This document shows, one piece after another, positions 1-64,000 of a DNA stretch of 64,000 nucleotides (positions within the stretch are counted from its first letter, which is position 1; each line of letters starts with the position of its first letter). Position numbers and translations under genes: made by a program. The notes beneath the pieces were generated by a model, which was given only the letters and a program-made list of their open reading frames with translations, was not told where the DNA came from and made no database searches. Location: positions 42,537 through 106,536 of the forward strand of contig CAWFCE010000002.1 of NCBI GenBank assembly GCA_963814275.1. Direction: 5' to 3'. Source of the stretch: Candidatus Parcubacteria bacterium (GTDB lineage: Bacteria; Patescibacteriota; Patescibacteriia; Patescibacteriales; UBA12075).

Positions 1-141
1 ACACGGAGCCTAATTGATTTGCGCACCAGCTTTTGGGCAATCTTTACCAAGAGCCATATCGGCCTGGAAACGAATCCGCCAGGGATTCTTGCCTTCGAAT
101 TGGCCCGACAGGATTCTGGCTTTGCGCAAACTAATTTTTAA
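1..141 (+). CDS. possible 3' end of a CDS entering from upstream of the window
   Basis: Frame +1 is open from base 1 to TAA at 139-141 (...AFELARQDSGFAQTNF*) with host-like composition. No motif recognised, and it is below the ORF-track length cutoff. Confidence 0.2.
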   Translation, partial: TRSLIDLRTSFWAIFTKSHIGLETNPPGILAFELARQDSGFAQTNF

Positions 142-319
142 ATATGCAATTAAATTCAAACGATCTGATATATAGCTTTGTTATGATATTAATATATATG
201 TGCTTTTTACCGTCGAGTAACAAAATATCAGTAATAAGTAATAAGCGTTAAGGCCGGGATTAATAAGGAATATGGTCTTATTGCCTAAGCCTTGCTGCTT
301 ATTACGGGCCATTTATTAA

Positions 320-1864
320 TCAATCGAATACCTGGGCGGTAAATATTTCCAGCCTGGTGTCCGGATCGCTCTTATAGCTGTCTGCCGGCAAACCGGCTTT
401 GTCCTGGCAAAGATGGGCCAGTAATTCTTCCCGGTTCCAGCCGGTTTCCGTCGCCACCTGCGGCAGAAAAACCCCGCTTTGAGCGCCTTTGCGCACGATT
501 ACCCCATGGCGGCCGAGTTCTATCTTACGCCAATCACCGAGCGCTTCCGGCACGGATAAAACGCTGATTTCGTATTTGATCGCATCCAATTCGTTTTCGC
601 TAACCGGGCTAAAGCGAGGGTCCTCCATAGCAGCGGCCGCCGCCATATTCCGGACCACCTGCCAGAGCGGCTCGCCGCTGGGTATTATCTGGCCGATACA
701 ACCGCGCAATTTACCATTCATATGCAAAGTGACAAAAACGCCCCCTTGGCGGTTAAGCCGTTCGCCATCTATCGTAAAATCAGGAATTTTTTCGCTTTTT
801 GCCGCAGCTTCGACTGTTTGCCGGGCGATCATGAGAAGCTCGGTTCGTTCGGGGCCGGCCAACAAGCCCTGTTCGGCGTTTTCCACTGCCGGATTTTCGA
901 TATTTTTTCCTTCCGGCCCGAATACCATGGCGCCATAGCCGACCACCCGGTTCTTATCGCCGTCCGGCGTGTCGCCGCTATTGGCGTATTTGAGCAGTTC
1001 GGACCGCCAATGCCGCTTGGCCGCTAAGGCCATTACGGTCTTGATGCCGTCTACCCCGCAGCAGAGCGTCTGCTCATTCGGGACGCGCTGCTGGATGGCT
1101 TTCTTTTGGTATATATCAAACTTCTCAGTATCCAGGGCGGCCATGACTTCCAAAGTTTGCCGGTCTACCGTATTCGCGTCATCGTAAGAGGGATAATGAG
1201 ACAAATCGGAGGAAACCACAATTATATCGCCTTCACCCAAAAATTCATCCAATGCGTCTGCCAATTTAAGGTAGGCGTTATCGCCGGTATTGCCGAAAAC
1301 GACCGGCACGATCCTGAACCCCTGAGGCAGCACGCTTTGCAAAAAAGGCAATTGGACCTCGAGTGTGTGGTCGAAATTATGGACTTCGCTGTTATAGCTG
1401 ATAATCCGGTCAAAATTCACCAGCCGATCGGCCAGCTCTTGGTCAACCGGCACTTTGCCGAGCGGTGTTTTCCAGGCACCGCGGTCATCCACCGCGATAC
1501 CGGAAAAATAATCCGAATGCGAATTGCCGATCAGCACAACCGTTTTGACCGGCAGACCGGTTAAGGCGGCATAGCTGTAAGCCGCTACCGCTCCCGAGTA
1601 TACATAGCCGGCATGAGGGGACAAAAGCGCCCGTGGGGATAATATTCCCGTATAAGCGCCGGCACCGGCCAGATAACCGCTAATCATATCCCTAAGCTCT
1701 TTCGAGTCTCCGGAATAGAACTGCCCGGCAACCGCCGCCGAACGGACATTTTCATAGGTCGAAGATGGGGATTCTTGATCTTCGCTTGGATTGCCCATAT
1801 GGTTCGCGCAACTTGATAAAAAAACCATTATGATCGATATTATAAAATATTTGCAAATACGCAT
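320..1864 (-). CDS. lipoprotein-signal Memo-like (AmmeMemoRadiSam protein B-like) / AMMECR1 fusion protein
   Basis: N-terminus MRICKYFIISIIMVFLSSC has a lipobox (LSSC). The central region is Memo-like (SPHAGYVYSG, IGNSH, SSDLSHYP). The C-terminus is AMMECR1-like (GVFVTLHMNGKLRGCIGQI, EDPRFSPV, ISVLS, SGVFLPQVA). Confidence 0.8.
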   Translation of the reverse strand: MRICKYFIISIIMVFLSSCANHMGNPSEDQESPSSTYENVRSAAVAGQFYSGDSKELRDMISGYLAGAGAYTGILSPRALLSPHAGYVYSGAVAAYSYAALTGLPVKTVVLIGNSHSDYFSGIAVDDRGAWKTPLGKVPVDQELADRLVNFDRIISYNSEVHNFDHTLEVQLPFLQSVLPQGFRIVPVVFGNTGDNAYLKLADALDEFLGEGDIIVVSSDLSHYPSYDDANTVDRQTLEVMAALDTEKFDIYQKKAIQQRVPNEQTLCCGVDGIKTVMALAAKRHWRSELLKYANSGDTPDGDKNRVVGYGAMVFGPEGKNIENPAVENAEQGLLAGPERTELLMIARQTVEAAAKSEKIPDFTIDGERLNRQGGVFVTLHMNGKLRGCIGQIIPSGEPLWQVVRNMAAAAAMEDPRFSPVSENELDAIKYEISVLSVPEALGDWRKIELGRHGVIVRKGAQSGVFLPQVATETGWNREELLAHLCQDKAGLPADSYKSDPDTRLEIFTAQVFD

Positions 1865-1979
1865 TTTATCGGCTTACAATTGGCTGCTTAAGCTTCATTT
1901 GCCTTTAAATCCTCTCCGGTCGCCCACTTCGCCCCGTCCTTATTGTTGCCGGCTATGCGTATTGGTAATTATGTAACGA

Positions 1980-2474
1980 TTATTTTAAAGTGTCAACCAA
2001 ATGCAATTCCAGTTTCCCGCTCGAAGTATCCCACGAGGAAAAAGTAGCGCGCTGAGAAATGCCGGCGACATTGCCCGGATTAACGCGCAAAACACCGTCA
2101 TTTTCTTCCTGCCAAGGTTTATGGGTGTGCCCGTAAAAAATTACGTAGCAAGGTCCCAGGGCCAAAACGTCCGGCATGTGGAACGGCTCATGGCACAATC
2201 CGACTGCCTGGCCGGATATTTCAAAACGGCCGGCATGCCCGTAATATACAATATTGGAATAAAGTTTCGGCTCATTTATCTGATATAACTCAGCGTTACC
2301 GTGCACCAAATGGATCAAGCCCTTAAAGCCACGGGCTAAATATTTTAAAGTTTCACTATTCGCGACATCGCCGCAGCATATCATCGCTTCGGTATTATTG
2401 TCTTTGGCCCACATAAGACACTTTTCCAAATTGGCCAGGTTGTCATGGATGTCGGAAATGATTATTATCCTCAT
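1980..2474 (-). CDS. metallophosphoesterase, YfcE/MJ0936-like
   Basis: Calcineurin-like motifs are present: IIISDIHDN, CCGDV, VHGNAE, FYGHTHKP. Confidence 0.85.
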   Translation of the reverse strand: MRIIIISDIHDNLANLEKCLMWAKDNNTEAMICCGDVANSETLKYLARGFKGLIHLVHGNAELYQINEPKLYSNIVYYGHAGRFEISGQAVGLCHEPFHMPDVLALGPCYVIFYGHTHKPWQEENDGVLRVNPGNVAGISQRATFSSWDTSSGKLELHLVDTLK

Positions 2475-2665
2475 CAGTGATTTTTAAAATTTATACTATT
2501 ATCTAAATTCAATTTATTATAAAAAAACCTTGAAATTTGTAACTTGAAATTAGAAATTTGGATAATGGACTTGTACGTGTCCATATGGCGCCGAATTCCA
2601 AATTTCCAGTTGCCGGCTTGACATTAAATATTAACTGAACAAATGATCAGACGCTAATAAAATCA

Positions 2666-3802
2666 TCAAAGAATAAAATAATATAGCTCATACGCCATGC
2701 CGAATACGAATAAAGACACGAGGATGAAAAGCAAAACCGTACTCGGCTGCCGCTTGAAAAGCACCGCTTTGCCCGGCATTTCCCGCATGGAATGGAACAT
2801 CAGGATCAGCATGATCGCCGATAAACCGCCGGCCACCCCGCCGGCAATGCTGATCACGCCCGTCAGATTGCGGATACCGCACAAGAACAAGCCGTATGGT
2901 ATGGCGACTGCCAGGGCCCAGGCCAATTTCCGGTTCAGTTGATAATCCCACCACAAAGTCTCCTTGATCGCCTCGGCCACCAATAGGATCGAAGTGGCCA
3001 TAGTCAATACCCCGAAAATCAGGGAGAAAAACACGACTCCATCGTTCAAAATCCGCTTAACGCCGGTCAGTGAATCAGGCGTTGTATTGGGTCCGGATAT
3101 GCCGACAACCACCAACGTGAAAACGACCGTTATCGCCAAAGGAATAAACGTCCCCCAGCGAACGACTTTTTTGAGAAGCTTCGGGTCTTTGGACAGTATT
3201 TTCGCTACCACCGGCAGAGAACCGTTGCCGTCAAGGGCCATCAAAGTCGCGCCGTAAGGCAGGAGCAGATAGGGCCAGTCAAAAACAGTGAAATTAACCG
3301 CTGTTACCGCGCCCCAACCCTTTATGACGATAAAGATAACCACGGCGATCAAGAGCCCTGACATCAGCAATTCGGCCCGGGCGATCGCGCCGATCCCGGA
3401 ATAAACCAGCGCCGCGCAAATGAAAAAAAGTATCGTGGAATAAATGAATTCGCTCCCGCCCAATGACGCGCCCAGAAGCTGATATAAAAATACGCCGGTA
3501 ATTATGATGTAAGCCAGCAGGGCGCCAAAGTTGCCGAGCATTTTGGCGATAAAAATTATAGTCTTGCCATTCTTGCCCAGATAGAGCCCGGCATAACCGG
3601 GCAAACGATGATAACCCTTCGTTACCACAATGATATTGGCATAGATCAAATGCTGCAGATACTGCACCATTCCGAAAACACCGATAAAGATCAAGAACGG
3701 CACATAGCCGGCTTTGGCCACGACAAAGGGCAGGCCAAACATCCCGACACCGATAACATAGCCGATCATCACCGCTGTTGCCTTGAAGAAATCCTTATTC
3801 AT
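2666..3802 (-). CDS. amino-acid permease-like integral membrane transporter
   Basis: 378 aa, hydrophobic throughout with about 11 predicted TM segments. The layout resembles aromatic/neutral amino-acid permeases. Family not verified. Confidence 0.55.
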   Translation of the reverse strand: MNKDFFKATAVMIGYVIGVGMFGLPFVVAKAGYVPFLIFIGVFGMVQYLQHLIYANIIVVTKGYHRLPGYAGLYLGKNGKTIIFIAKMLGNFGALLAYIIITGVFLYQLLGASLGGSEFIYSTILFFICAALVYSGIGAIARAELLMSGLLIAVVIFIVIKGWGAVTAVNFTVFDWPYLLLPYGATLMALDGNGSLPVVAKILSKDPKLLKKVVRWGTFIPLAITVVFTLVVVGISGPNTTPDSLTGVKRILNDGVVFFSLIFGVLTMATSILLVAEAIKETLWWDYQLNRKLAWALAVAIPYGLFLCGIRNLTGVISIAGGVAGGLSAIMLILMFHSMREMPGKAVLFKRQPSTVLLFILVSLFVFGMAYELYYFIL

Positions 3803-3852
3803 AAAATATTACCGATATTATTTTTGCTAACTTTTATATATTTTTATTTATA

Positions 3853-4004
3853 TTACCAAGATACCAGATACGACCTGCCTGCTGTCCGCCGGTAGGCAAC
3901 CAAACAATTTCCAAATCCCAATAATCAACAACTAAAAGATTTGGTTATCAGACAATTGATTATTGAAAATTGTTTGCAATTTGTATCTTGTGTCTTGGTT
4001 ATTT
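3853..4004. repeat. composite intergenic palindrome (CCAAGATAC words + CCTGCC...GGCAGG-type hairpin)
   Basis: accaagataccagatac...gacctgcctg...ggtaggc on the left. gtatcttgtgtcttggttattt (3983-4004) forms the inverted arm. Confidence 0.7.
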
Positions 4005-4028
4005 GTATGCGATTTGCATTTTAAATCA

Positions 4029-5183
4029 TCAATTCAATTCGATTTTCCCGCTTCTAATTTGCTCGGCGGTATTTTCATCCATATTCGACCAGCCTATAAA
4101 TTTTTCGTAAAAATCATGCCCTTCGTCTTCATTCATAAAAACGACTTGGCTGGCGCGCGACCGGAACGGAAACAAATCCAACACCTCCCCCTCCGCCTGC
4201 CACTCTATTCCGAGCGCCAAACCTTCCTGTGTGTCGGGCGAAAAATATTGGTCAAAAATGAAATTCCCCAAAGAATAAATTATCGCCTTGCCCTTATATA
4301 TTTCCATGCCCTGGACAACGTGCGGATGATGGCCGATCACGAGGTCGGCGCCGGCATCGACCATATCATGGGCAACCTGGCGCTGGATAGAATTGAAACG
4401 GTGCTCATATTCGACGCCCCAATGGATATTAACGATCAACAGGTCGGCTGCCTGGTCAAGCCGAGATACTATGTTTATTATCTCGTTTGCGTCAAGCAAG
4501 CCGTAAACCATGCTAAAGCCGATGAATCCGACAATTTTCCCGTTTATAACGGTGGTGGTAGCGCTGCAATCACCGGTATTGCGATCACCGCAACCGGCGA
4601 ATAAAAAACCCCGGCTTGCCAGATTTCGCCTTGTTTCCATTATACCACGCTCCCCCTGGTCAGCCAAATGATTGTTAGCCAGGTTAAAATAACTGAAATT
4701 GTAATTTTTCAAGCTGCCTATCAGCTCCGGGGCGAAGGCAAAGTCATAAGAATTGACGGGCGGATAATGCGCTCCGCCGTCAGTAACCGCCCCCTCCAAA
4801 TTGGCGCCGACCAGATCGTAACTGTTCAGGTCGATCGGGCTGGTAGTTGCGTTAAAATTTTCCAATAAACTATCCAGTCCGTTTTTTTCTATCGTTTCCC
4901 CGACATGTCGATCCAGCATCAGGTCGCCGAAAAACAGCATATTTAACGATTTATCAACGGTTGCGGGCAAAAAACTATCTGGTGAATACCCAATCGCTTC
5001 GGTTACATAATTACCAAAGACCGCTTGGTTGATATACCGATTTGTACCGATGGGTTGGCGGTAATTAAAGCTCCAATACAACCAAAAGCCGGATAAAGAG
5101 CTTATTACCGCAATAGAAAAGATTAAATATAAAATTTTGGATTTATTGTCTGGCATGCAATTGATTTTTGCATAAATAACCAA
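4029..5183 (-). CDS. CapA-family metallophosphatase (poly-gamma-glutamate synthesis CapA-like), membrane anchored
   Basis: N-terminal TM anchor. CapA-like motifs are present: FGDLMLDRH, ANLEGAVT, NLANNHLADQG, IVNIHWGVEY, GADLVIGHHPHVVQG, YSLGNFIFDQ. Confidence 0.8.
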   Translation of the reverse strand: MVIYAKINCMPDNKSKILYLIFSIAVISSLSGFWLYWSFNYRQPIGTNRYINQAVFGNYVTEAIGYSPDSFLPATVDKSLNMLFFGDLMLDRHVGETIEKNGLDSLLENFNATTSPIDLNSYDLVGANLEGAVTDGGAHYPPVNSYDFAFAPELIGSLKNYNFSYFNLANNHLADQGERGIMETRRNLASRGFLFAGCGDRNTGDCSATTTVINGKIVGFIGFSMVYGLLDANEIINIVSRLDQAADLLIVNIHWGVEYEHRFNSIQRQVAHDMVDAGADLVIGHHPHVVQGMEIYKGKAIIYSLGNFIFDQYFSPDTQEGLALGIEWQAEGEVLDLFPFRSRASQVVFMNEDEGHDFYEKFIGWSNMDENTAEQIRSGKIELN

Positions 5184-5211
5184 GATACGACCTGGCTGCC
5201 GGCGGGCAGGT
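5174..5211. repeat. same element family: aaataaccaagatac + GC hairpin
   Basis: aaataaccaagatac is the reverse complement of gtatcttggttattt. It is followed by acctggctgccggcgggcaggt. Confidence 0.7.
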
Positions 5212-5389
5212 TTGGAAATTGTTTGGTTATTGTCTCTTGGTTATTGGTTATTAGATGTAACGGAATGCCCGTGGCATCCGGATCTATTCATAAATTTAAT
5301 TCAAAAAAATAATTTATTATTTATCAACAAAACACCCTGCAAGCGCAGGATGTTTTATCAATCTATCTATGCCGCAATCTTCTAATATT

Positions 5390-5959
5390 TTATTTCCGTA
5401 ATTTAATTTCATAATCGATATGTTCGATCTTCTTTAAATTTGTTTTCGCCTGATCGTATTTCGTCCTGAGATAACCGGTCATATCGAATTCGACCAATTC
5501 CGCCATAATATCGCTGATCAAAACCTTGATTTTGCCGACTTCGCCGACATTGCCGGCCGCGGCCTGGTTGATGGCCCGGCGGACGAGCTCGCCCGTCAGG
5601 TCGCAAACGCCGCCCAGGTACGAATCGTAACTTATTTTCATGCCCTTGAAGTTTTCCAGTTTCTTGCCGGAAAGTACCAGCATCAGGGCTTTGGCTTCGA
5701 CATATTCTTCCGCGCCCGCCCGATAAGCGCCCTCTTCGCTCAAACGGCGGAAACCGAATTTTTTCTCCAGCTTCTTGATGACCGCTTCGATTTCGACCAT
5801 GCTCTCTTCCGCCTTCTTTTGGTCGCCGCGGTGAAGGGAAAATATGACCCGCTTCGAGTCATGCAGGATAGTGTTGGCCAGGCTGATGATCTGGCGGCGT
5901 TCTGAACTGTGCTCGTCATGCTCCTTTTTTAACTGTTGAAAAAATCTTTTGTTTATCAT
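5390..5959 (-). CDS. translin-family-like helical protein
   Basis: 189 aa and all-helical. The C-terminal YLGGVCDLTGELVRRAIN resembles the translin GGxxDLxGEL signature. Assigned from memory only. Confidence 0.45.
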   Translation of the reverse strand: MINKRFFQQLKKEHDEHSSERRQIISLANTILHDSKRVIFSLHRGDQKKAEESMVEIEAVIKKLEKKFGFRRLSEEGAYRAGAEEYVEAKALMLVLSGKKLENFKGMKISYDSYLGGVCDLTGELVRRAINQAAAGNVGEVGKIKVLISDIMAELVEFDMTGYLRTKYDQAKTNLKKIEHIDYEIKLRK

Positions 5960-6035
5960 ACTCTTTCGTATTAATCAAAATGTAAAAAACTGCCGAAATT
6001 TTGATTTTTGCATTTTGAATTTTGATTTATTAATT

Positions 6036-7751
6036 TTACTTGTCCTGTGCCACGCGCAACACTTCGGTAACACTGGTTATTCCGTCCATCGCTTTTATAA
6101 GGCCGTCCTGCATCATCGTCACCATGCCGGCCCGAACCCCGGCATTGCGTATGTCATATTCGCTGGCCGTGCCGGATAGGATCAATTTCTCGACTTCTTC
6201 GTTCATTACCATGATCTCATAAATGCCAATCCGTCCTTTATACCCGATCCCCTGGCAGGCTTCACAGCCGTCGGCCTCATAAAACCCAAGGTTTTTCAGG
6301 TCCAATTTCTTCTTTTCGTCCGGGGATAATTTTTCCAATACCGTCATGACCTTTTTCCTGGTCTCCTGATCGAGCTCCGCCGGATGCTTGCATTTTTCGC
6401 ATAATCGGCGTACCAGCCGCTGGCCGATCATGGCATTCAGGGCCGGCGCCAGAAGAAACGGCTTGGCTCCCATCGACAAAAAACGCGGGACGGTCCCGGA
6501 AGCATCGTTAGTATGGATCGTCGACAACACGAAGTGTCCGGTCAAAGCCGCCTGGATCGCTATTTCCGCCGTCTCCAGGTCCCTGATCTCACCGACCATA
6601 ATCACGTCAGGGTCCTGCCGGACGATCGAACGCAAACCTTGGGCAAACGTATATTTCTCGCTCGTCTGCGATTGGTTAATCCCTTCCAATTGATATTCGA
6701 TCGGATCCTCAATGGTAATGATCTTCGTTTCCGGGCTGTTCAGCTTCTTGAGTATCGCATACAGAGTCGTGGTCTTACCGCTGCCGGTGGGGCCGGTAGT
6801 GATCACCATTCCGTTCGGACGTTCGACTTCCCGCTTTAATTGTTCGAACGCTTTGTCCCGGATCCCGAGGTCTCCGAAATCCAAGCCGACAGCGCTGGAA
6901 CGAAGCAGCCGCATCACGACGCTTTCGCCGAAATTTGTCGGTAAAAACGAAGCACGAATATCGATGCGGTCATGTTTGGTCGAAATCGTCATCCGGCCGT
7001 CCTGAGGCTTGTCATCGACATTTATCTTCACCCGGGCCAGAACTTTCATACGCGATATTATTTTCCGCCATGATTCCTTGTCGATACTGGCTGCGTCGTG
7101 CAATACGCCGTCTATCCGAAATCGTATCTTGATCTCGTTTTCTTCAGCTTCGATATGGATATCGGAAGAATCCGACTTAACCGCTGCCGCCATGATCATG
7201 GTTACGATATCGGTAACCGCCGCCTGGCTGACCACTGACTGCAAATCCTGAAAACTGGTAAACTGGGTGCTGAACCTGTTCAAATCCTCCTCGGTAACTT
7301 CGACATTGCGGGAAACATTTCGCAAATGGGGAATCGCCCGGTACATATCGAATGCATACATCAGGCTATGGCGTGAAATCAAATATATTTCGACGGGCGA
7401 ATGGTATTTTTCGGATAATGTCTTGGCCGTTGCTTTGACTTCCAGACGATTGGGTTCGATCGTCGCGATCCTGATATGCGTACCGTCATAAAAGAAACAC
7501 ACCACGTTCAACTGGCGGGCGCGCTCTTCGGGTATGATCTTCAAGGCTTCCGGACTGACCGGAAATCCGAACAAATCAATATACGGCAAGCTCATATCCC
7601 TGGCTTGCGCCTGGATTTGGCGCTCCATTTCCTTGGTTTTTATTTCCTTCTGCTTGGCCTGAAATTTGGATTGGGCGCTTTCGTCGTCGCCGATTTGCTG
7701 TCCGCGCGAGGCCATTATCAAATCTTCGATTGAAGGCAGGTCTTGAGACAT
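6036..7751 (-). CDS. pilB: type IV pilus / type II secretion ATPase (GspE/PilB family)
   Basis: Walker A GPTGSGKTTT, Asp box, Walker B (DPDVIMVGEIRD), His box (LSTIHTND), and a tetracysteine CEKC...CEAC. Confidence 0.9.
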   Translation of the reverse strand: MSQDLPSIEDLIMASRGQQIGDDESAQSKFQAKQKEIKTKEMERQIQAQARDMSLPYIDLFGFPVSPEALKIIPEERARQLNVVCFFYDGTHIRIATIEPNRLEVKATAKTLSEKYHSPVEIYLISRHSLMYAFDMYRAIPHLRNVSRNVEVTEEDLNRFSTQFTSFQDLQSVVSQAAVTDIVTMIMAAAVKSDSSDIHIEAEENEIKIRFRIDGVLHDAASIDKESWRKIISRMKVLARVKINVDDKPQDGRMTISTKHDRIDIRASFLPTNFGESVVMRLLRSSAVGLDFGDLGIRDKAFEQLKREVERPNGMVITTGPTGSGKTTTLYAILKKLNSPETKIITIEDPIEYQLEGINQSQTSEKYTFAQGLRSIVRQDPDVIMVGEIRDLETAEIAIQAALTGHFVLSTIHTNDASGTVPRFLSMGAKPFLLAPALNAMIGQRLVRRLCEKCKHPAELDQETRKKVMTVLEKLSPDEKKKLDLKNLGFYEADGCEACQGIGYKGRIGIYEIMVMNEEVEKLILSGTASEYDIRNAGVRAGMVTMMQDGLIKAMDGITSVTEVLRVAQDK

Positions 7752-7821
7752 AGTTGAATATTTTTTAATACATTATTCTAAATCTTAGCATGGATCAAGA
7801 ATTACAATCTATACCACATAT

Positions 7822-7917
7822 CAGAAAACAGATAGCAGATAAAAGATAACAGAAATATAGACAATGATATTGCTTTATTGGCTATTCTGTTATCTGTTAT
7901 CTGCTATCTGTTGTCTA
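7822..7917. repeat. heptamer-word hairpin (cagaaaa cagatag cagataa aagataa cagaaat / complementary five heptamers)
   Basis: Five tandem 7-mers at 7822-7856 are complemented by five 7-mers at 7883-7917. Confidence 0.8.
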
Positions 7918-7986
7918 ATTGATAATTTTATTCAACTCTAAAAATTCGTATGTAATAAATTCGAAAACCCTAAATATCGTCACTAA

Positions 7987-8967
7987 CTACTCTTTTCCGA
8001 ACAGTCTGATCAGTTTGCTGACTCCGCCGCGATTGTAAAGCTCGATGAATAAGCTGGTCCAGGAATTGATCTGGAAAGCGCTCATGAAAGCGCTCAATAA
8101 CACCAAAATTATCAAATACGCCATTAAGGCGATCAAAATTACCGCCCAGAAATTGAATAGCAGCGAGAATTTAGCGAACACGAAAGCCATAAATATGAAA
8201 GGGATGGAAATGATCAAAAATGCCAGAACCAAAGCGGCGCCAATCAGAAAATTGATAAAAAATAAAATGAAAGCCATTTCCAGGCTCACGAGCCAATTAT
8301 TTATAAATAGCCGCCAACCCTGCCGGACAGCGGTTAACAAACCCACCCCCTTGATGACCACGAAGGCAATGGCATATTTGGCAATGAACGATAATACTAT
8401 CGATAGGGAAATAAAAATAACAAAAGCTATAATATATATGCTGCTGGTCAATGCCAAATCTTTGACTTGGTATGTCATTATAACTGGCAATGTCAATAAG
8501 AAAAACAAACCGTAAATAATCAGCTTAACCAAAAAATTAAGCCCTAAGACCGGCCAGAATTTTTTGGTCCCAACATCCAAACTTTCTTTAAAATTATGGA
8601 TCTTGTTCGTCCTGATCCGCGATGCCGAATAAACCAACGCTCCCTGGGAAGTTACGCATACCCAAAGAATAAAGACACTGATTATCATCACAAAAAACAA
8701 TACGCCCAATACTTTTACCAGGTTAAGCGGATCACTGCCGGCCAATCTGCCGACGTTGCCGAAAATTTGCCAGCTGAGCAACCCGGTTTCCGATAAGTGC
8801 TCGAAGCCGGGCAAAAGCGGCATACTTTCACCGCGGATGCCGCGGAACAGCAATTCGTACTCCCCGGCGCTGCCCATAAGCGCGGCGAACAGCCCGAAGA
8901 ACCATAGATATTTGTGGCGCCAAGAGGATTTAAGCGCCTGGCTTAATATGTCCCGATAAAGAGTCAT
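7987..8967 (-). CDS. polytopic membrane protein, unknown function
   Basis: 326 aa with at least 6 hydrophobic segments. No catalytic motif recognised. Confidence 0.6.
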   Translation of the reverse strand: MTLYRDILSQALKSSWRHKYLWFFGLFAALMGSAGEYELLFRGIRGESMPLLPGFEHLSETGLLSWQIFGNVGRLAGSDPLNLVKVLGVLFFVMIISVFILWVCVTSQGALVYSASRIRTNKIHNFKESLDVGTKKFWPVLGLNFLVKLIIYGLFFLLTLPVIMTYQVKDLALTSSIYIIAFVIFISLSIVLSFIAKYAIAFVVIKGVGLLTAVRQGWRLFINNWLVSLEMAFILFFINFLIGAALVLAFLIISIPFIFMAFVFAKFSLLFNFWAVILIALMAYLIILVLLSAFMSAFQINSWTSLFIELYNRGGVSKLIRLFGKE

Positions 8968-9313
8968 AAATATTTCCCCCTTAATAATAAAACGATGTTT
9001 TTATTATACCATATTTGTCGAATTAAAAACAACCAAACAAAATTCGCCGGGATGTTCTAATATTTCTCGCGCATAAATGGTTATTTTTATCCTGAATTAG
9101 CATTCAATATTGAAGCTAAATCGCAAAACGATAACGCGAATATTATTATAGGTTTATATGCCCTGTTTATCAAAGATTTAGGGTTAATTTTATACTCGAT
9201 AAATTTATTCCGGCTATTAATATCCGGCCCGGAATTAATTTTAACTATAAAAATACAGGCTGGGTTTCTATGCCCAGCCTGGTGATATGACCTATAAAAA
9301 AATGAAAATAAAA

Positions 9314-11161
9314 TCAATTATGCCCGACTACCTTCCCCGGTATCTGCTTTTTGCCGACCAGTTTTTCAAATTGCTCGCGTTCGATCGTCTCTTTAGTCAA
9401 AAGCTCCTTTACCACCAATTCGAGTTTGGGTTTTTGTTCCCTGATTATATTGTTCGCCAATTCTTTGGCCTGCATAATGAAATTGTTGATCTCCATATCG
9501 ATCTGTTCCGCCACTTTTTCACTATAATCGCGCTGCTCGGTAATTTCGCGCCCCAAAAATATCATTTCTTCCTTGTCGCCGAAAGTCCGCGGTCCCAGCT
9601 TTTCCGACATGCCGAAGTCGGTGATCAGACGGCGGGCAATGGTGGTCGCCCGGCGCAAATCGGAAGTGGCCCCGGTTGTAACTTCGCCGAATATTTCCCG
9701 TTCGGTCAGATAGCCGCCAAGAAGCACGGCAATCTCCTCGATATACTCGGTTTTGGTGTGCATATGCTTATCCTCGGTCGGCAGCTTCAAAGTGTAGCCG
9801 CCGGCTTGGCCGCGGGCGATAATCGATATTTTGTGGACCGGATCGGTATGAGGCAGATAATGGGCGATTACCGCGTGGCCCGCCTCATGATAAGCGGTGA
9901 TTTTCTTCTCATTCTCGGTGATAACCCGCGACCGTCGTTCCGGGCCGAGCATTACTTTCTCGATAGCCTCATAGAGCTCGTCCATTTCCACGATCTTTTT
10001 GTTGCGGCGGGCAGCTAGAATAGCCGCTTCGTTCAGCAAATTCGCCAAATCGGCGCCACTGAAGCCCGGCGTCCGTTCGGCGACTTTGCGCAGGCTTACT
10101 TCCTTGGCGAGCGGTTTGTGGCGGGCATGGATTTTGAGAATCGCTTCCCGGTCGGCGATATCGGGGTTATCCAGAATCACCTGGCGGTCGAAACGGCCGG
10201 GTCGAAGCAGGGCGGGATCGAGAACATCGGGCCGGTTGGTGGCGGCCATCACGATTATATTGGTATTGGGGTCGAAGCCGTCCATTTCCACCAATATCTG
10301 GTTCAAAGTCTGCTCCCGTTCGTCATGCGATCCGCCCAAACCGGCGCCGCGCCGGCGTCCGACCGCGTCTATCTCATCGATAAACACTATGCAGGGAGCG
10401 CTTTTTTTCGCTTTTTTGAACAAATCACGAACCCGCGACGCGCCGACGCCGACGAACATTTCGACGAATTCGGAACCGGACATATGGAAAAACGGCACGT
10501 TAGCTTCGCCGGCTACCGCCCGGGCCAAAAGCGTTTTCCCCGTACCGGGCGAGCCCAATAGCAGTACCCCGCGGGGGATTCTGGCGCCCAGTTCGAGGAA
10601 TTTGCGCGGGTGGCGGAGGAATTCCACTACTTCTTTGAGCTCTTCTTTGGCTTCTTTTACGCCCGCCACATCCTTGAATGTCACTTTGTCTTTTCTGTCC
10701 TGGTTGATCTCTTTGGCCTGGGACTGGCCGAACATCATTGCCCGCGAATTTGCCCCCTGGACGCTGCGCATCATGAAATAAATAAAGGCGCCGATCAGAA
10801 GGAAGGGCAGGACAAATGGCAATATCACTCCCAGCCAAAAATCAAACCCTTCATTTTCTTTGACTTCAATCGTGACATTTGCCAGCTTGTCGTTTTGGAC
10901 GCCAAAATTACTCAAAAGCTGGGATAAGGATTCTCCCGTTTCTTTATCCACCAGCTCCTGGCTTCCGTCAGTCAAAGTTATCTGCATTTCCGTACCCCTG
11001 ACGATTATTTCCTTGACTTTGCCGTCATTAATCTGTTTAATAAATGCTTCGAGACCGACGTTCTGCACGTTATTGGCTTTATTGCCATAAAAACTGAACA
11101 ATGCCGCGATCAGTATGAATACGGCAAAAAATATTGCAAAATTTTTAATTAAATTCTTCAT
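9314..11161 (-). CDS. ftsH: ATP-dependent zinc metalloprotease FtsH
   Basis: N-terminal TM pair, AAA+ Walker [12 protein letters not shown], Walker [12 protein letters not shown] region, and zinc motif HEAGHA. Confidence 0.95.
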
Positions 11162-11243
11162 GGTTAGTTTAATTATGATTTATAAATCTACCCTCTAATT
11201 GTTCACTATAACATACCGACTGAGTGTATGCATTATTAGAAAG

Positions 11244-11306
11244 CAGAAAACAGGTAGCAGATAGCAAATCACTTCATCCTGGGCTGCTATCTGTTTTCTA
11301 TTTGCT
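11244..11306. repeat. heptamer-word hairpin related to 7822-7917
   Basis: cagaaaa caggtag cagatag caaatca, followed by the arm gctgctatctgttttctatttgct. It shares cagaaaacagNtagcagata with the 7822 copy. Confidence 0.75.
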
Positions 11307-11485
11307 AAATAAATGAAGCGTCAATACGGCGACAATAACAATTGAGCATGCAAATCAATCCTGAAAAAACCGACCATACACGCATATAAGTATAATATAT
11401 ATCTTAATTTATTACAACCTTATTCCTGGCTAATATATTATCAACCAATAATTAATATTTTGTTAATAATCGGCGCCGGATTCAA

Positions 11486-11520
11486 ATTTTTAAAACAGGC
11501 CCGGAGCATACCGGGCCTGT
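11486..11520 (-). terminator. intrinsic terminator downstream of rpsA
   Basis: A 10-bp GC-rich stem (acaggcccgg / ccgggcctgt, loop agcata) is followed on the minus strand by UUUUAAAAA. Confidence 0.7.
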
Positions 11521-11541
11521 TGTATTTATCGATATCACTGG

Positions 11542-12852
11542 TTATTTTTTCTTTTTGGCGCTAGTTTTGGCCGGTTTATCCTTGCTGGCCGGTTTTTTCT
11601 CCTTGCTGGCCGGTTTTTTCTTTTCTTCAGGCTCTTTTTCTTTGCTGTCTTCGGACTTCGGTTTATCTTTCTTGTCATCCTCGGTCTTCTTTGCGGCTGA
11701 TTCTTTTTTCTTTCCGGATTCCGCCTCAAGAGCGGCCGCCGATCGTGCCAAGCCAAGCCGATGATCTTTGGGCTCGATCGAAACTATTTCAAAAAACTTC
11801 TCTTCATTGGCTTTATACTTGTCATTGATCCGTTCTTTGGGGGCGAGGTCAAGCTGGCTGATATGGGCCAGTCCATGAATATCATCATCCAGGGAAACGA
11901 ATAGGCCGAATGGATTGACCTTAAGGATCTTGCCTTTAACCGTCTGCCCGACCTTATATTTGTCCGCCACTAATTCCCACGGATCTTTGATCAGCTTTTT
12001 GGCGGATAAGAATATTTTTGAATTTTCCAGGCTGATCACCTCGGCCTTGATATTATCGCCGACTTTGAACAAATCATTCGGATCGTCTATCCTCTGCCAG
12101 GCTAATTCGGAAATATGAATAAGCCCCTCCAGATTTTCACCGAAGCTCAAAAATACGCCGAAATCCGTAATGGCCGTTATAGTCCCTTCCACCACGGTTC
12201 CAACCTTATATTTATTGATCACGTCTTTTTGCTTTTCATTCCAAGCCTCTTTCTCCGAAAAAATTATCTTGTCTTCTTTGGCTTCCAGGGTCATTACTTT
12301 GACCTCGAAATCTCTTCCGACGAAACTCCGCAATCGCTCGAGAATTTTGCCTTTATCGCCGCCGTTAACGCGCGGGTAATTTTCCGGAGCCAGTTGGGAT
12401 ACCGGCAAAAAACCGGAAATCTGGCGGTATTTGACGAGCAGGCCGCCCTTGTTGGCGTCTGCTACTTTGACTTTGACGATTCCCTGGTCTTTGTGGGCGT
12501 CTTCCAGGCCGGCCCAGGCTTTTTCCTGGCCGGCAAAACGGAAAGAAAGTTCGTATTCCCCGTTTTCATTCTCGAGATCGATAACGGTCGCTTCGACCTC
12601 GTCTCCCGGTTTCAAATCGGCATAATCATCGTCCTCTTCATAGAGCTCAGGCCCGCGGACAACGCCGGTCGTCACCCCGTCGATATCGAGCTTGACTTCG
12701 GATTTGGAAGCGGAAATGACGACTCCCTTAATGAGATCGCCTGTTTTCGGCGCCTTAAAGGTATAATCGTCGACCATTTGCCTGTAATCATCCGCTGAAA
12801 TACTATCGCCGGAAAGGGCGGTATTATCGGTTTTGATATCTTTGTCTGTCAT
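11542..12852 (-). CDS. rpsA: 30S ribosomal protein S1 with Lys-rich C-terminal tail
   Basis: Four tandem S1/OB repeats (GxxxxGxVxxxxxxGxFV patterns). The tail is ...KKKPASKEKKPASKDKPAKTSAKKKK. Confidence 0.85.
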   Translation of the reverse strand: MTDKDIKTDNTALSGDSISADDYRQMVDDYTFKAPKTGDLIKGVVISASKSEVKLDIDGVTTGVVRGPELYEEDDDYADLKPGDEVEATVIDLENENGEYELSFRFAGQEKAWAGLEDAHKDQGIVKVKVADANKGGLLVKYRQISGFLPVSQLAPENYPRVNGGDKGKILERLRSFVGRDFEVKVMTLEAKEDKIIFSEKEAWNEKQKDVINKYKVGTVVEGTITAITDFGVFLSFGENLEGLIHISELAWQRIDDPNDLFKVGDNIKAEVISLENSKIFLSAKKLIKDPWELVADKYKVGQTVKGKILKVNPFGLFVSLDDDIHGLAHISQLDLAPKERINDKYKANEEKFFEIVSIEPKDHRLGLARSAAALEAESGKKKESAAKKTEDDKKDKPKSEDSKEKEPEEKKKPASKEKKPASKDKPAKTSAKKKK

Positions 12853-13019
12853 AAATAATGCTGTTGGCTAATCTAAATAAAAAAACAGCATTTAGCCTCT
12901 CCCGTCTGGCGGGAACGAAGCCCTCCGGCCGCCTTATTCACCGAAGGCTTAATAAAAGGCGTTTATAATTTTTAAATAGTATATATATTATACACGAATT
13001 GGATATTTTTGCAAGCCGG

Positions 13020-13763
13020 CTAATTCAACGCGATGTACTTTTTCCATTTATCATACAATTCCGCCGTAGCATAAAGGTCCCAGGAATTATATTCTGCTAT
13101 TTCGGTATACTTCTTTTCCCTAAACAACCGGCTGACATCATCCCCGGTAATACCGCCGGCCTTAGGCGATTTGATCCCCAGGGCGGCGCAATAGAGGTGA
13201 AGGCTGCCGCGGCGTCGGACTGCGCCGTAAAAAGACAGCTGGTCCATGAGGTCGATATGGCGGATCCCGCCGCCCTGGCTCCTCAAATAACGGCTGGACA
13301 TTAGGTCGACTGTCGGCTTGATCCGATACCTGGCCCCCCGGATGGTGATAAATGGAACATCAAACGAGCGGCCGTTGAAACTGACGAACTTATCATAAGT
13401 TTTGGCGCCCTGCCAAAACGCTTCGATCATCTCCGCTTCGGTTTTCGGCTTGAAGGTGAAGCTGCCGTCGGCATATTCGCTGGTCTGGGCAGCGGGCGCC
13501 TGGAAATACACTACCCCCCGGTTCCGTTCATCGTCATACACGCCGATAGCCGCGATTTCACCGGTCAAAGGGGAAAACCCCAACCCTTCTTTCATGTCCC
13601 GGAGCAGCGCCTCATAACGCTCCTTGCCGCCACCGGCCTCCCGCTTGATCCAGCGGGTCAAATGGTGCCTGGTTACCTCGTCCAAGGCGTCAAAATCGGC
13701 ACCAACGGTTTCAATATCGAATATGAGAGCCATATTCCAAATGTCGAATGACAAATTATACAA
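13020..13763 (-). CDS. RNase H-fold 3'-5' exonuclease (PolB-exonuclease-like)
   Basis: It has LIFDIETV (Exo I), FNGRSFDVPF (Exo II-like) and a C-terminal YNxxD (EYNSWDLYAT). The likely true start is MALIFDIE, near 13733. Confidence 0.7.
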   Translation of the reverse strand: MYNLSFDIWNMALIFDIETVGADFDALDEVTRHHLTRWIKREAGGGKERYEALLRDMKEGLGFSPLTGEIAAIGVYDDERNRGVVYFQAPAAQTSEYADGSFTFKPKTEAEMIEAFWQGAKTYDKFVSFNGRSFDVPFITIRGARYRIKPTVDLMSSRYLRSQGGGIRHIDLMDQLSFYGAVRRRGSLHLYCAALGIKSPKAGGITGDDVSRLFREKKYTEIAEYNSWDLYATAELYDKWKKYIALN

Positions 13764-13873
13764 TAATTAATTATATTTCATTCTATAATAAAAAATACTC
13801 GCTTAGCAATTGTATATGTCAAGCGAGTATTATATTTTATTCGTCATTCAAAATTAGTCATTCGTCATTTGCC

Positions 13874-14857
13874 CTAGCCTCCGCAATCGGCGTTGGTGCT
13901 TGCGGCCGAGGTGTTGAAACCGAAACCGGCAGACGGCTGGGCGCTCGATAACTGGGTCGTGCAAACATCCGGCGGGTTGTCGTAACCGTTGCAGATCGAA
14001 GCTAAAAGCGAAGCGGAATCACGTCCGGAACTTACTATTTGGCCGTTGATCACGAGCGTCGGCGAGCCGCTGACGCCGTAGGCGTCCGTATCGGCCTTGA
14101 ATATGTCGAATCCCGGGTAGCTGCCGCGGAATCCGACCTGATTCTGATAATTTTCCATAACCTTGTATTGGCTGTCCGTGGCCGCCACGCAGGAATTCAT
14201 CTTGGTGGTGTTGATGCCCGTGGTCGACAAACAGCCTTCGCCGTCGCCATCGGCCAAGAAGCACTGCAAGTAGGCGGTCAGCTTCTCCGGTTCGTTCTTT
14301 TCGATGCAATACTGGTTCAATTCCTCTTTCAGTTCTTTTTCGCCATGCATGGCGTAATCGCAGAATTTGAGCTCGAAATCGACCTGGTCGCCCAAGGTAT
14401 CCAGCACCGGCAATATGCCTTTTTCGATCTGCGTACCGTACGGGCAGTGGCTCATCACGAATAGTTCGACTTTGGCGCGCTCGGCCTTCGGCACGTTAGT
14501 GGCCGGCTGGGGCTGGCTGTCGCTGGGGGTGGCGTCTGCCTGTTCGTTCGCCTGGGATTCGATTTCGGCAACATCCATTACCTGCGGGAAAAACTTCGTA
14601 CCGTCTTTGGTAATATACGAAGTTACTTCCTGGCCGGTGGACAGGGACAGAACCAATTTATACATTCCCTGGTCTTCGCCGGCTTCTTTAACGGTTACCG
14701 TCGAGCCGGGCTGCATCAGGTTGCTATTGATAAAATCGATCGCTTTGGCCTGAGCTTCTTCGATTGTAAGCATCTTTGCCGTATTGTTGGAACCTAGCTG
14801 GCTGCATCCGGCAGCGACCAAGACTAGGGCGGCGCCTAATAATATGACCTTCTTCAT
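13874..14857 (-). CDS. secreted lipoprotein with thioredoxin/DsbA-like domain
   Basis: The signal peptide ends ...LVAAGC. A CxxC active site is present (MSHCPYG), with a further Cys-rich C-terminal half. Confidence 0.65.
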   Translation of the reverse strand: MKKVILLGAALVLVAAGCSQLGSNNTAKMLTIEEAQAKAIDFINSNLMQPGSTVTVKEAGEDQGMYKLVLSLSTGQEVTSYITKDGTKFFPQVMDVAEIESQANEQADATPSDSQPQPATNVPKAERAKVELFVMSHCPYGTQIEKGILPVLDTLGDQVDFELKFCDYAMHGEKELKEELNQYCIEKNEPEKLTAYLQCFLADGDGEGCLSTTGINTTKMNSCVAATDSQYKVMENYQNQVGFRGSYPGFDIFKADTDAYGVSGSPTLVINGQIVSSGRDSASLLASICNGYDNPPDVCTTQLSSAQPSAGFGFNTSAASTNADCGG

Positions 14858-15116
14858 ACGATTAGAAAAAAATTAATAAATAATTAAATTATCGCTTAGA
14901 TTAGTATCATTTAGTAACAATAATAGTATTAGCTTAGCAGAACCGCAAAATAAAGTCAAAAAATATTTGAGACCACAAGGCGAGGCCCTCCCGCCCCGCC
15001 TTTATTTGCCATTTTTATGATTTATAATAGTGCTTATTTCAAGATTGCCGGTACTTGCCGGCTTCGTCATTCCTGCCTACCGGCAGGCAGGCGGCATTTA
15101 TAATTAGCCATTTCTT

Positions 15117-17861
15117 CTACGCCCAGGTTACACAGGCAACATGGTCGCTCGGCTCTTTGAAACGCATCAGCCGCACACCCTGTGTATCCCGCCCCAGCTG
15201 ATTAACGGCTTTGAACCCCAGGCGGATAACCTGGCCTTTTTCGGAAATTATGATCAGATCTTTTTCTTTCATGGTTTCGGCGTTAACGACGTAGGCATTC
15301 ACCAAGTCACCGGTCTTGGCCGTCACTTTGGCGGTTTTGATGCCGGAGCCACCGCGTCCCTGCAGCTTATAGAGGTTCAATGGCGTCCGTTTGCCATAAC
15401 CGCCGCCCATTATGGTCAGGACCTGGTACTTTTTCTGTATTTCCCTGTCGGAGCCGATGACCCCCATGCCGACCAGCCGGTCGCCCGTTTTCAGGCGGAC
15501 ACCGAAGACGCCGGCGGCACTGCGCCCCATGTCCCTGACATCGGTTTCCCGAAAACGTATCGCCTGGCCTTTGGCGGTGATCAGATGGATCTCATCTTTG
15601 CCGCTAGTCGGTTTTGCCCAGATCAGCTTATCATCCGGCTTGATCTTGATCGCCATCAGGCCGCTCCGGCGGACATTGGCGAAGGCATCCAACCGGACTT
15701 TCTTGACCAGGCCGCGCTCAGTCGCGAAAAACAGGTATTCGGCGGCGGCCAGCCGGTCAAGCGGCAAGGTCGAAGTGACCTGTTCGCTGGGGGATAATTG
15801 CAGGAAATTGACGATTGCCTGGCCCTTGGCGGTGCGGGCGGCTACCGGAATCTCGTAAACCTTAAGCTGGAATACCCGGCCGCGAGTGGTAAAAAATAAA
15901 ATATCGGAGTGGGTCGTGGTCGTAAACATGAATTCAACCATATCCTCCTCCTTAGTGGTCAAACCAATAACCCCTTTGCCGCCGCGGCCCTGGGCCTTGA
16001 ACGTATCCGGCGGCAGGCGCTTGATATAACCGTCCCGGGTCATGAACACGACTGTATCCTCATTGGGCACCAGATCTTCCATGGCAAAATCTTTTACCCC
16101 GCGCGCCACGACTTGGGTTCTCCGGTCATCGCCGTATTTGTCGGCTACCGCTTTGAGCTCGTCCTTGATGATTGATTTGATCTTGGTCCGGGATTTGAGT
16201 ATCGCTTCCAGATCCTTGATCAGTTGTTTCTTTTCCTTAAGCTCATCTTCGATCTTCAATTGCTCCAGATTGGCCAGGTTCTGCAGGCGCATTTCCAGAA
16301 TCGCTATTGCCTGACGGTCCGACAACTTGAACTTTTTCATCAAATTTACTTTGGCCGTTTCCCGGTCGCGGCTTTGCTTGATCGTTTTGATCACCGCGTC
16401 GATATTGTGCAGGGCGATCATCAATCCTTCCAGGATATGGGCGCGTTCCCGGGCCTTATCCAGGTCATATTGAGTCCGGCGACGGACGACAACTTCGCGG
16501 TGCTTGATATATTCCTCAAGCGTAGCCTTGAGCGTCAATACCCGCGGCTGGATACCATCGACAAGCGCCAGCATATTGACATGAAACGTTTCCTGCAGCT
16601 GAGTGTGCTTATAAAGGCTATTTAAGATCTTTTTCGGATAGGCATCTTTCTTAAGATCGATCACGACGCGGACGCCATCCTTATCGGATTCGTCCCGCAA
16701 ATCGCGAATCCCTTCCAGGCGCTTGCTTTTGACCAGATCGGCTATTTTCTCGACCAGGGAAGCTTTATTTACCTGATAGGGAATTTCGCTGATCACAACC
16801 TGGAATGAGCCGTTTTTCGCTTCGACGATCTCAGCGCGGCCGCGTAGCACGATTCCGCCACGGCCGGTCGAATACGCCTGTAGGATGTCTTTTTGATTGT
16901 ATATAACGCCACCAGTCGGAAAATCCGGACCTTTGACATACTCCATCAACTCTTCGGTATCGGCCTCTGGTTTCTCGAGCAAAAGGTTGATACCGGCCGC
17001 CAGCTCCCGCAAATTATGCGGCGGGATATTGGTGGCCATGCCGACCGCGATACCCATCATACCGTTTAAGAGCAGGCTCGGCAGCGTGGCCGGCAGGACT
17101 TGCGGCTCCTTATGGGATCCATCATAATTGGGTGAAAAATCGACAGTATTTTTTTCGATGTCATACAGCAATTCTTCGGCAATCGCCGACATTTTCGCTT
17201 CGGTATACCGCATGGCAGCGGCGCTGTCCCCGTCCATTGACCCGAAATTGCCCTGTCCCGCCACCAATGGGTAGCGCATCGCAAAATTCTGGGCCATCCG
17301 GACCATGGAGTCGTAAACCGCCACATCGCCGTGCGGATGGTATTTGCCCAGCACCTCGCCGACCACAGTGGCGGATTTGCGGTATTTCGCGCTTGACCGG
17401 AGCCCGATCGACCACATCGCGTAGAGGATACGGCGATGCACCGGCTTGAGTCCGTCCCGCACATCCGGCAAAGCGCGCTGGACGATTACGCTCATCGCGT
17501 AATCCAGATATGACTTGCGCATTTCGTCGCTGATGGCCAGAGGTTCGATTACGCCGTATTCGGTCATTTGCCGCTCGGTCGCGATCGTCATAGTCGTCTT
17601 TGGCTCAGCCTCCTCCGGCTGTTTTTCCGGCGCGCTTTCGGCCGGCGCCGCTTTCGGTTTTGGTTCGGCCTTAAGCTCCGCTTTTGGCGCTTTCTTGGCC
17701 GTCTCTTTAACCGGCGGTTTTTTGTCCGCTGCCGGCCTCGCTTTGGGGGCCGGACTCGGTGTTTTATCTTTTTTGGAGATCGCTTTGGAGGACGCTGTCT
17801 TTTTCATTTTATCCGGCTTCTTGGGTGTGGCCTTTTTATCTTTCTTATTTTTTGTGGACAT
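15117..17861 (-). CDS. gyrA: DNA gyrase subunit A with about 95-aa Lys/Pro/Ala-rich N-terminal extension
   Basis: [31 protein letters not shown], catalytic AAMRYTE, and C-terminal beta-pinwheel repeats. The extension runs [18 protein letters not shown]...[13 protein letters not shown]. Confidence 0.95.
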
Positions 17862-17950
17862 ATATTATATTTAAAAATTGTTGCAATTTTTAATGTTAAA
17901 TTATTTTTAATAACCGATAACCAAACCGTTTGATTATTAATTACCGAAAC

Positions 17951-17989
17951 CTGCCTGCCGGCAGGTTGTATCTTGTATCTTGGTTATTT
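17951..17989. repeat. same element family, opposite orientation
   Basis: cctgcctgccggcagg followed by gtatcttgtatcttggttattt, which is one mismatch from 3983-4004. Confidence 0.7.
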
Positions 17990-18049
17990 CAAAGACTCTT
18001 ACTTAAAGATATTTCTTATGATTTCTGAGCAAATAGAACATTTTTATTT

Positions 18050-18715
18050 TCATTCATTCTCCAATACCTCCTTCAGCTTCCCGATGTTCGCCTTAATTTC
18101 GCTGCTCGTCGCCATAATCGCGGCTTTGAACGTACTGGTAGCGATCGGATCGCTTTCCGGCAATCCTGATACGGTACTGGTCCCGGTTGTTGTAGCCGTT
18201 CGCCCCTGGAGTAAGGTGTCTTTAAGCTCGTTTATCCGGGTAAGGTCGGTTTGCATTTCTTCCATTCGACCCACCAAATCATCGCTTAGCTCCTGCCAGG
18301 TTTTCGAGAAATCATCATCTTTGACCGTTTCCGCGACCCGGAAAGGATGGCCCAGATTAAGGAACCAGAAAAATACGATCAGGAGCATAAAAAACGTGAC
18401 GCCGCTCCAGATGATAAACCGCTTCTCGCGCTCGATCCGCTCCGGGTCGCGACGGGACTCGACGCGCCTGGAAGCGGGTACGGCTGTCTCTTGGGTAGGG
18501 ATATTGTTCACCGGCAGCGGCTTTTCCGCTTCAGTCTTTTCGGCTTTGGGCTGGTTAACGGTCTTCTTCGGCTGATGGATTGTCCGTTTGACCCTGACTG
18601 CCAAAACCGAAGCTTTCCGCCGCTTTTTCGGCTTTTCCGCGTCCAGTTCTTTCTTTGTCCGCGCCAACCGGTTACGGTGCTTATTGTCCGGCTTCCTTGC
18701 CTGTCTTTCGGCCAT
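18050..18715 (-). CDS. membrane-anchored protein with basic N-terminus, unknown function
   Basis: Arg/Lys-rich N-terminal 100 aa, one TM segment (IIWSGVTFFMLLIVFFWFL), and a coiled-coil-like C-terminus. Confidence 0.5.
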   Translation of the reverse strand: MAERQARKPDNKHRNRLARTKKELDAEKPKKRRKASVLAVRVKRTIHQPKKTVNQPKAEKTEAEKPLPVNNIPTQETAVPASRRVESRRDPERIEREKRFIIWSGVTFFMLLIVFFWFLNLGHPFRVAETVKDDDFSKTWQELSDDLVGRMEEMQTDLTRINELKDTLLQGRTATTTGTSTVSGLPESDPIATSTFKAAIMATSSEIKANIGKLKEVLENE

Positions 18716-18944
18716 AAAAATAGCTAATTAAACATAAAATTCACCCTTCGGGCGAATGTATTTCCTGCCTTGATTGTAGCAAAATTTTTATACTTTGTAA
18801 AGCATCGCCCATGCAATTTTTATCCCTTTAATTAGCTAAAAATAATATAATAAATTCATATTCTTATGAATTTTATCCGATATAATCGAAAACGGCAATC
18901 TTCATATGAGATTGCCGTATTGTTCGATTATAATAACATGATTT

Positions 18945-19589
18945 TTAGAGCTTCAGTATCACCAATTCCATATCTTCCTGCGGCAAGTCCTTTTTGGCGA
19001 TCTTCAATTTGTCTTCTTCCGTCGGCTTCACCCCCAGTTCCTTGATGAATTTATCCACCTCGTCAATATCGATAACCAGACCCGGGACTTTGTAATGCAT
19101 CGGGATCACCATCCGGGGTTCGATCTGGTTGACCACTTCGACCGCCTCGGCGGCATTCAATGTATATTTCCCGCCCACCGGGACCATCAGGATATCGATG
19201 CCGGCCAATACTTCGAGCTGTTTGTTGTCCAGCTTATGCCCGAGGTCGCCCAGGTGGACAATCGATATATCGTCCAATTCGATCCGGTAAATCACGTTCC
19301 TTCCCCGTTCCTTGCCTTCCTTGGCATCATGGAACGATTCGACGCCCTGAACCGCCACGCCTTTAATATCATACTCCCCTGCGCGCTCGATGACAAACGG
19401 CTCCCCCCGCAGGGAATTGGCATTATTATGGTCGTAATGGTCGTGGCTTACAGTAACGACATCGGCCTCAAACGCCGGCGGTTTCAGTCCGATTTTCTTA
19501 TCGAATGGATCGGTAACAAGCGTTATCCCGTCCGCTGTCGCCTTGTCCTGGATTTTAAAGCATGAATGTCCTAGCCACGTAATTATCAT
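18945..19589 (-). CDS. metallo-beta-lactamase-fold hydrolase (UPF0173-like)
   Basis: MIITWLGHSCF start and HDHYDH metal motif. Confidence 0.8.
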   Translation of the reverse strand: MIITWLGHSCFKIQDKATADGITLVTDPFDKKIGLKPPAFEADVVTVSHDHYDHNNANSLRGEPFVIERAGEYDIKGVAVQGVESFHDAKEGKERGRNVIYRIELDDISIVHLGDLGHKLDNKQLEVLAGIDILMVPVGGKYTLNAAEAVEVVNQIEPRMVIPMHYKVPGLVIDIDEVDKFIKELGVKPTEEDKLKIAKKDLPQEDMELVILKL

Positions 19590-19666
19590 ATATTTTATTT
19601 AATCTTTAGTATAACAATAGAATATAACCACAAATATAGCTTTAAGGCAAGATAAATTATATTTTA

Positions 19667-19733
19667 AAATTTGTAACTTGAAATTTCGAAACTTGGCATT
19701 AAAATATTATCCTAATTTCCAATTTCAAATTTC
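19667..19733. repeat. AT-rich word hairpin sharing exact modules with two other loci
   Basis: aaatttgtaacttgaaat (19667-19684) equals 2533-2550. cctaatttccaatttcaaatttc (19711-19733) equals 57076-57098. Confidence 0.75.
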
Positions 19734-19742
19734 CAATTACCG

Positions 19743-22403
19743 TCATCTCGAAAATAATTTTTCCGGGACTTCTTCTTTTTCCTTCCTGTCTTGTTTTTCG
19801 TCATCATCATTGTCGTCCTCCTCGCTTTTTTCATCCTCTTCGTCCCCGTTATCGTCTTCACCCTCTTCCTCTTCCTCCTCCTCTTCTTCTTCATTATTAT
19901 CATCATCCTCGTTTTCCTTGTCTTCATCTTCCGGGTTGTCTTCCTCGTCACTATCTTCTTCTTCATCATCCTCGTCGCTTTCTTCTTCCTCATCGTCCTC
20001 TTCGCCATCAACCGGACGCATTACCGGCGGATGTTCGCTCTCATCCTCGCCCAGGTAGCTTTCCCGCGGCTGGCTGTCGGAGCGTGAATGGAGTGAAACG
20101 CCGGAAATCCCCTGATTCGACAAAGCGGCTAATTGCTGGCGGCTAACCAGGATTTCGCGCGGTTTGGCGCCGTTCGACGGCCCGACCACGCCCAATTCCT
20201 CCAATTGGTCCAAAATACTGGCGGCACGGGCATAACCTATCCGCATTTTACGCTGGAGGAATGAGGCCGAAGCCTTTTGAAATTTAACGATCACGTCCCT
20301 GGCTTCCACCAGAAGTTCATCTTCATCGCCTTTGGTGCCATCCAGGCCCACGCCAGCCACTCCTTTTACGGTCTGGCGTTCAGTGACATCGCTTAAAAAC
20401 TGCGGCCTGCCGCCCTTGTCCTTGATATAGCGGACAATCCGCTTGATCTCGCTTTCGGACAGGAACGCCCCCTGTAGACGCACCGGCTTGGATAATTCCG
20501 CGTTCAAATAAAGCATATCGCCGCGCCCCAAAAGCTTTTCCGCTCCCAGCGAATCCAAAATCGTCCGGGAATCGGTGCCCGAGGCGACTGAAAAAGCGAT
20601 CCGGCCCGGCATATTGGCTTTGATAAGACCGGTTATTACATCCACGCTCGGCCGCTGGGTAGCCAGCATCAGGTGAATACCGACGGCACGCGCCATTTGC
20701 GCCAGCCGGATCACGCTCGCCTCTATATCTTTGGCGTTAGCCACCATCAAATCGGCCAGCTCATCGATCACAAAAACGATAAACGGCATTTTGATCTTGG
20801 CTGTCTCGTTGTATGACTGGATATTGCGCTTGCCTAATTTTTGCAGGACCTCGAAGCGGCGGTCCATTTCATTGAGGCACCATTTGAGCGCGTTGATCGT
20901 TTTCGGCACCTCGGTTATGACCGGGGCCAATAGATATGGCGTACCGTTATAAGTCGGCAATTCGACCCGTTTCGGGTCGACCATGATGAAGCGCAGCTGG
21001 TCGGGCGTATTCTGATACATCAGGCTGACTATAATGGCGTTCAAGCACACGGACTTGCCCGAATTAGTCGCGCCGGCCACCAGGAGATGGGGCATCCGGG
21101 TCAGGTCATCGAGCCAGACTCCGCCGGCCACATCTTTGCCCAAGGCCATCATCATATCGCTTTTACGCTCCTTGTAGCGCTTGTTCGTCAGTATCTCCCG
21201 CAGGGTAACCACCGCTTTCGACTGGTTCGGCACTTCCACCCCGACCAAATGGGTGCCGGGGATAGGCGCCTCGATACGGATCGGGTGGGCGGCCAGGGCC
21301 AGGGCCAGATCATTCGACAATGTCGTTACGCGGGATAATTTTACCCCTTCGGCCGGCCGGAATGTATACTGGGTCACGGTCGGTCCGACACTGACATTGC
21401 CCATTTCGACCGGAATACCGAAATTCTGCAGGGAATTTTCGATTATTTTTTTATTCTGTTCAATATCGCCGCTGGTCGGTTTTTCCCGACTGCTGTCCAG
21501 TAATTTGACAGGCAGCTTGATATCAATCCCGGTGGGCGTCATCCACCAGATATCCTCCTCGGTTGCCTTGACTTCCTTGGCGGTAAAATGGGGTTCTTCC
21601 TCTTCCTCATTATCACCATCCTCTTCGTCGTTTTCCTCTTCTTCCTCTTCTTCCTCTTCTTCCTCTTCGCCCTCATCGTCTTCTTCATCCTCTTCGTCCT
21701 TGTCCTCGTCTTCTTCATCCTCGTCGTCGTTTTCCTCTTCATCCTCTTCGTCGTTTTCCTCTTCATCTTCTTCGTCCTTGTCCTCATCCTCTTCGTCCTC
21801 GTCATGATGGAAAAGCTTGCGGAAAATGAATTTTAGGGGGACAAATAAACGGGCAAAAATGCTTTCTCCACCGATCAAATTCTTAAGCGAAGTATCGAAG
21901 AGCATCAAAAGGGATACGATAAACAAAGCAAAGGTAAGCAGCAGGGAGGCAAAAAAGCCCATCAGCGTCAAAAGCGATCCGGCTAAAAAATTACCGATGT
22001 AACCGCCGCCGGCCCCGGCCGGCAAAGCCTGCTGCCATTCCCCATAAGGAATAAACAAAAATAATAAGGTATGAAAAGTCAGGATGAATAATATCAGGCC
22101 GATATAATTCTTGCCCCTGAGCTCGAACCGCTCCTCGTCGTAAAGCATATAGCCCCAGGCGAGAAAAACCAAAGGAATGAGCCAGCGGCCCCAACCGAAA
22201 CCCATCATAAGCCATCGGCGCAAATATTGGCCCAAGAGTCCGGCCATATCGAATAGTCCCAGGAGGCAGATAGCTCCCAGGGCGAGAATAAAGACGATAA
22301 ATATTCCTTTTTTGGTATCCGGATCCAGATCCAGCCGGGGAAGGCTGGGTAAACGGATATAATCAAGAGCGCTCCGGCGGCGCCGGCGACGGCGTGCAAC
22401 CAT
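19743..22403 (-). CDS. ftsK: DNA translocase FtsK with two extreme Asp/Glu-rich tracts
   Basis: N-terminal TM segments, Walker A GATNSGKS, Walker B VFVIDELADL, and a gamma winged helix (ASASFLQRKMRIGYARAASILDQLEELGVV). One acidic linker and a roughly 135-aa acidic tail follow the gamma domain. Confidence 0.9.
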   Translation of the reverse strand: MVARRRRRRRSALDYIRLPSLPRLDLDPDTKKGIFIVFILALGAICLLGLFDMAGLLGQYLRRWLMMGFGWGRWLIPLVFLAWGYMLYDEERFELRGKNYIGLILFILTFHTLLFLFIPYGEWQQALPAGAGGGYIGNFLAGSLLTLMGFFASLLLTFALFIVSLLMLFDTSLKNLIGGESIFARLFVPLKFIFRKLFHHDEDEEDEDKDEEDEEENDEEDEEENDDEDEEDEDKDEEDEEDDEGEEEEEEEEEEEENDEEDGDNEEEEEPHFTAKEVKATEEDIWWMTPTGIDIKLPVKLLDSSREKPTSGDIEQNKKIIENSLQNFGIPVEMGNVSVGPTVTQYTFRPAEGVKLSRVTTLSNDLALALAAHPIRIEAPIPGTHLVGVEVPNQSKAVVTLREILTNKRYKERKSDMMMALGKDVAGGVWLDDLTRMPHLLVAGATNSGKSVCLNAIIVSLMYQNTPDQLRFIMVDPKRVELPTYNGTPYLLAPVITEVPKTINALKWCLNEMDRRFEVLQKLGKRNIQSYNETAKIKMPFIVFVIDELADLMVANAKDIEASVIRLAQMARAVGIHLMLATQRPSVDVITGLIKANMPGRIAFSVASGTDSRTILDSLGAEKLLGRGDMLYLNAELSKPVRLQGAFLSESEIKRIVRYIKDKGGRPQFLSDVTERQTVKGVAGVGLDGTKGDEDELLVEARDVIVKFQKASASFLQRKMRIGYARAASILDQLEELGVVGPSNGAKPREILVSRQQLAALSNQGISGVSLHSRSDSQPRESYLGEDESEHPPVMRPVDGEEDDEEEESDEDDEEEDSDEEDNPEDEDKENEDDDNNEEEEEEEEEEGEDDNGDEEDEKSEEDDNDDDEKQDRKEKEEVPEKLFSR

Positions 22404-22866
22404 AGATATTTGTTTGATTTTATTAATTAATTCTTAGCGTTTTTAATATGCAACCAGACAGAATCTGCTTTATCCTTCATTAAAATTTTCAATGAATATC
22501 TAATTGTCTAATGCCAAAAAAGCTTTTAAAACGCGAAAAAAGGGAGATAAATACGCCCTTTGTGCTTATGATATTATACCATAATATAAGATAAAACCAA
22601 AGATTAAAACAAAAACCCGCCATAGCAAACGCAAAACGGAAGGCATAAATTATTAAATAATTTTATGAAAAAACAGCAAATTAAATGACACGCGAAAGGT
22701 TATGTTTGACTATCTCTTCCTGTCATCCCGACGACCCGCGGGAGGAGAGATCTACAATACATGAAATACGCGGCAAGAAGGCTTTGCGGGCTAACCGCGT
22801 ATTATAGATTTTTCACTCCGCTGCGGCTCCGTTTCGTAATAACAGAAAAATAGAATAAAATTTATC

Positions 22867-25180
22867 TTATTCCTTTCTGGATATTCGACGTGAGCGGAGC
22901 AAAAATACGATTATAAGCGCAATCATTGCCAAAGCAGCAATAAGCAAATATGCCGTGGGCGATCGATGCCTCTCCCGGGGAGGCAGAGCCCACTCGTCAT
23001 CAGTCTGGATCTCGCCCAATATCTGGCCCGAGTCCTCGGCTTCCGACAATTCGATATCTTCCCGGCCGCGGGGCAGGAGTCGAAAACCGGAGGCGGTCCG
23101 GTTTACTATGCCGCTGACCATAAGCCGGTCGCCGACCTTGATGCCGCCGGCGGCAATGCCGGTCGCCTCTTTGATATAAACCGGCACTTCGTTCGTACCG
23201 TCGTCAAGGTACAGGCTTGACCCCTTGCGTTCCACCACTTCCCCGCTTATGCTTACCAGGCGTCCGGCGGCATTTTCATCGATCTCATCGCAACGGCAGC
23301 CGGCCGGATCAGGCGGATCCTGATGGGCCAATATCCTAATATCATCCCGCGCAGCGGTCTTTATCCGCTTTTCGCCATAAGCTTCACTGATCTCACCACT
23401 GACTTCGACCAGGTCGCCAACTGCAAATTCAGGAAAATCCTTGCTGTAATTGTACACCTGAATGCCGGGCGACCCGACAATATAGAAATATTGCGCGCCC
23501 AATACGCCCGGCAAAACAGCCGCCGTGCCTTGCACTTTCACCCGGTCGCCTTTTTCAAAATCATGGACATGCTCCAGGGTGGTCACTGTCCTTGTTTCGG
23601 CAGCGGTAGCCGGCTTGGCGCTTATTTGTCCGGCAGCCTTAGTTGGCACCGCAATCTTAATGACGTTGCGGCTGCCCGGCGTGGCTTCCGCGGTCCAGCG
23701 CCATTCACCCGTTTCGTCGCGCGCGAAGGCCTCGCCCTCTTTGACGCCGCTATAGTCCACCTCATCCACGATCGATTCGTTGCGGTCGATCAAACGCACG
23801 GAATCTACCGTATTATTCAATGCCAGGCCGGTTTCTTCGCGGTCAAAAAGGAAGTACGCCCCCGGATCCAGCCACACTTCGGCAGGCAGCGTGTATGGCC
23901 GGCTGCCGCCCTCGCCGTCATCCAGCCGCCAGTCGCGCAGATTGACCCTGGTGCCCCCCTGGTTGTATATCTCGATCCATTCCCCTTCGCTGTCCGTTCC
24001 CGTCGGATTAGGCACGAATTCGGAAATTATCAGGCGGCCGCCCGATGCGCCTATGTCCGGATTTTCGATTATTAAAGTTTTTTCTATATATACCCGGTGC
24101 TCGCCGTCGTTGACAGCCAAACTGACCATATATTCCCCCGGCCGGAAAAAAGTATGTTCCGGTACGGGCAAAGTATTGGTTGCTCCATCGCCGAAATCCC
24201 AATAAAAAGCCAATTTATCGTTATCCGGATCGCTCGTGTCACTGCTATCGAACAATACCGGTTGCCCCAGGATGGCATAATCCGGGAAATCGAAGCCGAT
24301 CTCCGGCGGCAAATTTTCATGCACTATTACGTTCGCCTTACCGGGCGTGGCAGTTTGCGTCCAAAAATAGGCCGGAGAAACGGCGCCTTCCGATATCCGC
24401 GCCTCACCATCGGAAATGTCGGCCGCATAGCCCTCGCCTTCATTGGCCGGTCCGTACGGCAACGAACAAACCGGCTCATCCGCCGATGGAGAATACAGAT
24501 TGACCGTATCGCCGTTATTATTTAACGCGATCCCGCTCTCGGACCGATAAACCGCCAAGTATTCTCCGGGCCGGATGGCCAGCTGTCCGCCGGCAGACGC
24601 CAGATTATAGCGCCGGCTGCTCGAATCGCCCAGGCGCCAACCGTCAAGGACTATTGTTTCCATGCCGAAGTTATAGAGCTCGATGAATTCACCATCCTGG
24701 TCAGCGCCCCTGGGGTCGGGCAATATCTCGGATATGATAACTTCCTTCTTATCGTCGCCATTCGTCGCAGAGACTGTCGCGGCAAGCGGAGCAGCATCGT
24801 TCGGTGTTGAAATAATGTTTTCAGTGCCTTTGGTCGGAATACTCGTGAGCGAAAAATCCTCGGCATCGTTATAGCTGTTACGGCCGTCGAATATACGGGC
24901 AATACCCATAGGATCGCGGGCAGCCGGCGCGTTATTGGACACGCTGCCGTCATCCCAATCGCCGTAAGCCACACTGTCGATCAAAACGCCGTTTGTTTCC
25001 CTTAGTTCCACTATATCGCCCGAATTATTGAGATTGCCTTTGGGTTTATCCACGACAAACCAGCCGTGTGTTTTGATACTGCCATTAAGCGATGTCTTTG
25101 CGCCGCTTCCCTCTATGATCACCCAGGCAGTCATATCGATATCCTCCGAACCCGGATTGTAGAGCTCAACCCATTCGTTG
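22867..25180 (-). pseudogene. C-terminal portion of an LTD/PKD surface-protein gene interrupted by the island
   Basis: It begins mid-domain at ...NEWVELYNPGSEDIDMTAW. It contains several lamin-tail-like repeats (EFIELYN, EWIEIYNQG), a PKD-like FYWDFGDGATNT, and a C-terminal TM anchor. The apparent MTIN start is a GTG inside the island terminal repeat. Confidence 0.85.
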
Positions 25181-26773
25181 ATTGTCACTCAAAAATGGTA
25201 ACGTACAAAAAACCTCCATTTCATTTCCAGAGATATATATTTTATCAATCACACGTTTATATATATCCCGCCTTTGTTGCGGTTTAATATTTTTTAGGTT
25301 GCGGGTATATTGAGCAAACATTTTAGTTAAATCTCTTTTTATTTGTTCCTTATTGTCATTAAATAATTGCCTTTCATTTAATTTATTAAGCTCTTTTATC
25401 ATTTCTTTCATTTCACCTTCAAGCTCTACTTTCTTTTTATAATAAATCTCTTTTAGAATTTGTTCATCTAAATACAAATCTAACAATCTTTTACTTTTAT
25501 CCTTTGCTGAGGCAATTAATTTTTCCAGCTCTTTGGTTCTGCTCATTATTTGAGCTGAGCTAATTTTTTTAGTTCTCATTTTTTCCATTAATCCCATCAC
25601 AACATCTGGATTAGAAATTATACTTTGTATCTTCTCCCACACAGGCGGCTCAATCATTTTTTCAGTCACACTGCCTGAATCGCATAAATTCTGTCGAAAA
25701 CTTGATAAGCTCCCATAACATTTATATCTAATTGACGGTTTATTTTTAGCATTACAATTATTGTAGCCACCATATTTATAACCACATTTTTTGCATAAAA
25801 TCATCCCCCCAAATAAATAAAGGTGTTTTGCTTTGCGCGTCGAGTATTGTTTATTTTTTCTGATTTGCTCCTGAACAGCTTGATGTTGAGCTTCGGTAAT
25901 TATTTGTGGGGTTTTAATTATTATCCAATCCTCTCTGGGTCGTAGGTTCTCATCATTTTTCACGCTCCCAACCTTCTTATATTTCCGATAAGTGAATTCA
26001 CCGCTGTACACCTCATTTTCAAGAATGCGATGAATTGTTCTGGTATTCCAAAAATATCTACCATTGGTCTTTTTGCTTCTTTTTGTTTTTTGGATAGCCT
26101 CATCTGATTTATTCTGTTTTTCTGATTGACTAATTAAATTATCAACCTTAGTAGGCACCTCTAAGGCTAACAGTCTCTTTTGTATTTTATATAAACTTAA
26201 ATGCTCTGTTATCACCCAATTATACATTTTACGGACCCATTTAGCTTCATCCTCATTTATAACTAGCATTTTCGTTTCTTTATTTAAGTTATAACCATAT
26301 GGTGGAGAACCCGCCCAATGATTTTTTTTCTTTGCCTCTAGCTGACCCATAAGCGTTCGGTCACGAATCATATCTCTCTCAAGTTCTGCGACCAAACCAA
26401 ACACCTGCATAAATGTTTTTCCTTGAGCTGAATTAGTATTTATGTTCTCTTTCACTGAAATGAAACCAACACCAAATTGTTTTAATTCGTCTACCATATT
26501 AAGTAACAAACGCAAATTGCGTGCATAGCGGTCTGTTTTATAAACGATAACAACATCAAATTTTTTTTCTCTTGCCCCCTTCATCAGCCTTTGAAGTTGT
26601 GGACGTTCTGACAAAAAACCACTATATCCCTCCTCTCTGAATATGAACTCTTTTGAATGTTTGAATCCATTATTTTCACAATACTTGATTAATTCCTCCT
26701 CCTGAACATCAAGGCTACATCCTTTAACCTGTTCATCGGAACTCACTCTAGTATAGATTGCTGCAGTTTCCAT
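25166..26773 (-). CDS. large serine recombinase (integrase)
   Basis: Resolvase catalytic domain (AAIYTRVSSDEQ, ...YKTDRYARN), a recombinase domain, a zinc ribbon (CKKCGYKY...CYGS...C) and a long coiled coil. The last 3 codons and the stop lie in host DNA beyond the crossover. Confidence 0.9.
   Translation of the reverse strand: METAAIYTRVSSDEQVKGCSLDVQEEELIKYCENNGFKHSKEFIFREEGYSGFLSERPQLQRLMKGAREKKFDVVIVYKTDRYARNLRLLLNMVDELKQFGVGFISVKENINTNSAQGKTFMQVFGLVAELERDMIRDRTLMGQLEAKKKNHWAGSPPYGYNLNKETKMLVINEDEAKWVRKMYNWVITEHLSLYKIQKRLLALEVPTKVDNLISQSEKQNKSDEAIQKTKRSKKTNGRYFWNTRTIHRILENEVYSGEFTYRKYKKVGSVKNDENLRPREDWIIIKTPQIITEAQHQAVQEQIRKNKQYSTRKAKHLYLFGGMILCKKCGYKYGGYNNCNAKNKPSIRYKCYGSLSSFRQNLCDSGSVTEKMIEPPVWEKIQSIISNPDVVMGLMEKMRTKKISSAQIMSRTKELEKLIASAKDKSKRLLDLYLDEQILKEIYYKKKVELEGEMKEMIKELNKLNERQLFNDNKEQIKRDLTKMFAQYTRNLKNIKPQQRRDIYKRVIDKIYISGNEMEVFCTLPFLSDNQRMG
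25175..25195. repeat. left junction (attL-like): core TCGTTG + island half-site TTGTCACTCAAAAA
   Basis: The core is identical to 40808-40813. 25182-25195 is the reverse complement (13/14) of 40789-40802. Confidence 0.8.
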
Positions 26774-27146
26774 ATATTTGCTAATATTAAATGTTTATAC
26801 TATTAATTATATCACACACGAAACTTTTATTGCTAATTTTAGCATTTTATTTTACCCCAGTTCGCATAAACCGACCCCATATTTATTCAACTAAACTGAA
26901 GTATTATTATTTATATTCTGAAAATAGTTTTTTCCTCTTTACCGTAGGTAAGAGGAAAATGTTTTCTATCAGAATATATTTATATCAGAATAATTATATA
27001 TATTATTTGCAGTTCCTGGAGAACGACCCAGGGGCTTCAGGTAAACTGGCATAATTGTTTTTAAAAACCGACCTCGCTGGTTTATAAAAACATACTGCTG
27101 AAGCCCCGTTTTCAAAAATCAGGGTCGAGAGATATTATGCTCCGAA

Positions 27147-27590
27147 TTATTCATCGGATTTTATTTTATTTTTATATCTGGGGCAACTCTCACATTCTTC
27201 TTTACAGCCCCAACAAGAGTCTAATTCGTAATCTGATAATTTACAGTTCAATAATCTAACTTTGTCAGTAAGACAAAAACAGGGCTTGATATAATTATGT
27301 ATATATCGTTTTACTAATTTATATTTAATAAGTTTATTGACCCGTTTCTGTATAGGCGAGCTGCTTGTTATTTTAATCAACGGCAACTCTTTACGCATAT
27401 TCTTATAATCAACCCAAACATAAATATCATCAGGCTTATTATTGTCACTGAATCTTACTAATCTTGAGTTTTTACTTTGGCACATCTTCATTATAAATGC
27501 CAGGATTGCTCCGTCAATCAAATCAAGTTCTCCCCCTCCGATTGTCTGTAGAACTTTTTGATTGATGAATATGTTGTACATCATACGCAT
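27147..27590 (-). CDS. putative winged-helix DNA-binding protein with Cys-rich C-terminus
   Basis: The region LDLIDGAILAFIMKMCQ...IQKRVNKLIKYKLVKRY looks wHTH-like, and the C-terminus is CWGCKEECESCPRYK. Function not established. Confidence 0.4.
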   Translation of the reverse strand: MRMMYNIFINQKVLQTIGGGELDLIDGAILAFIMKMCQSKNSRLVRFSDNNKPDDIYVWVDYKNMRKELPLIKITSSSPIQKRVNKLIKYKLVKRYIHNYIKPCFCLTDKVRLLNCKLSDYELDSCWGCKEECESCPRYKNKIKSDE

Positions 27591-27707
27591 TGTTCTTATT
27601 ATTTAAATTAAATACAAAATCAATCAGCTCTTCCATGATGGCCCGACCTTTAATATCATCTTCTGAGTATATGATTTTGATTTTAGGTTTATTCATTATT
27701 AAACAAA

Positions 27708-27801
27708 AAAACTTTAAAATTTTAAGTTTGACGCGGGTTAGGTTGGTATAGACCTATTCAGGATTGGGCCTGAAACGTCAAACTTATAATTTTAAAGTTT
27801 T
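27708..27801. repeat. long inverted repeat (26-bp arms, 42-nt GC-richer loop)
   Basis: aaaactttaaaattttaagtttgacg (27708-27733) pairs with cgtcaaacttataattttaaagtttt (27776-27801) with one mismatch. Confidence 0.75.
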
Positions 27802-27822
27802 GGATATACCATTTACCCTTTT

Positions 27823-27850
27823 AAAAAAAGCCAATGCTTTTGCATTGGCT
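27823..27850 (-). terminator. intrinsic terminator after the 148-aa zinc-ribbon gene
   Basis: The stem gccaatgc/gcattggc with loop tttt is followed on the minus strand by U7. Confidence 0.65.
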
Positions 27851-27916
27851 AAAACAAAAAACGCCTCTGAAACACCACCATAATTTATGGTTGTATTTCA
27901 GAAGCGTCGTTTTTTC
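27851..27916. terminator. long hairpin with U-tracts on both strands (bidirectional terminator-like)
   Basis: acgcctctgaaa...tttcagaagcgt is flanked by an A-run upstream and a T-run downstream. The single mismatch is a G-U pair only in the minus-strand RNA. Confidence 0.55.
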
Positions 27917-27997
27917 GTCCGCACATCGGTGGTTCGTCCGATGTTCATTATTCAATTATCAAATCTATATACAGAATAGCACACGAATAAATTTGTG

Positions 27998-28444
27998 TCA
28001 AGATTTAATGGCTGAATAATCCATTCCAATATGTTTACCTGTTTTTCTAAGTACTTCTAAATCGTGCAGTTGCCCACATTTTGGACAGTTAATGATTGCA
28101 TTTATACATTCAATTGAATTAACTCTGCCAGTAAATATTGTTATAGTGTCCTGAGGCGCATCATCATCAGGTTTTATTCCTAATTTGTTTGCCTTCTTGC
28201 ATATTGAACATTTACAATTATTTATCTCAGAAACATTTTTAATCTCACATTTAAATGTCGGGTGTTTTTTGCAAGTTATTTTGACCGGCATATAAAAAGC
28301 CATTTTTCTGTTTTCAGTGGTTTTTAAATTTTTCGGCAAATTAGGTATATAGTAATTTTCTTCTTCATTGAATTGGGCTATAAATTCGCCGCAATCTTCA
28401 CAGTATAATTTTTTCTTATTCATATAGTTTTGCAATTTATGCAA
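27998..28444 (-). CDS. multi-zinc-ribbon small protein
   Basis: Paired Cys motifs are present: CEDCGEF, CKKH...CE, CKCSICKK, CPKCGQ. Confidence 0.5.
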   Translation of the reverse strand: MHKLQNYMNKKKLYCEDCGEFIAQFNEEENYYIPNLPKNLKTTENRKMAFYMPVKITCKKHPTFKCEIKNVSEINNCKCSICKKANKLGIKPDDDAPQDTITIFTGRVNSIECINAIINCPKCGQLHDLEVLRKTGKHIGMDYSAIKS

Positions 28445-28543
28445 TTTATTTTACCTAATATTTGAATAAAATATTATCATTATTTTATTAAATTTCGTCA
28501 AAACCAATTTTAATGTATAAAAAATATGTATTTTTTATACAGA

Positions 28544-30403
28544 TTATAAATTTTCCACTAATGAAAAACTATCATATAGCACGTCAACCAAGCTTTTCCC
28601 ATCCGAAATTATTTTTTCTAAATCTTCTCCAGATATCGGCAATATATAAATTTTATCGTCTTTTAATTTTTTTAACGTCTCCCTACAAGATTGCGGATAT
28701 TTGTTTCCTAAACCAGTAAAACCAGATTTGCTCACAAATACACCATGGCTCCCCGGATTTCTTCCTATTTTAGATGCGAAGCAAGTTATTTCTTTGCTAT
28801 CTGTTTTTTCCAAAGTATTTTTACACTCTACTCTAAAATTTAAACCAAGGTTTGTAATTAATTTATCTTTAGTATGTCTATTTTCAAAAATCCTATCAAT
28901 TTCACCATCAGATGTTTGTTTGTCTTTTTCTATGCAATTTATTCCGTTTAAAGAGGAAAACAAATATTCCGCTAAATCTTCCAGAGACTCCTTTTTTTCC
29001 ACATTGTCTCTGCCATCAGATTGTTTAAATCTATAATATTTTTTTAAAAGTATTGCTCTATCAGGTTTGAAAATATCATCCGGCCTATGTTCTGGTCGGA
29101 TAAATCCGACGACAGAATAATTAATGTTTTCTTTAATTTGCCTAGACAAGCAACTGGGACATTCATCATAATCTTCAATTTTTTCATTGCTAATAAATCC
29201 ACACGTCAAACACCTAATTCCATTATTTTTTTTCAAAAGACCAACACTTATCAACCCCTTTATTAGTTTGTTTGCGGTTTCTTCTTCGCAATTCAAAGCT
29301 ATTTGAATAAAAAATTTTTCCAGTCTTTTTTGTTGGTCTAATGTAATATTTTTTAGAAACTCCTTTGCACATTCTCGCTCATCTTCTGTCAATTTTGTTT
29401 TTATTAATTTTTCATTTATTATTTCATCTGTAATTTCCCTGACTCTTCTTGTTTCACTCTGTTTAGGAAGATTTAAAATAGACAAATCAAGTTCATGCCC
29501 TGCTTTATATGTAAGCACCAATTTTAAAGCACTCAACACAAGAAAACTCTCTTCCTCAGTAATATGTTTAGGGATGTAAAAAGTTCCATCTTCAGAATTC
29601 CCCCTTACCCTCACGCCATTTTGTAAAATAAAAGTTGGGGCTATGTCCTCATAGTTATTTGCATTTACTATTTCAATTATTTTTTTAACATCAGAATTAT
29701 TGTCCGCATCATCTTGCACAGTTGCCATAGATATTTTTAAACTTGCTATACCGCCTGATTTTATTTGTAATGTATTACTATTCTTTACTGCCTTTAAAAT
29801 ATCTTTCATTTTTTGCAAATCTTGATTAGTAAATTTTATTTTTATCTTATCCAATCCTAGATTTTCAGAAATCCAATTTTCAATTATTTCTATTTTCTCT
29901 TTTCTACATCTTATTTCTAATATATTTTCAAGTTCGTGAATCACGATGATTGCAAAAATGGGCGGCGTATATGTAATTGGAGTCCACTCATCCCTGACAA
30001 TTTTACTATCTCCCCTGAAAGCGATATGTATATACAATTTATTTTCTTTTTTTGAAAAAAAAGAAATTTGTGGCTTCTCATTCAATTTTGGTTTTAATTC
30101 TTTTTCCGGAATAATACTTTTGGTTATTTCATGATATAAATCACCGTCTTTCTTTTTTTCTATTTGATAATATATATAGGTTGAGGCCCTTCTTGTGTGA
30201 TTATATTGTTCTGACACAGAAAATATTTCAGCTTCAGAAACACAAGCCATTACTTTCTCTCTAATTAAATTTATATTGCCACCAACTGGTATTCCTTTTG
30301 TTCTAGCAATATTTTTAAAAACCTGAGTGGGTATTTCTCTTATATGCATATACATATTTAAAACGACTATTAATAGGTCATTTATAACAAAATTATACCG
30401 CAA
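28544..30403 (-). CDS. Mrr-like (PD-(D/E)xK) restriction-endonuclease-domain protein with large unknown N-terminal region
   Basis: The C-terminus DGEIDRIFE...FRVECKNTLEKTDSKEITCFASKI...GVFVSKSGFTG matches the Mrr_cat pattern (D...D...ExK...FxTTSxFT). An internal CLTCG...CPSC ribbon is present. The real start is probably ATG at 30355, because TATAAT on the minus strand at 30392-30397 lies inside the longest ORF. Confidence 0.65.
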   Translation of the reverse strand: MRYNFVINDLLIVVLNMYMHIREIPTQVFKNIARTKGIPVGGNINLIREKVMACVSEAEIFSVSEQYNHTRRASTYIYYQIEKKKDGDLYHEITKSIIPEKELKPKLNEKPQISFFSKKENKLYIHIAFRGDSKIVRDEWTPITYTPPIFAIIVIHELENILEIRCRKEKIEIIENWISENLGLDKIKIKFTNQDLQKMKDILKAVKNSNTLQIKSGGIASLKISMATVQDDADNNSDVKKIIEIVNANNYEDIAPTFILQNGVRVRGNSEDGTFYIPKHITEEESFLVLSALKLVLTYKAGHELDLSILNLPKQSETRRVREITDEIINEKLIKTKLTEDERECAKEFLKNITLDQQKRLEKFFIQIALNCEEETANKLIKGLISVGLLKKNNGIRCLTCGFISNEKIEDYDECPSCLSRQIKENINYSVVGFIRPEHRPDDIFKPDRAILLKKYYRFKQSDGRDNVEKKESLEDLAEYLFSSLNGINCIEKDKQTSDGEIDRIFENRHTKDKLITNLGLNFRVECKNTLEKTDSKEITCFASKIGRNPGSHGVFVSKSGFTGLGNKYPQSCRETLKKLKDDKIYILPISGEDLEKIISDGKSLVDVLYDSFSLVENL

Positions 30404-30550
30404 ATATTAGCATTTTGTCTTACTTAAGTCAATTCAATTATTATAATATTAATATTTTTTTATTTAATTTTCCCCTCTTCACAATGAATAAAAAACTTGC
30501 TTTATTAGCAATAAAATGGCATTCTTATATTAGAAATTAAATTTAAATTA

Positions 30551-32710
30551 ATGAGTTATACAGGAAGAAAACTTAATAAATATACCTGGATACCAAAATC
30601 AAAAACAGATTTAAGAGAATATCGTGAAGTGCTAAAAATTTGTCATACAATAGAGAATGAAAATGGATACTTTTCAGATAAAAGTCTTGGCAAAAAAATG
30701 GTGGAGTTACGAGCTATTGTTGACAGAGACAATTCCGCTAAAAGTTATGTAAAAAAATACGACGATAAAAAAATTGCTGACCAATCCTATGTTAGTAATG
30801 CTCGAATGTTAATTCGGATTTTTAGATGGCTGGGTTTTGTAAGTAAAGACTATGATTCAAATGAAAATGGTAAATTTTATTTAACGCCAGAAGGAGAAGA
30901 GTTATTACATTTTACTGGTCCATATCCAGCAATCATTGGTGAACAAAATGAAATGATTAAATTCCAAGAGGCTTTTGCTTCAATGAGATACCATAGCGTA
31001 AATGACGACACAAGATATAGAAACTACTATTTCAGGCAACGTGTGTTTTTCAATCTGATTCGCTTTTTAAAAATTTTTGATTACGCAACACATTATGAGC
31101 TAGCTCTTTCAGCACTTGTTTTGAAAGACGAAAGTAAAAATGAAATTAAATCAAAGAGGGACAAAATTTTAGAATGTCGCTCTGGCGGAAAAAACATCAG
31201 ATGGTTGATGGAAATATATGAAATGAATTGCGAAAACAAAAGCACTGTAACAGGTATTTATGACGGCCCAAAAGTGCTATTGTCTTTTGCGAGACAACTT
31301 GGATTAGTAGCTGAAATAAATTTAAAAGATTGTGATAAGAACATTATTAAAATGTATAAAAAAATGTATAAAAATAGTGGGGTTATCTCAGAAAAAAGCA
31401 TTAAAAAAATAAATCAAATCACACCCCTTGGTGAACAATTTGTTAATGAATATAAAAACAAAAATCTTTTATGGTATGAAAATTTACCGTCTGATAAAAA
31501 TCTCTTTTCAACATTTCTAATCTTATCAAAAAAGGGAATTGAAAAATCGGTAGCTAGTACACTCAAAATTAATTTAAAAAAAATTGAGCATCTTTTTGAG
31601 GAAAACAGCGGTAAATTATTTTTAAAAAAAGATGTAGATTTTAATCTATACAGAGACATTCCTTATGAAAACCGGAAACAAGTTATAGAAACTATAAAAT
31701 CAATTAACCCAAACTTTTTCAAACAAAAAGAAAAAGAAATCGTTATGCAAAAAATATTTAATCCAAACGAATACCCATTAAAAAGATGCATTGATTGTCA
31801 CCAGGGTTCTTGCGCATATTATAGAGAAAATATGGATGCACTTGGTGGGAAAGACAGATTTCCTACGAGAGTTTGTCCAGAAAATTTACTAACCTATAAT
31901 ATGGATGGGGAATTAGAAATTAACTCAAATGATTGTGTCGGATGCGGCCTCTGTTTAATAAATTGTAATTTTGACGGATTGAGCATTAATGAAAATAACC
32001 AGGTGATAAAAAATAAAAATACTACTGATGAATGTCTTGAGGTAACAATTGATGATAAAGAAAAAATTACAAAAAAACTCGAAGAAAAATATTTAAATCA
32101 CACAATAAGCTCATTGCCACCTAAAATAAAAAAACAGGACATGCCTAGTCTTGTTAAAAATTTTATATCTAAAATAGATAAGCCCGGAAAGAAGTGGGAC
32201 AAAGATAAATGTTATACCTATGTTAGAAATGTTTTTAAACTTTTTGATGTTAATGCTATATACTCTGGTTCGGGAGGAATGAAAACTCGCTCCGATGTTA
32301 CGATTGAATCGCCATTCATTGCCGTTAGCGAAGTAAAAAGTCCCGCTGAATCTCCAATTAATCTAAAAGCCGTAAGACAAGCTTTTCATGCAGCAATCCA
32401 AGCTAAAACTCAATTAACAATGGCCATTGGCCTCGAAACGCATAAAGGAGCTATTGAAGAAGAAGAAAAATTTAAAGAAGCCACGGGCATTGGTATCCTA
32501 CTACTCGAAATCAAATATCTCGCATTACTTGTGTACCTAAATCAATTCATTCAATATACACCAGATTCATTATTAAGATTAATAAAAAATTTTGGCAATC
32601 ATTTTAAACCAGAAAACTTCATTGATTATCTCAATAATGAAATAAAGCTTTGTAAAAATAAAATTACAACAGAAGAGATAAAAAAAATTGTTACTGACTC
32701 TTTTCAATAG
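30551..32710 (+). CDS. putative Type II(S) restriction endonuclease (AlwI-family-like) with embedded 2x[4Fe-4S] ferredoxin-type motif
   Basis: The gene is convergent with, and overlaps, two methyltransferase genes. The C-terminal SDVTIESPFIAVSEVKSP is a D...ExK motif. The N-terminal ARMLIRIFRWLGFV...YLTPEGEELL resembles AlwI/BstNBI-type recognition domains (from memory). Cys motifs are CIDCHQGSC...VCP and CVGCGLCLINC. Confidence 0.5.
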   Translation: MSYTGRKLNKYTWIPKSKTDLREYREVLKICHTIENENGYFSDKSLGKKMVELRAIVDRDNSAKSYVKKYDDKKIADQSYVSNARMLIRIFRWLGFVSKDYDSNENGKFYLTPEGEELLHFTGPYPAIIGEQNEMIKFQEAFASMRYHSVNDDTRYRNYYFRQRVFFNLIRFLKIFDYATHYELALSALVLKDESKNEIKSKRDKILECRSGGKNIRWLMEIYEMNCENKSTVTGIYDGPKVLLSFARQLGLVAEINLKDCDKNIIKMYKKMYKNSGVISEKSIKKINQITPLGEQFVNEYKNKNLLWYENLPSDKNLFSTFLILSKKGIEKSVASTLKINLKKIEHLFEENSGKLFLKKDVDFNLYRDIPYENRKQVIETIKSINPNFFKQKEKEIVMQKIFNPNEYPLKRCIDCHQGSCAYYRENMDALGGKDRFPTRVCPENLLTYNMDGELEINSNDCVGCGLCLINCNFDGLSINENNQVIKNKNTTDECLEVTIDDKEKITKKLEEKYLNHTISSLPPKIKKQDMPSLVKNFISKIDKPGKKWDKDKCYTYVRNVFKLFDVNAIYSGSGGMKTRSDVTIESPFIAVSEVKSPAESPINLKAVRQAFHAAIQAKTQLTMAIGLETHKGAIEEEEKFKEATGIGILLLEIKYLALLVYLNQFIQYTPDSLLRLIKNFGNHFKPENFIDYLNNEIKLCKNKITTEEIKKIVTDSFQ

Positions 32711-33461
32711 CTTTCTTCAACCTTTTTCGCGACATTTTTACATAATCATCATTTACTTCTATTCCTATAAAATTTCTTTTGTTTGTTAAAGCGCTCACCA
32801 CCTCACTTCCGGACCCTGAAAAAGGGACCAAGATTAAATCACCCTCATTAGAAAAATGATTTATTATTTTATCGCAAATAGCGAGGGGTTTTTGTGTTGG
32901 GTGATTAACTTTTTCTTTTTGATAATTTTTGCCTGCTAATGTAGGTATTCTCCAAATATCTCCTCCATGTTTACCTTTCGGATTAGGTGTCCAAGATTTG
33001 CCGTTCTTATTGATTTTATATTTTAATCTTTCAGTACTTTTATATGGCTCTCTTATAGTATGGTACGTGTAGTTTTTACTTTTAGTAAACCACAACAATG
33101 GTTCATAAGTCGAAGAAGGTGACCTACTATATTTTGACCAACCATTCTCGTAATTCCAAATAAATAGCCGACCGTAATTCATATTTATTTCATACAAGTA
33201 ACACTGCATATAACAAATATAATGATGTATGCCGTATACAAACAATGAACCACTCGGCTTCAAAACTCTTTTTGATTCATATAACCATTTCTTACTCCAA
33301 TCATACCAGTCCGAGACAGTATTCCATTTATCACTATCGTTTCCAAAATCTTTATTTAAGTTGTATGGAGGGTCAATAATTATTAAATCAACTGAATCAT
33401 CTTCAATTTTTTTAAATAAATTTAGACAATCGCCTTTATAAATTTTATTTGTGTTTAACAT
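32691..33461 (-). CDS. DNA methyltransferase, N6-adenine/N4-cytosine family (beta-class order)
   Basis: IIDPPYN (motif IV) is near the N-terminus. HPTQKPLAI...LVPFSGSGSE (AdoMet motif I) is near the C-terminus. Confidence 0.9.
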   Translation of the reverse strand: MLNTNKIYKGDCLNLFKKIEDDSVDLIIIDPPYNLNKDFGNDSDKWNTVSDWYDWSKKWLYESKRVLKPSGSLFVYGIHHYICYMQCYLYEINMNYGRLFIWNYENGWSKYSRSPSSTYEPLLWFTKSKNYTYHTIREPYKSTERLKYKINKNGKSWTPNPKGKHGGDIWRIPTLAGKNYQKEKVNHPTQKPLAICDKIINHFSNEGDLILVPFSGSGSEVVSALTNKRNFIGIEVNDDYVKMSRKRLKKAIEKSQ

Positions 33462-34332
33462 TTTGCAAAATTAAAATATATTGATGATGAATATTTGGCA
33501 CATAGGCAAATGGGTATCCATAAGGGAAAACCTTCTTCCTACTTTGATATAAAACTGTAATTCCTTTTAATTCATAGTTGCCTTTCTCCTCTAAATAATT
33601 TGATAAATCAGTATGAAATGTATAAAATTTGCTTTTATGTCTAAAATCACTCACAACAATACATAAATATTTTTCTGGCTTTAACACAACGGAACAATCA
33701 TCAAAAAAATCTCCCAATACCTGAATGAATTTTTTGTAATCTCCTATATTAGCTAAGTCCTTTTTATTATTACTATATTTTGTATCTAATTTCTTTTCCA
33801 CTCTTTCTTGTTTCGCTTTGTGGTCAATCTTATTCAAGATATTCCAATACGGAGGCGAAGTGACTATAAAATCAAAAAAATTATCTTCATAGGTTTTTAT
33901 CTTCTCTAGAGCATCTCCATACACCACCTCTTGTTTTAAGTAATTTACATTTTTCTCATCTACTTCATTTTTCAACCTCTTGTCAGTTAAATTACAGTAC
34001 TTTTTCATCAATTCAATTCCAACACCTTTTCTGCCGCTCAATGCACAGGCTTTCAAAGTTGAACCTACACCCAAAAATGGGTCCAAAACTTTTTGGCCCT
34101 TTTTTGTAAAGAAATTAATCAAGCGTTGTACGTCCTGATATGAATATGGAGCTGGATGCATTTTTTCTATTTTTGCATCTTCATGTTTTGCTCCCAAGCC
34201 CTTCTGAACAAAAACGGATATAGTTTCAGGTATCCATTCTTTTGCGGTTAGGTTATTCAGTTTATTTCTTTTATCATATTTACCCTTAGATTCTTTTATT
34301 TTCCCCTCCTTATTTTCTTTTTCTTTTTTCAT
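33445..34332 (-). CDS. DNA methyltransferase, N4/N6 family with permuted motif order (SPPY type)
   Basis: HPAPYSYQ...VLDPFLGVGST (motif I) precedes IVTSPPYWN (motif IV). SPPY is typical of N4-cytosine enzymes, but specificity is not established. Confidence 0.85.
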   Translation of the reverse strand: MKKEKENKEGKIKESKGKYDKRNKLNNLTAKEWIPETISVFVQKGLGAKHEDAKIEKMHPAPYSYQDVQRLINFFTKKGQKVLDPFLGVGSTLKACALSGRKGVGIELMKKYCNLTDKRLKNEVDEKNVNYLKQEVVYGDALEKIKTYEDNFFDFIVTSPPYWNILNKIDHKAKQERVEKKLDTKYSNNKKDLANIGDYKKFIQVLGDFFDDCSVVLKPEKYLCIVVSDFRHKSKFYTFHTDLSNYLEEKGNYELKGITVLYQSRKKVFPYGYPFAYVPNIHHQYILILQNVKHK

Positions 34333-34387
34333 ATTTTAATAATTTACATTTTAATAATCGCACAAAAATCTAATTATATCAATTTAA

Positions 34388-34409
34388 AAGGGACAAACAA
34401 TTGTCCCTT
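34388..34409 (-). terminator. hairpin downstream of the short recombinase gene
   Basis: aagggacaa / ttgtccctt with loop acaa. The U-tract is weak. Confidence 0.35.
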
Positions 34410-34438
34410 GTTGTATCAATAATATAACAAAAATTACC

Positions 34439-35203
34439 CTAAATTGCAAAAACATTTAATTCAATATTTTTATTATTTATACCTTTATATTTAGTTTTCC
34501 CTTTGTATATACGATTATTAATAATATATCTCACAGTGCCTGCGTGCCATTTACCACCCCTCGCAGTTTTTATATTTAAACGATTCAATTCTTTCACAAT
34601 TTCTCTTAAACTCATTTTTCTTCTTAATTGAAATATAAATCTTACTACTTCTGCTTGCGATTTATTAACCAGCAACTTCTTATCCTTAGAAACATATCCA
34701 TAAGCCGGGCTACCGCCAGCATAGCCACCTTTTTCAGCTTTCTTGATTCTTCCATTCATCATTCGCATTGTTATTAATCCTTTTTCATATTGCGCCACTG
34801 CTGAAAGCATTTGCCTGAATAGCACCCTCGTAATATCTTTACTATCTAAATCCGGTTCTTTAATTGAAATTATTTGTTTGCCTTTTCTCTCCTGTAAATC
34901 ATAAATAATATTTTCTTGAATTCTTAAATCTCTTGCAAGTCTGTCGAGTTTGTATATTATTATTCCATCAACGTTTTGATTTACCTCAATGTAATTAAAC
35001 ATTTCCGACATTCCTTTTCTATCGTGCCATTCAAGACTGCCACTTACTCCATCATCCTTAAATGTTTCTATCAATCTTATATTATTCTTGTCTGCATAAG
35101 ATTTTAAATCTTCAACTTGATGATTTATGGTTCCTTCCTCTTTTTGATTTTCAGTTGATGTACGGCAATAGCCAATTAAATTTAATCGCTTCACTTTATC
35201 CAT
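34439..35203 (-). CDS. short serine recombinase (resolvase domain + recombinase domain, no zinc-ribbon or coiled coil)
   Basis: LIGYCRTSTENQ carries the catalytic Ser, with ...YKLDRLARD. The recombinase-domain region reads GGSPAYGYV...VRFIFQL...LNRLNIKTARGGKWHAGTVRYIINNRIYKG. The protein ends where large serine recombinases continue. Confidence 0.8.
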   Translation of the reverse strand: MDKVKRLNLIGYCRTSTENQKEEGTINHQVEDLKSYADKNNIRLIETFKDDGVSGSLEWHDRKGMSEMFNYIEVNQNVDGIIIYKLDRLARDLRIQENIIYDLQERKGKQIISIKEPDLDSKDITRVLFRQMLSAVAQYEKGLITMRMMNGRIKKAEKGGYAGGSPAYGYVSKDKKLLVNKSQAEVVRFIFQLRRKMSLREIVKELNRLNIKTARGGKWHAGTVRYIINNRIYKGKTKYKGINNKNIELNVFAI

Positions 35204-35516
35204 AGAGGTATTTGATTATGTTTTTAAATTTTGTCGGTTCAAAATACAAATCTCTCTCAATGCCAAGCCCGAAGCTACCAACAAAGCTTTCAAGCTCATA
35301 CAAACTGAATGAACCCCATTCATCATTATGGTCGCCGAAAATTGACACATAGCCATAGAATATTTTACTTTCCTCATCATATTCTGTGGCGAACCAAGTC
35401 CCCTGACCTTGCGGATTAAAAAATTTACAGACAACAATAGGATTATCATTGTCTGATTGTGAGCCAATTTTTTTGAATTGTTTAATTAGCTCTGGAGTTA
35501 ATAGTTTCATAAGCAA
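35196..35516 (-). CDS. DUF2958-like protein
   Basis: KFFNPQGQGTWFATEYDEE...FYGYVSIFG...EWGSFSLYELE matches the remembered DUF2958 pattern seen on plasmids and ICEs. It overlaps the recombinase start by 8 nt. Confidence 0.6.
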   Translation of the reverse strand: MLMKLLTPELIKQFKKIGSQSDNDNPIVVCKFFNPQGQGTWFATEYDEESKIFYGYVSIFGDHNDEWGSFSLYELESFVGSFGLGIERDLYFEPTKFKNIIKYLYG

Positions 35517-35570
35517 AACTAAAAGTGAGCCGGTTATCGGCTCACTTTTTGAATTAGTTTATTTAAATAA

Positions 35571-36020
35571 TTATTTGGTTTTATTTTTTTCAATTTCATT
35601 TTTTATATCTTGTTTAATTCTTCCAAAAAATGAATTCTTTTTTCTTTCTTCCTTTTCGATTCTCTTTCTCTTCTGCTCTTCATATTTAATAAATTTTTTT
35701 ATAACGTCCTTTGCCCACCACTTATCAGTTTTAATTGGCAGGTCATTTTTTATAAATATTTTTGCTGTCTTGATTTTTTTATTCCCTGAAAAACCACCCA
35801 ACGCTTTAAATTCATATTCTTGATGCAATAATAAATATTGTTGATTTTTATTATACTCGGCTATTTTACATAAAGGAAAAAACTCTTTTAAATAGCTTTC
35901 AAATTTTTGAATACCGGCAGGATAAATATTATTATCATTTAAAAACTCACCGCAATGTTTACATTTTATTGCTTCAATTTTTATTTCTTCTGCACAGTAT
36001 GGGCATTTTTTTGTATCCAT
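35571..36020 (-). CDS. zinc-ribbon domain protein with Lys/Glu-rich tail
   Basis: The N-terminus is KKCPYCAEEIKIEAIKCKHCGEFL. Confidence 0.6.
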   Translation of the reverse strand: MDTKKCPYCAEEIKIEAIKCKHCGEFLNDNNIYPAGIQKFESYLKEFFPLCKIAEYNKNQQYLLLHQEYEFKALGGFSGNKKIKTAKIFIKNDLPIKTDKWWAKDVIKKFIKYEEQKRKRIEKEERKKNSFFGRIKQDIKNEIEKNKTK

Positions 36021-36030
36021 ATGATTTTAA

Positions 36031-36050
36031 ACCTAAAATGTATTTTAGGT
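36031..36050. promoter_or_regulatory. 20-bp palindrome ACCTAAAATGTATTTTAGGT (operator-like), copy 1
   Basis: 9-bp arms with a 2-bp centre, 10 bp upstream of the 35571..36020 start codon. An identical copy lies at 40317-40336. Confidence 0.55.
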
Positions 36051-36065
36051 CTGTTATTATTTTCC

Positions 36066-36185
36066 AACAAAAAGGACCGCCTGTCGGCGATTCCTTTGCA
36101 GGAATCCATCACCCTTTCGGATGACGGCCACGTGAATAGCTCCGACTCGACGGTCGTCTTTATTCACGTGGACTTTCGACCATAT
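36066..36185 (-). ncRNA. candidate structured RNA / 3'-UTR element (GC-rich, unclassified)
   Basis: An 11-bp perfect stem (36128-36138 / 36161-36171). In minus-sense RNA there is a 9-bp stem capped by GAAA, a C-GAAA-G hairpin, a 6-bp stem (gauucc/ggaauc), and a terminal CGCC-GACA-GGCG hairpin followed by UCCUUUUU. G-U pairs favour the minus strand. Confidence 0.4.
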
Positions 36186-36365
36186 CCTTAACAATTTGCC
36201 AAGGGGTTAGGTCTTAATTTAATTGTTTTATATTTTATAGAGCTATTATACCATTTACAAGCTAAAATTCAACCATATTTTCAGTTGTGTGACGTGTTTG
36301 TCGTATAAATTGATATTATTACATTTTATGGTTAAAAATTTCATACAATGCGTTTTATGGATAAT

Positions 36366-37229
36366 TCAATAAATATCGTAATCTAAAGCCATATCAATAA
36401 AATTTTTTAACTGCTTCCTGCTGTTAATTTCAGTATTCTGATAGTCTAAGATTATAAAATTATTTTTTAGCCTGTCTTTGTTTTCCTTTTTTTTAATTTT
36501 TTTAATCTCTTCAAAATATGATATTGACTTATCTTTTCTGAACACAATGGGACCCTCTGTTATTGCACAACTTGCATAGCTGAAGTAACTTTGCGAATTT
36601 ATATCTCGCGGTAGTTTTTTTATCAATATTTTTTTTCTACTCGCATTGTACCTGATAAGATTAAATATCACATCTCTTGAATTATTACAATCCTCAAATG
36701 ACATTGGTTCATTATCAAAATAATCTTGATGAAGCCATATCTCGTGAAATCCAGGCTTTATTGCAATCAATTCGGCGTAGATACTGAAATAGTTTTTTAT
36801 ATCAAGCTTTCTCAAGCTTTTTAGAATTATAAAGAGACGCTTTCGCGCCTCTGAAAATTTTGCTCTCTTTTTTGCCTCAAGACTAAAGCCCTGGCTTTCC
36901 CAAAAATAATCATTCGGCTTTCTGTGTTTTGTTCCTCCCTGATATACATTCAAGGAGGCCATCGACTGGTAAGCACGATTTTTTGTTGCTCGCAAAAAAA
37001 ATCGCGGGGCAATGGCCATCCTTGAATTGAATATACATTTTAAATATTCTAGTCTACAAAAATTAAATACTCTCTCCAACTCCTCAATTAAATAATTAAT
37101 ATTTTTAAAATCAAAAACGACCCCTTGAGGGTCGGCAGGTGATAATTGGTATTTTGACGTTCTATAATTGTATTTTTGTATATAATCATTCATATATACA
37201 ATTATATAGGATATTGGTATATTTGTCAA
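36366..37229 (-). CDS. hypothetical protein (287 aa), last gene of five-gene operon
   Basis: ORF with island-like composition, 34 nt downstream of the preceding gene. No motif recognised. Confidence 0.6.
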   Translation of the reverse strand: MTNIPISYIIVYMNDYIQKYNYRTSKYQLSPADPQGVVFDFKNINYLIEELERVFNFCRLEYLKCIFNSRMAIAPRFFLRATKNRAYQSMASLNVYQGGTKHRKPNDYFWESQGFSLEAKKRAKFSEARKRLFIILKSLRKLDIKNYFSIYAELIAIKPGFHEIWLHQDYFDNEPMSFEDCNNSRDVIFNLIRYNASRKKILIKKLPRDINSQSYFSYASCAITEGPIVFRKDKSISYFEEIKKIKKKENKDRLKNNFIILDYQNTEINSRKQLKNFIDMALDYDIY

Positions 37230-37263
37230 ATTTTAATGCTAATATTAGTAAATATTATTTAAT

Positions 37264-38700
37264 TCAATTAATGTTTTTCTCTAATAAAAACTTTTCGATA
37301 GATTTTTTCCATTCTTGAAGATGTTCAATCGAATTGTTGTCAAAATGATTTTTAAATGTTTCATAATTAGTATTCAAATCGCCTAATAATGATTGAATAT
37401 TTTTTTCTCTTATATCTTCAAATTCTTTTCTCTTTACCTCTAAATAATGTCTTAATGAAACATCTTTAGTCTCGGTGGTAGCAAATTCACGAGAAACCAA
37501 TCGACCATTAACCTTAAAGGTTGATTTTTTTACTCTTCCAAATACTGCCTGAAAATTCTCAATAAAATCTTTATATTCGCTTAGGTGTGCATTGCAGGTA
37601 CTGCAAGAACAAATTTTGTCTTTAAATATCTGATATTCAGAAATATTTAAAATTTCCAAAATAGTCAGCATCTCTTTATAACTAATTCTTTTATGGAGAG
37701 GGTATAAATAAAATTTTGGTACTGGCAAGCCACCGCCCACTGGAACTACTGGTCTTGATTCTCCATATTCAAGACCGTGACAAACACCATCTAATAAACC
37801 AACATCATTATTGCTTAGTAAGATAGAAAAATATGAGCCGTACAATGAATATATTTTTTTTGATGTCCTTGTTTTAATTTCATTCAGAAGTTTAATATAT
37901 ATATCAAGATTTTCTGAAATTTCTTCGTGCTCCACATAATTATCTATCCATAATAAAAAACCATCCGCATTACTATCTATGTATCTATCTATAATAGCTT
38001 TTTTGAGTTCGCTATCATCAAAATTTTCTCTTGCTTTTTCAATAAATTTTTTACTTAACACTATCTGACCATATACTGGCAAATCACGCTCTATTACTTT
38101 AGCTTTATTTATTAGTGCAACATTTTTTTCTACCCATTCAGTTTTGTCAATATAAAAATAAGGAGCTATCAAAAACTCGGGCTTACTTTTAAATTCAATA
38201 TCAAAATCTTCCTCTTTTTCATTTGCATAATCTATGTATTCTTTATATTGGTCTACTTTCTTTTCTACGGAAATGTTTTTTTGGTAATTCAATACATTTG
38301 CAGTAAAGGTTTCTATAAATTGCTCATCGACATCATCGGGATATAAGGGTTTTTTGGGAATTAGAATTTCTTTACCATTTTTATCTTCAATACACCCAGT
38401 AATTAAATTTTTTAATTCATCACCATATTGAATAATCAAATTTGATATAGATTTTTTAATCTTCTCATCATCAGACCCTAAAATAAAAGATTGATTATGT
38501 TGAAAGGCGTGAGTTATTGGGTCAATAATAAATGGTTGCTCTGTGGTACTTTTAACAATAAAAGAAGCAAGGGCAACAGGAGAAAAAGCAACCATATTTG
38601 CATTGATTACTATTTTGTCATAATTATTCTCCAAGCCATTACCAAAAAAATATTTTTGTTCTGCATTTGTGCCGTATCTTAATAAATGTTCACTTGCCAT
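37264..38700 (-). CDS. hypothetical 478-aa protein with TGT/DpdA-like hallmarks
   Basis: An alternating beta/alpha-like pattern is visible (FIIDPITHAFQ, LIAPYFYI, GFLLWIDN, IYSLYGSYF, LLDGVCHGLEYGESR), followed by CSCSTC...H. That CxCxxC...H arrangement is the TGT zinc-site layout. This is a hypothesis only. Confidence 0.6.
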   Translation of the reverse strand: MASEHLLRYGTNAEQKYFFGNGLENNYDKIVINANMVAFSPVALASFIVKSTTEQPFIIDPITHAFQHNQSFILGSDDEKIKKSISNLIIQYGDELKNLITGCIEDKNGKEILIPKKPLYPDDVDEQFIETFTANVLNYQKNISVEKKVDQYKEYIDYANEKEEDFDIEFKSKPEFLIAPYFYIDKTEWVEKNVALINKAKVIERDLPVYGQIVLSKKFIEKARENFDDSELKKAIIDRYIDSNADGFLLWIDNYVEHEEISENLDIYIKLLNEIKTRTSKKIYSLYGSYFSILLSNNDVGLLDGVCHGLEYGESRPVVPVGGGLPVPKFYLYPLHKRISYKEMLTILEILNISEYQIFKDKICSCSTCNAHLSEYKDFIENFQAVFGRVKKSTFKVNGRLVSREFATTETKDVSLRHYLEVKRKEFEDIREKNIQSLLGDLNTNYETFKNHFDNNSIEHLQEWKKSIEKFLLEKNIN

Positions 38701-38707
38701 ACCATTT

Positions 38708-39157
38708 TTATAATGAAAGTAATAATTGATAATTATTATTACTCAAAGAATATTCTAAATTACTAAACAAAATTTTTTTTGCTCTTTTAACAATAGTATT
38801 TTTTTGTGGCTTTATTTCCATGGAAACTTTCTGCGTTTGCATATCAAACAATATTAAGCCCAATTTATTTTCTTTAATTTCTTTATGTAATACTTCTTTA
38901 TATTCTTGTTTTGGTAAACATAGACACAAATATTCAGCACCAATAGAGTGGTTTCTAGCTTGTTTTATCCCCTTTCTCCAATCTTTCAATTTAAATTCAA
39001 TTGCATATAAATTCCCCTTTCTGTCTTTGTAGACGACATCTATACTATTGTCAAAAAAAGGAACTTCTACTGAAAATATTTTGTTGTTTTTAAAATAGGC
39101 TTTACAAAAATTTACTACCATTTCTCTTTCATCATAATGGTTAATATTTGTTTTCAT
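38708..39157 (-). CDS. small PD-(D/E)xK nuclease-fold protein
   Basis: SVEVPF...SIDVVYKD...LYAIEFKLKDWRKGIKQA gives an E...D...ExK...Q arrangement. Confidence 0.5.
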   Translation of the reverse strand: MKTNINHYDEREMVVNFCKAYFKNNKIFSVEVPFFDNSIDVVYKDRKGNLYAIEFKLKDWRKGIKQARNHSIGAEYLCLCLPKQEYKEVLHKEIKENKLGLILFDMQTQKVSMEIKPQKNTIVKRAKKILFSNLEYSLSNNNYQLLLSL

Positions 39158-39641
39158 ATTTATTCTTTAAACTACTCTTTAAAAAATATATAATAGCGGT
39201 GCCAAAGATGTTATAAATTAAAACAATAAAAAATAACACCACCAAAAAATACGAATGATTATTCAAAAAATCTTTTGCCTTGTCTGTTAAATTTGCAACT
39301 ACCAATACAACCCCAAGTAGAAAGAAAATAAGATTTAAACCAAAATAAAATCTATAAATAAACCTACACCTTAAGAGATGTTTTTCAAATACATTGTTAT
39401 TATCAGTACTTTCACAAATTTCTGAAAGATACTTATCTAGGTCATCACCTCCAAATTTAGAAACATTAATAGAAATTATCTTTTTTAAGTCTTCAATTTT
39501 TCGTGAACGTATGAGTTTATGTACTTTTTCAAAAAAATCATCAGTATCTTTCATCTTTAAATCAAAAACACCTAACAATGATATTATAAAAGATAAAGCT
39601 GGGGCAAACAAAATAAGCAATGCTGAATATAATGGCTGCAT
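39141..39641 (-). CDS. three-TM membrane protein
   Basis: One N-terminal TM segment (LLILFAPALSFIISLLGVF), a soluble insert of about 70 aa, and two C-terminal TM segments. It overlaps the downstream gene by 17 nt. Confidence 0.6.
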   Translation of the reverse strand: MQPLYSALLILFAPALSFIISLLGVFDLKMKDTDDFFEKVHKLIRSRKIEDLKKIISINVSKFGGDDLDKYLSEICESTDNNNVFEKHLLRCRFIYRFYFGLNLIFFLLGVVLVVANLTDKAKDFLNNHSYFLVVLFFIVLIYNIFGTAIIYFLKSSLKNKYENKY

Positions 39642-39652
39642 AAATGTAGGTA

Positions 39653-40237
39653 TTAACAGGATTTCACCTTGCTTTTAATTATACTTTTTTCAGTATAATC
39701 CGGGTATTTACTGTAAACATAATTAATTATTTCATTAAGATTAATCTGATTAAATCTTTTTTTAAGTTCAGTAATTATATTAATTTGATTTTCAGTTACT
39801 ATCGGAATAATCTTTTCTTTCATATAATTTAACCCAAGTGAAGTTAAGCTATATTTATATTCAATATATTCATCCTCGGAGGATTCGCCTAATGAAGAAT
39901 CATCTATGAGTGCAGTATATTCATCAGCCTCTTCAAAGGCTAATGAATTTTTGTTCTCATCATACTTGATAAAATGTATTTTTATAAAAAATTCTAAATC
40001 CTCTAGAACCTCTTTAGACATTGGCCCGAATTTCCACGCAAAAAATTCAGGTAAGTCATCTTTATCTAATATTGACTTATCTTTTTTAAATAAGCCATAA
40101 CATTCTTTCTCAAATACAAAAACCATTTTTGTTAATCTGGTTCGTCCCGCAATAGGTTCATTTATTTCTTTCGCCCTACCGGGAGTATATAACATTAATA
40201 ACAATAAATCACTAGATTTTAGTTTACTTTTAGCCAT
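39653..40237 (-). CDS. Panacea/DUF4065 (SocA-like) domain protein
   Basis: TRLTKMVFVFEKE... and FAWKFGPMSKEVLEDL match the remembered DUF4065 signature (kLqKLlY...W.yGPv...vy). Confidence 0.5.
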   Translation of the reverse strand: MAKSKLKSSDLLLLMLYTPGRAKEINEPIAGRTRLTKMVFVFEKECYGLFKKDKSILDKDDLPEFFAWKFGPMSKEVLEDLEFFIKIHFIKYDENKNSLAFEEADEYTALIDDSSLGESSEDEYIEYKYSLTSLGLNYMKEKIIPIVTENQINIITELKKRFNQINLNEIINYVYSKYPDYTEKSIIKSKVKSC

Positions 40238-40316
40238 TTTATTATATATTATCTCACTCTTTTGTTTTATAATTATATCATATTTAGCGCTATTATAGCA
40301 ACATTTTAATTATCAG

Positions 40317-40336
40317 ACCTAAAATGTATTTTAGGT
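40317..40336. promoter_or_regulatory. 20-bp palindrome ACCTAAAATGTATTTTAGGT (operator-like), copy 2
   Basis: Identical to 36031-36050. It lies about 80 bp upstream of the Panacea-like gene start. Confidence 0.55.
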
Positions 40337-40348
40337 ATTATCCAATAA

Positions 40349-40762
40349 TCACAGGTTAATTCTCTTTAAAAAGGTATTTTCGCCAGATTTTTCTAAAATT
40401 TTCAACTCTCTTATTACGGTTTTAAAATAATTCGTATTTTGATTATCAATTTTTACTATATCCCAACTTTTTTCACCTTTCATATGTAGGTTTACAAAAT
40501 TTCGTCTAACTTCGATATATAAAAAGATAAAACGTTTCATTAAAGATATTTTCTTTTGTGAAATTTGTATTGTTAAACCCTTGTGCTTCTGGCATTCATT
40601 AATAAAAACTTTAACTTCCTTTTTTATTGTTTCATTCTTAGATTTATTCAGGTGATACCCTAATGAATATATGCGGCTAGGTAAATGCTCAGGCGGTTTT
40701 TTAATAATCCCATTATTGTCATAAAAATTACTCGAGGCATTTGAATAATCCCTAGTAAGCAT
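40349..40762 (-). CDS. hypothetical 137-aa protein at the right island end (possible recombinase C-terminal extension or RDF)
   Basis: ORF with island-like composition. It is in the same codon phase as the recombinase when the island ends are joined (see findings). Confidence 0.5.
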   Translation of the reverse strand: MLTRDYSNASSNFYDNNGIIKKPPEHLPSRIYSLGYHLNKSKNETIKKEVKVFINECQKHKGLTIQISQKKISLMKRFIFLYIEVRRNFVNLHMKGEKSWDIVKIDNQNTNYFKTVIRELKILEKSGENTFLKRINL

Positions 40763-40788
40763 CTTGCAATCAAACTTTATTTCAATAT

Positions 40789-40813
40789 TTTTTGAGTGGC
40801 AACCTACTCGTTG
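40789..40813. repeat. right junction (attR-like): island half-site TTTTTGAGTGGCAA + core TCGTTG
   Basis: This is the inverted copy of 25182-25195, with a core identical to 25175-25180. Confidence 0.8.
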
Positions 40814-41661
40814 CCGCCATCGGCCGGATCCATAACTATCTCGTTGATCACCACCGCTCCCAGGCGGTAATACCTGGTGTCCGGTGAAGTGCTTTCCGGG
40901 ACTGCCGAGGGAAACGTTACGGCCGGTGTTTCCGAACCGGAATTATCTACCGATTCCATTCTGCATTCGGTATCACAGCCATCACCGGGCATTTTACCGC
41001 CGTCATCGCACTCCTCCCCGCTTTCGAGAACTCCATTGCCGCATAACGGTTCCGGCGATCCGCCTCCATCCTCCGCAAAATCACCGGGCGTCGGGATATC
41101 ACGGGCCGCGAAATCAGCGCCATTATCATCGGTATCGAGACCCAATATCTTCCGTTCGATGCTGGCATCAGCTGCGGGGCCGGGCGCCGGAAGCGCTTCG
41201 TAATCGTACGGTTCGCCATAACCGACCTTATCGACCAGTCGGTTTTCCGCGTCATATACCAATATCGTATTATTCGAAGAGATCGAGTAGCTCTCGCCCG
41301 AATAGGCCAGATCGGCGCCTAGTTCAATCGCATATTCCGGCGGAGTAATAATAAAAAAGCCATGGGCAGATATCGTCCCGCTGAATTTCGCGCTGCTTAC
41401 CAAATTGCTTTCGCTGCCGCTTTGGGTTTTTTTCTTTAACGTCCAGCCGGCCAGATCAAGCGGTTCGCTGCCACTATTGTATAACTCAATAAACTCCCGC
41501 TTGGCCGCCACAGCGCTGCCGGCCATTATTTCGTTGATCACCACACCGCCGGACGATGCCGCTGAACGGTTAATAGTACCTACAAAATAAAAAAATCCTG
41601 TTAGAGTCAAAAACAGGATCACTACGGCGCGGGACCGCCGCCCGCTTTTATTGTTGGCCAT
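40804..41661 (-). pseudogene. N-terminal portion of the interrupted LTD surface-protein gene
   Basis: It has a signal/TM anchor, an LTD (VVINEIMAGS...EFIELYNSG), and a Cys-rich CGNGVLESGEECDDGG...GDGCDTEC repeat. It then ends in ...VVINEIVMDPADGGNE followed by a TAG supplied by island DNA. Confidence 0.85.
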
Positions 41662-41733
41662 ATACAGACAATTAATTATAATTGCCTGTATTATAGATCA
41701 TTTATTTAATGAGAAAATAAAGAAAAAATAAAA

Positions 41734-42330
41734 TTACCCGATTTTTTTCACCAGTCCTTTGAAAGCCGGGAGCTGGAACATCTGGATGCGCTTATAGAGC
41801 GGGTCGCCTTTTTCGATATCGCCCCGTTTCAGGTGGTCATAAAGCCCGAATGACGTGGTCTGGAAGATCATCACCCGGTTGTCGGAGGCCGCGTCCTGGT
41901 CCACCTCCATGAACACATCGCGCCACTCCAGTTTGCCGTTTTCGTATTCGTCATACCGCAGATCGATCAATTTCTTCCAGATATGGACAAATTTGCCGGG
42001 AATGCCGATTTCCCTCAAGTAGGCTAGAAAATGGGGAGTTACCTGTCCGCGCAGGGCCTTTAAATAATTTTTCCGGTCGCCGTCATCGCATTCGACTATT
42101 TCCTGGTCCAATATCATCATCAGCATAATGTGATTAGTGGCTACCATTTCGTTGAAATAACGGTCCTGCTCCACTTTGTTGACGTTACTGAACCTGAGCA
42201 TTTCCCTGACATCCTTGTCCTGATACAGCGCGAAAGCCTGTTTGGCGCCCGCCATCACGAGCGATTGGCACCTGTATTTGATCCGCTTGGGTATGGTGTT
42301 GTATTTGAAAAATTTCAGCCAATGAAACAT
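41734..42330 (-). CDS. hypothetical protein (198 aa)
   Basis: Host-like composition. No motif recognised. Confidence 0.6.
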   Translation of the reverse strand: MFHWLKFFKYNTIPKRIKYRCQSLVMAGAKQAFALYQDKDVREMLRFSNVNKVEQDRYFNEMVATNHIMLMMILDQEIVECDDGDRKNYLKALRGQVTPHFLAYLREIGIPGKFVHIWKKLIDLRYDEYENGKLEWRDVFMEVDQDAASDNRVMIFQTTSFGLYDHLKRGDIEKGDPLYKRIQMFQLPAFKGLVKKIG

Positions 42331-42706
42331 TTATTGATCACTATTTAAAATAATATTAAAATTTGGCTCTCGGATAATCTTCTGGATTAAAATCCGGGTT
42401 CTGTCCGCTGTTTCAGCCTTTAAAAACCCTAAATACTAATTTATAAATCCCAAACAAATCCCAATTACCGAAATTATAGATTCAAAACCCGACCGGATTC
42501 ACCGTTAAGCCGTAGCGTAGCGCTGGGTTTGAATTTTTGACATTGGAGATTTGAATTTGTTTAGCCTGCCTGCCGCCAGGCAGGAATTTAGAGTTTAGGG
42601 CTTAGAATTTAAAAAATACATGATAAACAAAAACTGATCGGATACCACCAGCGGGATTATCAAAAGAGCCTAAAGTATACTATTTATAATTTACATTTTC
42701 CGTGTA

Positions 42707-45352
42707 TTACCGGCTATTAACGGCCGCTTCTTCTAGTTTTACCGACAGCAATTTCGACACCCCGTCATCGCCCATCGTAACGCCGTATAGGATGTTGGCC
42801 CGCCGCATCGAGGCGCGATTGTGGGTAATGACGATAAATTGCGTTTTATGCGACAATTCGTCAAGGATCTTCGCCAGACGCTCGGAATTGGCCTCGTCCA
42901 GGGCGGCATCAACTTCGTCCAGCACTACGAATGGCGATGGATTGGAACTGATAATCGCGCAAATGAGCGCGATCGCGGTCAGGGCGCGCTCGCCGCCCGA
43001 CAGCATGGTAATCGATTTTATCTTTTTGCCCGGAGGGGTGGCTTGGATCTCTATTCCGGCCAGTCCGGTGGCATTATGCTTCTGCAGGAATTTTATTTTT
43101 TTGAGGTCATTAAGGTTCGGCTGGTCCTCTTTCTTTTTGTTTTCCGTCTCGCCGTTCTCTGCCGCCTCCTCACCATCCTCGCCCAAAGCATCCATCACTT
43201 TGATTATCCTGGCCGCACCGCCGTTGAACAAGATCTTGAAATATTTTTCGAAGTTGGCGGCGATCGCTTTGAATTCCTTGTCGAATTGGTCTTTGATCAT
43301 GAGGTCCAGCTCTTTGATCACCTTTTGCAGGGAATCGACAGTCTTGGTGAAGTCATCCACCTGGCCGGTCAAAAAATCATAACGATCCTTGGTTTCGTTA
43401 TATTCGTTCTCGATCTGGGGATCGATGCCGCCGATCAATTCGAGCTGGTGCTTAAGGTTGCCGATCTCGCCGCGAATGGCGGCAGTATCGATTTCCTCAC
43501 CCTCGCCTTTTTCCCGTACTTCTTTGAGGCTTCCCAATTCCTGGCGGATCTCGACTTCCAGGTCCTCCAACTTGGTCTCGAAACGGGTGGAGTTTATTTT
43601 CAGGTCATTCAACTTATTATTAACCATATTCAGCTCTTGTTGCAAAGCTGAAAGCTCTTTCTGGAGGGAAAAAAGCCTGGCCCTGGCTTCCTCGTCTTTG
43701 GCTGCCGACTCATCGATCCGATTTTTGGTATTCCTGATCTTTTCATGGACTGCCGCCAATTTAGACTTGACATCTTCCTGCTCGGCGGTCATGGCGGCCA
43801 GATCGAATCCGCCCGACTGCTGGCTTAATTTACGCTCGATCAAGGCAATCTCGTTTTTAAGCCCTTCGCTTTTTTCGGTAAGCAGCTTGACCCGCTCGCT
43901 CCGGGCGGTGATGCGCAGGCTGTTTTCGTTAATTTGGATAAGCAGATTATCCTTATCCTCCGCCAGCCGTTTCATACTACCATGCAACTCCTGCCACTCG
44001 ACCGTCCCAACCCCGACCGGTCCGCCACTCTCTTCGGCGATCGTTATGAGTTCGCGCAAATCATGTTCGATTTCCCTGATAACCTCTTTGACCTTGCCGA
44101 TATCGTCATGGCCGTGTACCGCTTCCAGGCGGCTGACCACCTCTTTAAGGCGCTTGTGCAGATGGCGGGTGTCGGTTGCGTCTTCCCCGGCCTGGGTCAG
44201 TCGCTCATTCAGATCCCTTAATTCATTGTCGATCACTTTGAATTTGCCCTTAAGCTCAGCATCCTCTTTCCGGCAATCCTCGATCCGCACTTCTTGGGTC
44301 GAGAGCTCTTCGGCGATCGTTGTCCGCTCCTGGTCCAGGTTATTGCGCTTATTAACGAGATAAGATACGTCGAACTTGCCGCTTTGTTCGAGTTTCATCT
44401 CCGCCTGCGCTTCCATTTTGGCCAATTGGGCGGTCAATCCTTCTTTTTCCGCCTGTACGGCCGCCAGTTCCTCCTGCAGCCGGGCAAATTCCCCGGCACC
44501 CTCTCCGGCCTGTTCCAGCTTGCCGAGATCGCGGTTCAACTGTTCCAATTTCTTTTCTTTCAGGAACTTGGTCTTTTCCAGTTCAAGGAATTCACTGTTA
44601 TAGCGGCTGAATTCACCGTTTATCTCATGCCATTGGCGGCGGTAGTATTTCAGCTGGATATTCCTTAGTTCCCCCTCGATCTCGCCGCGCCGCTTCAGGC
44701 GGTTTACCTGGCGGGTCAGGCTTTTGATGCGCGGTTCGATCTCATTGATGAGCATTTGCGCCTGGATAAGGTTCTCATAGCTCGAACGGAGCTTGTTCAG
44801 CGAATCGTCGCGCTTGATCTGATACTGCTTGACGCCGGTCGCTTCGTCGAAGAATTCCTTGCGCTCAGCCAAAGAGGTATTGAGAAAACCCTCGACCATG
44901 CCCTGGCCGATCACGCTATAGGTCTTCTGTCCGAATTTGGATTTGGCCAGAAGCATCTGGATATCGGACAGGCGTACGCGGTTTGAGTTGAGGAGGTACT
45001 CGCTTTCCCCGCTCCGGTACAACCGCCGCGTGATCACGATCTCGCTGTAATCGACCGGCGCCTGTTTATCCTCATTGTTGAGGTGCATCGACACCTCGGA
45101 CATACCCAGCTTGCCTTTCCGCTCGGTGCCGGAAAAGATCACATCCTCGCTCTTCTTGCCCCTGAGGGTTTTCATGCTCTGTTCGCCCAGCGCCCAGCGG
45201 ACGGCATCGGCCACGTTCGATTTGCCGCTGCCGTTCGGGCCGACCACGGCGGTAATCCCGCGCCGGCTCTTGTCGAGCATGCCCGGGAAGGTCAGGATGT
45301 TCCGGTTAGCGAATGATTTGAATCCCTGGATTTCCAATTTTTGCAAATACAT
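42707..45352 (-). CDS. smc: SMC-family chromosome partition ATPase, short form without recognisable hinge
   Basis: The N-terminal head is LEIQGFKSF...GPNGSGKSN. The C-terminal head is LSGGERALTAIAL...VLDEVDAALD...FIVITHN. At 881 aa, the middle is continuous coiled-coil-like sequence. Confidence 0.85.
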   Translation of the reverse strand: MYLQKLEIQGFKSFANRNILTFPGMLDKSRRGITAVVGPNGSGKSNVADAVRWALGEQSMKTLRGKKSEDVIFSGTERKGKLGMSEVSMHLNNEDKQAPVDYSEIVITRRLYRSGESEYLLNSNRVRLSDIQMLLAKSKFGQKTYSVIGQGMVEGFLNTSLAERKEFFDEATGVKQYQIKRDDSLNKLRSSYENLIQAQMLINEIEPRIKSLTRQVNRLKRRGEIEGELRNIQLKYYRRQWHEINGEFSRYNSEFLELEKTKFLKEKKLEQLNRDLGKLEQAGEGAGEFARLQEELAAVQAEKEGLTAQLAKMEAQAEMKLEQSGKFDVSYLVNKRNNLDQERTTIAEELSTQEVRIEDCRKEDAELKGKFKVIDNELRDLNERLTQAGEDATDTRHLHKRLKEVVSRLEAVHGHDDIGKVKEVIREIEHDLRELITIAEESGGPVGVGTVEWQELHGSMKRLAEDKDNLLIQINENSLRITARSERVKLLTEKSEGLKNEIALIERKLSQQSGGFDLAAMTAEQEDVKSKLAAVHEKIRNTKNRIDESAAKDEEARARLFSLQKELSALQQELNMVNNKLNDLKINSTRFETKLEDLEVEIRQELGSLKEVREKGEGEEIDTAAIRGEIGNLKHQLELIGGIDPQIENEYNETKDRYDFLTGQVDDFTKTVDSLQKVIKELDLMIKDQFDKEFKAIAANFEKYFKILFNGGAARIIKVMDALGEDGEEAAENGETENKKKEDQPNLNDLKKIKFLQKHNATGLAGIEIQATPPGKKIKSITMLSGGERALTAIALICAIISSNPSPFVVLDEVDAALDEANSERLAKILDELSHKTQFIVITHNRASMRRANILYGVTMGDDGVSKLLSVKLEEAAVNSR

Positions 45353-45635
45353 ATTTTAGTAAACAGTAAATAGTAAACAGCCAGCCTACCGGCAGGCAGG
45401 TAAACAGAATTTAAACAAATCGTTTTATATATATTAGTTGTGTAATTTTCTTCTGCTTGCTGAAAATGAATTAATTTTGAAATTAATAATAAATTTTATC
45501 GGCGTGAAATCCGCGTAGCCATCTGCGTAATATCCGCGGATAAATAATTGTGTATAAAATAAACACTTATATTACAATAAAAAGAAGGAAAGAAAACATT
45601 TTCTATTCCAATATTATTATACAATATTTTGCTAA

Positions 45636-45668
45636 AATAAAAAAGCCGGGAAGCTTGGAGGCTTCCCG
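45636..45668 (-). terminator. intrinsic terminator downstream of the phoH-like gene
   Basis: The stem cgggaagc/gcttcccg with loop ttggag is followed on the minus strand by UUUUUU. Confidence 0.7.
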
Positions 45669-45692
45669 ACGGCAGTTTAAAAAAATTTTGGC

Positions 45693-46982
45693 TTAATAGC
45701 CGGTTTGATTTACCAGGTCACACACCGGTCCGCGGGAATGGTCCCCTGTCAGGACAAAATGGGCGTAGCGCTTATCGCCGGCGAATTTTATCACTGCCCG
45801 GTTCAGGGCATTCTTGTAAGGATTTAGATCCTTGCGATCCCTTTGGGTGACATCTCCCAGACAGATGATTTTCGTGTGTTCACAACCCCTGGTCAATAAT
45901 GCCCGCGCCTCACCCTCGTCGGCATTCTGCATTTCGTCGAAAATAATAAGGCTATTTTCGACATTCATTCCGCGGATGAAATTGAGAAGCAATATTTCGA
46001 ACACCTTATGGTTATAGACCGGAGGCCAGACATTGGCTTTATCGAAAATCTTCACCGAACGGATACCGTTCAATTTCAAAACCAGATCATGGACAGAGCG
46101 CATGTGTGGATTCACTTTATCGTTCAGATCACCGGGCAAATACCCGTTCGTTTCGCTCGCTTCATAGGTCGGTTTGACGAAAAAGATCTTCCTATATGTG
46201 CCCAACTGCAAAACCTGATAAAATGCCGCAACCAAAGCGAGATGGGTTTTGCCGAATCCGGCCTTGCTTTGAACGGTAACCAGAGGAATGTCTTCGTTCA
46301 GCATCAGATACAGCGCCAGATTTTGATAGACATTCCGCGGTTTCAGTTTCCACGGGCGCAATACATAGTCCACAATTTCTTCGCCATCAATTCCGCAGAA
46401 TACCGGTTTACCGACATCATTCCAGTAAAAATAATTATATCCATCGGAGTCTTTTGGTAAAAAACCGGTATATTCAATTGCTCTCGGAATATTTGGCTTT
46501 ATTTCTTCGAAGACGACCTCAATGCCCAGAGCCTCAGCTTGCGCTGCCAATAGCGTATCGGCAGTATTGAATTTGAGATTCTTGATTCCCTGATCCCTCA
46601 GGGCAAACAGTTCGGACAGGATTTGATTATCCTTATGTTTAGGATCAAAACCGACTATGACGTAGCGTCGCGCTCTGATCAAATCGGCCAAAGCATTTTT
46701 TTGGCGATAAAATTTGCCATTTCCGAGCAACTTGTTTATTTCCGCCTGAACAGTGGCGGTAATCAGCCCGATAATTTCCTTGCCGTTTTGTTTGGCAAAA
46801 ATCGAATTCGGGTCGTTCAGGATGGTGCTTGTGTCAACCGATACGAATTGATGCGTGCTGTCGAACCTCGCCATTAACGCTGCGGTTTCCAGGCACAGGG
46901 ATGAAATCGGATCATTTACATCGGGAGACGGGACAACCGCAGTGTCTTTTGTCGCTACCGGATTGAGCGCATTTTGCATCAT
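45693..46982 (-). CDS. PIN-domain + PhoH-like ATPase (YlaK-like)
   Basis: The C-terminal half has a P-loop (SKAGFGKTHLAL), Walker B IIFDEMQN, and LGDVTQRD. The N-terminal half is PIN-like. Confidence 0.8.
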   Translation of the reverse strand: MMQNALNPVATKDTAVVPSPDVNDPISSLCLETAALMARFDSTHQFVSVDTSTILNDPNSIFAKQNGKEIIGLITATVQAEINKLLGNGKFYRQKNALADLIRARRYVIVGFDPKHKDNQILSELFALRDQGIKNLKFNTADTLLAAQAEALGIEVVFEEIKPNIPRAIEYTGFLPKDSDGYNYFYWNDVGKPVFCGIDGEEIVDYVLRPWKLKPRNVYQNLALYLMLNEDIPLVTVQSKAGFGKTHLALVAAFYQVLQLGTYRKIFFVKPTYEASETNGYLPGDLNDKVNPHMRSVHDLVLKLNGIRSVKIFDKANVWPPVYNHKVFEILLLNFIRGMNVENSLIIFDEMQNADEGEARALLTRGCEHTKIICLGDVTQRDRKDLNPYKNALNRAVIKFAGDKRYAHFVLTGDHSRGPVCDLVNQTGY

Positions 46983-47190
46983 GACTCTCCTTTTCGGTTT
47001 ATTTACTGGTTAATTTGTTTGGTAAACCATAGTAACTGAAATGTCAAAGGTCTATTCACCTCCTTTTTTAAAATAAAAACCCGCAACTCCCTGTAGGGCG
47101 CGGATTGTTAAAAGCCAATTTTGTTTTTATATTTGTCTAATTAAATTGTAACACATAGCGGATAATGTTGACAAGACGCCTGTGGTACGT

Positions 47191-47285
47191 CGCACGCAGC
47201 ACATAGCACGCACCACAAATATATAATATTTATATCGGATAATACTATGATTCATGTTGCGTGCTATGTGCTATGTGCTGCATGC
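47191..47285. repeat. heptamer-word hairpin (gtgctat gtgctat gtgctgc arm)
   Basis: gcagcacatagcacgca (47197-47213) is complementary to the tandem heptamers at 47261-47281. Confidence 0.7.
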
Positions 47286-47287
47286 TT

Positions 47288-47326
47288 ACAAACGAAAACA
47301 CCGCCTATAGAGTCCAGCGGTGTTTT
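47288..47326 (-). terminator. intrinsic terminator-like hairpin ending the candidate ncRNA
   Basis: aaaacaccgc / gcggtgtttt with a 12-nt loop, then UUUUCGUUUG on the minus strand. Confidence 0.55.
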
Positions 47327-47680
47327 CAATATTGCATCCCCATGCTCACTCTACCACCTAAAGGACTGGTGATAAAGCTAGAAAGGGAAGGGTGCGAAGG
47401 AATTTAAAAAATTTTCAGACCTTAACTTTAAAATATCTGTCAGGTCCGGGGTCCCAACGCACCCTTTGGGTGACAAGCACCCATTTTGGTTTTTCCAGGC
47501 CCCTCGCCCGGAAAATTGTAAAGATCATGTTGCCATGATCTGAGAGTGGGATCTGACCCGGCAATTTAACGCTCAGCGTTATAATTAACCGGTAAGGTTC
47601 TACTCTCAGACCATGGCGTTTTTTGCAGGCGATTTAGGTTGCCCGACTTTGTATATTAACAGTCCGAAAGGACTCTTAAT
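47327..47680 (-). ncRNA. candidate structured ncRNA of about 350 nt, class unresolved
   Basis: A non-coding gap containing a 15-bp stem (ccauggucugagagu / acucucagaucaugg), a GCAA-capped hairpin, several other hairpins, and a long-range aagggugcg / cgcacccuu pairing. G-U pairs are consistent only on the minus strand. Confidence 0.4.
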
Positions 47681-47681
47681 T

Positions 47682-48011
47682 TCATGATAGGTTCAGGCGT
47701 TCGATCCGTTCCATCTTCTGGCCGCTTATTTCTACCGGCAGATAAACCGGCGCGCGGCCGCCATTCGATATTCCGGCCGAATTCACGCTGGCTGATTCCG
47801 TCAACAAGCCAACTTGTCTGGTCGATTGGTATAGTATGCTTAATGACAACGCGGTAATAATGACAATAAAAAAAGCAATGGACAAACTGACAACGAGTCC
47901 AGACCAGCTGAACTCCTGTTCCATTGCTTTCTTTTTAAGCTTATTATAGTAACGCCAACCCAAAGCTTCAAAGGCAAAGGGCTGTTCGCTACCAATAGAT
48001 GTCATGTCCAT
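47682..48011 (-). CDS. small single-TM membrane protein
   Basis: 109 aa with a central TM segment (LVVSLSIAFFIVIITALSLSILY). Confidence 0.5.
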   Translation of the reverse strand: MDMTSIGSEQPFAFEALGWRYYNKLKKKAMEQEFSWSGLVVSLSIAFFIVIITALSLSILYQSTRQVGLLTESASVNSAGISNGGRAPVYLPVEISGQKMERIERLNLS

Positions 48012-48380
48012 TTTTGTTTTTGTTTTGTTTTTACCCGTGAGCTTACGGGGATTGGTGCAATTCCGGGGTTTTTACCCCGATATATACATTCTAGCAAATT
48101 TTTAATGAATTGTCAATGTGGAAAACATTAAATAATTGAAAAACACCATTAATTATAGGCGATTATTGAAAAATTTTTCGTATAATTTAAATGCCGACCA
48201 TTCAATTATCAATTTTCAGTAACCCAATAATCCAAACAAATATTTAATGTTAAATATCAAATATTTAAATATCTCCATTTAATTATTAATTATTTGATAT
48301 TTGATATTGATTGAGTCACTGGATCATTGAAAATTGATAATTTTAAAACTATCATAATTTGCTAACTCTAAATTGCTAGC

Positions 48381-49805
48381 TTACTGTTTTAACATCAACT
48401 TTTTATATAACCCGACGTATTCCTTCGCCGGTTTGTCCCAGGAGAAATCCGCCTGCATACCGCGCGTCTGCATGGCCCGCCAATCATCCGGGCGGTCGTA
48501 ATAAGTGTCCAGGGCCTGTTTAATTGATTTATAGAATTCGTCCTTCGACACATCCTTGAAACTGAAGCCGAGATCCGGAGTAACCGTGTCCTTGAGGCCG
48601 CCGGTTGCCCGTACTACCGGCACCGTACCATAGCGCATGGCGATCATCTGGCCCAGCCCGCAGGGCTCGAAGCGGGAAGGCATAAGGAAAATATCGGCTC
48701 CGGCATAGATCAACTTGGCTAATTTTTCGTCATACATTAGGTTGACGCTAAACTGTTCGGGGTGTTCATTGCCCAGCTCTTTGAGCGAGCGCTCGTACTC
48801 CGGCTTGCCGGTGCCGAGGAATACGAACTGGGCGCGGAAACGGCTGAAGCGGGTGGTCACCAGGTCGATCCCTTTCTGCCAGACCAGGCGGGTCACCATG
48901 GCAACCAAAGGAATATCCTGATTTACGGGCAGGCCGAGCTTTTTTTGCAGGGCAAGCTTGTTTTCCAGTTTCTTATTGATCGATTTGGCGGTGTATCGTT
49001 CGGCGATAGCAGGATCATGGGACGGATCGTAATATTCCAGGTCCAGTCCGTTGATGATTCCATATAAATCAGCGCGGCGCTTACGGATCACATTGTCCAG
49101 GCGCGCGCCGTAGGCGCTGGTAGTAATTTCCCGCGCATAGGTAGGGCTAACGGTCGTGACCAGGTCGGCGTTCAATACTCCCTGAACCATGAAATTAACG
49201 TCGCCGTCTTGCAGGTCTACAGATAATGATTTAAGCGATTCCGGATGGAGATTGCCGGTCGTCAGCACATCCTGTTCCGCCTTGCCCTGATAATAGAAAT
49301 TATGGATAGTAAATATGGTTTTGAGGCCGCGCAGATATTCCAGATTAGTTGTTTTGATAATATCGGGCATTAAAGCGGTATGCGAGTCGTGGCAATGGAT
49401 GATATCCGGCTGCCAGCCCAAAACAGGCAGGGCATACAGCGCGGCCAGGGAAAAGAACAAAAAACGCTCGGCATTATCGTTTCCGCAATACACTTCCGGC
49501 TTACCGAAATATTCGGGGCAATCGATGAAATACACCGGTACGTTGCCGTGCGGCAATTTCCCCTGCCAGACGTTCACTTTCATGAGCAAGCGTCCGCTCG
49601 GCACTTCCAAATCAGAATATATCTTGTTGAGATCGTGTTTCCGCGGACTGATCGAACCGTACAGGGGCATAATCACCCGCGCGTCGACACCCAGGCTCTT
49701 AACTGCCGGCGGCAATGACCCAAGTACGTCGCCCAAGCCGCCGACCTTAGCCAGGGGCGCCACTTCGGCGGCCGCCATAAGAACTTTTATCTTTTTATCC
49801 GTCAT
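48381..49805 (-). CDS. glgA: glycogen/starch synthase (GT5)
   Basis: AAEVAPLAKVGGLGDV, HCHDSHTAL, and C-terminal PSRFEPCGLGQMIAMRYG. Confidence 0.9.
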   Translation of the reverse strand: MTDKKIKVLMAAAEVAPLAKVGGLGDVLGSLPPAVKSLGVDARVIMPLYGSISPRKHDLNKIYSDLEVPSGRLLMKVNVWQGKLPHGNVPVYFIDCPEYFGKPEVYCGNDNAERFLFFSLAALYALPVLGWQPDIIHCHDSHTALMPDIIKTTNLEYLRGLKTIFTIHNFYYQGKAEQDVLTTGNLHPESLKSLSVDLQDGDVNFMVQGVLNADLVTTVSPTYAREITTSAYGARLDNVIRKRRADLYGIINGLDLEYYDPSHDPAIAERYTAKSINKKLENKLALQKKLGLPVNQDIPLVAMVTRLVWQKGIDLVTTRFSRFRAQFVFLGTGKPEYERSLKELGNEHPEQFSVNLMYDEKLAKLIYAGADIFLMPSRFEPCGLGQMIAMRYGTVPVVRATGGLKDTVTPDLGFSFKDVSKDEFYKSIKQALDTYYDRPDDWRAMQTRGMQADFSWDKPAKEYVGLYKKLMLKQ

Positions 49806-49842
49806 ATTTTCTTTATAATAATTGTTTCAAATTACAATATTT

Positions 49843-49915
49843 TATCGTAAATCGGAGATCGTAAATCATAGATCGTCATTGCCGTCAAGGAATGGTTCAT
49901 GATTCATGATTTACG
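49843..49915. repeat. heptamer-word hairpin (atcgtaa atcggag atcgtaa atcatag atcgtca)
   Basis: Five tandem 7-mers are followed by a complementary arm (...tcatgattcatgatttacg). Confidence 0.65.
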
Positions 49916-49924
49916 CTCTCCGCT

Positions 49925-50503
49925 TCACGATTCCCCGATCCACTCCAAGATCTTCTCCACCGGTTTTTGATCGGGCAAGGCGTTCGTTTCCACCGTGAGG
50001 ACGGGCAGGGAGCAATGTTCGATTTCCTTCAAATATTCCCGCTGCTGCCCGGTATACCACTGCGGATCCTTTAAAACGCGCTGATAGTGGGGATACAGGT
50101 TAAGCCGGTCCTTAATCCTGCCCTCTAGTAATTTTTCGTCCTCAGGAAAGGTTATCAAAATAATTTTAAAATCCAGCTGCTTCAGCCGTTCCACCGCCTT
50201 GTTGTAGCCAATCTCCGCCTTACGATACATCCGATTGTAAACGACATCAGACAGATAAAATTTTTCGATCAACAAATTTTTGTCTTTAAGATCTTCGAAT
50301 ATATCCAAATAATGGGCGATCACAGGCTGGCCGTATGGCGTCCCGAAAATCCCGACATCGCAATTGAACCAATGGCAGCCGTCCAGAAGATAGCCGCTTT
50401 GGTTATATTTCGGCTCGAGATGGTTATAGATCTGGCTCATCAGCCAGCTTTTGCCCGAAAGCTCAGCGCCTTCGAAGATTAGATGGATCGGTTTGATTTT
50501 CAT
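49925..50503 (-). CDS. P-loop nucleoside/nucleotide kinase-like protein
   Basis: IHLIFEGAELSGKSW is a Walker A motif. The size and layout resemble dNK/dTMP-kinase-fold proteins. Confidence 0.45.
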   Translation of the reverse strand: MKIKPIHLIFEGAELSGKSWLMSQIYNHLEPKYNQSGYLLDGCHWFNCDVGIFGTPYGQPVIAHYLDIFEDLKDKNLLIEKFYLSDVVYNRMYRKAEIGYNKAVERLKQLDFKIILITFPEDEKLLEGRIKDRLNLYPHYQRVLKDPQWYTGQQREYLKEIEHCSLPVLTVETNALPDQKPVEKILEWIGES

Positions 50504-50649
50504 ATTAAAAACAAATTAGCTCACGCGAATGTACAAATTTTAATACAAATATACAAATTACTAATAAGCGCAACTAAACAATTTGTAATTTGTAAATTTG
50601 TAGCCTGATTTGTATATTCGCGTGATAAATATTTTTTATTCGAGCAACA

Positions 50650-51846
50650 TCAAATCTTCACATCCCCATTCAGGCAATGATAAGCCAGGAGAAAGGCGCC
50701 GGCGTTCCAGGATTGGCCGGGTATGCCCATGGGTTCACCGGTCTTGCCGTGCAGCCATTCGTTAAACTCCCAGTTATTCAGTTCATTGGCGGCGGCTACG
50801 CCGGCAAGCGCCTTTTGCGCTTCTTTTTTTTCACCGGCCTTATGAAGCGCCATGGCGTAGAACGCTCCCGCCATCGGCCAGATACCCCCGTTCAGGTAGC
50901 AATAAGGGTCGTTCTGCCCGCCATACTGGCCGAGCTGCGGACGCCAGTCAAAATCATTCTTCTTGACCGGCGGAGTCAGGACCTGGATAGGATAGCGCCG
51001 GTCCAGACGCTTACGGCGGAAATAGCGGACTATCTGTTTCGCCCGGTCACCATCGGCCGCACCGGAGATTATCGCCAGGCTATTGCCGAAAACATCACAG
51101 CGGTCGCTCGCATACCGATAAGCGACATAAAAAAGATAATACGGCACCTTATCGACACAATCACGCACGATCTTTAGCTCCTTACTTCGATGGTAGGAAT
51201 CCCGGGAAATGAACAGGGAATCTTGAGCGGATTTATTGTGGGGAAGGAACAAGGTATTAAGTCCGTCTGCCGCCAGCTCCGCCTCATTTGCCATGCCGTA
51301 AAGCGTTAAGGCCCAATGCCAAAGAGCGTTGGTAAAAAGCACCCGGCCGCTTGAGAGGCGCTCATCCGCCCAATCAGCCGCCTCTCCCTGGGCGAGCAGG
51401 CCGTCGCTATTGGTATCCTGGCAATGGAGCCACTGGAATGTGCTTTTGATCCGCGGCAAAAGCGACAGCTTAAAATCGGCCTCGCCCAGACCGGCCATGA
51501 ACTCAATGGCGATCAGCCACCAGAGGCCGGAATCGATACTACCCAGGTGATGGAAATGCGCCTGGCCGGCTGAGACATCGACCGAAGACGGGATCTGCCC
51601 GTACGCGGTCTGGTAATCAGCCATCGTCTTAAGCCCGGCCATGGCAGTCTCCATGAGCATCTTGTCGCCGCTGGCCGCCATACCCAGGGCGCAGATCGAA
51701 ATATCGCGCGCGAACAGCAGATGATAGCGGCGGCTCTTGGCCAGCTTGCCCGTCGTAGCGGCTGTTACCCCGTATTTACCGGTATTTTTCCGCAAAAGCC
51801 CGATCGACCGCCGATAACATTCTTTGATCAATTTATCTTCTCCCAT
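50650..51846 (-). CDS. (alpha/alpha)6-barrel glycoside hydrolase (GDE_C / GH100-invertase-like)
   Basis: FARDISICALGM, GSIDSGLWWLIA, EAADWADE, YLNGGIWPMAGAFYA, SWNAGAFLLA. It sits in a glycogen gene context. Confidence 0.65.
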   Translation of the reverse strand: MGEDKLIKECYRRSIGLLRKNTGKYGVTAATTGKLAKSRRYHLLFARDISICALGMAASGDKMLMETAMAGLKTMADYQTAYGQIPSSVDVSAGQAHFHHLGSIDSGLWWLIAIEFMAGLGEADFKLSLLPRIKSTFQWLHCQDTNSDGLLAQGEAADWADERLSSGRVLFTNALWHWALTLYGMANEAELAADGLNTLFLPHNKSAQDSLFISRDSYHRSKELKIVRDCVDKVPYYLFYVAYRYASDRCDVFGNSLAIISGAADGDRAKQIVRYFRRKRLDRRYPIQVLTPPVKKNDFDWRPQLGQYGGQNDPYCYLNGGIWPMAGAFYAMALHKAGEKKEAQKALAGVAAANELNNWEFNEWLHGKTGEPMGIPGQSWNAGAFLLAYHCLNGDVKI

Positions 51847-51990
51847 ATTATTTCAATTTTGACAATTTGATTCATGTATTATAATGTTATTATAGCAAAA
51901 AATAACGCTTTGCGGTATGGTAATAATATATTACCAGTTAAAGATAATAGTACTTAACTTGATTTAATATTAACATGCTAAATTCATTCC

Positions 51991-53202
51991 ATGAACCTTA
52001 AAAACGAACCATTACTGAATATTAGCAAACCAGAATTGACTGGAGATAACTCAAATAATGCGAAAGAAAAGGAGACCAACATGGATAAAAAAGATGTCGA
52101 GCAGGAGAAGTCAGACGAATATCACCTGGATAAGGAAACGGAAAAAAACATTTTAAGTGAGTTGGACCAATCGGAAATCATGATCCAACGCCTGGAAGAA
52201 GAGTGGGCTGCAGGACTAACCGGAAAAGCCCTGAAATTGATCAAAAAAGAAATCGAATCGATAGTAGTCGGGGAGGGTGAATCAAGAAAAATAAACCTTA
52301 ACCACCACTTGGCCGACATGAACGAAGCCGAAAAGCTGATCAAACAGGGTGATATCGCCAAAGCGAACGATTTTGCCCACACATTATTCGAGTTTTTGCG
52401 AAATAACCCTTACCATTTCAGTGAGGATATAGCTACGCAGGAAATGATTATGAATACCTATTGGCTTCTAAAACGTTACATCGACGCCGAATATAAATAT
52501 ATCGAATTTCAGGATCCGCAAGCAAATCCCGAAAAAATGATCGAACGAATAGAAATATATCTTGCGCTTGTAACCAAGCTAAATAACTCGACAAAACTTG
52601 CCGAAGAAAAAGAATTTTGCAAAACAAAAGGGGGCGAAGAATGGCTGGAAGATATAGAAAATTTAAAGAAACGAATATCTGAAGTCAACGAATATAAAAT
52701 CTTAAGTTTCTTCAGCGACACTAAAGATTTTGAATGGAATGCACAACAATATCCGGAAAAAGCTGAAGAATGGATGAAGTTAGTCTTCGAAAAAGACTCT
52801 CGTTACAGTGGGAAACCTAAGTGGCTCGAAGATAGGCAAAGGACGTTGTTGGAAATCTTCTGTCAAAGTAAGGACAAAGAAGGGGCGGAGAGGATAATTC
52901 TAGCGACTAAAGATTTGCATAGCAGAATAAAACGCATCAGTAAATACGAAACTTTCTTCGGCCCCTGGCCAAATGAACAGCCCACAATTGCCTACGATGA
53001 AAAACCGACCAACAAACCGGTTAAGGATTCATCATCGTTTAAGGATGCACTTAAGCAACGAAGATTCGATGATTGCAAAATCTGGCTGGATGTATTAAAA
53101 AGGGATGGTTATAAAAACCTACCGAAAGAACATGTTGAGTTGATAATATTCGACCGGAAGAAAGAGTTGGATGACGCCATCAAAGCGACCGGTTCAAAAT
53201 AA
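51991..53202 (+). CDS. hypothetical Glu/Lys-rich helical protein, AT-richer than neighbours
   Basis: 403-aa ORF, one of only two host-region plus-strand genes. No motif recognised. Confidence 0.55.
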   Translation: MNLKNEPLLNISKPELTGDNSNNAKEKETNMDKKDVEQEKSDEYHLDKETEKNILSELDQSEIMIQRLEEEWAAGLTGKALKLIKKEIESIVVGEGESRKINLNHHLADMNEAEKLIKQGDIAKANDFAHTLFEFLRNNPYHFSEDIATQEMIMNTYWLLKRYIDAEYKYIEFQDPQANPEKMIERIEIYLALVTKLNNSTKLAEEKEFCKTKGGEEWLEDIENLKKRISEVNEYKILSFFSDTKDFEWNAQQYPEKAEEWMKLVFEKDSRYSGKPKWLEDRQRTLLEIFCQSKDKEGAERIILATKDLHSRIKRISKYETFFGPWPNEQPTIAYDEKPTNKPVKDSSSFKDALKQRRFDDCKIWLDVLKRDGYKNLPKEHVELIIFDRKKELDDAIKATGSK

Positions 53203-53221
53203 ATATACATAACACAACAAA

Positions 53222-53258
53222 ACCGTCCGTTTGCCACTGAAAACGGACGGTCTTTTTT
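53222..53258 (+). terminator. intrinsic terminator after 51991..53202
   Basis: accgtccgttt / aaacggacggt stem followed by cTTTTTT. Confidence 0.8.
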
Positions 53259-53483
53259 ATAATTCTGAATTTAAAATTTTAACTTCTTGAAACTATGCTG
53301 TCATAATTGGCAGATCTGCTAATATAATTCGGGTTTAGAAATTTATATTTTAAGTTTTATTTAAAAATTATAAAATTAAAAATTCAAAAATTTTAAATAT
53401 TACATTGTCATTTTGCCCTCAGCCGTGAGCTCGGACCGAACGGATTTTTGATTTTAGCATTTCGATTTTATAAACTTGCGGCT

Positions 53484-54356
53484 TTATCTGATTTTCCCGA
53501 TAATCTTCTCCACGTCCCGGAGCCACCTGCTATCGATCGTGAAATACTCCCAGGCGCTTCTGATGCCCTGGCGGCTGCCTTCGAAGACATGAAAATCCGA
53601 ACCGCCGGTCTCGATCCAGTCGAGCGGACGGGATATTTGCTGGATATACATGATCGCGTCGTAGCCGTGATGCGGCGACAGTTTCTCCACCCCGTCGATA
53701 CCGGCATTCTTGAAATCGGAAAAAAGTTCAGGCGACAGGCCCAGTTGTTTGGCCGGATGGCAGAGGATCAGCTGTCCGCCGATCCGTTTTTTGAGCGCCG
53801 CTACCCTCTCCAAGTCGATATAGCTTTCGTGCAAGATGCCGATCGATTTGTTGCGCAGGTATTCACGGATAAAATCGCCTTCCCGCGGCTCGTCGAGATT
53901 TAATTCCCGTTTAACTTTGGCCAGATTGCCCGGAACGCCCAAGATTTCGCCAACCACGTGGTTGATCGGCACATAATGGTTGTATTTATCCAGTATCTGG
54001 TCGATCCTGATCTTGAAACCGCGTACCACCAGACGCTGGAGCGCGCGACGGACATTGCGGCGGCGGCGGCGCTGGCTGTCCCTGAGCAGATCGTGGAGCG
54101 CCGGGTCGCTGTCGTCATAATTGTACCACAAGACATTGAAATTCCAGCGATGGAGCTTGACATAAAGCTCCAGGCCTGTGACCGGCTTAATACCGAGATG
54201 ATGGCAAGTATGGCGGAATTCCCCCATCCCGCTGACGGTATTGTGGTCGGTCAAAGAGGCTACTTTTACCCCCTGCCGGGCGATATAGCGCGCCACTTCG
54301 GACGGCCGCAAGTAACCGTCCGAATAATTGGAGTGGAGTTGGAGATCAATTAGCAT
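53484..54356 (-). CDS. PHP-domain phosphoesterase
   Basis: MLIDLQLHSNYSDG and ...LTDHNTV are metal-binding motifs. Confidence 0.8.
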   Translation of the reverse strand: MLIDLQLHSNYSDGYLRPSEVARYIARQGVKVASLTDHNTVSGMGEFRHTCHHLGIKPVTGLELYVKLHRWNFNVLWYNYDDSDPALHDLLRDSQRRRRRNVRRALQRLVVRGFKIRIDQILDKYNHYVPINHVVGEILGVPGNLAKVKRELNLDEPREGDFIREYLRNKSIGILHESYIDLERVAALKKRIGGQLILCHPAKQLGLSPELFSDFKNAGIDGVEKLSPHHGYDAIMYIQQISRPLDWIETGGSDFHVFEGSRQGIRSAWEYFTIDSRWLRDVEKIIGKIR

Positions 54357-54697
54357 GAATTTATAATTTGAAATTTATAATTTGAGAAATGAGAAAAACT
54401 ATTTTTCGGCCGGCTGCGGGAAATTACGATAAGGCAATATTAGACATTTTTACACGAATTCTCACGGATTTTTGACGGATTTACACGGATTTTATAAGGT
54501 TTTTCTCGAATCTCAATTTATAAGTCATGAATTTGTAAACTGCTGAATACAAGGCCTGTCGATTGTTGACCCATCAATTAATATTTTAGGAAATAATATT
54601 GTTATCTGGAATTTACAAATAACAAATTACAAATTGATTTTCCTAATATAATATTAGTAATTTGACAACTATTTATTTCCCGCATCACTAACCATGA

Positions 54698-55720
54698 TCA
54701 TCTAAGGCCCAACCCCTCAACAGCTTTTTCGATCAAAGGATGGGCCCTTTCGGGTTCGCGCTGGTCTTTTAAGAGGAAAAAACCGGCCGTGCGCATCGCG
54801 GTCCAATAATAATAAGTGTCGATCCGCTCACGGATCTTGCTGTCCGGTTTTATCTTACTGACCGCAAAATAACGGTCAAGAAAAAGTTTTTTCATTTCTT
54901 CGGCATAGCTCAAGTCGCCGATCTTGCGCATGACCATGAACTCGATCTGCTGCAGGAATGTCCCGACGTCGCGGGTAAAATCGGACAGGCACAAATCCGT
55001 GAAATCTATCACGGCGATCTTTTTCCTGCCCATTCTGATCACATTCTCCGGGTGGGCGTCGCCATGGACCAGCCAGCGTTTTTTCGTGTTGTCCAGAAAT
55101 TTTTCCTCCCGGGCGACCAATAATTCATAGATCCGTTCGAATACTTTGCGATATTCGGGATAATGCTCGGCAATGCGGTCCAATATATGGGGGATCCCGG
55201 GATACACGGTCGCGATACGGCTATTATCGCGGTTGAAATTGCGCGCCGAGCCAACGCTTAAGGCGTGCAGTTTGGCGAACCAGCGGGCCGTCTTGGGCAG
55301 CATATCCTCGATCGTCTCCATGTCGTGCCCGCGGATGTAGGCATAAAGATTATTACCTTCCACTCCGCGGTAAAAAGTGCCCTGGAAATAATTCGAATAA
55401 AAAAGCGGATGCGGGATAGTGTAATAACCGCGCCCGAAACCATGACGCCAAAGGAATTGCAGCGCGTCATAGACATTCTTGCGCGGTTCGTCGCTATGGG
55501 CCGAGCAATAGATCGGCAGTGTCTTCAGTTTTTTGTCCTTGCTTACGAACAAGGTCCGGTATTCAATCACTACGTGGTAAGTGTGGTCCCAAATGAAATC
55601 CTTGTGCGGAATGATCTTGATCCGCTTGATGCCGGAAAAATCTGGGTATAACGGCAAGACCTTCTTTTTGAAGAGGTCCATGACATACTGCTTGTCCAAT
55701 AATTTGTTTGCCTTATTCAT
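54698..55720 (-). CDS. aminoglycoside-phosphotransferase-fold kinase (possible sugar/maltokinase-like)
   Basis: LVHGDAHPENVI (catalytic loop) and VIDFTD (DFG-equivalent). The substrate suggestion rests on glycogen-cluster context only. Confidence 0.6.
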   Translation of the reverse strand: MNKANKLLDKQYVMDLFKKKVLPLYPDFSGIKRIKIIPHKDFIWDHTYHVVIEYRTLFVSKDKKLKTLPIYCSAHSDEPRKNVYDALQFLWRHGFGRGYYTIPHPLFYSNYFQGTFYRGVEGNNLYAYIRGHDMETIEDMLPKTARWFAKLHALSVGSARNFNRDNSRIATVYPGIPHILDRIAEHYPEYRKVFERIYELLVAREEKFLDNTKKRWLVHGDAHPENVIRMGRKKIAVIDFTDLCLSDFTRDVGTFLQQIEFMVMRKIGDLSYAEEMKKLFLDRYFAVSKIKPDSKIRERIDTYYYWTAMRTAGFFLLKDQREPERAHPLIEKAVEGLGLR

Positions 55721-55844
55721 ATGATTACGAATATATAATCCGAATCTACAAATTATATCCGAATGCTCCGAATACGAATTTCTGAATTATTCGGATAAAA
55801 TAATTCGGGGCATTCGGAACGTTGTTCGGGGCATTCGGATTATG

Positions 55845-57014
55845 CTATGTTTTTTTCCAATAATAGACCCAGTGGCGCTCCCAAACCATTTTTTTGACTG
55901 CTAAGTAGAGCTTCTCCGCCTTGACCTTGGTTTCCCGGGTCAGTTCATTATCGAGCGCCCGTATGGAGCGGATCAATTCGTTCGAACCGCGTTCGATCTG
56001 ATCCGGGTTCCAGGATATCGGACCGAACATTTTCTGGAAATCCCGGGCACTCGCCCACCAGAAAGTACAGCTCGCCAGACCGCGCACAAAATGCCAGCGA
56101 GCCCAATGGTAATTAACGTCACTCCGGTTGTCTTCGATCGTATTATAGGCCAATTGCGCCAGCTGCCATAATTTTTTCTGAACCGTATTGGTCTTTTCCT
56201 GCCAGAGATTGAAGGGTTCGCCTTTTTTAAGCTCCCGTTCGCTGGTCACCCAGGAATGCGCCGGCGGATTGATGGCAATCCTCTCTGTTCGGGCGTCGGC
56301 AAACTCACTTATCGTTTTCGTTTGCAGATTTTTCTCGGTCAAAAGCTTCTCGAAGACCGCCTTCGGATCGTTATGGCGCAGACCATACAGTTCTCCGTCA
56401 GTGGCGGTTATTACCGTTTCCGGCGATTTGGGATCAGCCAGCATTTTCGTCACCGCTTCAGGCACATAACTATTCGACAGATCGCGGCAACGCGCCACGA
56501 CCGCCATCTTGCTGGCGGAATCGGTATATACCCGGGTGCAATCATTGCCCTTCTCTTTGCCGGCAATCGCGATCTCATCCAGAATTATCCATTCGTAGCC
56601 CAGCTTTTTTATGATCCGGGCCGTTTGGGGACTGTACGCCATTTCCGGAAAGAAAAAACCCCGCGGTTTGTAATCGACGCCGATATATCTTCGCAAAATC
56701 TCTTCATGTTCCCTGATCTGGGCCTTGGTTTCTTTTTCGGGGACCAGGGGGATGATCGGATGATAAGCGGCAGTACCGGTAAGCTCGATCTTGCCCAGCT
56801 TGACCAAGCGAGCCAGGCGCCTGATAAGATCCTGATAGCCGAGTTCATCCCAGCGCAAAATCAAACAGCCGTTTATATTCATCGTGAACTTCACCGTCGG
56901 ATGCTCTTCCAGGGCGCGGATAATGCGCAAATAGCTCTTTTCCGTCGCTTCTTTGATGATATGCGCGTCGGCATTGGCCGGCTGGTAAATATGAAGAAAA
57001 TTGATCCAAAGCAT
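55845..57014 (-). CDS. glycoside hydrolase family 57 protein
   Basis: The N-terminal FLHIYQP signature and overall length are typical of GH57 alpha-glucan enzymes. Confidence 0.7.
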   Translation of the reverse strand: MLWINFLHIYQPANADAHIIKEATEKSYLRIIRALEEHPTVKFTMNINGCLILRWDELGYQDLIRRLARLVKLGKIELTGTAAYHPIIPLVPEKETKAQIREHEEILRRYIGVDYKPRGFFFPEMAYSPQTARIIKKLGYEWIILDEIAIAGKEKGNDCTRVYTDSASKMAVVARCRDLSNSYVPEAVTKMLADPKSPETVITATDGELYGLRHNDPKAVFEKLLTEKNLQTKTISEFADARTERIAINPPAHSWVTSERELKKGEPFNLWQEKTNTVQKKLWQLAQLAYNTIEDNRSDVNYHWARWHFVRGLASCTFWWASARDFQKMFGPISWNPDQIERGSNELIRSIRALDNELTRETKVKAEKLYLAVKKMVWERHWVYYWKKT

Positions 57015-57023
57015 ACACTGCGT

Positions 57024-57098
57024 GGAAATTGGAAATTAGCAACTGGAAATTTGGCATAAACTTCTAATTCAATTTCCTAATTTCCAATTTCAAATTTC
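57024..57098. repeat. heptamer-word hairpin (ggaaatt ggaaatt agcaact ggaaatt ... ctaatttccaatttc)
   Basis: Tandem 7-mers are followed by a complementary arm. The 23-nt cctaatttccaatttcaaatttc (57076-57098) is identical to 19711-19733. Confidence 0.75.
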
Positions 57099-57109
57099 TA
57101 ATTTCATTA

Positions 57110-58609
57110 TTATTTTCTTTTATTGTTCTTATGATTGTTTCCGTTCATCCTGATCACATCGCGAAACAGGGTAATATATTTTTTTGCCGGTATCTCCCAA
57201 CTGTTCGACTCCTGCATAATCCGCTCTACCAATTGCCGCCAAGCTTCCTGGTGGCGGTAATTCTCGATAGCGCGGATGATTGACCGGAAAAACGGAAATT
57301 CATGGAATTGTTCGAATACGAAACCGGTGCCTTTGCCGGTTGCGGGATTATAATCGCTCACCGTATCGTGCAAACCCCCGACCTTGCGTACGATCGGCAC
57401 GCAGCCATAGCGCATCGCTATGAGCTGATTGATCCCGCATGGTTCGTGGTGGGAAGGCAGCAGAAACATATCGGAACCGGCATAGCATAATGTTTCGTAC
57501 TTCTGGCACATTTCGTGAGAAGGGATGATGACAAAACGTTTAGGGTATCGCTTGGCAACCTTCTTTAGGGCATTAATATAGTTTTTATCCCCGGTGCCGA
57601 TCACTATCACCTGGAGATCAAGGCGCATCAGCTGTTCCATGATCTTGATGATCAATTCAAAGCCCTTTTGGAAAGTCACCCGCGAAGTCGTGCATATTAG
57701 CGGCGTCCGGGCATTCACAGGCAGGCCGAAAAGCTTCTGTAAATACATTTTGTTGGGCTTCCTGCGCTGGATATTCAAGTGGCTATACTGCTGGTACAAC
57801 CCGGGATCGACTGCCGGATTATAGGCTTTATTATCGATGCCGTTGACTATGCCGAACAGCCGGTCTTCGCGGTTTTTCAAAATCCGGTGCAGGTCCTGGC
57901 CGAAATTCTTGGTCATTATCTCTTCCCGGTACTGCTCGCTCACCGTGCCGATCGCGTCAGCGGTAAGGATGGCCCGTTTGACGAAATTGATATATTCCAG
58001 ACTCCGGTCATTCAGGTGGGGTATGCGGCTGCGGCCGTAATCTTTCTTGTCAAGCGGCACCTCCCACCAGTTCATCCCCAGCTGGAAAACCAGATTATGA
58101 ATGCTAAAAACCACCTTGGCGTGGGCCAAGGTTTTGGAATAACGAAAATCGGTTTTCAGATAATACGGGATCAAGCCGGTCTGGCGGTCATGGCAATGGA
58201 CGATATCGGCTTCGAACTTCAGGAGGGAAATAAGCTTCAGGGCGGCCACGTCGAATACCAGCCAGCGCGCGTTCTCGTGCTTGGAGCCGTACAAGTTCTT
58301 GCGCTGGGAAAAATATTTTTTGTTTTCGATAAAATAAACAGGCAGCCCGTGCATGAGATACCCTTTCCAATAATTCACCGTTACATGGTCTTCCGAATTA
58401 AGGTATACCTTAACATCCTCCATGATCATCTGCAGATCGTGTTTCTTCACATCAACTATCTGGCCATAGAGCGGGGTGACGATGATGATATCATGGCCCA
58501 GGCGCTTGATCGCTTTGGGCAGGCTCCTGGTCACGTCAGCCAGACCGCCGGTTTTGGAAAACGGGGAAACTTCCGACGCGATCGATACGATTTTTAATTT
58601 CTTCGCCAT
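57110..58609 (-). CDS. glgA: glycogen/starch synthase paralogue (GT5)
   Basis: ASEVSPFSKTGGLADV, HCHDRQTGL, PSHHEPCGINQLIAMRYG. Confidence 0.9.
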   Translation of the reverse strand: MAKKLKIVSIASEVSPFSKTGGLADVTRSLPKAIKRLGHDIIIVTPLYGQIVDVKKHDLQMIMEDVKVYLNSEDHVTVNYWKGYLMHGLPVYFIENKKYFSQRKNLYGSKHENARWLVFDVAALKLISLLKFEADIVHCHDRQTGLIPYYLKTDFRYSKTLAHAKVVFSIHNLVFQLGMNWWEVPLDKKDYGRSRIPHLNDRSLEYINFVKRAILTADAIGTVSEQYREEIMTKNFGQDLHRILKNREDRLFGIVNGIDNKAYNPAVDPGLYQQYSHLNIQRRKPNKMYLQKLFGLPVNARTPLICTTSRVTFQKGFELIIKIMEQLMRLDLQVIVIGTGDKNYINALKKVAKRYPKRFVIIPSHEMCQKYETLCYAGSDMFLLPSHHEPCGINQLIAMRYGCVPIVRKVGGLHDTVSDYNPATGKGTGFVFEQFHEFPFFRSIIRAIENYRHQEAWRQLVERIMQESNSWEIPAKKYITLFRDVIRMNGNNHKNNKRK

Positions 58610-58620
58610 ATTTTATCCCG

Positions 58621-58676
58621 CAACACATAACACGTAGCATTATTATTTATGATATCGTGCTACATGTTATGTATTG
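58621..58676. repeat. intergenic hairpin (caacacataacacgtagca / tgctacatgttatgtattg)
   Basis: 19-nt arms, nearly complementary, separated by an AT-rich loop. Confidence 0.65.
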
Positions 58677-58687
58677 CGTGCTATATG

Positions 58688-59221
58688 TTATGTGATTTGT
58701 GTCGAGTTGGCGGCGCAGATGGCGACAGCCAGAGCGTCGGCCGCGTCATCCGGTTTGGGCAGTTCGTCCAGTTTCAATAATATTTTGACCATCCGCTGAA
58801 CCTGCAGCTTGCTCGCCTGTCCGTAGGTGGACACGGCTTGTTTGACCTGGAGCGGGGTATATTCCGCCACGTCGACGCCGACCTGGCAGGCAGTCAGCAT
58901 TATCACCCCGCGCGCCTGGCCGACAGTAAGGGCGGTACGGACATTCTTGGCAAAATACAGCTGCTCCACGCCGATCAGCTGCGGTTTATAGCGCTTGATC
59001 AAGTCTGCCAGTTCACGGTGAAGCTGAAATAGCCTCTCCGAAAGCGGCAAGCCGGCTTTGGTCCTGATCGTGCCATATGTGACCGAACGAAGGACGCCTT
59101 TGCCATCACGGCTGATAACGCCATAACCGGTATCGGCGATTCCCGGATCTATTCCGAGAATTGTTAACGGGGATCGGTGATCGGAAATCGGAAATCGGGT
59201 TTTGGCTGGTTTGTTTGGCAT
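58688..59221 (-). CDS. ruvC: crossover junction endodeoxyribonuclease RuvC
   Basis: ILGIDPGIADTGYGVI, ...IGVEQLYF..., DAADALAVAIC. Confidence 0.9.
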   Translation of the reverse strand: MPNKPAKTRFPISDHRSPLTILGIDPGIADTGYGVISRDGKGVLRSVTYGTIRTKAGLPLSERLFQLHRELADLIKRYKPQLIGVEQLYFAKNVRTALTVGQARGVIMLTACQVGVDVAEYTPLQVKQAVSTYGQASKLQVQRMVKILLKLDELPKPDDAADALAVAICAANSTQIT

Positions 59222-59937
59222 TATATATTCGCGTTCGTATAAAAATTCGATACATCTTCGTTATCATCCAACTCTTCAATAAAGGCCTCCAGTTTCGCCT
59301 TGTCCTCGCCTTCGACCTTCATCTCTTCCTTGGCAACGTATTCCGTGTCAGCCGTTTCGGTCTGGATCTTTTTTTCTTCCAATAATTTTTTGACCGCCTG
59401 CAAACCGTCAACATCGGTAATAATCGTCACTCCTTCTTCTTCTTTGATGATATCCTGCGCCCCTGCTTCGATCAGCATAAGCTCCATCTCGTCATTCGTC
59501 ATTCGGAATTCGTCATTCGAAATTCGAATGACTCCCCGCTGTTCGAAATTCCACATCACCGAACCCAAAGAGCCGCCGCACTTGGAAAACATATGGCGTA
59601 TATTGGCGGCGCTGCGGTTCTTATTGTCGGTCAGCGTTTTGACGATGAACTGCGCTTTGGCCGGGCCGAAACCTTCATACGTCAGCTCTTCTATCACTTC
59701 GCCCTGCAGCTCGCCGGTACCGCGTTTGATCGCTTTGTCGATATTGTCTTTGGGCATATTGGCCTGCTTGGCCTTGTCTATCGCCATCCGCAGGGAAAAA
59801 TTCGTTTCCGGGTCGCCGCCCTTATCCCGCGCCGCCATAGCTATAAGACGGCCGATCCTGGTAAAAATCGCCCCTTTCTTGGCGTCATTGACCGCCTTGG
59901 CCCGTTTCGTTGTCGCCCATTTGCTATGTCCAGACAT
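59221..59937 (-). CDS. yebC: YebC/PmpR-family DNA-binding regulator
   Basis: MSGHSKWATTKRAKAVNDAKKG..., YEGFGP, and the stop overlaps the ruvC start. Confidence 0.9.
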   Translation of the reverse strand: MSGHSKWATTKRAKAVNDAKKGAIFTRIGRLIAMAARDKGGDPETNFSLRMAIDKAKQANMPKDNIDKAIKRGTGELQGEVIEELTYEGFGPAKAQFIVKTLTDNKNRSAANIRHMFSKCGGSLGSVMWNFEQRGVIRISNDEFRMTNDEMELMLIEAGAQDIIKEEEGVTIITDVDGLQAVKKLLEEKKIQTETADTEYVAKEEMKVEGEDKAKLEAFIEELDDNEDVSNFYTNANI

Positions 59938-60258
59938 AAAATTGTCATCAAATTAAAGTAAAAAATAAAATCTTTAAATCATTTTCCGCTTCAAATTAAC
60001 GTTTCAATCAACGGTAAAAGATTATTACAAATAAAAAAACCGGAACTTCCCATAAAATATCAAATATTTGCCGCCTGTCTTTTTATATAAAAAATAACTT
60101 ACAACTTATAACAAATAACATGGGGGTTTTACATTGCCTGTTATAGGTTATAAATTATAAGTTATTATATATCGAATACTTTTTAACGATACCACATATT
60201 GCGATAAAAATCAAGGTTTACTATAATGGATATATGATTATTAACCTTATATTACGTT

Positions 60259-61332
60259 ATGAGATTAGACGACCAAAGGCAATATGCCAAGCTTGACCCG
60301 AATTTTGTCGGCCAATCGATCGAACTCCTGCCTGACCAGATGCGCCAGGTGCTTGGCGAAGCGCCGCTCATCAAGATCCCCCGCGATTATGCCAGGGTCA
60401 CTCAGGTGGTGGTGAACGGCATGGGCGGCTCCAATCTGGGCACGCATTTCACCCGTTCCGCCTGGGCGGATGAGATCAAAGTGCCGGTCACGATCACGCC
60501 CGGTTACACCATACCGGCGCATGTCGGCAAAAATACGCTTTATCTGGTCTCTTCCTATTCCGGTACGACCGAAGAGCCGCTTTCCGCCATAAAAGAAGCG
60601 AAGAAGCGCGGCGCTAAGCTGGCGGCAATCACTGAAAACAGCCCCAAGAGCAAGCTCTGCAAATTGATGCTCAAGGAAAATATTCCCGGCTACATCTTCA
60701 AGCCGGAATACAACCCGAGCGGCCAGCCCCGCCTCGGTCTGGGCTATTCGATCTTCGGCCAGGCGGTGATACTGGCCAAGGCCGGAATGTTCACACTCAA
60801 GGTAAAGGCTATGGAAGATATCATCGGCCGGCTCGAGATCTGGACCCGTGGATTGCGGCCGCTTTCTCCCTCCCGGCAGAATCCCGCCAAGAAACTGGCT
60901 GCCGCCATATATGACCGGATCCCGACCCTGATCGGCGCCGAGCATCTCGTGGGCAACCTGCATGTGGCGCGCAACCAGATAAACGAATGTTCCAAACATT
61001 TCGCCAACTATCTGGAAATCCCCGATCTGAACCACTACACTATGGAAGGGCTCAAATTCCCGATCGCCAATAAACGCAATCTGGTTTTCGTCTTCTTCGA
61101 ATCCGCGCTTTACTCGCCCCGCGTCCGGAAGCGTTTCGCACTGACCAAGCAGGTGGTCAAAAAGAACGGCATCAAGGTCATATCATACGAGCTGAAAGGC
61201 GGGGACAAACTCACCCAATCATTCGAACTCCTGCAACTGGGCGCCTGGCTGAGCTACTATCTCGGCATCCTGAACCGCGTCAACCCGGCGGATATTCCCT
61301 ATGTTGATTGGTTCAAGGCGCAGCTGAAGTGA
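60259..61332 (+). CDS. bifunctional phosphoglucose/phosphomannose isomerase (SIS domain)
   Basis: VVNGMGGSNLG and LVSSYSGTTEEPL are SIS motifs. The layout resembles the archaeal-type PGI/PMI. Confidence 0.75.
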   Translation: MRLDDQRQYAKLDPNFVGQSIELLPDQMRQVLGEAPLIKIPRDYARVTQVVVNGMGGSNLGTHFTRSAWADEIKVPVTITPGYTIPAHVGKNTLYLVSSYSGTTEEPLSAIKEAKKRGAKLAAITENSPKSKLCKLMLKENIPGYIFKPEYNPSGQPRLGLGYSIFGQAVILAKAGMFTLKVKAMEDIIGRLEIWTRGLRPLSPSRQNPAKKLAAAIYDRIPTLIGAEHLVGNLHVARNQINECSKHFANYLEIPDLNHYTMEGLKFPIANKRNLVFVFFESALYSPRVRKRFALTKQVVKKNGIKVISYELKGGDKLTQSFELLQLGAWLSYYLGILNRVNPADIPYVDWFKAQLK

Positions 61333-61412
61333 CGTTGGGATGGTTGGGATGGTTGGGATTTTTGGGATAAAAATCATTATTCAAAGATCTTCTATCATTT
61401 ATATATTCATCG

Positions 61413-61445
61413 GAAGGCGGCCAAACGTTTGGCCGCCTTCTTTAA
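61413..61445 (+). terminator. intrinsic terminator after the isomerase gene
   Basis: A perfect palindrome gaaggcggccaaacgtttggccgccttc is followed by tttaaatt. Confidence 0.7.
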
Positions 61446-61631
61446 ATTCGCACCCACCCGTTGGGGCGCAGCGCGCTACGCCCTTCGCGGTTAACCGCAG
61501 AACTTTTACAATCGCCGCCGTTTGGGGCATGGCGCGCAATGCCCCTACGAGGAAATTAATTTTCCAAAGAAAAAATCCGGCCATGTCCTCACCCACGACC
61601 GGATTAAATTTTGAAATTAATAACTAACGAA

Positions 61632-62654
61632 TTAAACGAATAGCTTGGTTACCGATTTACCGGTAAAACTGTTAAGCATGGCTTCCCCTAATAATTTTGA
61701 TACTGTAACCGGGCGTACCTTATCGCATGAAACTGCTTCAGGGGGTAGTGCGACTGAATCGGACACCATCAAGCTTTTTAATTGCGAACGGTCTACAAGC
61801 TTAACCGCATCTCCGGATAGTACAGGATGCATACAACAGGAATGAACCTCCAAGGCCCCTTGCTCCATGACAGCATCAGCGCCTTTAGTTAGTGTACCGG
61901 CTGTATCAACCATATCATCTACGATTATGGCTACTTTACCCTCAACGTCCCCGACTACCGTCATACCCGCGATTGCATTTGGTCCGGTACGCCTTTTATC
62001 AATTATTGCTATACCGGCGTTCAGATGCTTTGCAAAAAACCGAGCCCTTTCCGTGCCTCCGGCATCAGGGGATACGATAACCAAATTATCGTCCCATAAT
62101 GTTTTAATTTCTTTTATCATGACATACGAGGCATGTAAATTATCGACCGGGATACTGAAAAAACCTTGGATTTGACCTGAATGGAAATCCATCCCGATAA
62201 CCCTGTTGGCTCCAGCTGTTATTAGAAGGTCTGCTACTAATCTGGCAGTAATCGGGACATGCGGTTCTTTCTTTTGATCCTGACGGCCGTAGCCATAATA
62301 TGGAATCACTGCAGTGATCTTGCTGGCAGAAGACAGCTTAAAAGCGTTTATCATAACCAATAACTCTATTAGATAATCGCTAACCGAGCGACCGTTACTG
62401 GTGCAGGTTGATTGGATTACGAAAATATCACGCAACCTCATGTTCTCTTCAGCTTTTACCCATGATTCCTTGTCGCTGAAAGTTTTAACAAGTGCCTTAC
62501 TTAATTGCACTTCAGCTCCAATCAATTCGGAAATTGTGGCACAGATTTTCTTGGCCAAAACCGGGTTTGAATTACCAGTAAAAACCCGGCATTTTCTGGG
62601 AAAATCTTTGGGATCATTGATGCAATCATCATCCATTAAACATGCAGATGTCAT
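61632..62654 (-). CDS. prs: ribose-phosphate pyrophosphokinase
   Basis: DFHSGQIQGFF, IVSPDAGG, and IIVDDMVDTAGT (the PRPP-binding loop). Confidence 0.9.
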   Translation of the reverse strand: MTSACLMDDDCINDPKDFPRKCRVFTGNSNPVLAKKICATISELIGAEVQLSKALVKTFSDKESWVKAEENMRLRDIFVIQSTCTSNGRSVSDYLIELLVMINAFKLSSASKITAVIPYYGYGRQDQKKEPHVPITARLVADLLITAGANRVIGMDFHSGQIQGFFSIPVDNLHASYVMIKEIKTLWDDNLVIVSPDAGGTERARFFAKHLNAGIAIIDKRRTGPNAIAGMTVVGDVEGKVAIIVDDMVDTAGTLTKGADAVMEQGALEVHSCCMHPVLSGDAVKLVDRSQLKSLMVSDSVALPPEAVSCDKVRPVTVSKLLGEAMLNSFTGKSVTKLFV

Positions 62655-62784
62655 TTTTTCCTCCTTTTCAAGTTGTTTGGTGTTTATGATTTTACCTTAT
62701 TCGTTTAAACCGATATATTTTCAAGAACATATATAAAAGGTTATAAAAATATCCAACTAATTTAACCAGTCTAACCAACCAGGC

Positions 62785-64000
62785 TTATTTAACCAATTTC
62801 TTCACCATATAAGTCTCCCTCAGCCGATAACCCAGCTTGCGGTAATAGGGGCGGACTCCCACACCGGCGATTACGGCTATTTTTTCGCATCCCTGTTCCC
62901 GGGCGATCCGCTCCGCTTCCGCCATCAATCTCCGTCCCAGTCCGGCGTGCTGGATCTTCTTACCCTTGCCGACCGGCACCAGTTCCCCATACACATGCAA
63001 CTCGCGGACCAGGGAATTTTCGATTTTCGATTTTCGATTTTCGATTCTTAAACGGCAAAAACCATATAGTATTTTTTTGTCCCGGGAATTTGCCGAGATG
63101 AAATATTCCTTTCCCGAAGAAGCGTTATATTCGACAATCTCCAGTCTCCAGTCTCCAGTCTCCAGACTCTCCCCTCTAGGCTCCCGGCAGCGGATACAAT
63201 TGCATTTCACTCCCTGTAGCTTCAATTCCTGGCGCAGATTCGTGATCCGGTTGCCGGCGACGATCGACTCGGCCGGGATGTCGCGGATCAAGCGGATGAT
63301 GCGGACATATCGCGGCACAGCGGCTTTGCATTCTATTATCAAATTGCGCAGAACCTTTTCCGAATACGGCTTATACTTGCCCTGCCGCCACCAGCGGTAT
63401 AACAAACTGCCCTTGGTGACGACTGTGGGATAAAACTTGATCTGGTCCGGCTGGAACCGCTCATCGGTAAAAAGCTGCCGGAACATCTTAAGGTCTTTAC
63501 CGGCGGTAGCGCCGGGCAGGCCGGGCATGATATGGTAAGTAACTTTGAAGCCGAAATCCTTGAGCAATCCGGTCGCGGCGGCAATTTCATAGACACCATG
63601 GCCGCGTTTGTTTTTGTCTAAAATTTTATCGTCAATCGCCTGTACTCCCAATTCGATCCGGGTTGCTCCCAATTCCCGCATCTCCCAAAGCTCTTTTTCG
63701 TCAATATGGTCAGGCCGGGTCTCCAGGGTGATTCCGATCAGGCGGAAACGCGATCGTTCGTTTATTTTTTGTTGTTTTAGTAAGTCTTTCTTTATACTAT
63801 AGACAGATAGCTTTGTCAAATTATTCCTCACCGGCCCTTTGCTTTTATTGATCTTAAATTCGTTAGCCGCCCGAAAGCATTCGGTAATATACCAATACTT
63901 ATATTTGCGCGGCAGGACGCTCCAGGTACCGCCGATCACGATCAACTCGATCTTATCCGGTTCATGGCCGTTATTGGTAAGGGCGCGCAGACGGTCCTGG
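62785..64000 (-). CDS. elp3: Elp3-like radical-SAM/GNAT tRNA-modification enzyme (5' end outside window)
   Basis: ITLETRPD, ATRIELGVQ, YHIMPGLPG, a C-terminal GNAT region (LVRELHVYG...GLGRRLM), and a frame that stays open to the window edge (...LIVIGGTW). Confidence 0.8.
   Translation of the reverse strand, partial: QDRLRALTNNGHEPDKIELIVIGGTWSVLPRKYKYWYITECFRAANEFKINKSKGPVRNNLTKLSVYSIKKDLLKQQKINERSRFRLIGITLETRPDHIDEKELWEMRELGATRIELGVQAIDDKILDKNKRGHGVYEIAAATGLLKDFGFKVTYHIMPGLPGATAGKDLKMFRQLFTDERFQPDQIKFYPTVVTKGSLLYRWWRQGKYKPYSEKVLRNLIIECKAAVPRYVRIIRLIRDIPAESIVAGNRITNLRQELKLQGVKCNCIRCREPRGESLETGDWRLEIVEYNASSGKEYFISANSRDKKILYGFCRLRIENRKSKIENSLVRELHVYGELVPVGKGKKIQHAGLGRRLMAEAERIAREQGCEKIAVIAGVGVRPYYRKLGYRLRETYMVKKLVK

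What the first reader, a model, noticed from the sequence alone, without database searches (positions are those of the whole stretch)
7822..7917. Host intergenic regions are filled with hairpins whose arms are degenerate tandem heptamer words
At 7822-7856 the sequence parses exactly as cagaaaa|cagatag|cagataa|aagataa|cagaaat. At 7883-7917 it parses as tattctg|ttatctg|ttatctg|ctatctg|ttgtcta, which is the complementary arm. The same architecture, with different or related words, recurs at several other loci. These are 11244-11306 (cagaaaa caggtag cagatag), 45361-45412 (aaacagt aaatagt aaacagc), and 47191-47285 (gtgctat x2, gtgctgc). They also include 49843-49915 (atcgtaa atcggag atcgtaa atcatag atcgtca), 57024-57098 (ggaaatt x3), and 3853-4004. 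Looser versions occur at 2533-2606, 48190-48350, 50521-50640, 55730-55850, 58621-58700 and 60095-60175. They lie between co-directional genes, just 3' of stop codons or 5' of starts. They usually lack a clean U-tract. They are absent from the island. The 7-nt periodicity combined with dyad symmetry is not explained by ordinary terminators. It suggests either arrays of protein-binding half-sites or a slippage-driven process that generates expandable stems.
Basis: seen in the sequence. Interest (0 to 1): 0.6.

Follow-up and report, generated by a model that had tools for sequence, protein, structure and literature searches.

The report
Heptamer-armed hairpin elements between genes
The spaces between genes in this small uncultured (CPR/Patescibacteria) bacterium really are packed with long hairpins whose two arms are runs of 7-base words. 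They look like gene-less relatives of a little-studied selfish element, the "intervening sequence" that carries a small four-helix-bundle gene, rather than ordinary terminators or protein-binding sites.

Summary
In host intergenic DNA the lag-7 self-match is 0.353 against 0.287 in shuffles (z = 13.7). No other lag except 14 stands out. About half of the period-7 arrays have an inverted partner, giving AU-rich hairpins of 20-43 bp (fold z-scores -3 to -10.8).

The window comes from a closed 1.27-Mb CPR genome. These hairpins are not canonical terminators: they have no U-tract, and GC-stem plus T-run terminators exist elsewhere in the window. They are not arrays of one protein site either, because there are many words and no shared core.

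Relatives at 69-77% protein identity carry hairpins in the same slots with the same or different words. Two window hairpins sit where relatives have only 0-20 nt of spacer or overlapping genes. Several loci share the same order of variant units, so arrays are gained and copied.

In relatives, the same inverted heptamer arrays bracket S23p/"four helix bundle" genes in 9-10 of 11 loci. One of these is at the RuvC-GlgA junction, where the window has a gene-less hairpin. Two copies of that element differ by exactly one 7-nt unit.

Heptamer repeat excess is already known in bacteria. The hairpin and S23p link in a CPR genome appears to be new. RNA-level function (RNase III processing) is inferred, not shown.

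The parts
7819..7924 (-). Type example. Hairpin of 41-43 bp with arms 7822-7856 and 7883-7917, made of GATAACA/GATAGCA (cagataa) heptamers. It lies between a DUF7544 gene (7987-8967) and the PilB/GspE-like ATPase gene (6036-7751).
   Evidence: RNA fold gives -46.3 kcal/mol, z = -10.8. The orthologous slot carries heptamer hairpins in L001, L002 and L004, and canonical terminators in L003 and L005.
11236..11308 (-). Hairpin of the same word family (CAGAAAA CAGGTAG CAGATAG), upstream of ftsH (9314-11161).
   Evidence: 20 nt at 95% identity to the 7822 locus, same unit order. Fold z = -3.0.
19673..19740 (-). Hairpin of the GGAAATT/AATTTCC family, 3 nt after the stop codon of ftsK (19743-22403).
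   Evidence: 29 nt at 96.6% identity to 57015-57110 with the same order of variant units. Fold z = -4.1.
47189..47281 (-). Hairpin of 35 bp with CATAGCA/CGCAGCA-type units.
   Evidence: Fold -47 kcal/mol, z = -5.6.
48190..48350 (-). Nested AT-rich palindromes with period-7 arrays (CAAATAT, TATTTGA). The core hairpin is 48244-48310.
   Evidence: (I2, I5, I13).
49844..49931 (-). Hairpin of 34 bp with period 7/14 (ATCGTAA ATCGGAG). It overlaps the stop codon of 49925-50503 and ends 39 nt before the start of glgA-like 48381-49805.
   Evidence: Fold z = -6.2.
50523..50623 (-). Looser hairpin with ACAAATT/AATTTGT units. It fills the 146-nt spacer.
   Evidence: (I1). Shares its word with the array at 54613-54635.
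55732..55843 (-). Hairpin with CCGAAT-type units. It fills the GH57-APH spacer.
   Evidence: Fold z = -5.0. The same slot has heptamer hairpins with other words in L161 (12700-12832, -70.6 kcal/mol) and L165 (4736-4864), and a GC hairpin in L163.
57025..57105 (-). Hairpin of the GGAAATT family. It fills the 95-nt GlgA-GH57 spacer.
   Evidence: z = -5.0. The spacer is 9 nt in L165 and 11 nt in L161, with conserved flanking protein ends, so this is a lineage-specific gain.
58619..58678 (-). Hairpin of 21-25 bp (CATAACA/CGTAGCA units). It fills the 78-nt RuvC-GlgA spacer.
   Evidence: Fold z = -7.4. The spacer is 0-20 nt in L163 and L165. In L161 the same junction holds an S23p gene bracketed by inverted CGTAACC/CATAACC arrays.
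60093..60166 (.). Hairpin of 26-29 bp (TAACTTA CAACTTA TAACAAA TAACATG). It lies in the divergent spacer between yebC (minus strand) and pgi (plus strand), and is followed by U6 on the minus strand.
   Evidence: z = -8.1. Identical in an independent assembly.
3853..4004 (-). Composite nested element. Outer arms of the ATAACCA/AGATACA heptamer family enclose an AU hairpin (3901-3976) and a GC palindrome (3872-3897).
   Evidence: (z = -5.9). Shares 24 nt at 96% identity with 17955-17990.
5973..6027 (-). Short hairpin with an AATTTTG array. It fills the 76-nt spacer between pilB and the translin-family gene.
2533..2606 (-). Looser member of the GAAATTT family.
   Evidence: 19 nt at 100% identity to the 19660 locus.
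5190..5260 (-). GC palindrome ACCTGCCCGCCGGCAGCCAGGT flanked by ATAACCA heptamers and their complement. Further copies of the palindrome lie at 15071-15092, 17949-17966, 42564-42585 and 45384-45401.
   Evidence: 9 strand-matches against 0.02 expected. Context shown.
45357..45380 (-). Unpaired array (AGTAAAC x3.3), 5-30 nt upstream of the smc start codon (45352) and next to a GC palindrome.
59172..59200 (-). Array (CCGATTT x4) lying in the apparent 18-aa N-terminal extension of RuvC, which is absent in relatives.
63016..63169 (-). Two near-perfect heptamer arrays (ATTTTCG x4.4 at 63016-63046, TCTCCAG x4.6 at 63138-63169) inside variable loops of the Elp3-like radical-SAM/GNAT gene.

Best explanation
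The hairpins are gene-less palindromic elements whose arms are degenerate tandem heptamers. They belong to the same kind of element that, in related genomes, encloses a small S23p/'four helix bundle' gene between inverted heptamer arrays. That is the architecture of the 23S-rRNA intervening sequences (IVS), here found between protein-coding genes.

Proposed working:
1. Bacteria have a general, known bias towards 7-nt tandem duplication, so arms grow and shrink in 7-nt steps.
2. Whole arrays, or whole palindromes, are copied to new intergenic sites and occasionally into tolerant coding loops. This gives small within-genome families and lineage-specific gains.
3. Because almost all genes here are co-directional, the elements are transcribed inside polycistronic RNA. 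There they form 20-43 bp AU-rich duplexes. Such duplexes are expected substrates of RNase III, as shown experimentally for rRNA IVS stems, or act as 3'-end or stabiliser hairpins.

Shown here: the periodicity, the dyad pairing, the intergenic position without U-tracts, slot conservation with word turnover, the gains relative to relatives, the shared unit order between loci, a 7-nt indel between element copies, and the S23p association in relatives.

Inferred: that the window's gene-less hairpins descend from or use the same machinery as the S23p elements, the copying mechanism, and any RNA processing role.
For: Periodicity and pairing are well beyond chance.

The hairpins differ from canonical terminators, which exist in the same window at 45670-45645, 53254-53219 and 9281-9256.

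Orthologous slots:
- Upstream of pilB, the window, L001, L002 and L004 have heptamer hairpins, with words CAGATAA, GCAGATA, CAGACAA and AAAATGN.
- The GH57-APH slot has hairpins in the window, L161 and L165, each with a different word.

Gains: the GlgA-GH57 spacer is 95 nt in the window against 9-11 nt in relatives. The RuvC-GlgA spacer is 78 nt against 0-20 nt, with conserved protein ends on both sides.

Copying:
- 29 nt at 96.6% identity, with the same order of variant units, between 19660-19745 and 57015-57110.
- 24 nt at 96% between 3840-4010 and 17955-17990.
- 20 nt at 95% between 7810-7930 and 11225-11320.

Link to S23p elements:
- L161 carries a TIGR02436/PF05635 gene between inverted CGTAACC/CATAACC arrays at the RuvC-GlgA junction.
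- In the same genome, gene-less hairpins share the end sequence CATAACGCGTAACG...TTTATT with that element.
- L170 and L171 hold element copies about 98% identical in different gene contexts. They differ by one 7-nt unit on the right and about 8 units on the left.
- 9-10 of 11 independent S23p loci are bracketed by period-7 arrays within 10 nt. Only 2.1% of positions in the background lie within 60 nt of an array.

Published support:
- The Coxiella IVS stem carries 2-3 GACAGAT heptamers, varying between strains, and RNase III cuts in that stem (PMC4990558).
- CPR rRNA genes hold 23S_rRNA_IVP ORFs and many short ORF-less inserts (PMC11270868).
- Heptamers are the commonest long SSR in most bacteria (Mrazek et al. 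2007, as summarised in PMC4692102 and PMC4679880). This was reproduced here.
Against: - No S23p gene lies in the 64-kb window, and the rest of the source genome could not be searched.
- Similarity between the window hairpins and S23p-element ends is limited to short words such as CATAAC. Many window words (GGAAATT, ACAAATT, CCGAAT) have no S23p counterpart in the loci examined.
- Loops are not conserved between family members, so copying of whole elements is not proven.
- There is no significant excess of G.U over A.C mismatches on the sense strand (17 v 10), so selection on RNA pairing is not demonstrated.
- Three hairpins show no length change between strains 99.36% identical.
- S23p has no known catalytic activity, so a mobility mechanism is lacking.
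Confidence: 0.5

Rival explanations
1. They are this lineage's factor-independent transcription terminators or attenuators, lacking U-tracts. The hairpin is what selection keeps, and the 7-nt periodicity is only the mutational route by which stems lengthen.
For: - They lie after stop codons of co-directional genes.
- At the pilB-upstream slot, L003 and L005 have a canonical GC hairpin plus T8.
- The L001 and L004 hairpins there are followed by T7, and the L027 heptamer hairpin by TTTTTCTTTTTT.
- 60093-60166 is followed by U6 on the minus strand.
- A hairpin of some kind is kept at the GH57-APH slot in four lineages.
Against: - None of the window hairpins passes the terminator scan, and 11 of 12 have no T-run.
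- Stems are AU-rich, 20-43 bp, and often have long loops.
- Canonical terminators are used elsewhere in the same window.
- Two hairpins were inserted into operon junctions that are 0-20 nt long or overlapping in relatives.
- Identical array types occur in coding loops and bracket S23p genes inside operons, for example between hydrogenase subunit genes in L176.
Confidence: 0.2
2. They are neutral by-products of heptanucleotide slippage alone. Each arm of a pre-existing small inverted repeat expands independently. There is no copying between loci, no element identity and no function.
For: - Period 7 dominates tandem repeats across phyla.
- In L002 each arm is homogenised on its own: CAGACAA x4 on one arm, against CAGACGA x3 read from the complement of the other.
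- Arrays occur wherever they are tolerated, including coding loops.
- About half of the arrays are unpaired.
- There is no sense-strand G.U bias.
Against: - The same order of variant units appears at distant loci.
- Unit-specific variants are mirrored between the arms at 7822/7883.
- About 70-85 nt of extra spacer was gained, most of it hairpin, with no local precursor in relatives.
- Element copies about 98% identical sit in different contexts.
- The arrays are tightly associated with one gene family.
Confidence: 0.2
3. They are arrays of half-sites for a DNA- or RNA-binding protein (iteron-like, nucleoid-associated, or Csp/S1-type heptamer binders).
For: - The spacing is regular and the sites are intergenic.
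- MacGregor 2015 proposed S1/Csp/Csr binding for TAACTGA repeats, and B. subtilis CspB binds heptamer units (PMC4679880).
- S23p could itself be a binder of its flanking arrays (speculation).
Against: At least eight unrelated words occur in one 64-kb window, with no common core. Words turn over at orthologous slots. Arrays occur in coding DNA.
Confidence: 0.05
4. They are phase-variation (contingency) repeats that switch neighbouring genes on and off through changes in copy number.
For: Tandem short repeats lie near start codons. Perfect arrays sit inside the Elp3-like gene. The heptamer number varies between Coxiella strains.
Against: Units are degenerate. The neighbouring genes are housekeeping genes (ftsH, gyrA, smc, glycogen genes). 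No length difference was seen between strains 99.36% identical.
Confidence: 0.03

Closest known systems
Heptanucleotide long simple-sequence repeats over-represented in prokaryotic intergenic DNA (Mrazek, Guo & Shah 2007, as summarised in PMC4692102 and PMC4679880)
   Same: Period 7, intergenic location, and presence in many phyla. Reproduced here: 145 period-7 arrays against 11-83 for periods 5-11 in 2.34 Mb. The polymerase-slippage hypothesis is the same.
   Different: That work counts tandem arrays only. Here the arrays are degenerate, about half are paired in inverted orientation as long hairpins, they form small families, and they are tied to S23p elements.
GGGAATC repeats of Xanthomonas and GGGGAYT repeats of Nostoc (Rehm et al. 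2015, PMC4692102)
   Same: Intergenic heptamer arrays. Some occur as inverted pairs able to form stem-loops. They are conserved in position but variable in length and sequence between related species.
   Different: Those have one G-rich, quadruplex-forming word per genome. Here there are many AU-rich words and no G4 potential.
TAACTGA direct repeats of Beggiatoaceae, cyanobacteria and Bacteroidetes (MacGregor 2015, PMC4679880)
   Same: Heptamer arrays immediately upstream of start codons. The word is close to the TAACTCA/TAACTTA units that flank CPR S23p genes (L171) and to window 60093-60166.
   Different: Those are almost exclusively direct repeats of one word (one inverted case in 170). No hairpins and no S23p link were reported.
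23S rRNA intervening sequences carrying an S23p (PF05635/TIGR02436) ORF, e.g. Coxiella burnetii (PMC4990558); also recorded in CPR rRNA genes (PMC11270868)
   Same: A stem of complementary ends encloses a four-helix-bundle ORF. There are tandem heptamers in the stem (GACAGAT x2-3, strain-variable). The stem is cut by RNase III. ORF-less short versions exist.
   Different: IVS are defined by insertion in rRNA helices. The relatives' elements sit between protein-coding genes, and the window's hairpins have no ORF.
REP/REPIN elements (Bertels & Rainey 2011, PMC3116915)
   Same: Intergenic, hairpin-forming, dispersed, non-coding palindromes that fill spacers between co-directional genes. The GC palindrome ACCTGCCTGCCGGCAGGT in this window is REP-like.
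   Different: REPINs are high-copy families of conserved sequence mobilised by a RAYT transposase. They have no 7-nt periodicity, and no RAYT was seen here.
Cyanobacterial STRR heptamers (Mazel et al. 1990) and small dispersed repeats nested in tandem heptameric repeats of Nostoc punctiforme (Elhai et al. 2008). Both are cited from memory; the papers are not held in the library.
   Same: Tandem heptamers in intergenic DNA, with small hairpin-forming repeats nested inside them. Compare 3853-4004, 5190-5260 and 17949-17990.
   Different: A different phylum and different words. No S23p link was reported, to my knowledge.

Membership tests
Heptanucleotide long SSRs (LSSR 5-11) | Tandem head-to-tail repeats with a 7-nt unit, beyond chance | tested here: met
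   Lag-7 z = 13.7. 27 period-7 TRF rows.
Heptanucleotide long SSRs (LSSR 5-11) | Enrichment in intergenic rather than coding DNA | tested here: met
   Coding lag-7 z = -2.4 against intergenic z = 13.7. There are a few exceptions inside coding loops.
Heptanucleotide long SSRs (LSSR 5-11) | Length change in whole units (slippage) | tested here: inconclusive
   A 7-nt indel separates the L170 and L171 element copies. No change was seen in 3 hairpins between L161 and L162. No second strain of the window organism is available.
Intrinsic (Rho-independent) terminators | Short GC-rich stem with a 3-8 nt loop | tested here: not met
   Stems are 20-43 bp with 60-80% A-U pairs, and loops reach 30 nt. None was called by the scan.
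Intrinsic (Rho-independent) terminators | U-tract directly after the stem on the transcribed strand | tested here: not met
   Downstream 12-mers are listed. Only 60093-60166 has a U6.
Intrinsic (Rho-independent) terminators | Transcripts end there | not testable with these tools
   No transcript data are available.
23S-rRNA-type intervening sequences (S23p IVS) | Long stem formed by complementary termini | tested here: met
23S-rRNA-type intervening sequences (S23p IVS) | S23p/four-helix-bundle ORF in the loop | tested here: not met
   No PF05635-like ORF in the window by tblastn or a custom HMM. It is met in relatives L161, L167, L170, L171, L172, L174, L176, L027 and L079.
23S-rRNA-type intervening sequences (S23p IVS) | Inserted in an rRNA helix | tested here: not met
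   No rRNA in the window. The elements lie between protein-coding genes.
23S-rRNA-type intervening sequences (S23p IVS) | Stem cleaved by RNase III | not testable with these tools
   Inferred only from stem length and from PMC4990558.
REP/REPIN | Many copies of one conserved palindromic sequence | tested here: inconclusive
   Heptamer-hairpin families have 2-3 members per 64 kb, sharing 19-29 nt. The GC palindrome has 5-6 copies. The whole genome was not available.
REP/REPIN | Cognate RAYT (IS200/IS605-like) transposase in the genome | not testable with these tools
   None was found among the window proteins scanned.
Iteron-like or other protein-binding site arrays | One recognisable word shared by all arrays | tested here: not met
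   Word catalogue. TAAC occurs in 15 of 78 arrays and AAAT in 38 of 78, which reflects composition rather than a motif.
Phase-variation contingency repeats | Perfect repeats that vary between close strains and sit in or before surface or virulence genes | tested here: not met
   Degenerate units, housekeeping neighbours, and no variation between L161 and L162.

The most novel reading that the evidence does not exclude
Heptamer-armed hairpins and S23p ('four helix bundle', bAvd-like) genes together form one widespread, unrecognised class of mobile palindromic elements. On this reading:
- The rRNA intervening sequences are merely the copies that landed in rRNA.
- The gene-less intergenic hairpins are their non-autonomous, MITE-like derivatives.
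- The unexplained excess of heptanucleotide repeats in bacterial genomes is produced, at least in part, by the propagation of this element rather than by generic polymerase slippage.
Probability: 0.15. Interest if true: 0.85.

Novelty: new variant of a known kind. Interest (0 to 1): 0.6.

Why it matters
Three loose ends are tied together by the sequences examined here:
- the long-noted but unexplained dominance of 7-nt units among bacterial tandem repeats;
- the function of the very common S23p/'four helix bundle' proteins;
- the origin of rRNA intervening sequences.

If gene-less heptamer hairpins are the non-autonomous partners of S23p elements, all three become testable through S23p binding assays, RNase III cleavage assays and comparative genomics.

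There are practical consequences too. In a 1.27-Mb CPR genome these elements occupy roughly 20 of 32 host spacers. They have been inserted into operon junctions and even into coding loops. They therefore affect gene calling (for example the RuvC N-terminal extension), operon prediction and terminator prediction in Patescibacteria. They may also dictate how polycistronic RNAs are processed.

Tried and rejected
- **Chance or AT-rich low complexity.** Rejected by dinucleotide shuffles.
- **Assembly artefact.** Rejected. An independent Logan assembly is identical across one hairpin.
- **Known RNA families.** The Rfam gathering scan finds only LOOT RNA, in the island. No tRNA genes were found.
- **Close strains of the window organism, to score expansion or contraction.** None exist in the collections. 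The nearest proteins are 74-77% identical. The metagenome scan with GlgA returned only relatives at about 45% identity, so it was useless for orthology and was reused as a background set.
- **Strand asymmetry of G.U against A.C mismatches, to decide between RNA-level and DNA-level selection.** The count was 17 v 10, which is not significant.
- **A universal core word.** TAAC was suggested by several loci, by TAACTGA and by the Coxiella GACAGAT. It was not supported across 78 arrays.
- **An S23p gene in the window.** Absent by tblastn and by an HMM built from 120 homologues.
- **Elhai 2008 and the original Mrazek 2007 paper.** Neither could be read, as they are not held. They are cited at second hand or from memory.
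- **'Absent from the island' as evidence.** The island has too little intergenic DNA for this to carry weight (P about 0.11).
Full report
**1. The observation**

They are 91% complementary over 35 nt. Tandem Repeats Finder reports 27 period-7 rows in the window.

I built a crude gene map and took 7,505 nt of host intergenic DNA.
- The fraction of bases equal to the base 7 positions on is 0.353, against 0.287 in dinucleotide-preserving shuffles (z = 13.7).
- Lag 14 gives z = 7.3, and every other lag from 2 to 15 stays below z = 5.
- Bases inside local lag-7 repeats number 251, against 4.2 +/- 9.3 expected.
- Coding DNA shows only the usual period 3.

At the stricter threshold, 7-8 of 14 arrays have an inverted partner within 150 nt. 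A hairpin census finds 12-13 intergenic stem-loops of 20-43 bp whose arms have lag-7 fractions of 0.45-0.75. Ten of them fold with z-scores between -3.0 and -10.8 relative to shuffles. A contig assembled independently from a public run (L166) is 100% identical over 3.3 kb that include hairpin 60093-60166.

- 45361-45412 is an unpaired array beside a GC palindrome.
- About half of the arrays are unpaired.
- 60093-60166 lies between divergent genes.
- Arrays also occur in coding DNA.
- The absence from the low-GC island is not informative. The island (about 25.2-40.3 kb) opens with a serine recombinase. It has only 1,284 nt of intergenic DNA, about 2.2 loci would be expected, and P(0) is about 0.11.

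**2. Where the window comes from**

The PilB/GspE-like ATPase (6036-7751) finds its best relatives, at 74% identity, in MAGs labelled Falkowbacteria or Parcubacteria. A glycogen synthase of the window is 100% identical to a protein recorded on a 1,274,625-bp contig, and the next relative is 77% identical. The window is thus from a closed genome of a CPR/Patescibacteria bacterium with no close strain in the collections.

Nearly all genes lie on the minus strand. They are housekeeping genes: ftsH, S1, gyrA, ftsK, smc, phoH, and a yebC-ruvC-glgA-GH57-APH-PHP cluster.

**3. What the hairpins are not**

*Not canonical terminators.*
- Stems are AU-rich and very long.
- 11 of 12 have no T-run on the sense strand.
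- None is called by the terminator scan. That scan does find GC-stem plus T-run sites at other gene ends in the same window: 45670-45645, 53254-53219 and 9281-9256.

*Not known RNAs.* The Rfam gathering scan finds only LOOT RNA, in the island, and there are no tRNA genes.

*Not arrays of one binding site.* The 78 arrays of the window and six related loci have many unrelated consensus units and no common core. Words also change at orthologous positions.

**4. Comparative evidence**

*Same slots, changing words.* The lag-7 signal is present in the closest relatives L001, L002 and L004.
- Upstream of pilB, the window has CAGATAA/G arms.
- L001 has GCAGATA arms followed by T7.
- In L002 one arm reads CAGACAA and the complement of the other reads CAGACGA, so each arm has been homogenised separately.
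- L004 has AAAATGN arms followed by T7.
- L003 and L005 carry a textbook GC hairpin plus T8 at the same place.
- The GH57-APH junction carries a heptamer hairpin in the window (CCGAAT-type), in L161 (CGTAACN, -70.6 kcal/mol) and in L165 (ATTACGA). L163 has a GC hairpin there.

So some slots keep a hairpin while its sequence turns over.

*Lineage-specific gains.* Other hairpins are new in this lineage.
- GlgA-GH57 is 95 nt in the window (hairpin 57025-57105), but 9 nt in L165 and 11 nt in L161. The protein ends on both sides are almost identical.
- RuvC-GlgA is 78 nt (hairpin 58619-58678), against 0-20 nt or overlapping genes in L163 and L165.

*Stability between close strains.* Two strains 99.36% identical (L161 and L162) show 141 differences, but none in three heptamer hairpins. 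The stems are therefore not hypermutable.

**5. Copying between loci**

Within the window, several loci share more than a word.
- 19660-19745 and 57015-57110 share 29 nt at 96.6%, with the same succession of variant units (TAATTTC CAATTTC AAATTTC ...).
- 3840-4010 and 17955-17990 share 24 nt at 96%.
- 7810-7930 and 11225-11320 share 20 nt at 95%.

Loops are not conserved.

A GC-rich palindrome, ACCTGCCTGCCGGCAGGT, occurs at 5-6 intergenic sites: 9 strand-matches against 0.02 expected. At three of them it sits between heptamer arms of the ATAACCA/AGATACA family. This gives nested composites such as 3853-4004. It resembles the small dispersed repeats nested in heptamer repeats of Nostoc (from memory; the paper could not be read).

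**6. The process is not confined to spacers**

- The Elp3-like gene at the right end of the window contains two near-perfect arrays. One encodes a 5-residue insertion relative to the L161 orthologue.
- The other lies at a loop that, in L161, is encoded by a different heptamer array. That L161 array is also present in a second loop of the same gene.
- RuvC appears to have an 18-residue N-terminal extension encoded by a CCGATTT array.

This favours a mutational or insertional process acting genome-wide, retained wherever it is tolerated.

**7. It is not confined to this lineage**

In 2.34 Mb of loci from many phyla, fetched for unrelated reasons, period-7 arrays number 145. The counts for periods 5, 6, 8, 9, 10 and 11 are 11, 32, 56, 83, 19 and 29. 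Of the 145, 54 have an inverted partner. Clear heptamer-armed hairpins occur in loci labelled Desulfobacteraceae, Syntrophobacterales, Nitrospirae and Geobacter.

This reproduces the published statement that heptanucleotides are the most abundant long SSR in most bacterial genomes. The proposed explanation there is the footprint of the DNA polymerase (Mrazek et al. 2007, as summarised in PMC4692102 and PMC4679880). Inverted pairs were noted in Xanthomonas and Nostoc (PMC4692102).

**8. The link to S23p/IVS-like elements**

*The L161 element.* In L161, a 116-residue TIGR02436/PF05635 'four helix bundle' protein gene lies between RuvC and GlgA. This is the 'S23p' family of 23S rRNA intervening sequences, distantly related to DGR Avd. 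The junction is the one that holds hairpin 58619-58678 in the window. The gene is bracketed by inverted arrays: CGTAACC CATAACC CATAACG CGTAACG on one side and their complement on the other. Together they close a stem around the ORF. Gene-less hairpins in the same genome share the end sequence CATAACGCGTAACG...TTTATT.

*How general the bracketing is.* An HMM built from 120 homologues finds every S23p gene in my loci. I fetched further homologues as well. Of 11 independent loci, 9-10 have period-7 arrays within 10 nt of the ORF ends. In the background, only 2.1% of positions lie within 60 nt of an array. One of these elements sits between the small- and large-subunit genes of a NiFe hydrogenase (L176).

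*Two near-identical copies.* Two copies from one sample (L170 and L171) are about 98% identical over about 440 nt, in different gene contexts. The borders are sharp. The copies differ by exactly one 7-nt unit in the right array and about eight units in the left.

*Published parallels.* The Coxiella IVS has 2-3 tandem GACAGAT units in its stem, varying between strains, and RNase III cuts there (PMC4990558). CPR rRNA genes hold 23S_rRNA_IVP ORFs and many short ORF-less inserts (PMC11270868). I found no paper describing this association outside rRNA.

*The limit of this evidence.* The window itself contains no S23p gene.

**9. Mechanism proposed**

The best-supported reading is that the window's hairpins are gene-less palindromic elements with heptamer-SSR arms, of the same kind as the S23p/IVS-like elements of related genomes.
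- Arms change in 7-nt steps (shown for L170 and L171).
- Arrays or palindromes are copied to new sites. This is shown by shared unit order and by junctions that are only 0-20 nt or overlapping in relatives. The mechanism is unknown.
- Once transcribed within co-directional gene strings, the 20-43 bp duplexes are expected to be RNase III substrates or 3'-end hairpins. This is inferred by analogy with IVS.

The G.U against A.C mismatch test for selection on the sense RNA was not significant (17 v 10), so RNA function remains unproven.

The rivals, in order of weight, are:
- U-tract-less terminators;
- pure slippage without copying;
- protein-binding arrays;
- contingency loci.

**10. Verdict**

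The heptamer excess and occasional inverted pairs are known. New here are the dense hairpin form in a CPR genome, its gain inside operons and coding loops, the nested GC palindrome, and above all the tight association of inverted heptamer arrays with S23p genes outside rRNA.

I rate it a new variant of a known kind, with interest 0.6.

Noticed in passing
window 5190-5211, 15071-15092, 17949-17966, 42564-42585, 45384-45401 (variant at 3872-3897): A GC-rich palindrome, ACCTGCCTGCCGGCAGGT, is dispersed in intergenic DNA: 9 strand-matches against 0.02 expected. It is often nested between heptamer arms. It is REP-like, and two matches also occur in relative L004.
   Followed up: partly
window 63016-63046 and 63138-63169 (Elp3-like gene, 62785 to the window end, minus strand); L161 4243-4280 and 4931-4965: Near-perfect heptamer arrays lie inside coding loops of a conserved radical-SAM/GNAT gene. 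One makes a 5-aa insertion. Another loop is array-encoded in both genomes but with different words. L161 has the same array in two loops.
   Followed up: partly
window 59172-59200 (RuvC ORF 58688-59221): RuvC appears to carry an 18-residue N-terminal extension (MPNKPAKTRFPISDHRSP...) encoded by a CCGATTT x4 array and absent in relatives. Either the array became coding or the start codon is miscalled.
   Followed up: partly
window 59489-59528 (inside yebC, 59221-59937): A period-7/14 array (TCGTCAT / ATTCGTCATTCGAA) lies inside the YebC/TACO1-family coding region.
   Followed up: no
window about 25166-40300: A low-GC island (about 0.30 against 0.47) begins with a large serine recombinase (25166-26773). 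It is probably an integrated element. Its intergenic DNA shows no lag-7 signal, but it is only 1,284 nt.
   Followed up: partly
window 36089-36213 (minus strand): LOOT RNA (Rfam RF03000) matches at 74.8 bits (gathering score 46.4) inside the island. It is the only Rfam hit in the window.
   Followed up: no
window 5390-5959 (minus strand): A Translin-family protein (PF01997, E = 5e-22), an uncommon nucleic-acid-binding family in bacteria, flanked by heptamer features.
   Followed up: no
window 46983-47681: A 699-nt stretch without a convincing ORF. It holds hairpin 47189-47281, a terminator-like hairpin at 47294-47327, and a long GC-richer stem-loop at 47517-47627 (45 pairs, -52 kcal/mol). There is no Rfam match, so it may be an unannotated RNA.
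   Followed up: no
L170 1469-1867 and L171 1417-1894: Two copies of an S23p element, about 98% identical, lie in different polysaccharide-gene contexts in one sample. The borders are sharp and there is a single 7-nt unit difference. This is the best evidence for mobility together with heptamer-step length change.
   Followed up: yes
L176 601-948: An S23p gene with inverted CATAACT/CGTAACG arrays is inserted between the small- and large-subunit genes of a NiFe hydrogenase.
   Followed up: partly
L174 540-945 and 971-1312: Two S23p genes lie tail to tail. The first is preceded by a complete gene-less heptamer hairpin (GAAACTT GAAGCTT ...). They are next to HepT/MNT toxin-antitoxin genes.
   Followed up: no
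L090 5043-5281: A very long (about 190 nt) CAATCGN heptamer array with an inverted GATTGCA array beside it, in a 64% GC contig. It shows that the phenomenon is not limited to AT-rich genomes.
   Followed up: no

What the first reader, a model, noticed from the sequence alone, without database searches (positions are those of the whole stretch)
25175..40813. A 15.6-kb AT-rich integrative island splits a lamin-tail-domain surface-protein gene, and the empty site reconstructs in frame
The minus-strand ORF 40804..41661 ends ...VVINEIVMDPADGGNE, followed by a TAG that lies in AT-rich DNA. The ORF 22867..25188 resumes at ...NEWVELYNPGSEDIDMTAW. Joining host base 25180 to 40814 and keeping one copy of TCGTTG gives ...GGC GGC AAC GAA TGG GTT GAG CTC..., which translates as DPADGGNEWVELYNPG. 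That is the canonical beginning of an LTD repeat, like the EFIELYN and EWIEIYN repeats elsewhere in the same protein. So everything between the two junctions is an insertion. It opens with a large serine recombinase, is flanked by the 6-bp duplicate, and is strikingly more AT-rich than either flank. It also lacks the heptamer-word hairpins that fill host intergenic regions.
Basis: seen in the sequence. Interest (0 to 1): 0.8.

Follow-up and report, generated by a model that had tools for sequence, protein, structure and literature searches.

The report
Recombinase island splits surface-protein gene
A 15.6-kb mobile DNA island was pasted by its own serine recombinase into a surface-protein gene of a tiny "candidate phyla radiation" bacterium, and its relatives insert at the same conserved protein-motif DNA; this is a clean new example of an ordinary mechanism.

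Summary
A 15,633-bp segment (GC 0.30, flanks 0.48) interrupts a lamin-tail-domain (LTD) gene. Removing it and keeping one TCGTTG gives an open 1,053-aa frame. That frame aligns without a gap to intact Patescibacteria orthologues, one of them at the same chromosomal locus in a related genome.

The island is a large-serine-recombinase (LSR) integrative element. The rebuilt attP is a 40-bp imperfect palindrome centred on a GA/TC dinucleotide that lies inside the 6-bp identity. The arm motif occurs only at the two island ends.

Nine independent relatives (LSR identity 78% to 33%) sit in LTD genes. Eight are cut at the Glu codon before W/F/Y of E[WF][IV]E[LI][YF]N, and one at the INE motif. Two lie in the opposite orientation, and there the dinucleotide reads TC relative to the LSR gene. 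Two relatives are complete (9.8 and 8.9 kb) and also rebuild in-frame LTD genes.

Cargo is variable: DNA methyltransferases, nuclease-like proteins and a Panacea-domain protein. No phage or conjugation genes were found.

The attP core lies inside the LSR ORF, so host DNA supplies the last codons and the stop.

No empty site or circular junction of this strain was found. I rate it a new member of a known kind, of moderate interest.

The parts
22867..25180 (-). C-terminal 771 codons of the split LTD surface-protein gene: three LTD repeats, a PKD domain, an OB fold and a C-terminal membrane anchor.
   Evidence: This fragment is the database protein P0121.
25175..25180 (.). attL core TCGTTG. The inferred crossover dinucleotide is TC at 25175-25176, which reads GA in recombinase sense.
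25177..25195 (-). P' arm of attP, TTTTTGAGTGACAATCAAC. It lies inside the last codons of the recombinase gene.
25166..26773 (-). Large serine recombinase, 535 aa. Its last three codons (R-M-G) read across the core identity into host DNA: the final two codons (ATG GGT) and the stop lie beyond the 6-bp core, and only the last 2 bp of CGA are the shared crossover GA.
   Evidence: Pfam Resolvase 4.8e-39, Recombinase 1.3e-16 and Zn_ribbon_recom 3.3e-7. Catalytic R9, S11, R82 and R85 are invariant. PDB relatives are TP901-1, SPbeta SprA and Bxb1.
27147..27590 (-). 147-aa protein with weak similarity to phage replication-initiation proteins. It is conserved next to the recombinase in the closest relative, L001.
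   Evidence: phrog_428 at 4.7e-5. 39% identity to L001.
27708..27801 (.). Hairpin with 26-nt arms (96% complementary) and a 42-nt loop. It is a candidate origin or terminator; its function is not tested.
27998..28444 (-). 148-aa Cys-rich protein, also conserved in L001.
   Evidence: 37-38% identity.
28544..30403 (-). 619-aa protein with a C-terminal Mrr-type restriction-endonuclease domain.
   Evidence: Pfam Mrr_cat at 1.7e-4, 22.1 bits against a cut-off of 21.
30551..32710 (+). 719-aa protein with a 4Fe-4S dicluster motif, convergent with the methyltransferase genes. It is a possible restriction partner; this is inferred only.
   Evidence: Fer4_7 at 2.1e-4 (below cut-off) and ferredoxin-like NCBIfam hits. 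No PDB relative.
32691..33461 (-). N6/N4 DNA methyltransferase, 256 aa.
   Evidence: Pfam N6_N4_Mtase at 6.5e-53. NCBIfam adenine-specific methyltransferase at 1.4e-48.
33445..34332 (-). Second N6/N4 DNA methyltransferase, 295 aa.
   Evidence: Pfam N6_N4_Mtase at 4e-24.
34439..35203 (-). Second serine recombinase, truncated at 254 aa. It has the catalytic domain and the first 60% of the recombinase domain, but no zinc ribbon.
   Evidence: It is 27-29% identical to the N-terminal halves of the LSRs of this clade.
35196..35516 (-). DUF2958 protein, 106 aa.
   Evidence: Pfam 4.9e-18.
35571..36020 (-). 149-aa protein with an N-terminal zinc ribbon; function unknown.
   Evidence: Pfam Zn_ribbon_3 at 9.9e-7, 28.5 bits against a cut-off of 27.
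36089..36213 (-). LOOT RNA, a structured RNA of unknown function. Local GC is 0.50.
   Evidence: Rfam RF03000, 74.8 bits against a gathering score of 46.4, full length.
36366..39157 (-). Three genes of unknown function: 287 aa (36366-37229), 478 aa (37264-38700) and 149 aa (38708-39157).
   Evidence: No Pfam, PHROG, PADLOC or NCBIfam hit for any of the three, and no PDB hit for the 478-aa protein.
39141..40237 (-). 194-aa SocA/Panacea-domain protein followed by a 166-aa protein that looks membrane-embedded. A toxin-antitoxin pair is possible but inferred only.
   Evidence: SocA_Panacea at 3.9e-4 (below cut-off). PADLOC PDC-M19A at 2e-8.
40349..40762 (-). 137-aa gene at the far end of the island. 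Its homologues elsewhere are stand-alone proteins of 100-152 aa.
40789..40807 (+). P arm of attP, TTTTTGAGTGGCAACCTAC.
40808..40813 (.). attR core TCGTTG, with the crossover TC at 40808-40809.
40814..41661 (-). N-terminal codons of the split LTD gene: signal/anchor region, LTD repeat 1, a Cys-rich DUF4215 region and the start of LTD repeat 2. As ORF 40804-41661 the fragment is 285 aa, its last three codons lying across the TCGTTG core.

Best explanation
The interval is an integrative genomic island of a Patescibacteria (CPR) bacterium. It was inserted by its own large serine recombinase (LSR).

Proposed mechanism:
- LSR dimers bind a roughly 40-bp imperfect palindrome on the free, circular element (attP). 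That site overlaps the 3' end of the LSR gene.
- LSR dimers also bind a site in the host chromosome (attB) that codes for the conserved LTD motif ...G-N-E|W-V-E-L-Y-N.
- Both sites are cut with a 2-nt stagger at a central GA. This GA is the first two bases of the Glu codon.
- The half-sites are rotated and religated. This gives attL and attR with no base gained or lost.
- The non-palindromic GA fixes the orientation of the insert.

Consequences:
- The LTD gene is split into a 285-aa fragment that still has its signal/anchor region and a 771-codon fragment that has none.
- Precise excision would restore the gene.

Cargo:
- Two DNA methyltransferases with candidate nucleases, a Panacea-domain protein, a structured RNA and genes of unknown function.
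- No phage or conjugation genes were found.

The element belongs to a clade of Patescibacteria LSR elements whose conserved trait is the use of LTD-motif DNA as attB.

Shown here: the insertion, in-frame restoration, att anatomy, LSR domain set and catalytic residues, and family-wide target choice.

Inferred only: the exact crossover dinucleotide, present-day activity, excision and its control, how the element moves between cells, and the function of the cargo.
For: Insertion and restoration:
- The rebuilt ORF is 1,053 aa.
- Intact orthologues align across the junction without a gap.
- Pfam LTD spans the junction over positions 6-108 of 109.
- A relative with the same gene order has an intact gene at this locus.
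- The host is Patescibacteria: GyrA is 72-81% identical to its top listed homologues, and nearly all of those that carry a name are Patescibacteria, Parcubacteria or Falkowbacteria.

Foreign origin:
- GC is 0.30 against 0.48, and the tetranucleotide distance is 3-4 times the host background.

Recombinase:
- It has Resolvase, Recombinase and Zn_ribbon_recom domains.
- The catalytic Ser and Arg residues are invariant.
- Structural relatives are TP901-1 Int, SPbeta SprA and Bxb1 Int.
- The AlphaFold2 model shows the long coiled-coil helices followed by two final strands.

att sites:
- In attP, 17 of 24 positions are symmetric about GA. In attB only 4 of 24 are.
- The arm motif occurs only at the two ends.

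Family (junction table):
- Same orientation, GA followed by ATGG/GTGG/ATAT, i.e. E|W or E|Y of the LTD motif: L001 (78%), L167 (42%), L165 (37%), L166 (34%), L006 (34%) and L007 (33%).
- L088 (34%) is cut at INE|L of the orthologous repeat.
- L002 (42%) and L169 (38%) are inverted relative to the LTD gene, and there the dinucleotide reads TC in LSR sense.
- The spacing from TTTG (CTTG in L169) to the dinucleotide is 17 nt in eight sites.
- L165 (9,775 bp) and L088 (8,887 bp) are complete. Both rebuild in-frame LTD genes and palindromic attP sites (16/24 and 18/24).
- L089 carries an uninterrupted attP-like palindrome at the LSR 3' end with no intact LTD reading frame beside it.
- The cores shared by attL and attR (CAACGA, AACGA, GACGAATGGATTG) all contain ACGA, with GA at the centre of symmetry.

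No phage, relaxase or type IV secretion genes were found.
Against: - No empty site of this strain was found in genome or metagenome assemblies, and no circular junction in viral contigs (0 hits). Mobility in this population is therefore not shown.
- No recombination directionality factor was recognised. The small HTH_17 gene that precedes the LSR in L003, L165 and L166 is absent here.
- No confident replication or transfer function was found. The only hint is phrog_428 at 4.7e-5.
- attB has almost no dyad symmetry (4 of 24).
- The far junctions of L002, L006 and L007 lie outside the fetched DNA, and those of L001, L166, L167 and L169 were not recovered either. The family picture therefore rests mostly on one junction per element.
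- The truncated second recombinase suggests the island is a composite, so part of it may be a decaying remnant.
Confidence: 0.88

Rival explanations
1. It is an integrated plasmid-like episome. The element replicates as a free circle and uses the LSR to park in the chromosome.
For: - The 147-aa ORF beside the LSR weakly resembles phage replication-initiation proteins and is conserved in L001.
- A large hairpin lies next to it.
- Relatives carry an HTH_36 protein (L088), a DnaA-like ATPase (L165) and a DnaG-type zinc ribbon (the P0002 locus).
- L089 shows an uninterrupted attP.
Against: - The replication hints are weak and differ between elements. No replication gene is shared across the clade.
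- No circular contig was recovered.
- This reading refines the main explanation. It is not an alternative to LSR integration.
Confidence: 0.25
2. It is a prophage, a phage satellite or the remnant of one.
For: - Most characterised LSRs are phage integrases. The best phage matches are 27% identical.
- Intragenic insertion is typical of LSR phages (own knowledge: comK, sigK, spsM).
Against: - PHROGs and Pfam find no capsid, terminase, portal, tail or lysis gene in any of the 16 ORFs.
- The complete relatives are only 8.9 and 9.8 kb.
Confidence: 0.05
3. It is a domesticated regulatory cassette. Programmed excision restores the LTD gene under some condition, as with the skin element in sigK or phage excision from comK.
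For: - Excision would rebuild the gene exactly.
- The LSR is intact.
- Durrant et al. report that LSR target genes are enriched in DNA-competence genes (PMC10083194).
- Homologues of this LTD-OB protein include ComEA-domain fusions.
Against: - The strong compositional foreignness argues for recent arrival.
- The syntenic relative lacks the element.
- Cargo varies almost completely between relatives.
- No RDF or regulator was identified.
Confidence: 0.08
4. It is an assembly or binning chimera. An AT-rich contig of another organism was joined by mistake inside the LTD gene.
For: The GC jump is abrupt, and the source is a metagenome-type assembly on a 1.27-Mb contig.
Against: - Both junctions fall at the same 6-bp core.
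- The flanks rejoin in frame.
- The ends are an inverted-repeat attP next to an LSR gene.
- Ten independent assemblies show the same type of junction.
Confidence: 0.02

Closest known systems
Large serine recombinase integrases that insert into coding genes: Listeria A118/phi10403S Int in comK, Bacillus SPbeta SprA in spsM, the skin element SpoIVCA in sigK, and TP901-1 and Bxb1 Int.
   Same: - The same three-domain architecture with a coiled coil.
- A short palindromic attP and a different attB that share only a few bases around a 2-bp crossover.
- Conservative insertion that splits a gene and can restore it exactly.
   Different: - Sequence identity to phage LSRs is at most 27%.
- The host is a CPR bacterium.
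- The element has no phage genes.
- The target is a domain motif repeated four times in the gene, not a unique site.
- The attP core lies inside the LSR ORF.
Site-specific LSR clusters catalogued by Durrant et al. 2022 (PMC10083194). In these, distantly related LSRs share one conserved site inside a coding sequence, such as the Mg-chelatase/ComM-like gene or prolyl isomerase.
   Same: LSRs down to 33% identity use the same conserved coding site. This is the pattern that paper uses to call an LSR clade site-specific.
   Different: - LTD genes do not appear among the target genes in the passages of that paper I read; its full target tables were not checked.
- No paper in the library combines 'lamin tail domain' with 'serine recombinase'.
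- Here the shared target is a Pfam-domain motif present in non-orthologous proteins (190-aa to 1,053-aa LTD proteins) and at two positions in the domain (E|W and INE|L).
Integration-dependent immunity of cluster G, N and P mycobacteriophages (Broussard 2013, reviewed in PMC9262239), and SSV1-type integrases whose gene contains attP.
   Same: attP lies inside an ORF of the element. Integration therefore replaces the C-terminal codons, and host DNA provides the stop.
   Different: - Those systems use tyrosine integrases.
- The gene affected there is the repressor, which loses a degradation tag, or the integrase is split in two.
- Here only the last 17-28 codons of a serine integrase are exchanged, and no functional consequence has been shown.
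Defence or restriction-modification islands carried by integrative elements.
   Same: - The cargo includes two methyltransferases, an Mrr-type nuclease domain and a Panacea-domain protein.
- Relatives carry Eco57I/MmeI-type and type I-like modification genes.
   Different: - PADLOC recognises no complete known system.
- Most cargo has no detectable family.

Membership tests
Large serine recombinase (serine integrase) | N-terminal resolvase-type catalytic domain with the Ser nucleophile and conserved Arg residues. | tested here: met
   PF00239 at 4.8e-39 over residues 4-152. R9, S11, R82 and R85 are invariant in alignments of 8 and 40 sequences.
Large serine recombinase (serine integrase) | Recombinase domain plus a zinc-ribbon domain carrying a coiled-coil insert. 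| tested here: met
   PF07508 at 1.3e-16 and PF13408 at 3.3e-7. Cys327, 330 and 364 are conserved. The AF2 model has long helices at 371-508 followed by two strands.
Large serine recombinase (serine integrase) | attP of about 40-50 bp with imperfect dyad symmetry around a non-palindromic central dinucleotide. attB is different and shares only a short core. | tested here: met
   The rebuilt attP is symmetric at 17 of 24 positions about GA. attB and attP share 6 bp. The same holds for L165 and L088 and for the intact site in L089.
Large serine recombinase (serine integrase) | Conservative recombination: no bases gained or lost and no target-site duplication. | tested here: met
   Removing the island and keeping one copy of the core restores an open, colinear frame in the window, L165 and L088.
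Large serine recombinase (serine integrase) | Orientation of integration is set by the central dinucleotide. | tested here: inconclusive
   The two elements inverted relative to the LTD gene (L002, L169) have TC where the others have GA, at the same 17-nt spacing. This is consistent, but only one junction of each was available and no experiment was done.
Large serine recombinase (serine integrase) | Excision depends on a recombination directionality factor. | not testable with these tools
   RDFs have no common sequence signature. No candidate was recognised in the window. An HTH_17 gene precedes the LSR in three relatives.
Temperate phage / prophage | Genes for capsid, terminase, portal, tail or lysis. 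| tested here: not met
   None was found by Pfam, PHROGs or NCBIfam among the island's ORFs.
Integrative conjugative or mobilisable element | Relaxase and oriT, with or without a type IV secretion system. | tested here: not met
   No relaxase, coupling-protein or T4SS family was detected. Divergent proteins could have been missed.
Multi-targeting serine transposases (TndX/TnpX-like, DUF4368 clade of Durrant et al.) | DUF4368 domain and insertion into many unrelated genes. | tested here: not met
   There is no DUF4368 hit. All ten elements examined are in LTD domains.
Restriction-modification system (cargo) | A methyltransferase together with a cognate endonuclease. | tested here: inconclusive
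   The two N6_N4 methyltransferases are clear. The endonuclease candidates are only a borderline Mrr_cat hit (22.1 bits against 21) and an unannotated 719-aa Fe-S protein. PADLOC gives no system.

The most novel reading that the evidence does not exclude
In this clade the attP crossover lies inside the recombinase ORF. Integration therefore swaps a C-terminal strand encoded on the far side of attP for a few host-encoded residues.

Free-form tails:
- ..LPFIFRVKL.. (L165)
- ..LPTFCFRVML.. (L088)
- ..PLKFYFKVKL.. (L089)
- ..IKFDCKML.. (window)

Integrated tails: RMG*, RMD*, RMDRDL*.

The novel reading is that this tail exchange is functional. The free and integrated elements would make different recombinases. 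That difference would bias the reaction toward integration, toward stability or toward excision. It would be a serine-integrase counterpart of integration-dependent immunity.

A second reading is also not excluded: because the target is a repeated domain motif, one element can choose among many attB sites per genome and across Patescibacteria lineages.
Probability: 0.2. Interest if true: 0.7.

Novelty: new member of a known kind. Interest (0 to 1): 0.45.

Why it matters
- Mobile elements of Patescibacteria (CPR) are poorly described, and these organisms are hard to manipulate genetically.
- This work gives three complete LSR elements with defined attP and attB pairs, and a clade-wide target rule: the Glu codon before W/F in the LTD motif. 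These could be tested directly as integration tools for CPR bacteria or as orthogonal integrases elsewhere.
- It shows how an element can obtain a broad host range by aiming at DNA that encodes the most conserved motif of an abundant surface-protein domain.
- It explains why some LTD genes in CPR genome bins are annotated as truncated fragments.
- It places the orphan LOOT RNA inside a CPR mobile element.

Tried and rejected
1. A 685-aa recombinase in the free form.
- In the circular form the LSR ORF reads in frame through attP into ORF 40349-40762.
- I rejected this as a conserved architecture. All 120 listed LSR homologues cover only the first ~78% of the fusion, and the full-length ones among them are about 450-680 aa.
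- The 137-aa ORF has stand-alone homologues of 100-152 aa that align from their own N-termini.
- Free-form tails in L165, L088 and L089 are only 17-28 codons.
- By my estimate, chance alone would give such a read-through about 10% of the time.

2. Empty site and circular junction.
- Exact 24-mers gave 0 hits in genome contigs, metagenome contigs and viral contigs.

3. Far junctions of L001, L002, L006, L007, L166 and L167.
- For L002, L006 and L007 the far junctions lie outside the 10-kb flanks.
- An arm-similarity search recovered the far ends of L165 and L088 only.

4. Tail motif.
- P0007 looked like a free-form tail but is host antisense LTD sequence.
- The similar motif in P0042, P0048 and P0020 may correspond to the preceding strand instead. 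P0042 is inserted beside a tRNA gene.
- AF2 predicts a strand for IKFDCKM in the window free form, but only at pLDDT about 50.
- The idea is kept only as the novel case.

5. PADLOC, PHROGs, NCBIfam and PDB searches left most cargo unannotated.

6. LOOT RNA was sought in 11 related loci and found only in L007.

7. The source organism's name could not be recovered.

Full report
OBSERVATION

- Left junction: ...CAACCCAT TCGTTG ATTGTCACTCAAAAA (TCGTTG at 25175-25180).
- Right junction: TTTTTGAGTGGCAACCTAC TCGTTG CCGCCATCGGCC (TCGTTG at 40808-40813).

On the minus strand, ORF 40804-41661 ends ...VVINEIVMDPADGGNE followed by TAG. ORF 22867-25188 begins at a GTG inside the AT-rich DNA and reads VTINEWVELYNPGSEDIDMTAW.

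The interval is 15,633 bp. Its GC content is 0.299, against 0.480 for the rest of the window. Its tetranucleotide profile is 0.59-0.65 away from the host profile in the three 4-kb blocks wholly inside it (28001-40000), and 0.355 in the block that straddles the left junction. Every other 4-kb block lies within 0.15-0.20.

THE GENE IS RESTORED

Removing the interval and keeping one TCGTTG gives a 1,053-codon ORF with no internal stop.
- A search with this protein found the window's own 773-aa fragment and more than a hundred full-length relatives.
- Twelve of the closest were aligned. They are 1,002-1,084 aa, 39-51% identical and cover 96-100%. They cross the junction with no gap: VINE[FL]VxDPxDxxxE|W[IV]E[LI]YN.
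- The rebuilt repeat matches Pfam LTD over positions 6-108 of 109 (58 bits). The C-terminal fragment alone matches only 23-108 (41.9 bits).

The flanking genes are housekeeping genes: GyrA, FtsK, SMC, PhoH and S1. GyrA is 72-81% identical to its top listed homologues, and nearly all of those that carry a name are Patescibacteria, Parcubacteria or Falkowbacteria.

A related assembly, GCA_030600505.1, has the same gene order (SMC, small gene(s), LTD, FtsK, Lactamase_B, further genes, GyrA) with an uninterrupted 1,036-aa LTD gene. At the homologous position its DNA matches the rebuilt attB at 31 of 50 bases. This serves as an empty site in a relative, although not in the same strain.

ATT SITES

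Read in recombinase sense, the rebuilt sites are as follows.
- attP: TACCATTTTTGAGTGACAATCAAC GA GTAGGTTGCCACTCAAAAAATATT. It is symmetric at 17 of 24 positions.
- attB: ATGGATCCGGCCGATGGCGGCAAC GA ATGGGTTGAGCTCTACAATCCGGG. It is symmetric at only 4 of 24.

The centre of symmetry of attP falls on GA, which is inside the 6-bp identity CAACGA. The 19-nt arm motif occurs twice in the 64-kb window, only at the two island ends and in inverted orientation. Chance expectation is 0.17. The 6-bp "duplicate" is therefore the core shared by attP and attB, not a target-site duplication.

THE RECOMBINASE

ORF 25166-26773(-) has Resolvase, Recombinase and Zn_ribbon_recom domains.
- Its catalytic Ser and Arg residues are invariant in alignments.
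- Its relatives with solved structures are TP901-1 Int, SPbeta SprA and Bxb1 Int.
- It is at most 27% identical to any phage integrase in the phage collection.
- Its ORF reads across the crossover. The codons after CAA CGA, namely ATG GGT TGA, are host DNA.

THE FAMILY

LSR relatives were fetched from public assemblies, and their 3' junctions were read (table).

Nine independent elements besides the window lie in LTD genes.
- L001 (78% LSR identity), L167 (42%), L165 (37%), L166 (34%), L006 (34%) and L007 (33%) all show arm-GA followed by ATGG, GTGG or ATAT. That is the Glu codon before W or Y of E[WFY][IV]x[LI]xN, in the same orientation as in the window.
- L088 (34%) is inserted in the orthologue of the window's own protein, in the same repeat but 14 codons upstream, at INE|L.
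- L002 (42%) and L169 (38%) are inverted relative to the LTD gene. The LTD frame is cut after ...DTEGE| and ...DIEKE|. At the same 17-nt distance from TTTG (CTTG in L169), the dinucleotide reads TC in recombinase sense, which is GA in LTD sense.

This is the result expected if the asymmetric dinucleotide alone sets polarity, as is established for serine integrases (own knowledge).

L165 (9,775 bp) and L088 (8,887 bp) have both ends on one contig.
- Removing them rebuilds ...VVINEIAWMGTENSSNDE|WIELYNN... and ...LGDVVINE|LVSDPTDEEVEWIELYN... respectively.
- Their attP sites are symmetric at 16 of 24 and 18 of 24 positions.

The cores shared by attL and attR in the three complete elements are CAACGA, AACGA and GACGAATGGATTG. 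All contain ACGA, with GA at the centre of symmetry.

L089 carries an uninterrupted palindrome, GTTTTGCAACCAAGCCAAC TC GTTGGTGTAAATACAAAAC, at the LSR 3' end, with no intact LTD reading frame beside it. It is probably a free form.

Protein tails of further homologues (..RMD*..RVD*..RMDRNFQ..) are what the +1 frame of GA(A/G)TGGAT(T/A)GA gives. P0009 and P0015 were confirmed at the DNA level; the rest (P0008, P0010-P0014) are predicted from their tails only.

More distant LSRs are not next to LTD genes. P0042 abuts a tRNA gene.

CARGO

The island carries the following.
- Two N6/N4 DNA methyltransferases.
- A 619-aa protein with a borderline Mrr nuclease domain.
- A convergent 719-aa Fe-S protein.
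- A truncated second serine recombinase of 254 aa, with DUF2958 next to it.
- A Panacea-domain protein followed by a protein that looks membrane-embedded.
- Several genes with no detectable family.

No phage structural, relaxase or secretion genes were found. Only the two ORFs upstream of the LSR are shared with the closest relative, L001. Otherwise cargo differs almost completely between elements, although modification genes recur. The conserved unit is therefore the LSR plus attP.

MECHANISM

Shown:
- A foreign segment bounded by an LSR-type attL and attR.
- Exact in-frame restoration.
- An intact LSR.
- A clade-wide choice of LTD-motif DNA as target.

Inferred:
- Cleavage at GA with a 2-nt stagger, followed by subunit rotation and religation.
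- Orientation set by GA.
- The element is, or recently was, active.
- Excision needs an unidentified directionality factor.
- Transfer between cells is by an unknown route.

The host pays with a split surface protein. The N-terminal fragment keeps the signal/anchor region. The C-terminal fragment has none.

THE RECOMBINASE TAIL

Because the core lies inside the LSR ORF, the free form must end differently.
- In L165, L088 and L089 the ORF continues 17-28 codons. It contains a similar motif (LPFIFRVKL, LPTFCFRVML, PLKFYFKVKL) encoded with different synonymous codons.
- The window has IKFDCKML and then runs on into the next gene.
- The run-on is probably accidental.

Whether the short tail matters is open.
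- A similar motif in more distant LSRs may be a different strand.
- AF2 gives the window's tail strand only pLDDT about 50.

I keep this as the novel case, at about 20% probability. Its nearest precedent is integration-dependent immunity in mycobacteriophages, where attP lies inside the repressor gene (PMC9262239).

COMPARISON AND NOVELTY

By all sequence-testable criteria the enzyme is a large serine recombinase and the element an LSR integrative island.

Durrant et al. (PMC10083194) already showed that distant LSRs often share one conserved site inside a coding gene, and that target genes are enriched in competence genes.

What is new here:
- The host group.
- The target. It is a domain motif repeated within and between proteins, used at two positions and in both orientations.
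- The position of attP inside the LSR ORF.

No paper in the searchable library links LTD genes with serine recombinases, or Patescibacteria with serine-recombinase integrative elements.

I rate it a new member of a known kind, with interest 0.45. It is well supported and useful for CPR genetics and genome annotation, but the mechanism is the expected one.

WHAT FAILED

- No empty site or circular junction of this strain was found in three collections.
- The far ends of most relatives are out of reach.
- The organism's name was not recoverable.
- Most cargo is unannotated.

Noticed in passing
window 36089-36213 (-); L007 5412-5533 (-): A full-length LOOT RNA (Rfam RF03000, 74.8 bits against a gathering score of 46.4) lies inside the island, in a GC-rich patch (0.50) between two genes. 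A second copy (91.6 bits) lies 4.5 kb upstream of the related recombinase in a Parcubacteria MAG. None was found in the other ten related loci searched. From memory, this motif is an orphan known mainly from metagenomes, so this may give it a host group and a mobile-element context.
   Followed up: partly
window 7820-7919, 11236-11308, 47192-47285, 49844-49931, 57025-57091, 60087-60172: Host intergenic regions carry hairpins whose arms are tandem 7-nt words, with a different word at each site (for example CAGATAG/CAGATAA, GCACATA/GCACGCA, ATCGTAA). None occurs in the island. Their function was not examined.
   Followed up: partly
window 25181-26773 joined to 40813-40349 (circular form): In the excised circle there is no stop codon between the recombinase and the 137-aa gene at the other end. 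A 685-aa fusion would therefore be translated. Homologue lengths argue that this is not a conserved architecture.
   Followed up: yes
window 34439-35516: A second serine recombinase is cut off after 254 aa. It overlaps a DUF2958 gene and sits directly next to the methyltransferase genes. It looks like the relic of another element, so the island may be a composite.
   Followed up: partly
window 26835-26856, 28434-28455, 30403-30424: A 22-nt motif (AATTTTAGCATTTTATTTTACC, 82-100% identical) recurs at or just upstream of the starts of the recombinase gene, the 148-aa gene and the 619-aa gene. It is possibly a shared promoter or operator.
   Followed up: no
window 36031-36050 and 40317-40336: An identical 20-nt perfect palindrome, ACCTAAAATGTATTTTAGGT, occurs twice in the island, each time in a gap between genes. 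One copy lies just downstream of the LOOT RNA.
   Followed up: no
L003 9774-9989; L165 5891-6073; L166 9819-10004; L170 789-1007: A small HTH_17 (excisionase-like) gene accompanies the recombinase in several relatives but not in the window. It lies immediately upstream of the LSR in L003 and L166, about 2.2 kb upstream in L165 and about 4.5 kb upstream in L170. It is a candidate directionality factor.
   Followed up: partly
homologues of the rebuilt LTD protein: Many homologues of the split LTD-PKD-OB protein carry ComEA-type helix-hairpin-helix domains and are named competence protein ComEA by one source. This hints that the target gene is involved in DNA binding or uptake. That would fit the reported enrichment of competence genes among LSR targets.
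   Followed up: no
L170 7300-7345: A more distant recombinase of the same superfamily (P0042, 591 aa) ends right beside the 3' end of a tRNA gene. It carries an N6_N4 methyltransferase and a ResIII helicase gene as cargo. Target choice therefore changed within the wider family.
   Followed up: partly

What the first reader, a model, noticed from the sequence alone, without database searches (positions are those of the whole stretch)
30551..34332. R-M module with two amino-methyltransferases and an endonuclease carrying a ferredoxin-type 2x[4Fe-4S] motif
Two PF01555-type methyltransferases are present. One has DPPY followed by FSGSGSE. The other has the permuted order DPFLGVGST followed by SPPY. 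They overlap each other by 17 nt and are convergent with a 719-aa protein, overlapping it by 20 nt. That protein ends in a D...SEVK PD-(D/E)xK motif. Two methyltransferases with one nuclease is the usual solution for asymmetric (Type IIS) sites. The N-terminal region and catalytic segment recall AlwI/BstNBI-family enzymes. Between them lies KRCIDCHQGSC...RVCP...CVGCGLCLINC, which follows the CxxCxxCxxxC(P) spacing of dicluster ferredoxin domains. I know of Fe-S clusters in AddB/Cas4/Dna2-type nucleases, but I do not know of a ferredoxin-type dicluster domain inside a Type II restriction enzyme.
Basis: partly seen in the sequence, partly recalled or inferred. Interest (0 to 1): 0.6.

Follow-up and report, generated by a model that had tools for sequence, protein, structure and literature searches.

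The report
Restriction enzyme carrying a ferredoxin domain
A mobile genomic island carries an intact restriction-modification system whose FokI-like DNA-cutting enzyme has a strictly conserved two-cluster iron-sulfur (ferredoxin-type) domain between its DNA-reading and DNA-cutting halves, a cofactor domain I could not find described for this class of enzymes.

Summary
A 719-aa ORF lies convergent with two PF01555 methyltransferases, with overlaps of 20 and 17 nt. The three-gene cassette recurs in seven unrelated genomic contexts (nuclease 30-56% identical) and has relatives in other architectures.

The predicted structure (pLDDT 86) best matches the Type IIS enzymes FokI and Nt.BspD6I. D582, E594 and K596 are invariant. 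No member hits the RE_AlwI or FokI sequence models, so the resemblance is at fold level only.

Between the recognition and cleavage domains lies a segment with eight cysteines: C-x2-C-x4-C-x20-CP-x19-C-x2-C-x2-C-x3-C. All eight are invariant in 22 of 22 homologues, while six other cysteines vary. A family profile matches real 2x[4Fe-4S] ferredoxins (E about 1e-8).

The same Fe-S-plus-nuclease module occurs in split systems (recognition subunit plus two Fe-S nuclease paralogues) and in other fusions, always beside two methyltransferase domains. A few branches lost the cysteines but kept the nuclease, which suggests a structural or regulatory role.

No report of such a domain in a Type II enzyme was found. 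Verdict: real, and a new variant of a known kind. Cluster binding, recognition site and cleavage remain untested.

The parts
30551..32710 (+). R gene: 719-aa putative Type IIS-like restriction endonuclease (recognition domain, ferredoxin-type domain, FokI-like cleavage domain)
   Evidence: ORF; 22 full-length homologues; AF2 model pLDDT 85.9; Foldseek top hits FokI and Nt.BspD6I
30551..31750 (+). N-terminal DNA-recognition region (aa 1-400), basic (net +18, pI 9.4); homologous to stand-alone ~350-aa subunits of split systems
   Evidence: hhalign A1 vs A3: probability 99.1%, E 3.9e-19 over aa 14-340; whole-protein match to FokI/Nt.BspD6I and match to the BpuJI recognition domain, TMt 0.51; charge
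31763..32035 (+). Ferredoxin-type dicluster domain (aa 405-495); ligand cysteines C413, C416, C421, C442(P), C462, C465, C468, C472 (codons 31787-31966)
   Evidence: 8 Cys invariant in 22/22 and in 14 divergent module sequences; Fer4 models hit in 22/22 members; profile vs PDB ferredoxins; local fold matches
32048..32707 (+). Cleavage domain (aa 500-719): basic helical segment plus PD-(D/E)xK core with R580, D582 (32294-32296), E594, K596 (32336-32338)
   Evidence: D582/E594/K596 invariant; R580/D582/E594 invariant across architectures; module model matches FokI and Nt.BspD6I at probability 0.97-1.0; 5 members weakly hit Mrr_cat
32691..33461 (-). M1: 256-aa beta-class PF01555 methyltransferase (DPPY then FSGSGSE), probably N6-adenine
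   Evidence: PF01555 E 6.5e-53; nearest solved structure M.MboIIA, E 6.7e-41; 58% identical orthologue in L013
33445..34332 (-). M2: 295-aa permuted PF01555 methyltransferase (DPFLGVGST then SPPY), possibly N4-cytosine; the constant partner of the nuclease family
   Evidence: PF01555 E 4e-24; 50-54% identical orthologues beside fused and split nucleases
25186..40799 (.). About 15.6-kb low-GC (~30% vs ~48%) integrative island that carries the cassette; boundaries are approximate (about +/-20 bp)
   Evidence: Composition; terminal inverted repeat CACTCAAAAA / TTTTTGAGTG; large serine recombinase at the left edge and LTD-domain gene fragments on both sides

Best explanation
The region encodes an intact three-gene Type IIS-like restriction-modification system carried on a serine-recombinase island. 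M1 (beta-class, DPPY, M.MboIIA-like, probably m6A) and M2 (permuted, SPPY, possibly m4C) each protect one strand of an asymmetric recognition site. The 719-aa enzyme is built like FokI: a basic N-terminal recognition region reads the site, and a C-terminal PD-(D/E)xK domain (D582/E594/K596) cuts nearby. It has one catalytic site per chain and no conserved partner subunit, so it most likely cuts both strands by transient dimerisation of cleavage domains, as FokI does. Between the two halves sits a ~90-residue ferredoxin-type domain that most likely binds two [4Fe-4S] clusters through eight invariant cysteines. I propose that this domain is a cluster-stabilised structural hub. It would fix the geometry between recognition and cleavage parts, or dock nuclease subunits in the split relatives, and so make active enzyme depend on cluster insertion. 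I do not think it acts as an electron carrier or as part of the catalytic site. Shown computationally: gene arrangement, co-inheritance, domain order, fold similarity, residue invariance. Inferred: site asymmetry, methylated bases, dimerisation, cluster binding, and the role of the domain.
For: Cassette conserved in seven unrelated contexts for the 707-737-aa class (window; L001, L004, L006, L008, L011, L013), with M1 58%, M2 50% and R 32% identical in the most distant pair. AF2 model pLDDT 85.9, pTM 0.84. Best solved-structure matches are FokI (E 1.2e-7) and Nt.BspD6I (E 2e-7), and again for the C-terminal module alone. D582/E594/K596 are invariant. Eight Cys are invariant in 22/22, while 6 of the other 7 Cys vary. 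The signature is present in about 70 relatives. In 14 module sequences at ~20% identity the invariant positions are the 8 Cys, the CP proline, R580, D582 and E594. Fer4 models are hit by 22/22 members, best E 1.6e-7. The family profile hits clostridial 2x[4Fe-4S] ferredoxins at ~1e-8 and polyferredoxins at 2e-21. Local superposition on ferredoxin-type subunits gives rmsd 1.1-1.5 A over 40-49 columns. The module is reused in split systems (S subunit + Fer4-NucA + Fer4-NucB with two methyltransferases), in a 579-aa S-Nuc fusion plus a Fer4-NucB, and in an 800-aa fusion with a fused double methyltransferase. Structural rather than catalytic role: several branches lost the ligands but kept D..ExK. 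The precedent is the non-essential, assembly-promoting ferredoxin-like domain of archaeal RNAP Rpo3 (PMC5300874). Two methyltransferases per asymmetric site is the norm (PMC4081073).
Against: Nothing has been tested biochemically. The window protein's own Fer4 hit is below Pfam's cutoff (22.2 vs 27 bits), and the first half-motif has non-canonical spacing. No sequence-level membership in RE_AlwI or FokI families. Foldseek TM-scores for whole chains are low (0.22-0.36), as expected for multi-domain proteins but not strong. No residue-level structural alignment or coordinates were available, so cysteine geometry was not checked. The Fe-S segment is acidic in the window protein (pI 4.5) and has no conserved charge across the family. 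That leaves its interaction partner unknown and is equally compatible with an electron-transfer or sensor role. Strict invariance of all 8 Cys over ~30% identity is stronger conservation than a dispensable scaffold might need.
Confidence: 0.7

Rival explanations
1. The Fe-S domain is a redox, oxygen or iron sensor that gates restriction. The nuclease would be active only with intact (or reduced) clusters, so restriction switches with the cell's redox or iron state or with oxygen exposure.
For: All eight ligands are strictly invariant across the 22-member family, which is more than a passive spacer might require. The domain keeps a ferredoxin-like acidic character in the window protein. Several carriers look anaerobic or uncultured: desulfoferrodoxin and rubrerythrin lie next to the cassette in L006, and there are Patescibacteria sources. 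The Rpo3 ferredoxin-like domain has been proposed to regulate assembly (PMC5300874).
Against: There is no partner reductase or electron donor in any of the conserved neighbourhoods. Some lineages dispensed with the ligands. This reading overlaps with the structural explanation rather than excluding it.
Confidence: 0.25
2. The 719-aa protein is a strand-specific nicking enzyme, or the large subunit of a heteromeric enzyme like Nt.BspD6I, rather than a FokI-like enzyme that dimerises to cut both strands.
For: Nt.BspD6I is as good a structural match as FokI. Relatives do use two nuclease paralogues, A and B. Large subunits of heteromeric Type IIS enzymes nick on their own (PMC3017599).
Against: No small or second nuclease subunit is conserved next to the 707-737-aa class in any of seven contexts, nor next to the 800-aa form. 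A nicking-only enzyme would be a weak restriction barrier.
Confidence: 0.15
3. The cysteine array is a vestigial or zinc-binding structural motif and does not hold Fe-S clusters in vivo.
For: The first half-motif has non-canonical spacing, and the window protein scores below Pfam's cutoff. Ligand loss in some branches shows the nuclease can exist without the cysteines.
Against: The CP and C-x2-C-x2-C-x3-C(P) signatures are specific to Fer4. The profile is significantly similar to real 2x[4Fe-4S] ferredoxins. Several homologues pass PF00037's curated cutoff. The fold superposes on cluster-binding subunits. Vestigial motifs do not stay invariant at all eight positions.
Confidence: 0.08
4. The cassette is not a restriction system: the 719-aa protein is a DNA-binding regulator or repair factor, and the methyltransferases are orphan or epigenetic enzymes.
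For: No defence or restriction model (PADLOC, NCBIfam, Pfam RE families) recognises the protein. Sources label relatives as ferredoxins.
Against: Strict co-inheritance with two methyltransferases in every architecture; location on mobile elements and next to other defence genes (GmrSD, DpnI, Mrr-like); an invariant PD-(D/E)xK triad and a FokI-like fold.
Confidence: 0.05

Closest known systems
FokI (Type IIS; PDB 1FOK/2FOK)
   Same: Best structural match. Same domain logic: N-terminal recognition region, C-terminal single-site PD-(D/E)xK cleavage domain, asymmetric-site biology with two methyltransferase activities (PMC2673415, PMC4081073).
   Different: No detectable sequence similarity and no hit to FokI Pfam models. 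FokI has a short linker where this protein has a ~90-aa eight-cysteine ferredoxin-type domain. The methyltransferases here are two separate PF01555 enzymes, not one fused protein.
Nt.BspD6I / BstNBI (RE_AlwI family, PF09491; PDB 2EWF)
   Same: Second-best structural match over the whole chain and for the module. FokI-like recognition domain plus PD-(D/E)xK domain. Heteromeric relatives parallel the large/small subunit design (PMC3017599).
   Different: PF09491 is not hit by any of 22 family members. There is no small subunit gene beside the window cassette, and BspD6I has no Fe-S domain.
MboII R-M system (M1.MboII m6A, M2.MboII on the opposite strand)
   Same: M1 is most similar to M.MboIIA among solved structures (E 6.7e-41). 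Both systems have two separate methyltransferases with different chemistry or motifs acting on one asymmetric target.
   Different: The target site here is unknown. M2 here is a permuted PF01555 enzyme. No significant similarity to any solved restriction enzyme was found by sequence.
Heteromeric Type IIS/IIT enzymes (BbvCI, Bpu10I, BsrDI, BtsI)
   Same: Split relatives of the window enzyme encode two different nuclease paralogues plus two methyltransferases, the same logic as Class III/IV enzymes (PMC3017599).
   Different: The split relatives add a separate recognition subunit, and each nuclease paralogue has its own ferredoxin-type domain. The window enzyme itself is a single chain.
Fe-S nucleases of the PD-(D/E)xK superfamily (AddB, Cas4, Dna2, Exo5)
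   Same: A PD-(D/E)xK nuclease associated with an Fe-S cofactor thought to be structural (PMC4176176, PMC3439918, PMC8610317).
   Different: Those enzymes bind a single cluster through four cysteines that staple the nuclease fold itself. Here a discrete, self-contained ferredoxin-fold domain with two cluster sites precedes the nuclease domain.
Ferredoxin-like domains in non-redox nucleic-acid machines (archaeal RNAP Rpo3/subunit D; ABCE1/Rli1)
   Same: A dicluster ferredoxin-type domain embedded in a non-redox protein. In Rpo3 it is non-essential, promotes assembly and is absent in some lineages (PMC5300874). This parallels the ligand losses seen here.
   Different: Unrelated host proteins and functions. 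No nuclease or restriction context.

Membership tests
Type IIS restriction-modification system | Endonuclease and cognate methyltransferase gene(s) adjacent and co-inherited | tested here: met
   Cassette conserved in seven unrelated contexts; all three genes are orthologous in the most distant pair
Type IIS restriction-modification system | Separate recognition and cleavage domains in the endonuclease | tested here: met
   AF2 model and domain-wise matches. The two halves occur as separate genes in relatives
Type IIS restriction-modification system | Asymmetric recognition sequence with cleavage at a fixed offset outside it | not testable with these tools
   Needs cleavage mapping. Only indirect support from the two different methyltransferases (PMC4081073)
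Type IIS restriction-modification system | Two methyltransferase activities, one per strand | tested here: inconclusive
   Two different PF01555 enzymes are present and conserved. Strand and base specificity were not determined
RE_AlwI / BstNBI family (PF09491) | Significant match to the family sequence model | tested here: not met
   No hit at E<=0.1 for the window protein or at E<=1 for any of 22 members
RE_AlwI / BstNBI family (PF09491) | Fold similarity to a solved member (Nt.BspD6I) | tested here: met
   Foldseek E 2e-7 to 8e-6, probability 1.0 for the whole chain; probability 0.97-1.0 for the module
FokI family | Match to FokI sequence models | tested here: not met
   No FokI Pfam family among the hits of 22 members; no PDB sequence hit
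FokI family | Fold similarity to FokI | tested here: met
   Top Foldseek hit 2fok_B, E 1.2e-7; module E 2.4e-3, probability 0.99-1.0
PD-(D/E)xK nuclease superfamily | Conserved D ... (D/E)-x-K catalytic motif | tested here: met
   D582, E594 and K596 invariant in 22/22; R580, D582 and E594 invariant across architectures
PD-(D/E)xK nuclease superfamily | Metal-dependent phosphodiester hydrolysis | not testable with these tools
   Requires enzyme assays
Dicluster 2x[4Fe-4S] ferredoxin domain (Fer4 clan) | Two cysteine motifs, each ending in a CP-type fourth ligand, eight ligands in all | tested here: met
   C413-x2-C416-x4-C421-x20-C442-P and C462-x2-C465-x2-C468-x3-C472. The first motif is non-canonical in spacing. 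The residue after C472 is N in the window and P in most homologues
Dicluster 2x[4Fe-4S] ferredoxin domain (Fer4 clan) | Score above the curated family threshold | tested here: inconclusive
   The window protein is below threshold (Fer4_7 22.2 vs 27 bits). Relatives pass PF00037 (28.7-31.9 vs 21.1). 22/22 members hit Fer4 models. The profile hits real ferredoxins at 1e-8 to 2e-21
Dicluster 2x[4Fe-4S] ferredoxin domain (Fer4 clan) | Ferredoxin fold | tested here: met
   Local Foldseek matches to 9mqx_G (rmsd 1.5 A/49), 2vpw_B (1.3 A/48) and 6cz7_B (1.1 A/40)
Dicluster 2x[4Fe-4S] ferredoxin domain (Fer4 clan) | Actual binding of two [4Fe-4S] clusters | not testable with these tools
   Needs metal analysis, UV-vis and EPR
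N6_N4_Mtase (PF01555) amino-methyltransferases | Family model match plus motif IV (D/S)PPY and motif I FxGxG | tested here: met
   M1 180 bits and M2 86 bits vs cutoff 26.7; motifs read directly from the translations

The most novel reading that the evidence does not exclude
The ferredoxin-nuclease unit is a previously unrecognised class of restriction cleavage module whose activity depends on two [4Fe-4S] clusters. It would be the first Fe-S cofactor in Type II restriction enzymes. It would couple DNA cleavage to the cell's redox, oxygen or iron status, or use the clusters to communicate between subunits or along DNA. It has been shuffled as a cassette among single-chain, two-subunit and three-subunit enzymes across bacteria and archaea.
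Probability: 0.25. Interest if true: 0.85.

Novelty: new variant of a known kind. Interest (0 to 1): 0.62.

Why it matters
Type II and IIS restriction enzymes are among the best-studied proteins in molecular biology, and their known cofactors are divalent metal ions. The comprehensive 2014 review never mentions iron, Fe-S or ferredoxin. If confirmed, a conserved dicluster ferredoxin domain built into a FokI-like enzyme, and reused in split and fused relatives, would add a new cofactor class to restriction enzymology. It would raise a testable question: do the clusters act as scaffold, assembly checkpoint or redox gate? It would also explain why the family has been missed, because it is confined mostly to uncultured lineages and pipelines annotate it as 'ferredoxin', 'FixX', 'PreA' or 'hydrogenase component 2'. 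It also offers a natural series for dissecting the domain's role: with clusters, without clusters, fused and split. One relative is in a cultured Lachnospiraceae isolate. FokI-type cleavage domains are engineering workhorses, so a cleavage module with a built-in switchable cofactor could be of practical interest.

Tried and rejected


Full report
OBSERVATION. The 20-nt tail-to-tail overlap and the 17-nt overlap between the two minus-strand genes were verified at nucleotide level. M1 (256 aa) has IIIDPPY followed by FSGSGSE and matches PF01555 end to end (E 6.5e-53). M2 (295 aa) has DPFLGVGST followed by SPPY, and only its N-terminal part matches the C-terminal half of the PF01555 model (E 4e-24), as expected for a permuted order. 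The 719-aa protein contains the quoted cysteine strings and D582...S-E594-V-K596. There are two small corrections. The first half-motif is C-x2-C-x4-C with its CP cysteine 20 residues downstream, so only the second half is canonical. The SEVK motif is about 120 residues from the C-terminus.

SETTING. The cassette lies in a ~15.6-kb island of ~30% GC within ~48% GC bacterial DNA; GyrA, FtsK and SMC lie in the flanks. The boundaries are sharp at ~25186 and ~40799 and carry a terminal inverted repeat, CACTCAAAAA / TTTTTGAGTG. A 535-aa large serine recombinase sits at the left edge, and Lamin-Tail-Domain gene fragments flank the island on both sides. The island therefore looks like a serine-recombinase integrative element inserted into that gene.

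IS IT A UNIT? The indexed search found 22 full-length homologues of the 719-aa protein, 707-737 aa long and 30-56% identical. In every context examined, the homologue is convergent with two PF01555 methyltransferase genes while the flanking genes differ completely. The contexts are L001-3, L004-5, L006, L008-10, L011/L012 and L013. In the most distant pair (window vs a Candidatus Poribacteria chromosome) M1 is 58% identical, M2 50% and the nuclease 32%. The neighbouring 619-aa Mrr_cat-like gene of the window is not part of the conserved unit. The family is rare: 2 loci among 185,579 species-representative genomes, and none in viral contigs, phage records or plasmid records.

WHAT IS THE 719-aa PROTEIN? 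Pfam, NCBIfam and PADLOC give no nuclease assignment; the only hits are sub-threshold Fer4 matches at residues 440-475. An AlphaFold2 model built on the 22-sequence alignment is confident (pLDDT 85.9, pTM 0.84). Its best matches among solved structures are the Type IIS enzymes FokI (E 1.2e-7) and Nt.BspD6I (E 2e-7 to 8e-6), followed by the BpuJI recognition domain and then ferredoxin-type subunits. A separate model of residues 405-719 (pLDDT 80) again finds FokI and Nt.BspD6I (probability 0.97-1.0). For the cysteine region it finds ferredoxin-type subunits with rmsd 1.1-1.5 A over 40-49 columns. D582, E594 and K596 are invariant in 22/22 sequences. Sequence-level membership is not: none of the 22 members hits PF09491 or any FokI model, and 5 weakly touch Mrr_cat. 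From the domain order I infer that the ferredoxin-type segment occupies the position of the FokI inter-domain linker. I had no residue-level structural alignment to prove this.

THE CYSTEINE DOMAIN. C413, C416, C421, C442 (followed by invariant P443), C462, C465, C468 and C472 are invariant in 22/22 sequences. Of the query's other seven cysteines only C31 is invariant. An exhaustive phmmer search of 1.84 billion representatives found 76 relatives, many of which match only residues ~405-715. The signature C-x2-C-x4-C-x(10-27)-CP-x(16-19)-C-x2-C-x2-C-x3-C is present in essentially all that span the region. In an alignment of 14 such modules at ~20% identity, the invariant positions are the eight cysteines, the CP proline, R580, D582 and E594. 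All 22 family members hit Fer4 models (best E 1.6e-7). Several relatives exceed PF00037's curated cutoff. A profile of the module hits real cluster-binding proteins in the PDB, including single-domain clostridial 2x[4Fe-4S] ferredoxins at ~1e-8 and polyferredoxins at 2e-21. This is as strong as sequence and predicted structure can make the case for two [4Fe-4S] clusters. Metal content remains untested.

A MODULE, NOT A ONE-OFF. The minimal ~310-330-aa Fer4-nuclease proteins sit in split systems. Two PF01555 methyltransferases (in one case a fused 591-aa double enzyme with an HTH gene) lie divergent from an operon of three genes: a ~350-aa protein, a Fer4-nuclease 'A' (D...E-x-K) and a paralogous Fer4 protein 'B' (29% identical to A, E 8e-18). 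The triad of B is altered to D...E-x-E or E...E-x-D. The ~350-aa protein is not similar to the query by BLASTP, but profile-profile comparison is decisive: probability 99.1%, E 3.9e-19 over query residues 14-340. It is therefore the stand-alone counterpart of the window protein's recognition half. M2 is 54% identical between the window and a split system and 53% identical to the partner in L001, whereas M1 is replaced there by a different 369-aa enzyme. Further variants exist. An 800-aa fusion is convergent with a 736-aa HTH-double-methyltransferase. A 579-aa recognition-nuclease fusion lacks the ferredoxin domain and is followed by a 359-aa Fer4-'B' subunit, on a mobilisable element of a cultured Lachnospiraceae isolate. 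These arrangements map onto known classes of asymmetric-site enzymes: single-chain FokI-like Class I versus heteromeric Class III/IV (PMC3017599). Type IIS and IIT enzymes are usually accompanied by two methyltransferases, one per strand, separate or fused (PMC4081073).

ROLE OF THE Fe-S DOMAIN. Some branches have lost the ligands while keeping the nuclease core. In P0029, P0048 and P0050 the second half-motif is deleted and CP has become SP. P0037, P0044 and P0102 have degenerate cysteines. P0105 lacks the domain in its catalytic chain but keeps it in the partner. This pattern argues against a direct catalytic role. It resembles the ferredoxin-like domain of archaeal RNA polymerase subunit Rpo3, which binds one or two [4Fe-4S] clusters, is non-essential and promotes assembly (PMC5300874). 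The segment is acidic in the window protein (net -6, pI 4.5) and has no conserved charge across the family (pI 4.1-8.5). The recognition region (pI 9.4) and the helical segment before the nuclease core (pI 9.6) are basic. A conserved DNA-backbone-binding function is therefore unlikely. My preferred reading is a cluster-stabilised structural or docking hub that also makes active enzyme contingent on cluster insertion. A true redox or oxygen gate is the main rival and is not excluded. No electron-donor gene is conserved nearby.

METHYLTRANSFERASES. M1's nearest solved relatives are M.MboIIA (E 6.7e-41) and M.RsrI, both N6-adenine enzymes. MboII is itself a Type IIS system with two methyltransferases acting on GAAGA/TCTTC. 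M2's solved relatives cover only the AdoMet-binding part, and annotated plasmid homologues are just 'DNA methyltransferase'. From general knowledge of motif IV, SPPY is more typical of N4-cytosine enzymes and DPPY of N6-adenine enzymes, so an m6A + m4C pair is plausible but untested.

NOVELTY. Full-text searches found Fe-S clusters in Cas4, Dna2, EndoIII and DndC, and a ferredoxin-type region in a BREX PAPS reductase. They found nothing in a Type II restriction enzyme. The 2014 Type II review contains no mention of iron, Fe-S or ferredoxin. Source annotations call family members 'ferredoxin', 'FixX', 'PreA subunit', 'hydrogenase component 2' or 'hypothetical'. REBASE could not be queried, so an unpublished putative entry cannot be excluded. 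I classify the finding as a new variant of a known kind: a Type IIS-like R-M system with a new, conserved cofactor domain and a family of related architectures.

Noticed in passing
window 25186-40799 (boundaries about +/-20 bp): A ~15.6-kb low-GC island (30% vs 48%) with sharp edges and a terminal inverted repeat (CACTCAAAAA / TTTTTGAGTG). A 535-aa large serine recombinase (25166-26773, -) sits at the left edge. Lamin-Tail-Domain gene fragments lie on both sides (22867-25188 and 40804-41661), which suggests an integrative element inserted into that gene.
   Followed up: partly
window 36089-36213 (-): Full-length Rfam LOOT RNA (RF03000) match at 74.8 bits against a gathering score of 46.4. It lies inside the island, between a zinc-ribbon ORF and an unannotated 287-aa ORF. 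Its link to a mobile element was not explored.
   Followed up: no
window 28544-30403 (-): A 619-aa protein with a borderline C-terminal Mrr_cat (PD-(D/E)xK) hit and a zinc-ribbon-like CxxC...CxxC, divergent from the nuclease gene. It is not conserved with the cassette elsewhere, so it is probably an independent nuclease or defence gene of the island.
   Followed up: partly
window 34439-35516 (-); L011 9819-11138; L006 2103-3686: A short (254-aa) serine recombinase lacking the zinc-ribbon/coiled-coil part, plus a DUF2958 gene, lies immediately downstream of M2. Serine recombinases also lie next to the cassette in L011 and near it in L006. The cassette may travel with such recombinases, and the window copy may be a remnant of a nested insertion.
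   Followed up: no
L014 3827-8975; L016 3625-9005; unnamed JGI contig of P0099: Split relatives: two methyltransferases divergent from [~350-aa recognition subunit][Fer4-nuclease A][Fer4 paralogue B with an altered triad]. L014 and L015 sit next to portal and capsid genes, so they may be prophage-borne.
   Followed up: yes
L017 4054-8797 (Lachnospiraceae bacterium HCP1S3_A8, protein MGN9172485.1): In a cultured isolate, a 579-aa recognition-nuclease fusion WITHOUT the ferredoxin domain is followed by a 359-aa Fer4 'B' subunit and preceded by two methyltransferases. The locus is on a mobilisable element with a relaxase and ArdC, next to WYL and GmrSD genes. This is a tractable experimental entry point.
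   Followed up: partly
proteins P0029, P0037, P0044, P0048, P0050, P0102: Family branches that have lost some or all cluster ligands (second half-motif deleted and CP changed to SP, or degenerate cysteines) while retaining the D...E-x-K nuclease core. They are natural cluster-less controls.
   Followed up: partly
L008 242-493, L009 1270-1521, L010 205-456; L006 11772-11984; L019 2698-4908: Small HTH genes (HVO_A0261_N-type upstream of R; HTH_17 after the methyltransferases) or an HTH fused to the double methyltransferase occur in some relatives. They are possible controller or autoregulatory elements. None is present in the window cassette.
   Followed up: no
window 39653-40237 (-): A 194-aa ORF near the right end of the island has a weak, sub-threshold SocA/Panacea antitoxin-domain hit (E 4e-4). 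Several other island ORFs (287, 478 and 166 aa) have no family match.
   Followed up: no
database annotations of homologues (P0003, P0006, P0010, P0099): Public pipelines label members of this nuclease family as 'NAD-dependent dihydropyrimidine dehydrogenase PreA subunit', 'ferredoxin-like protein FixX', 'ferredoxin' or 'Fe-S-cluster-containing hydrogenase component 2'. This is systematic mis-annotation driven by the Fer4 motif.
   Followed up: yes
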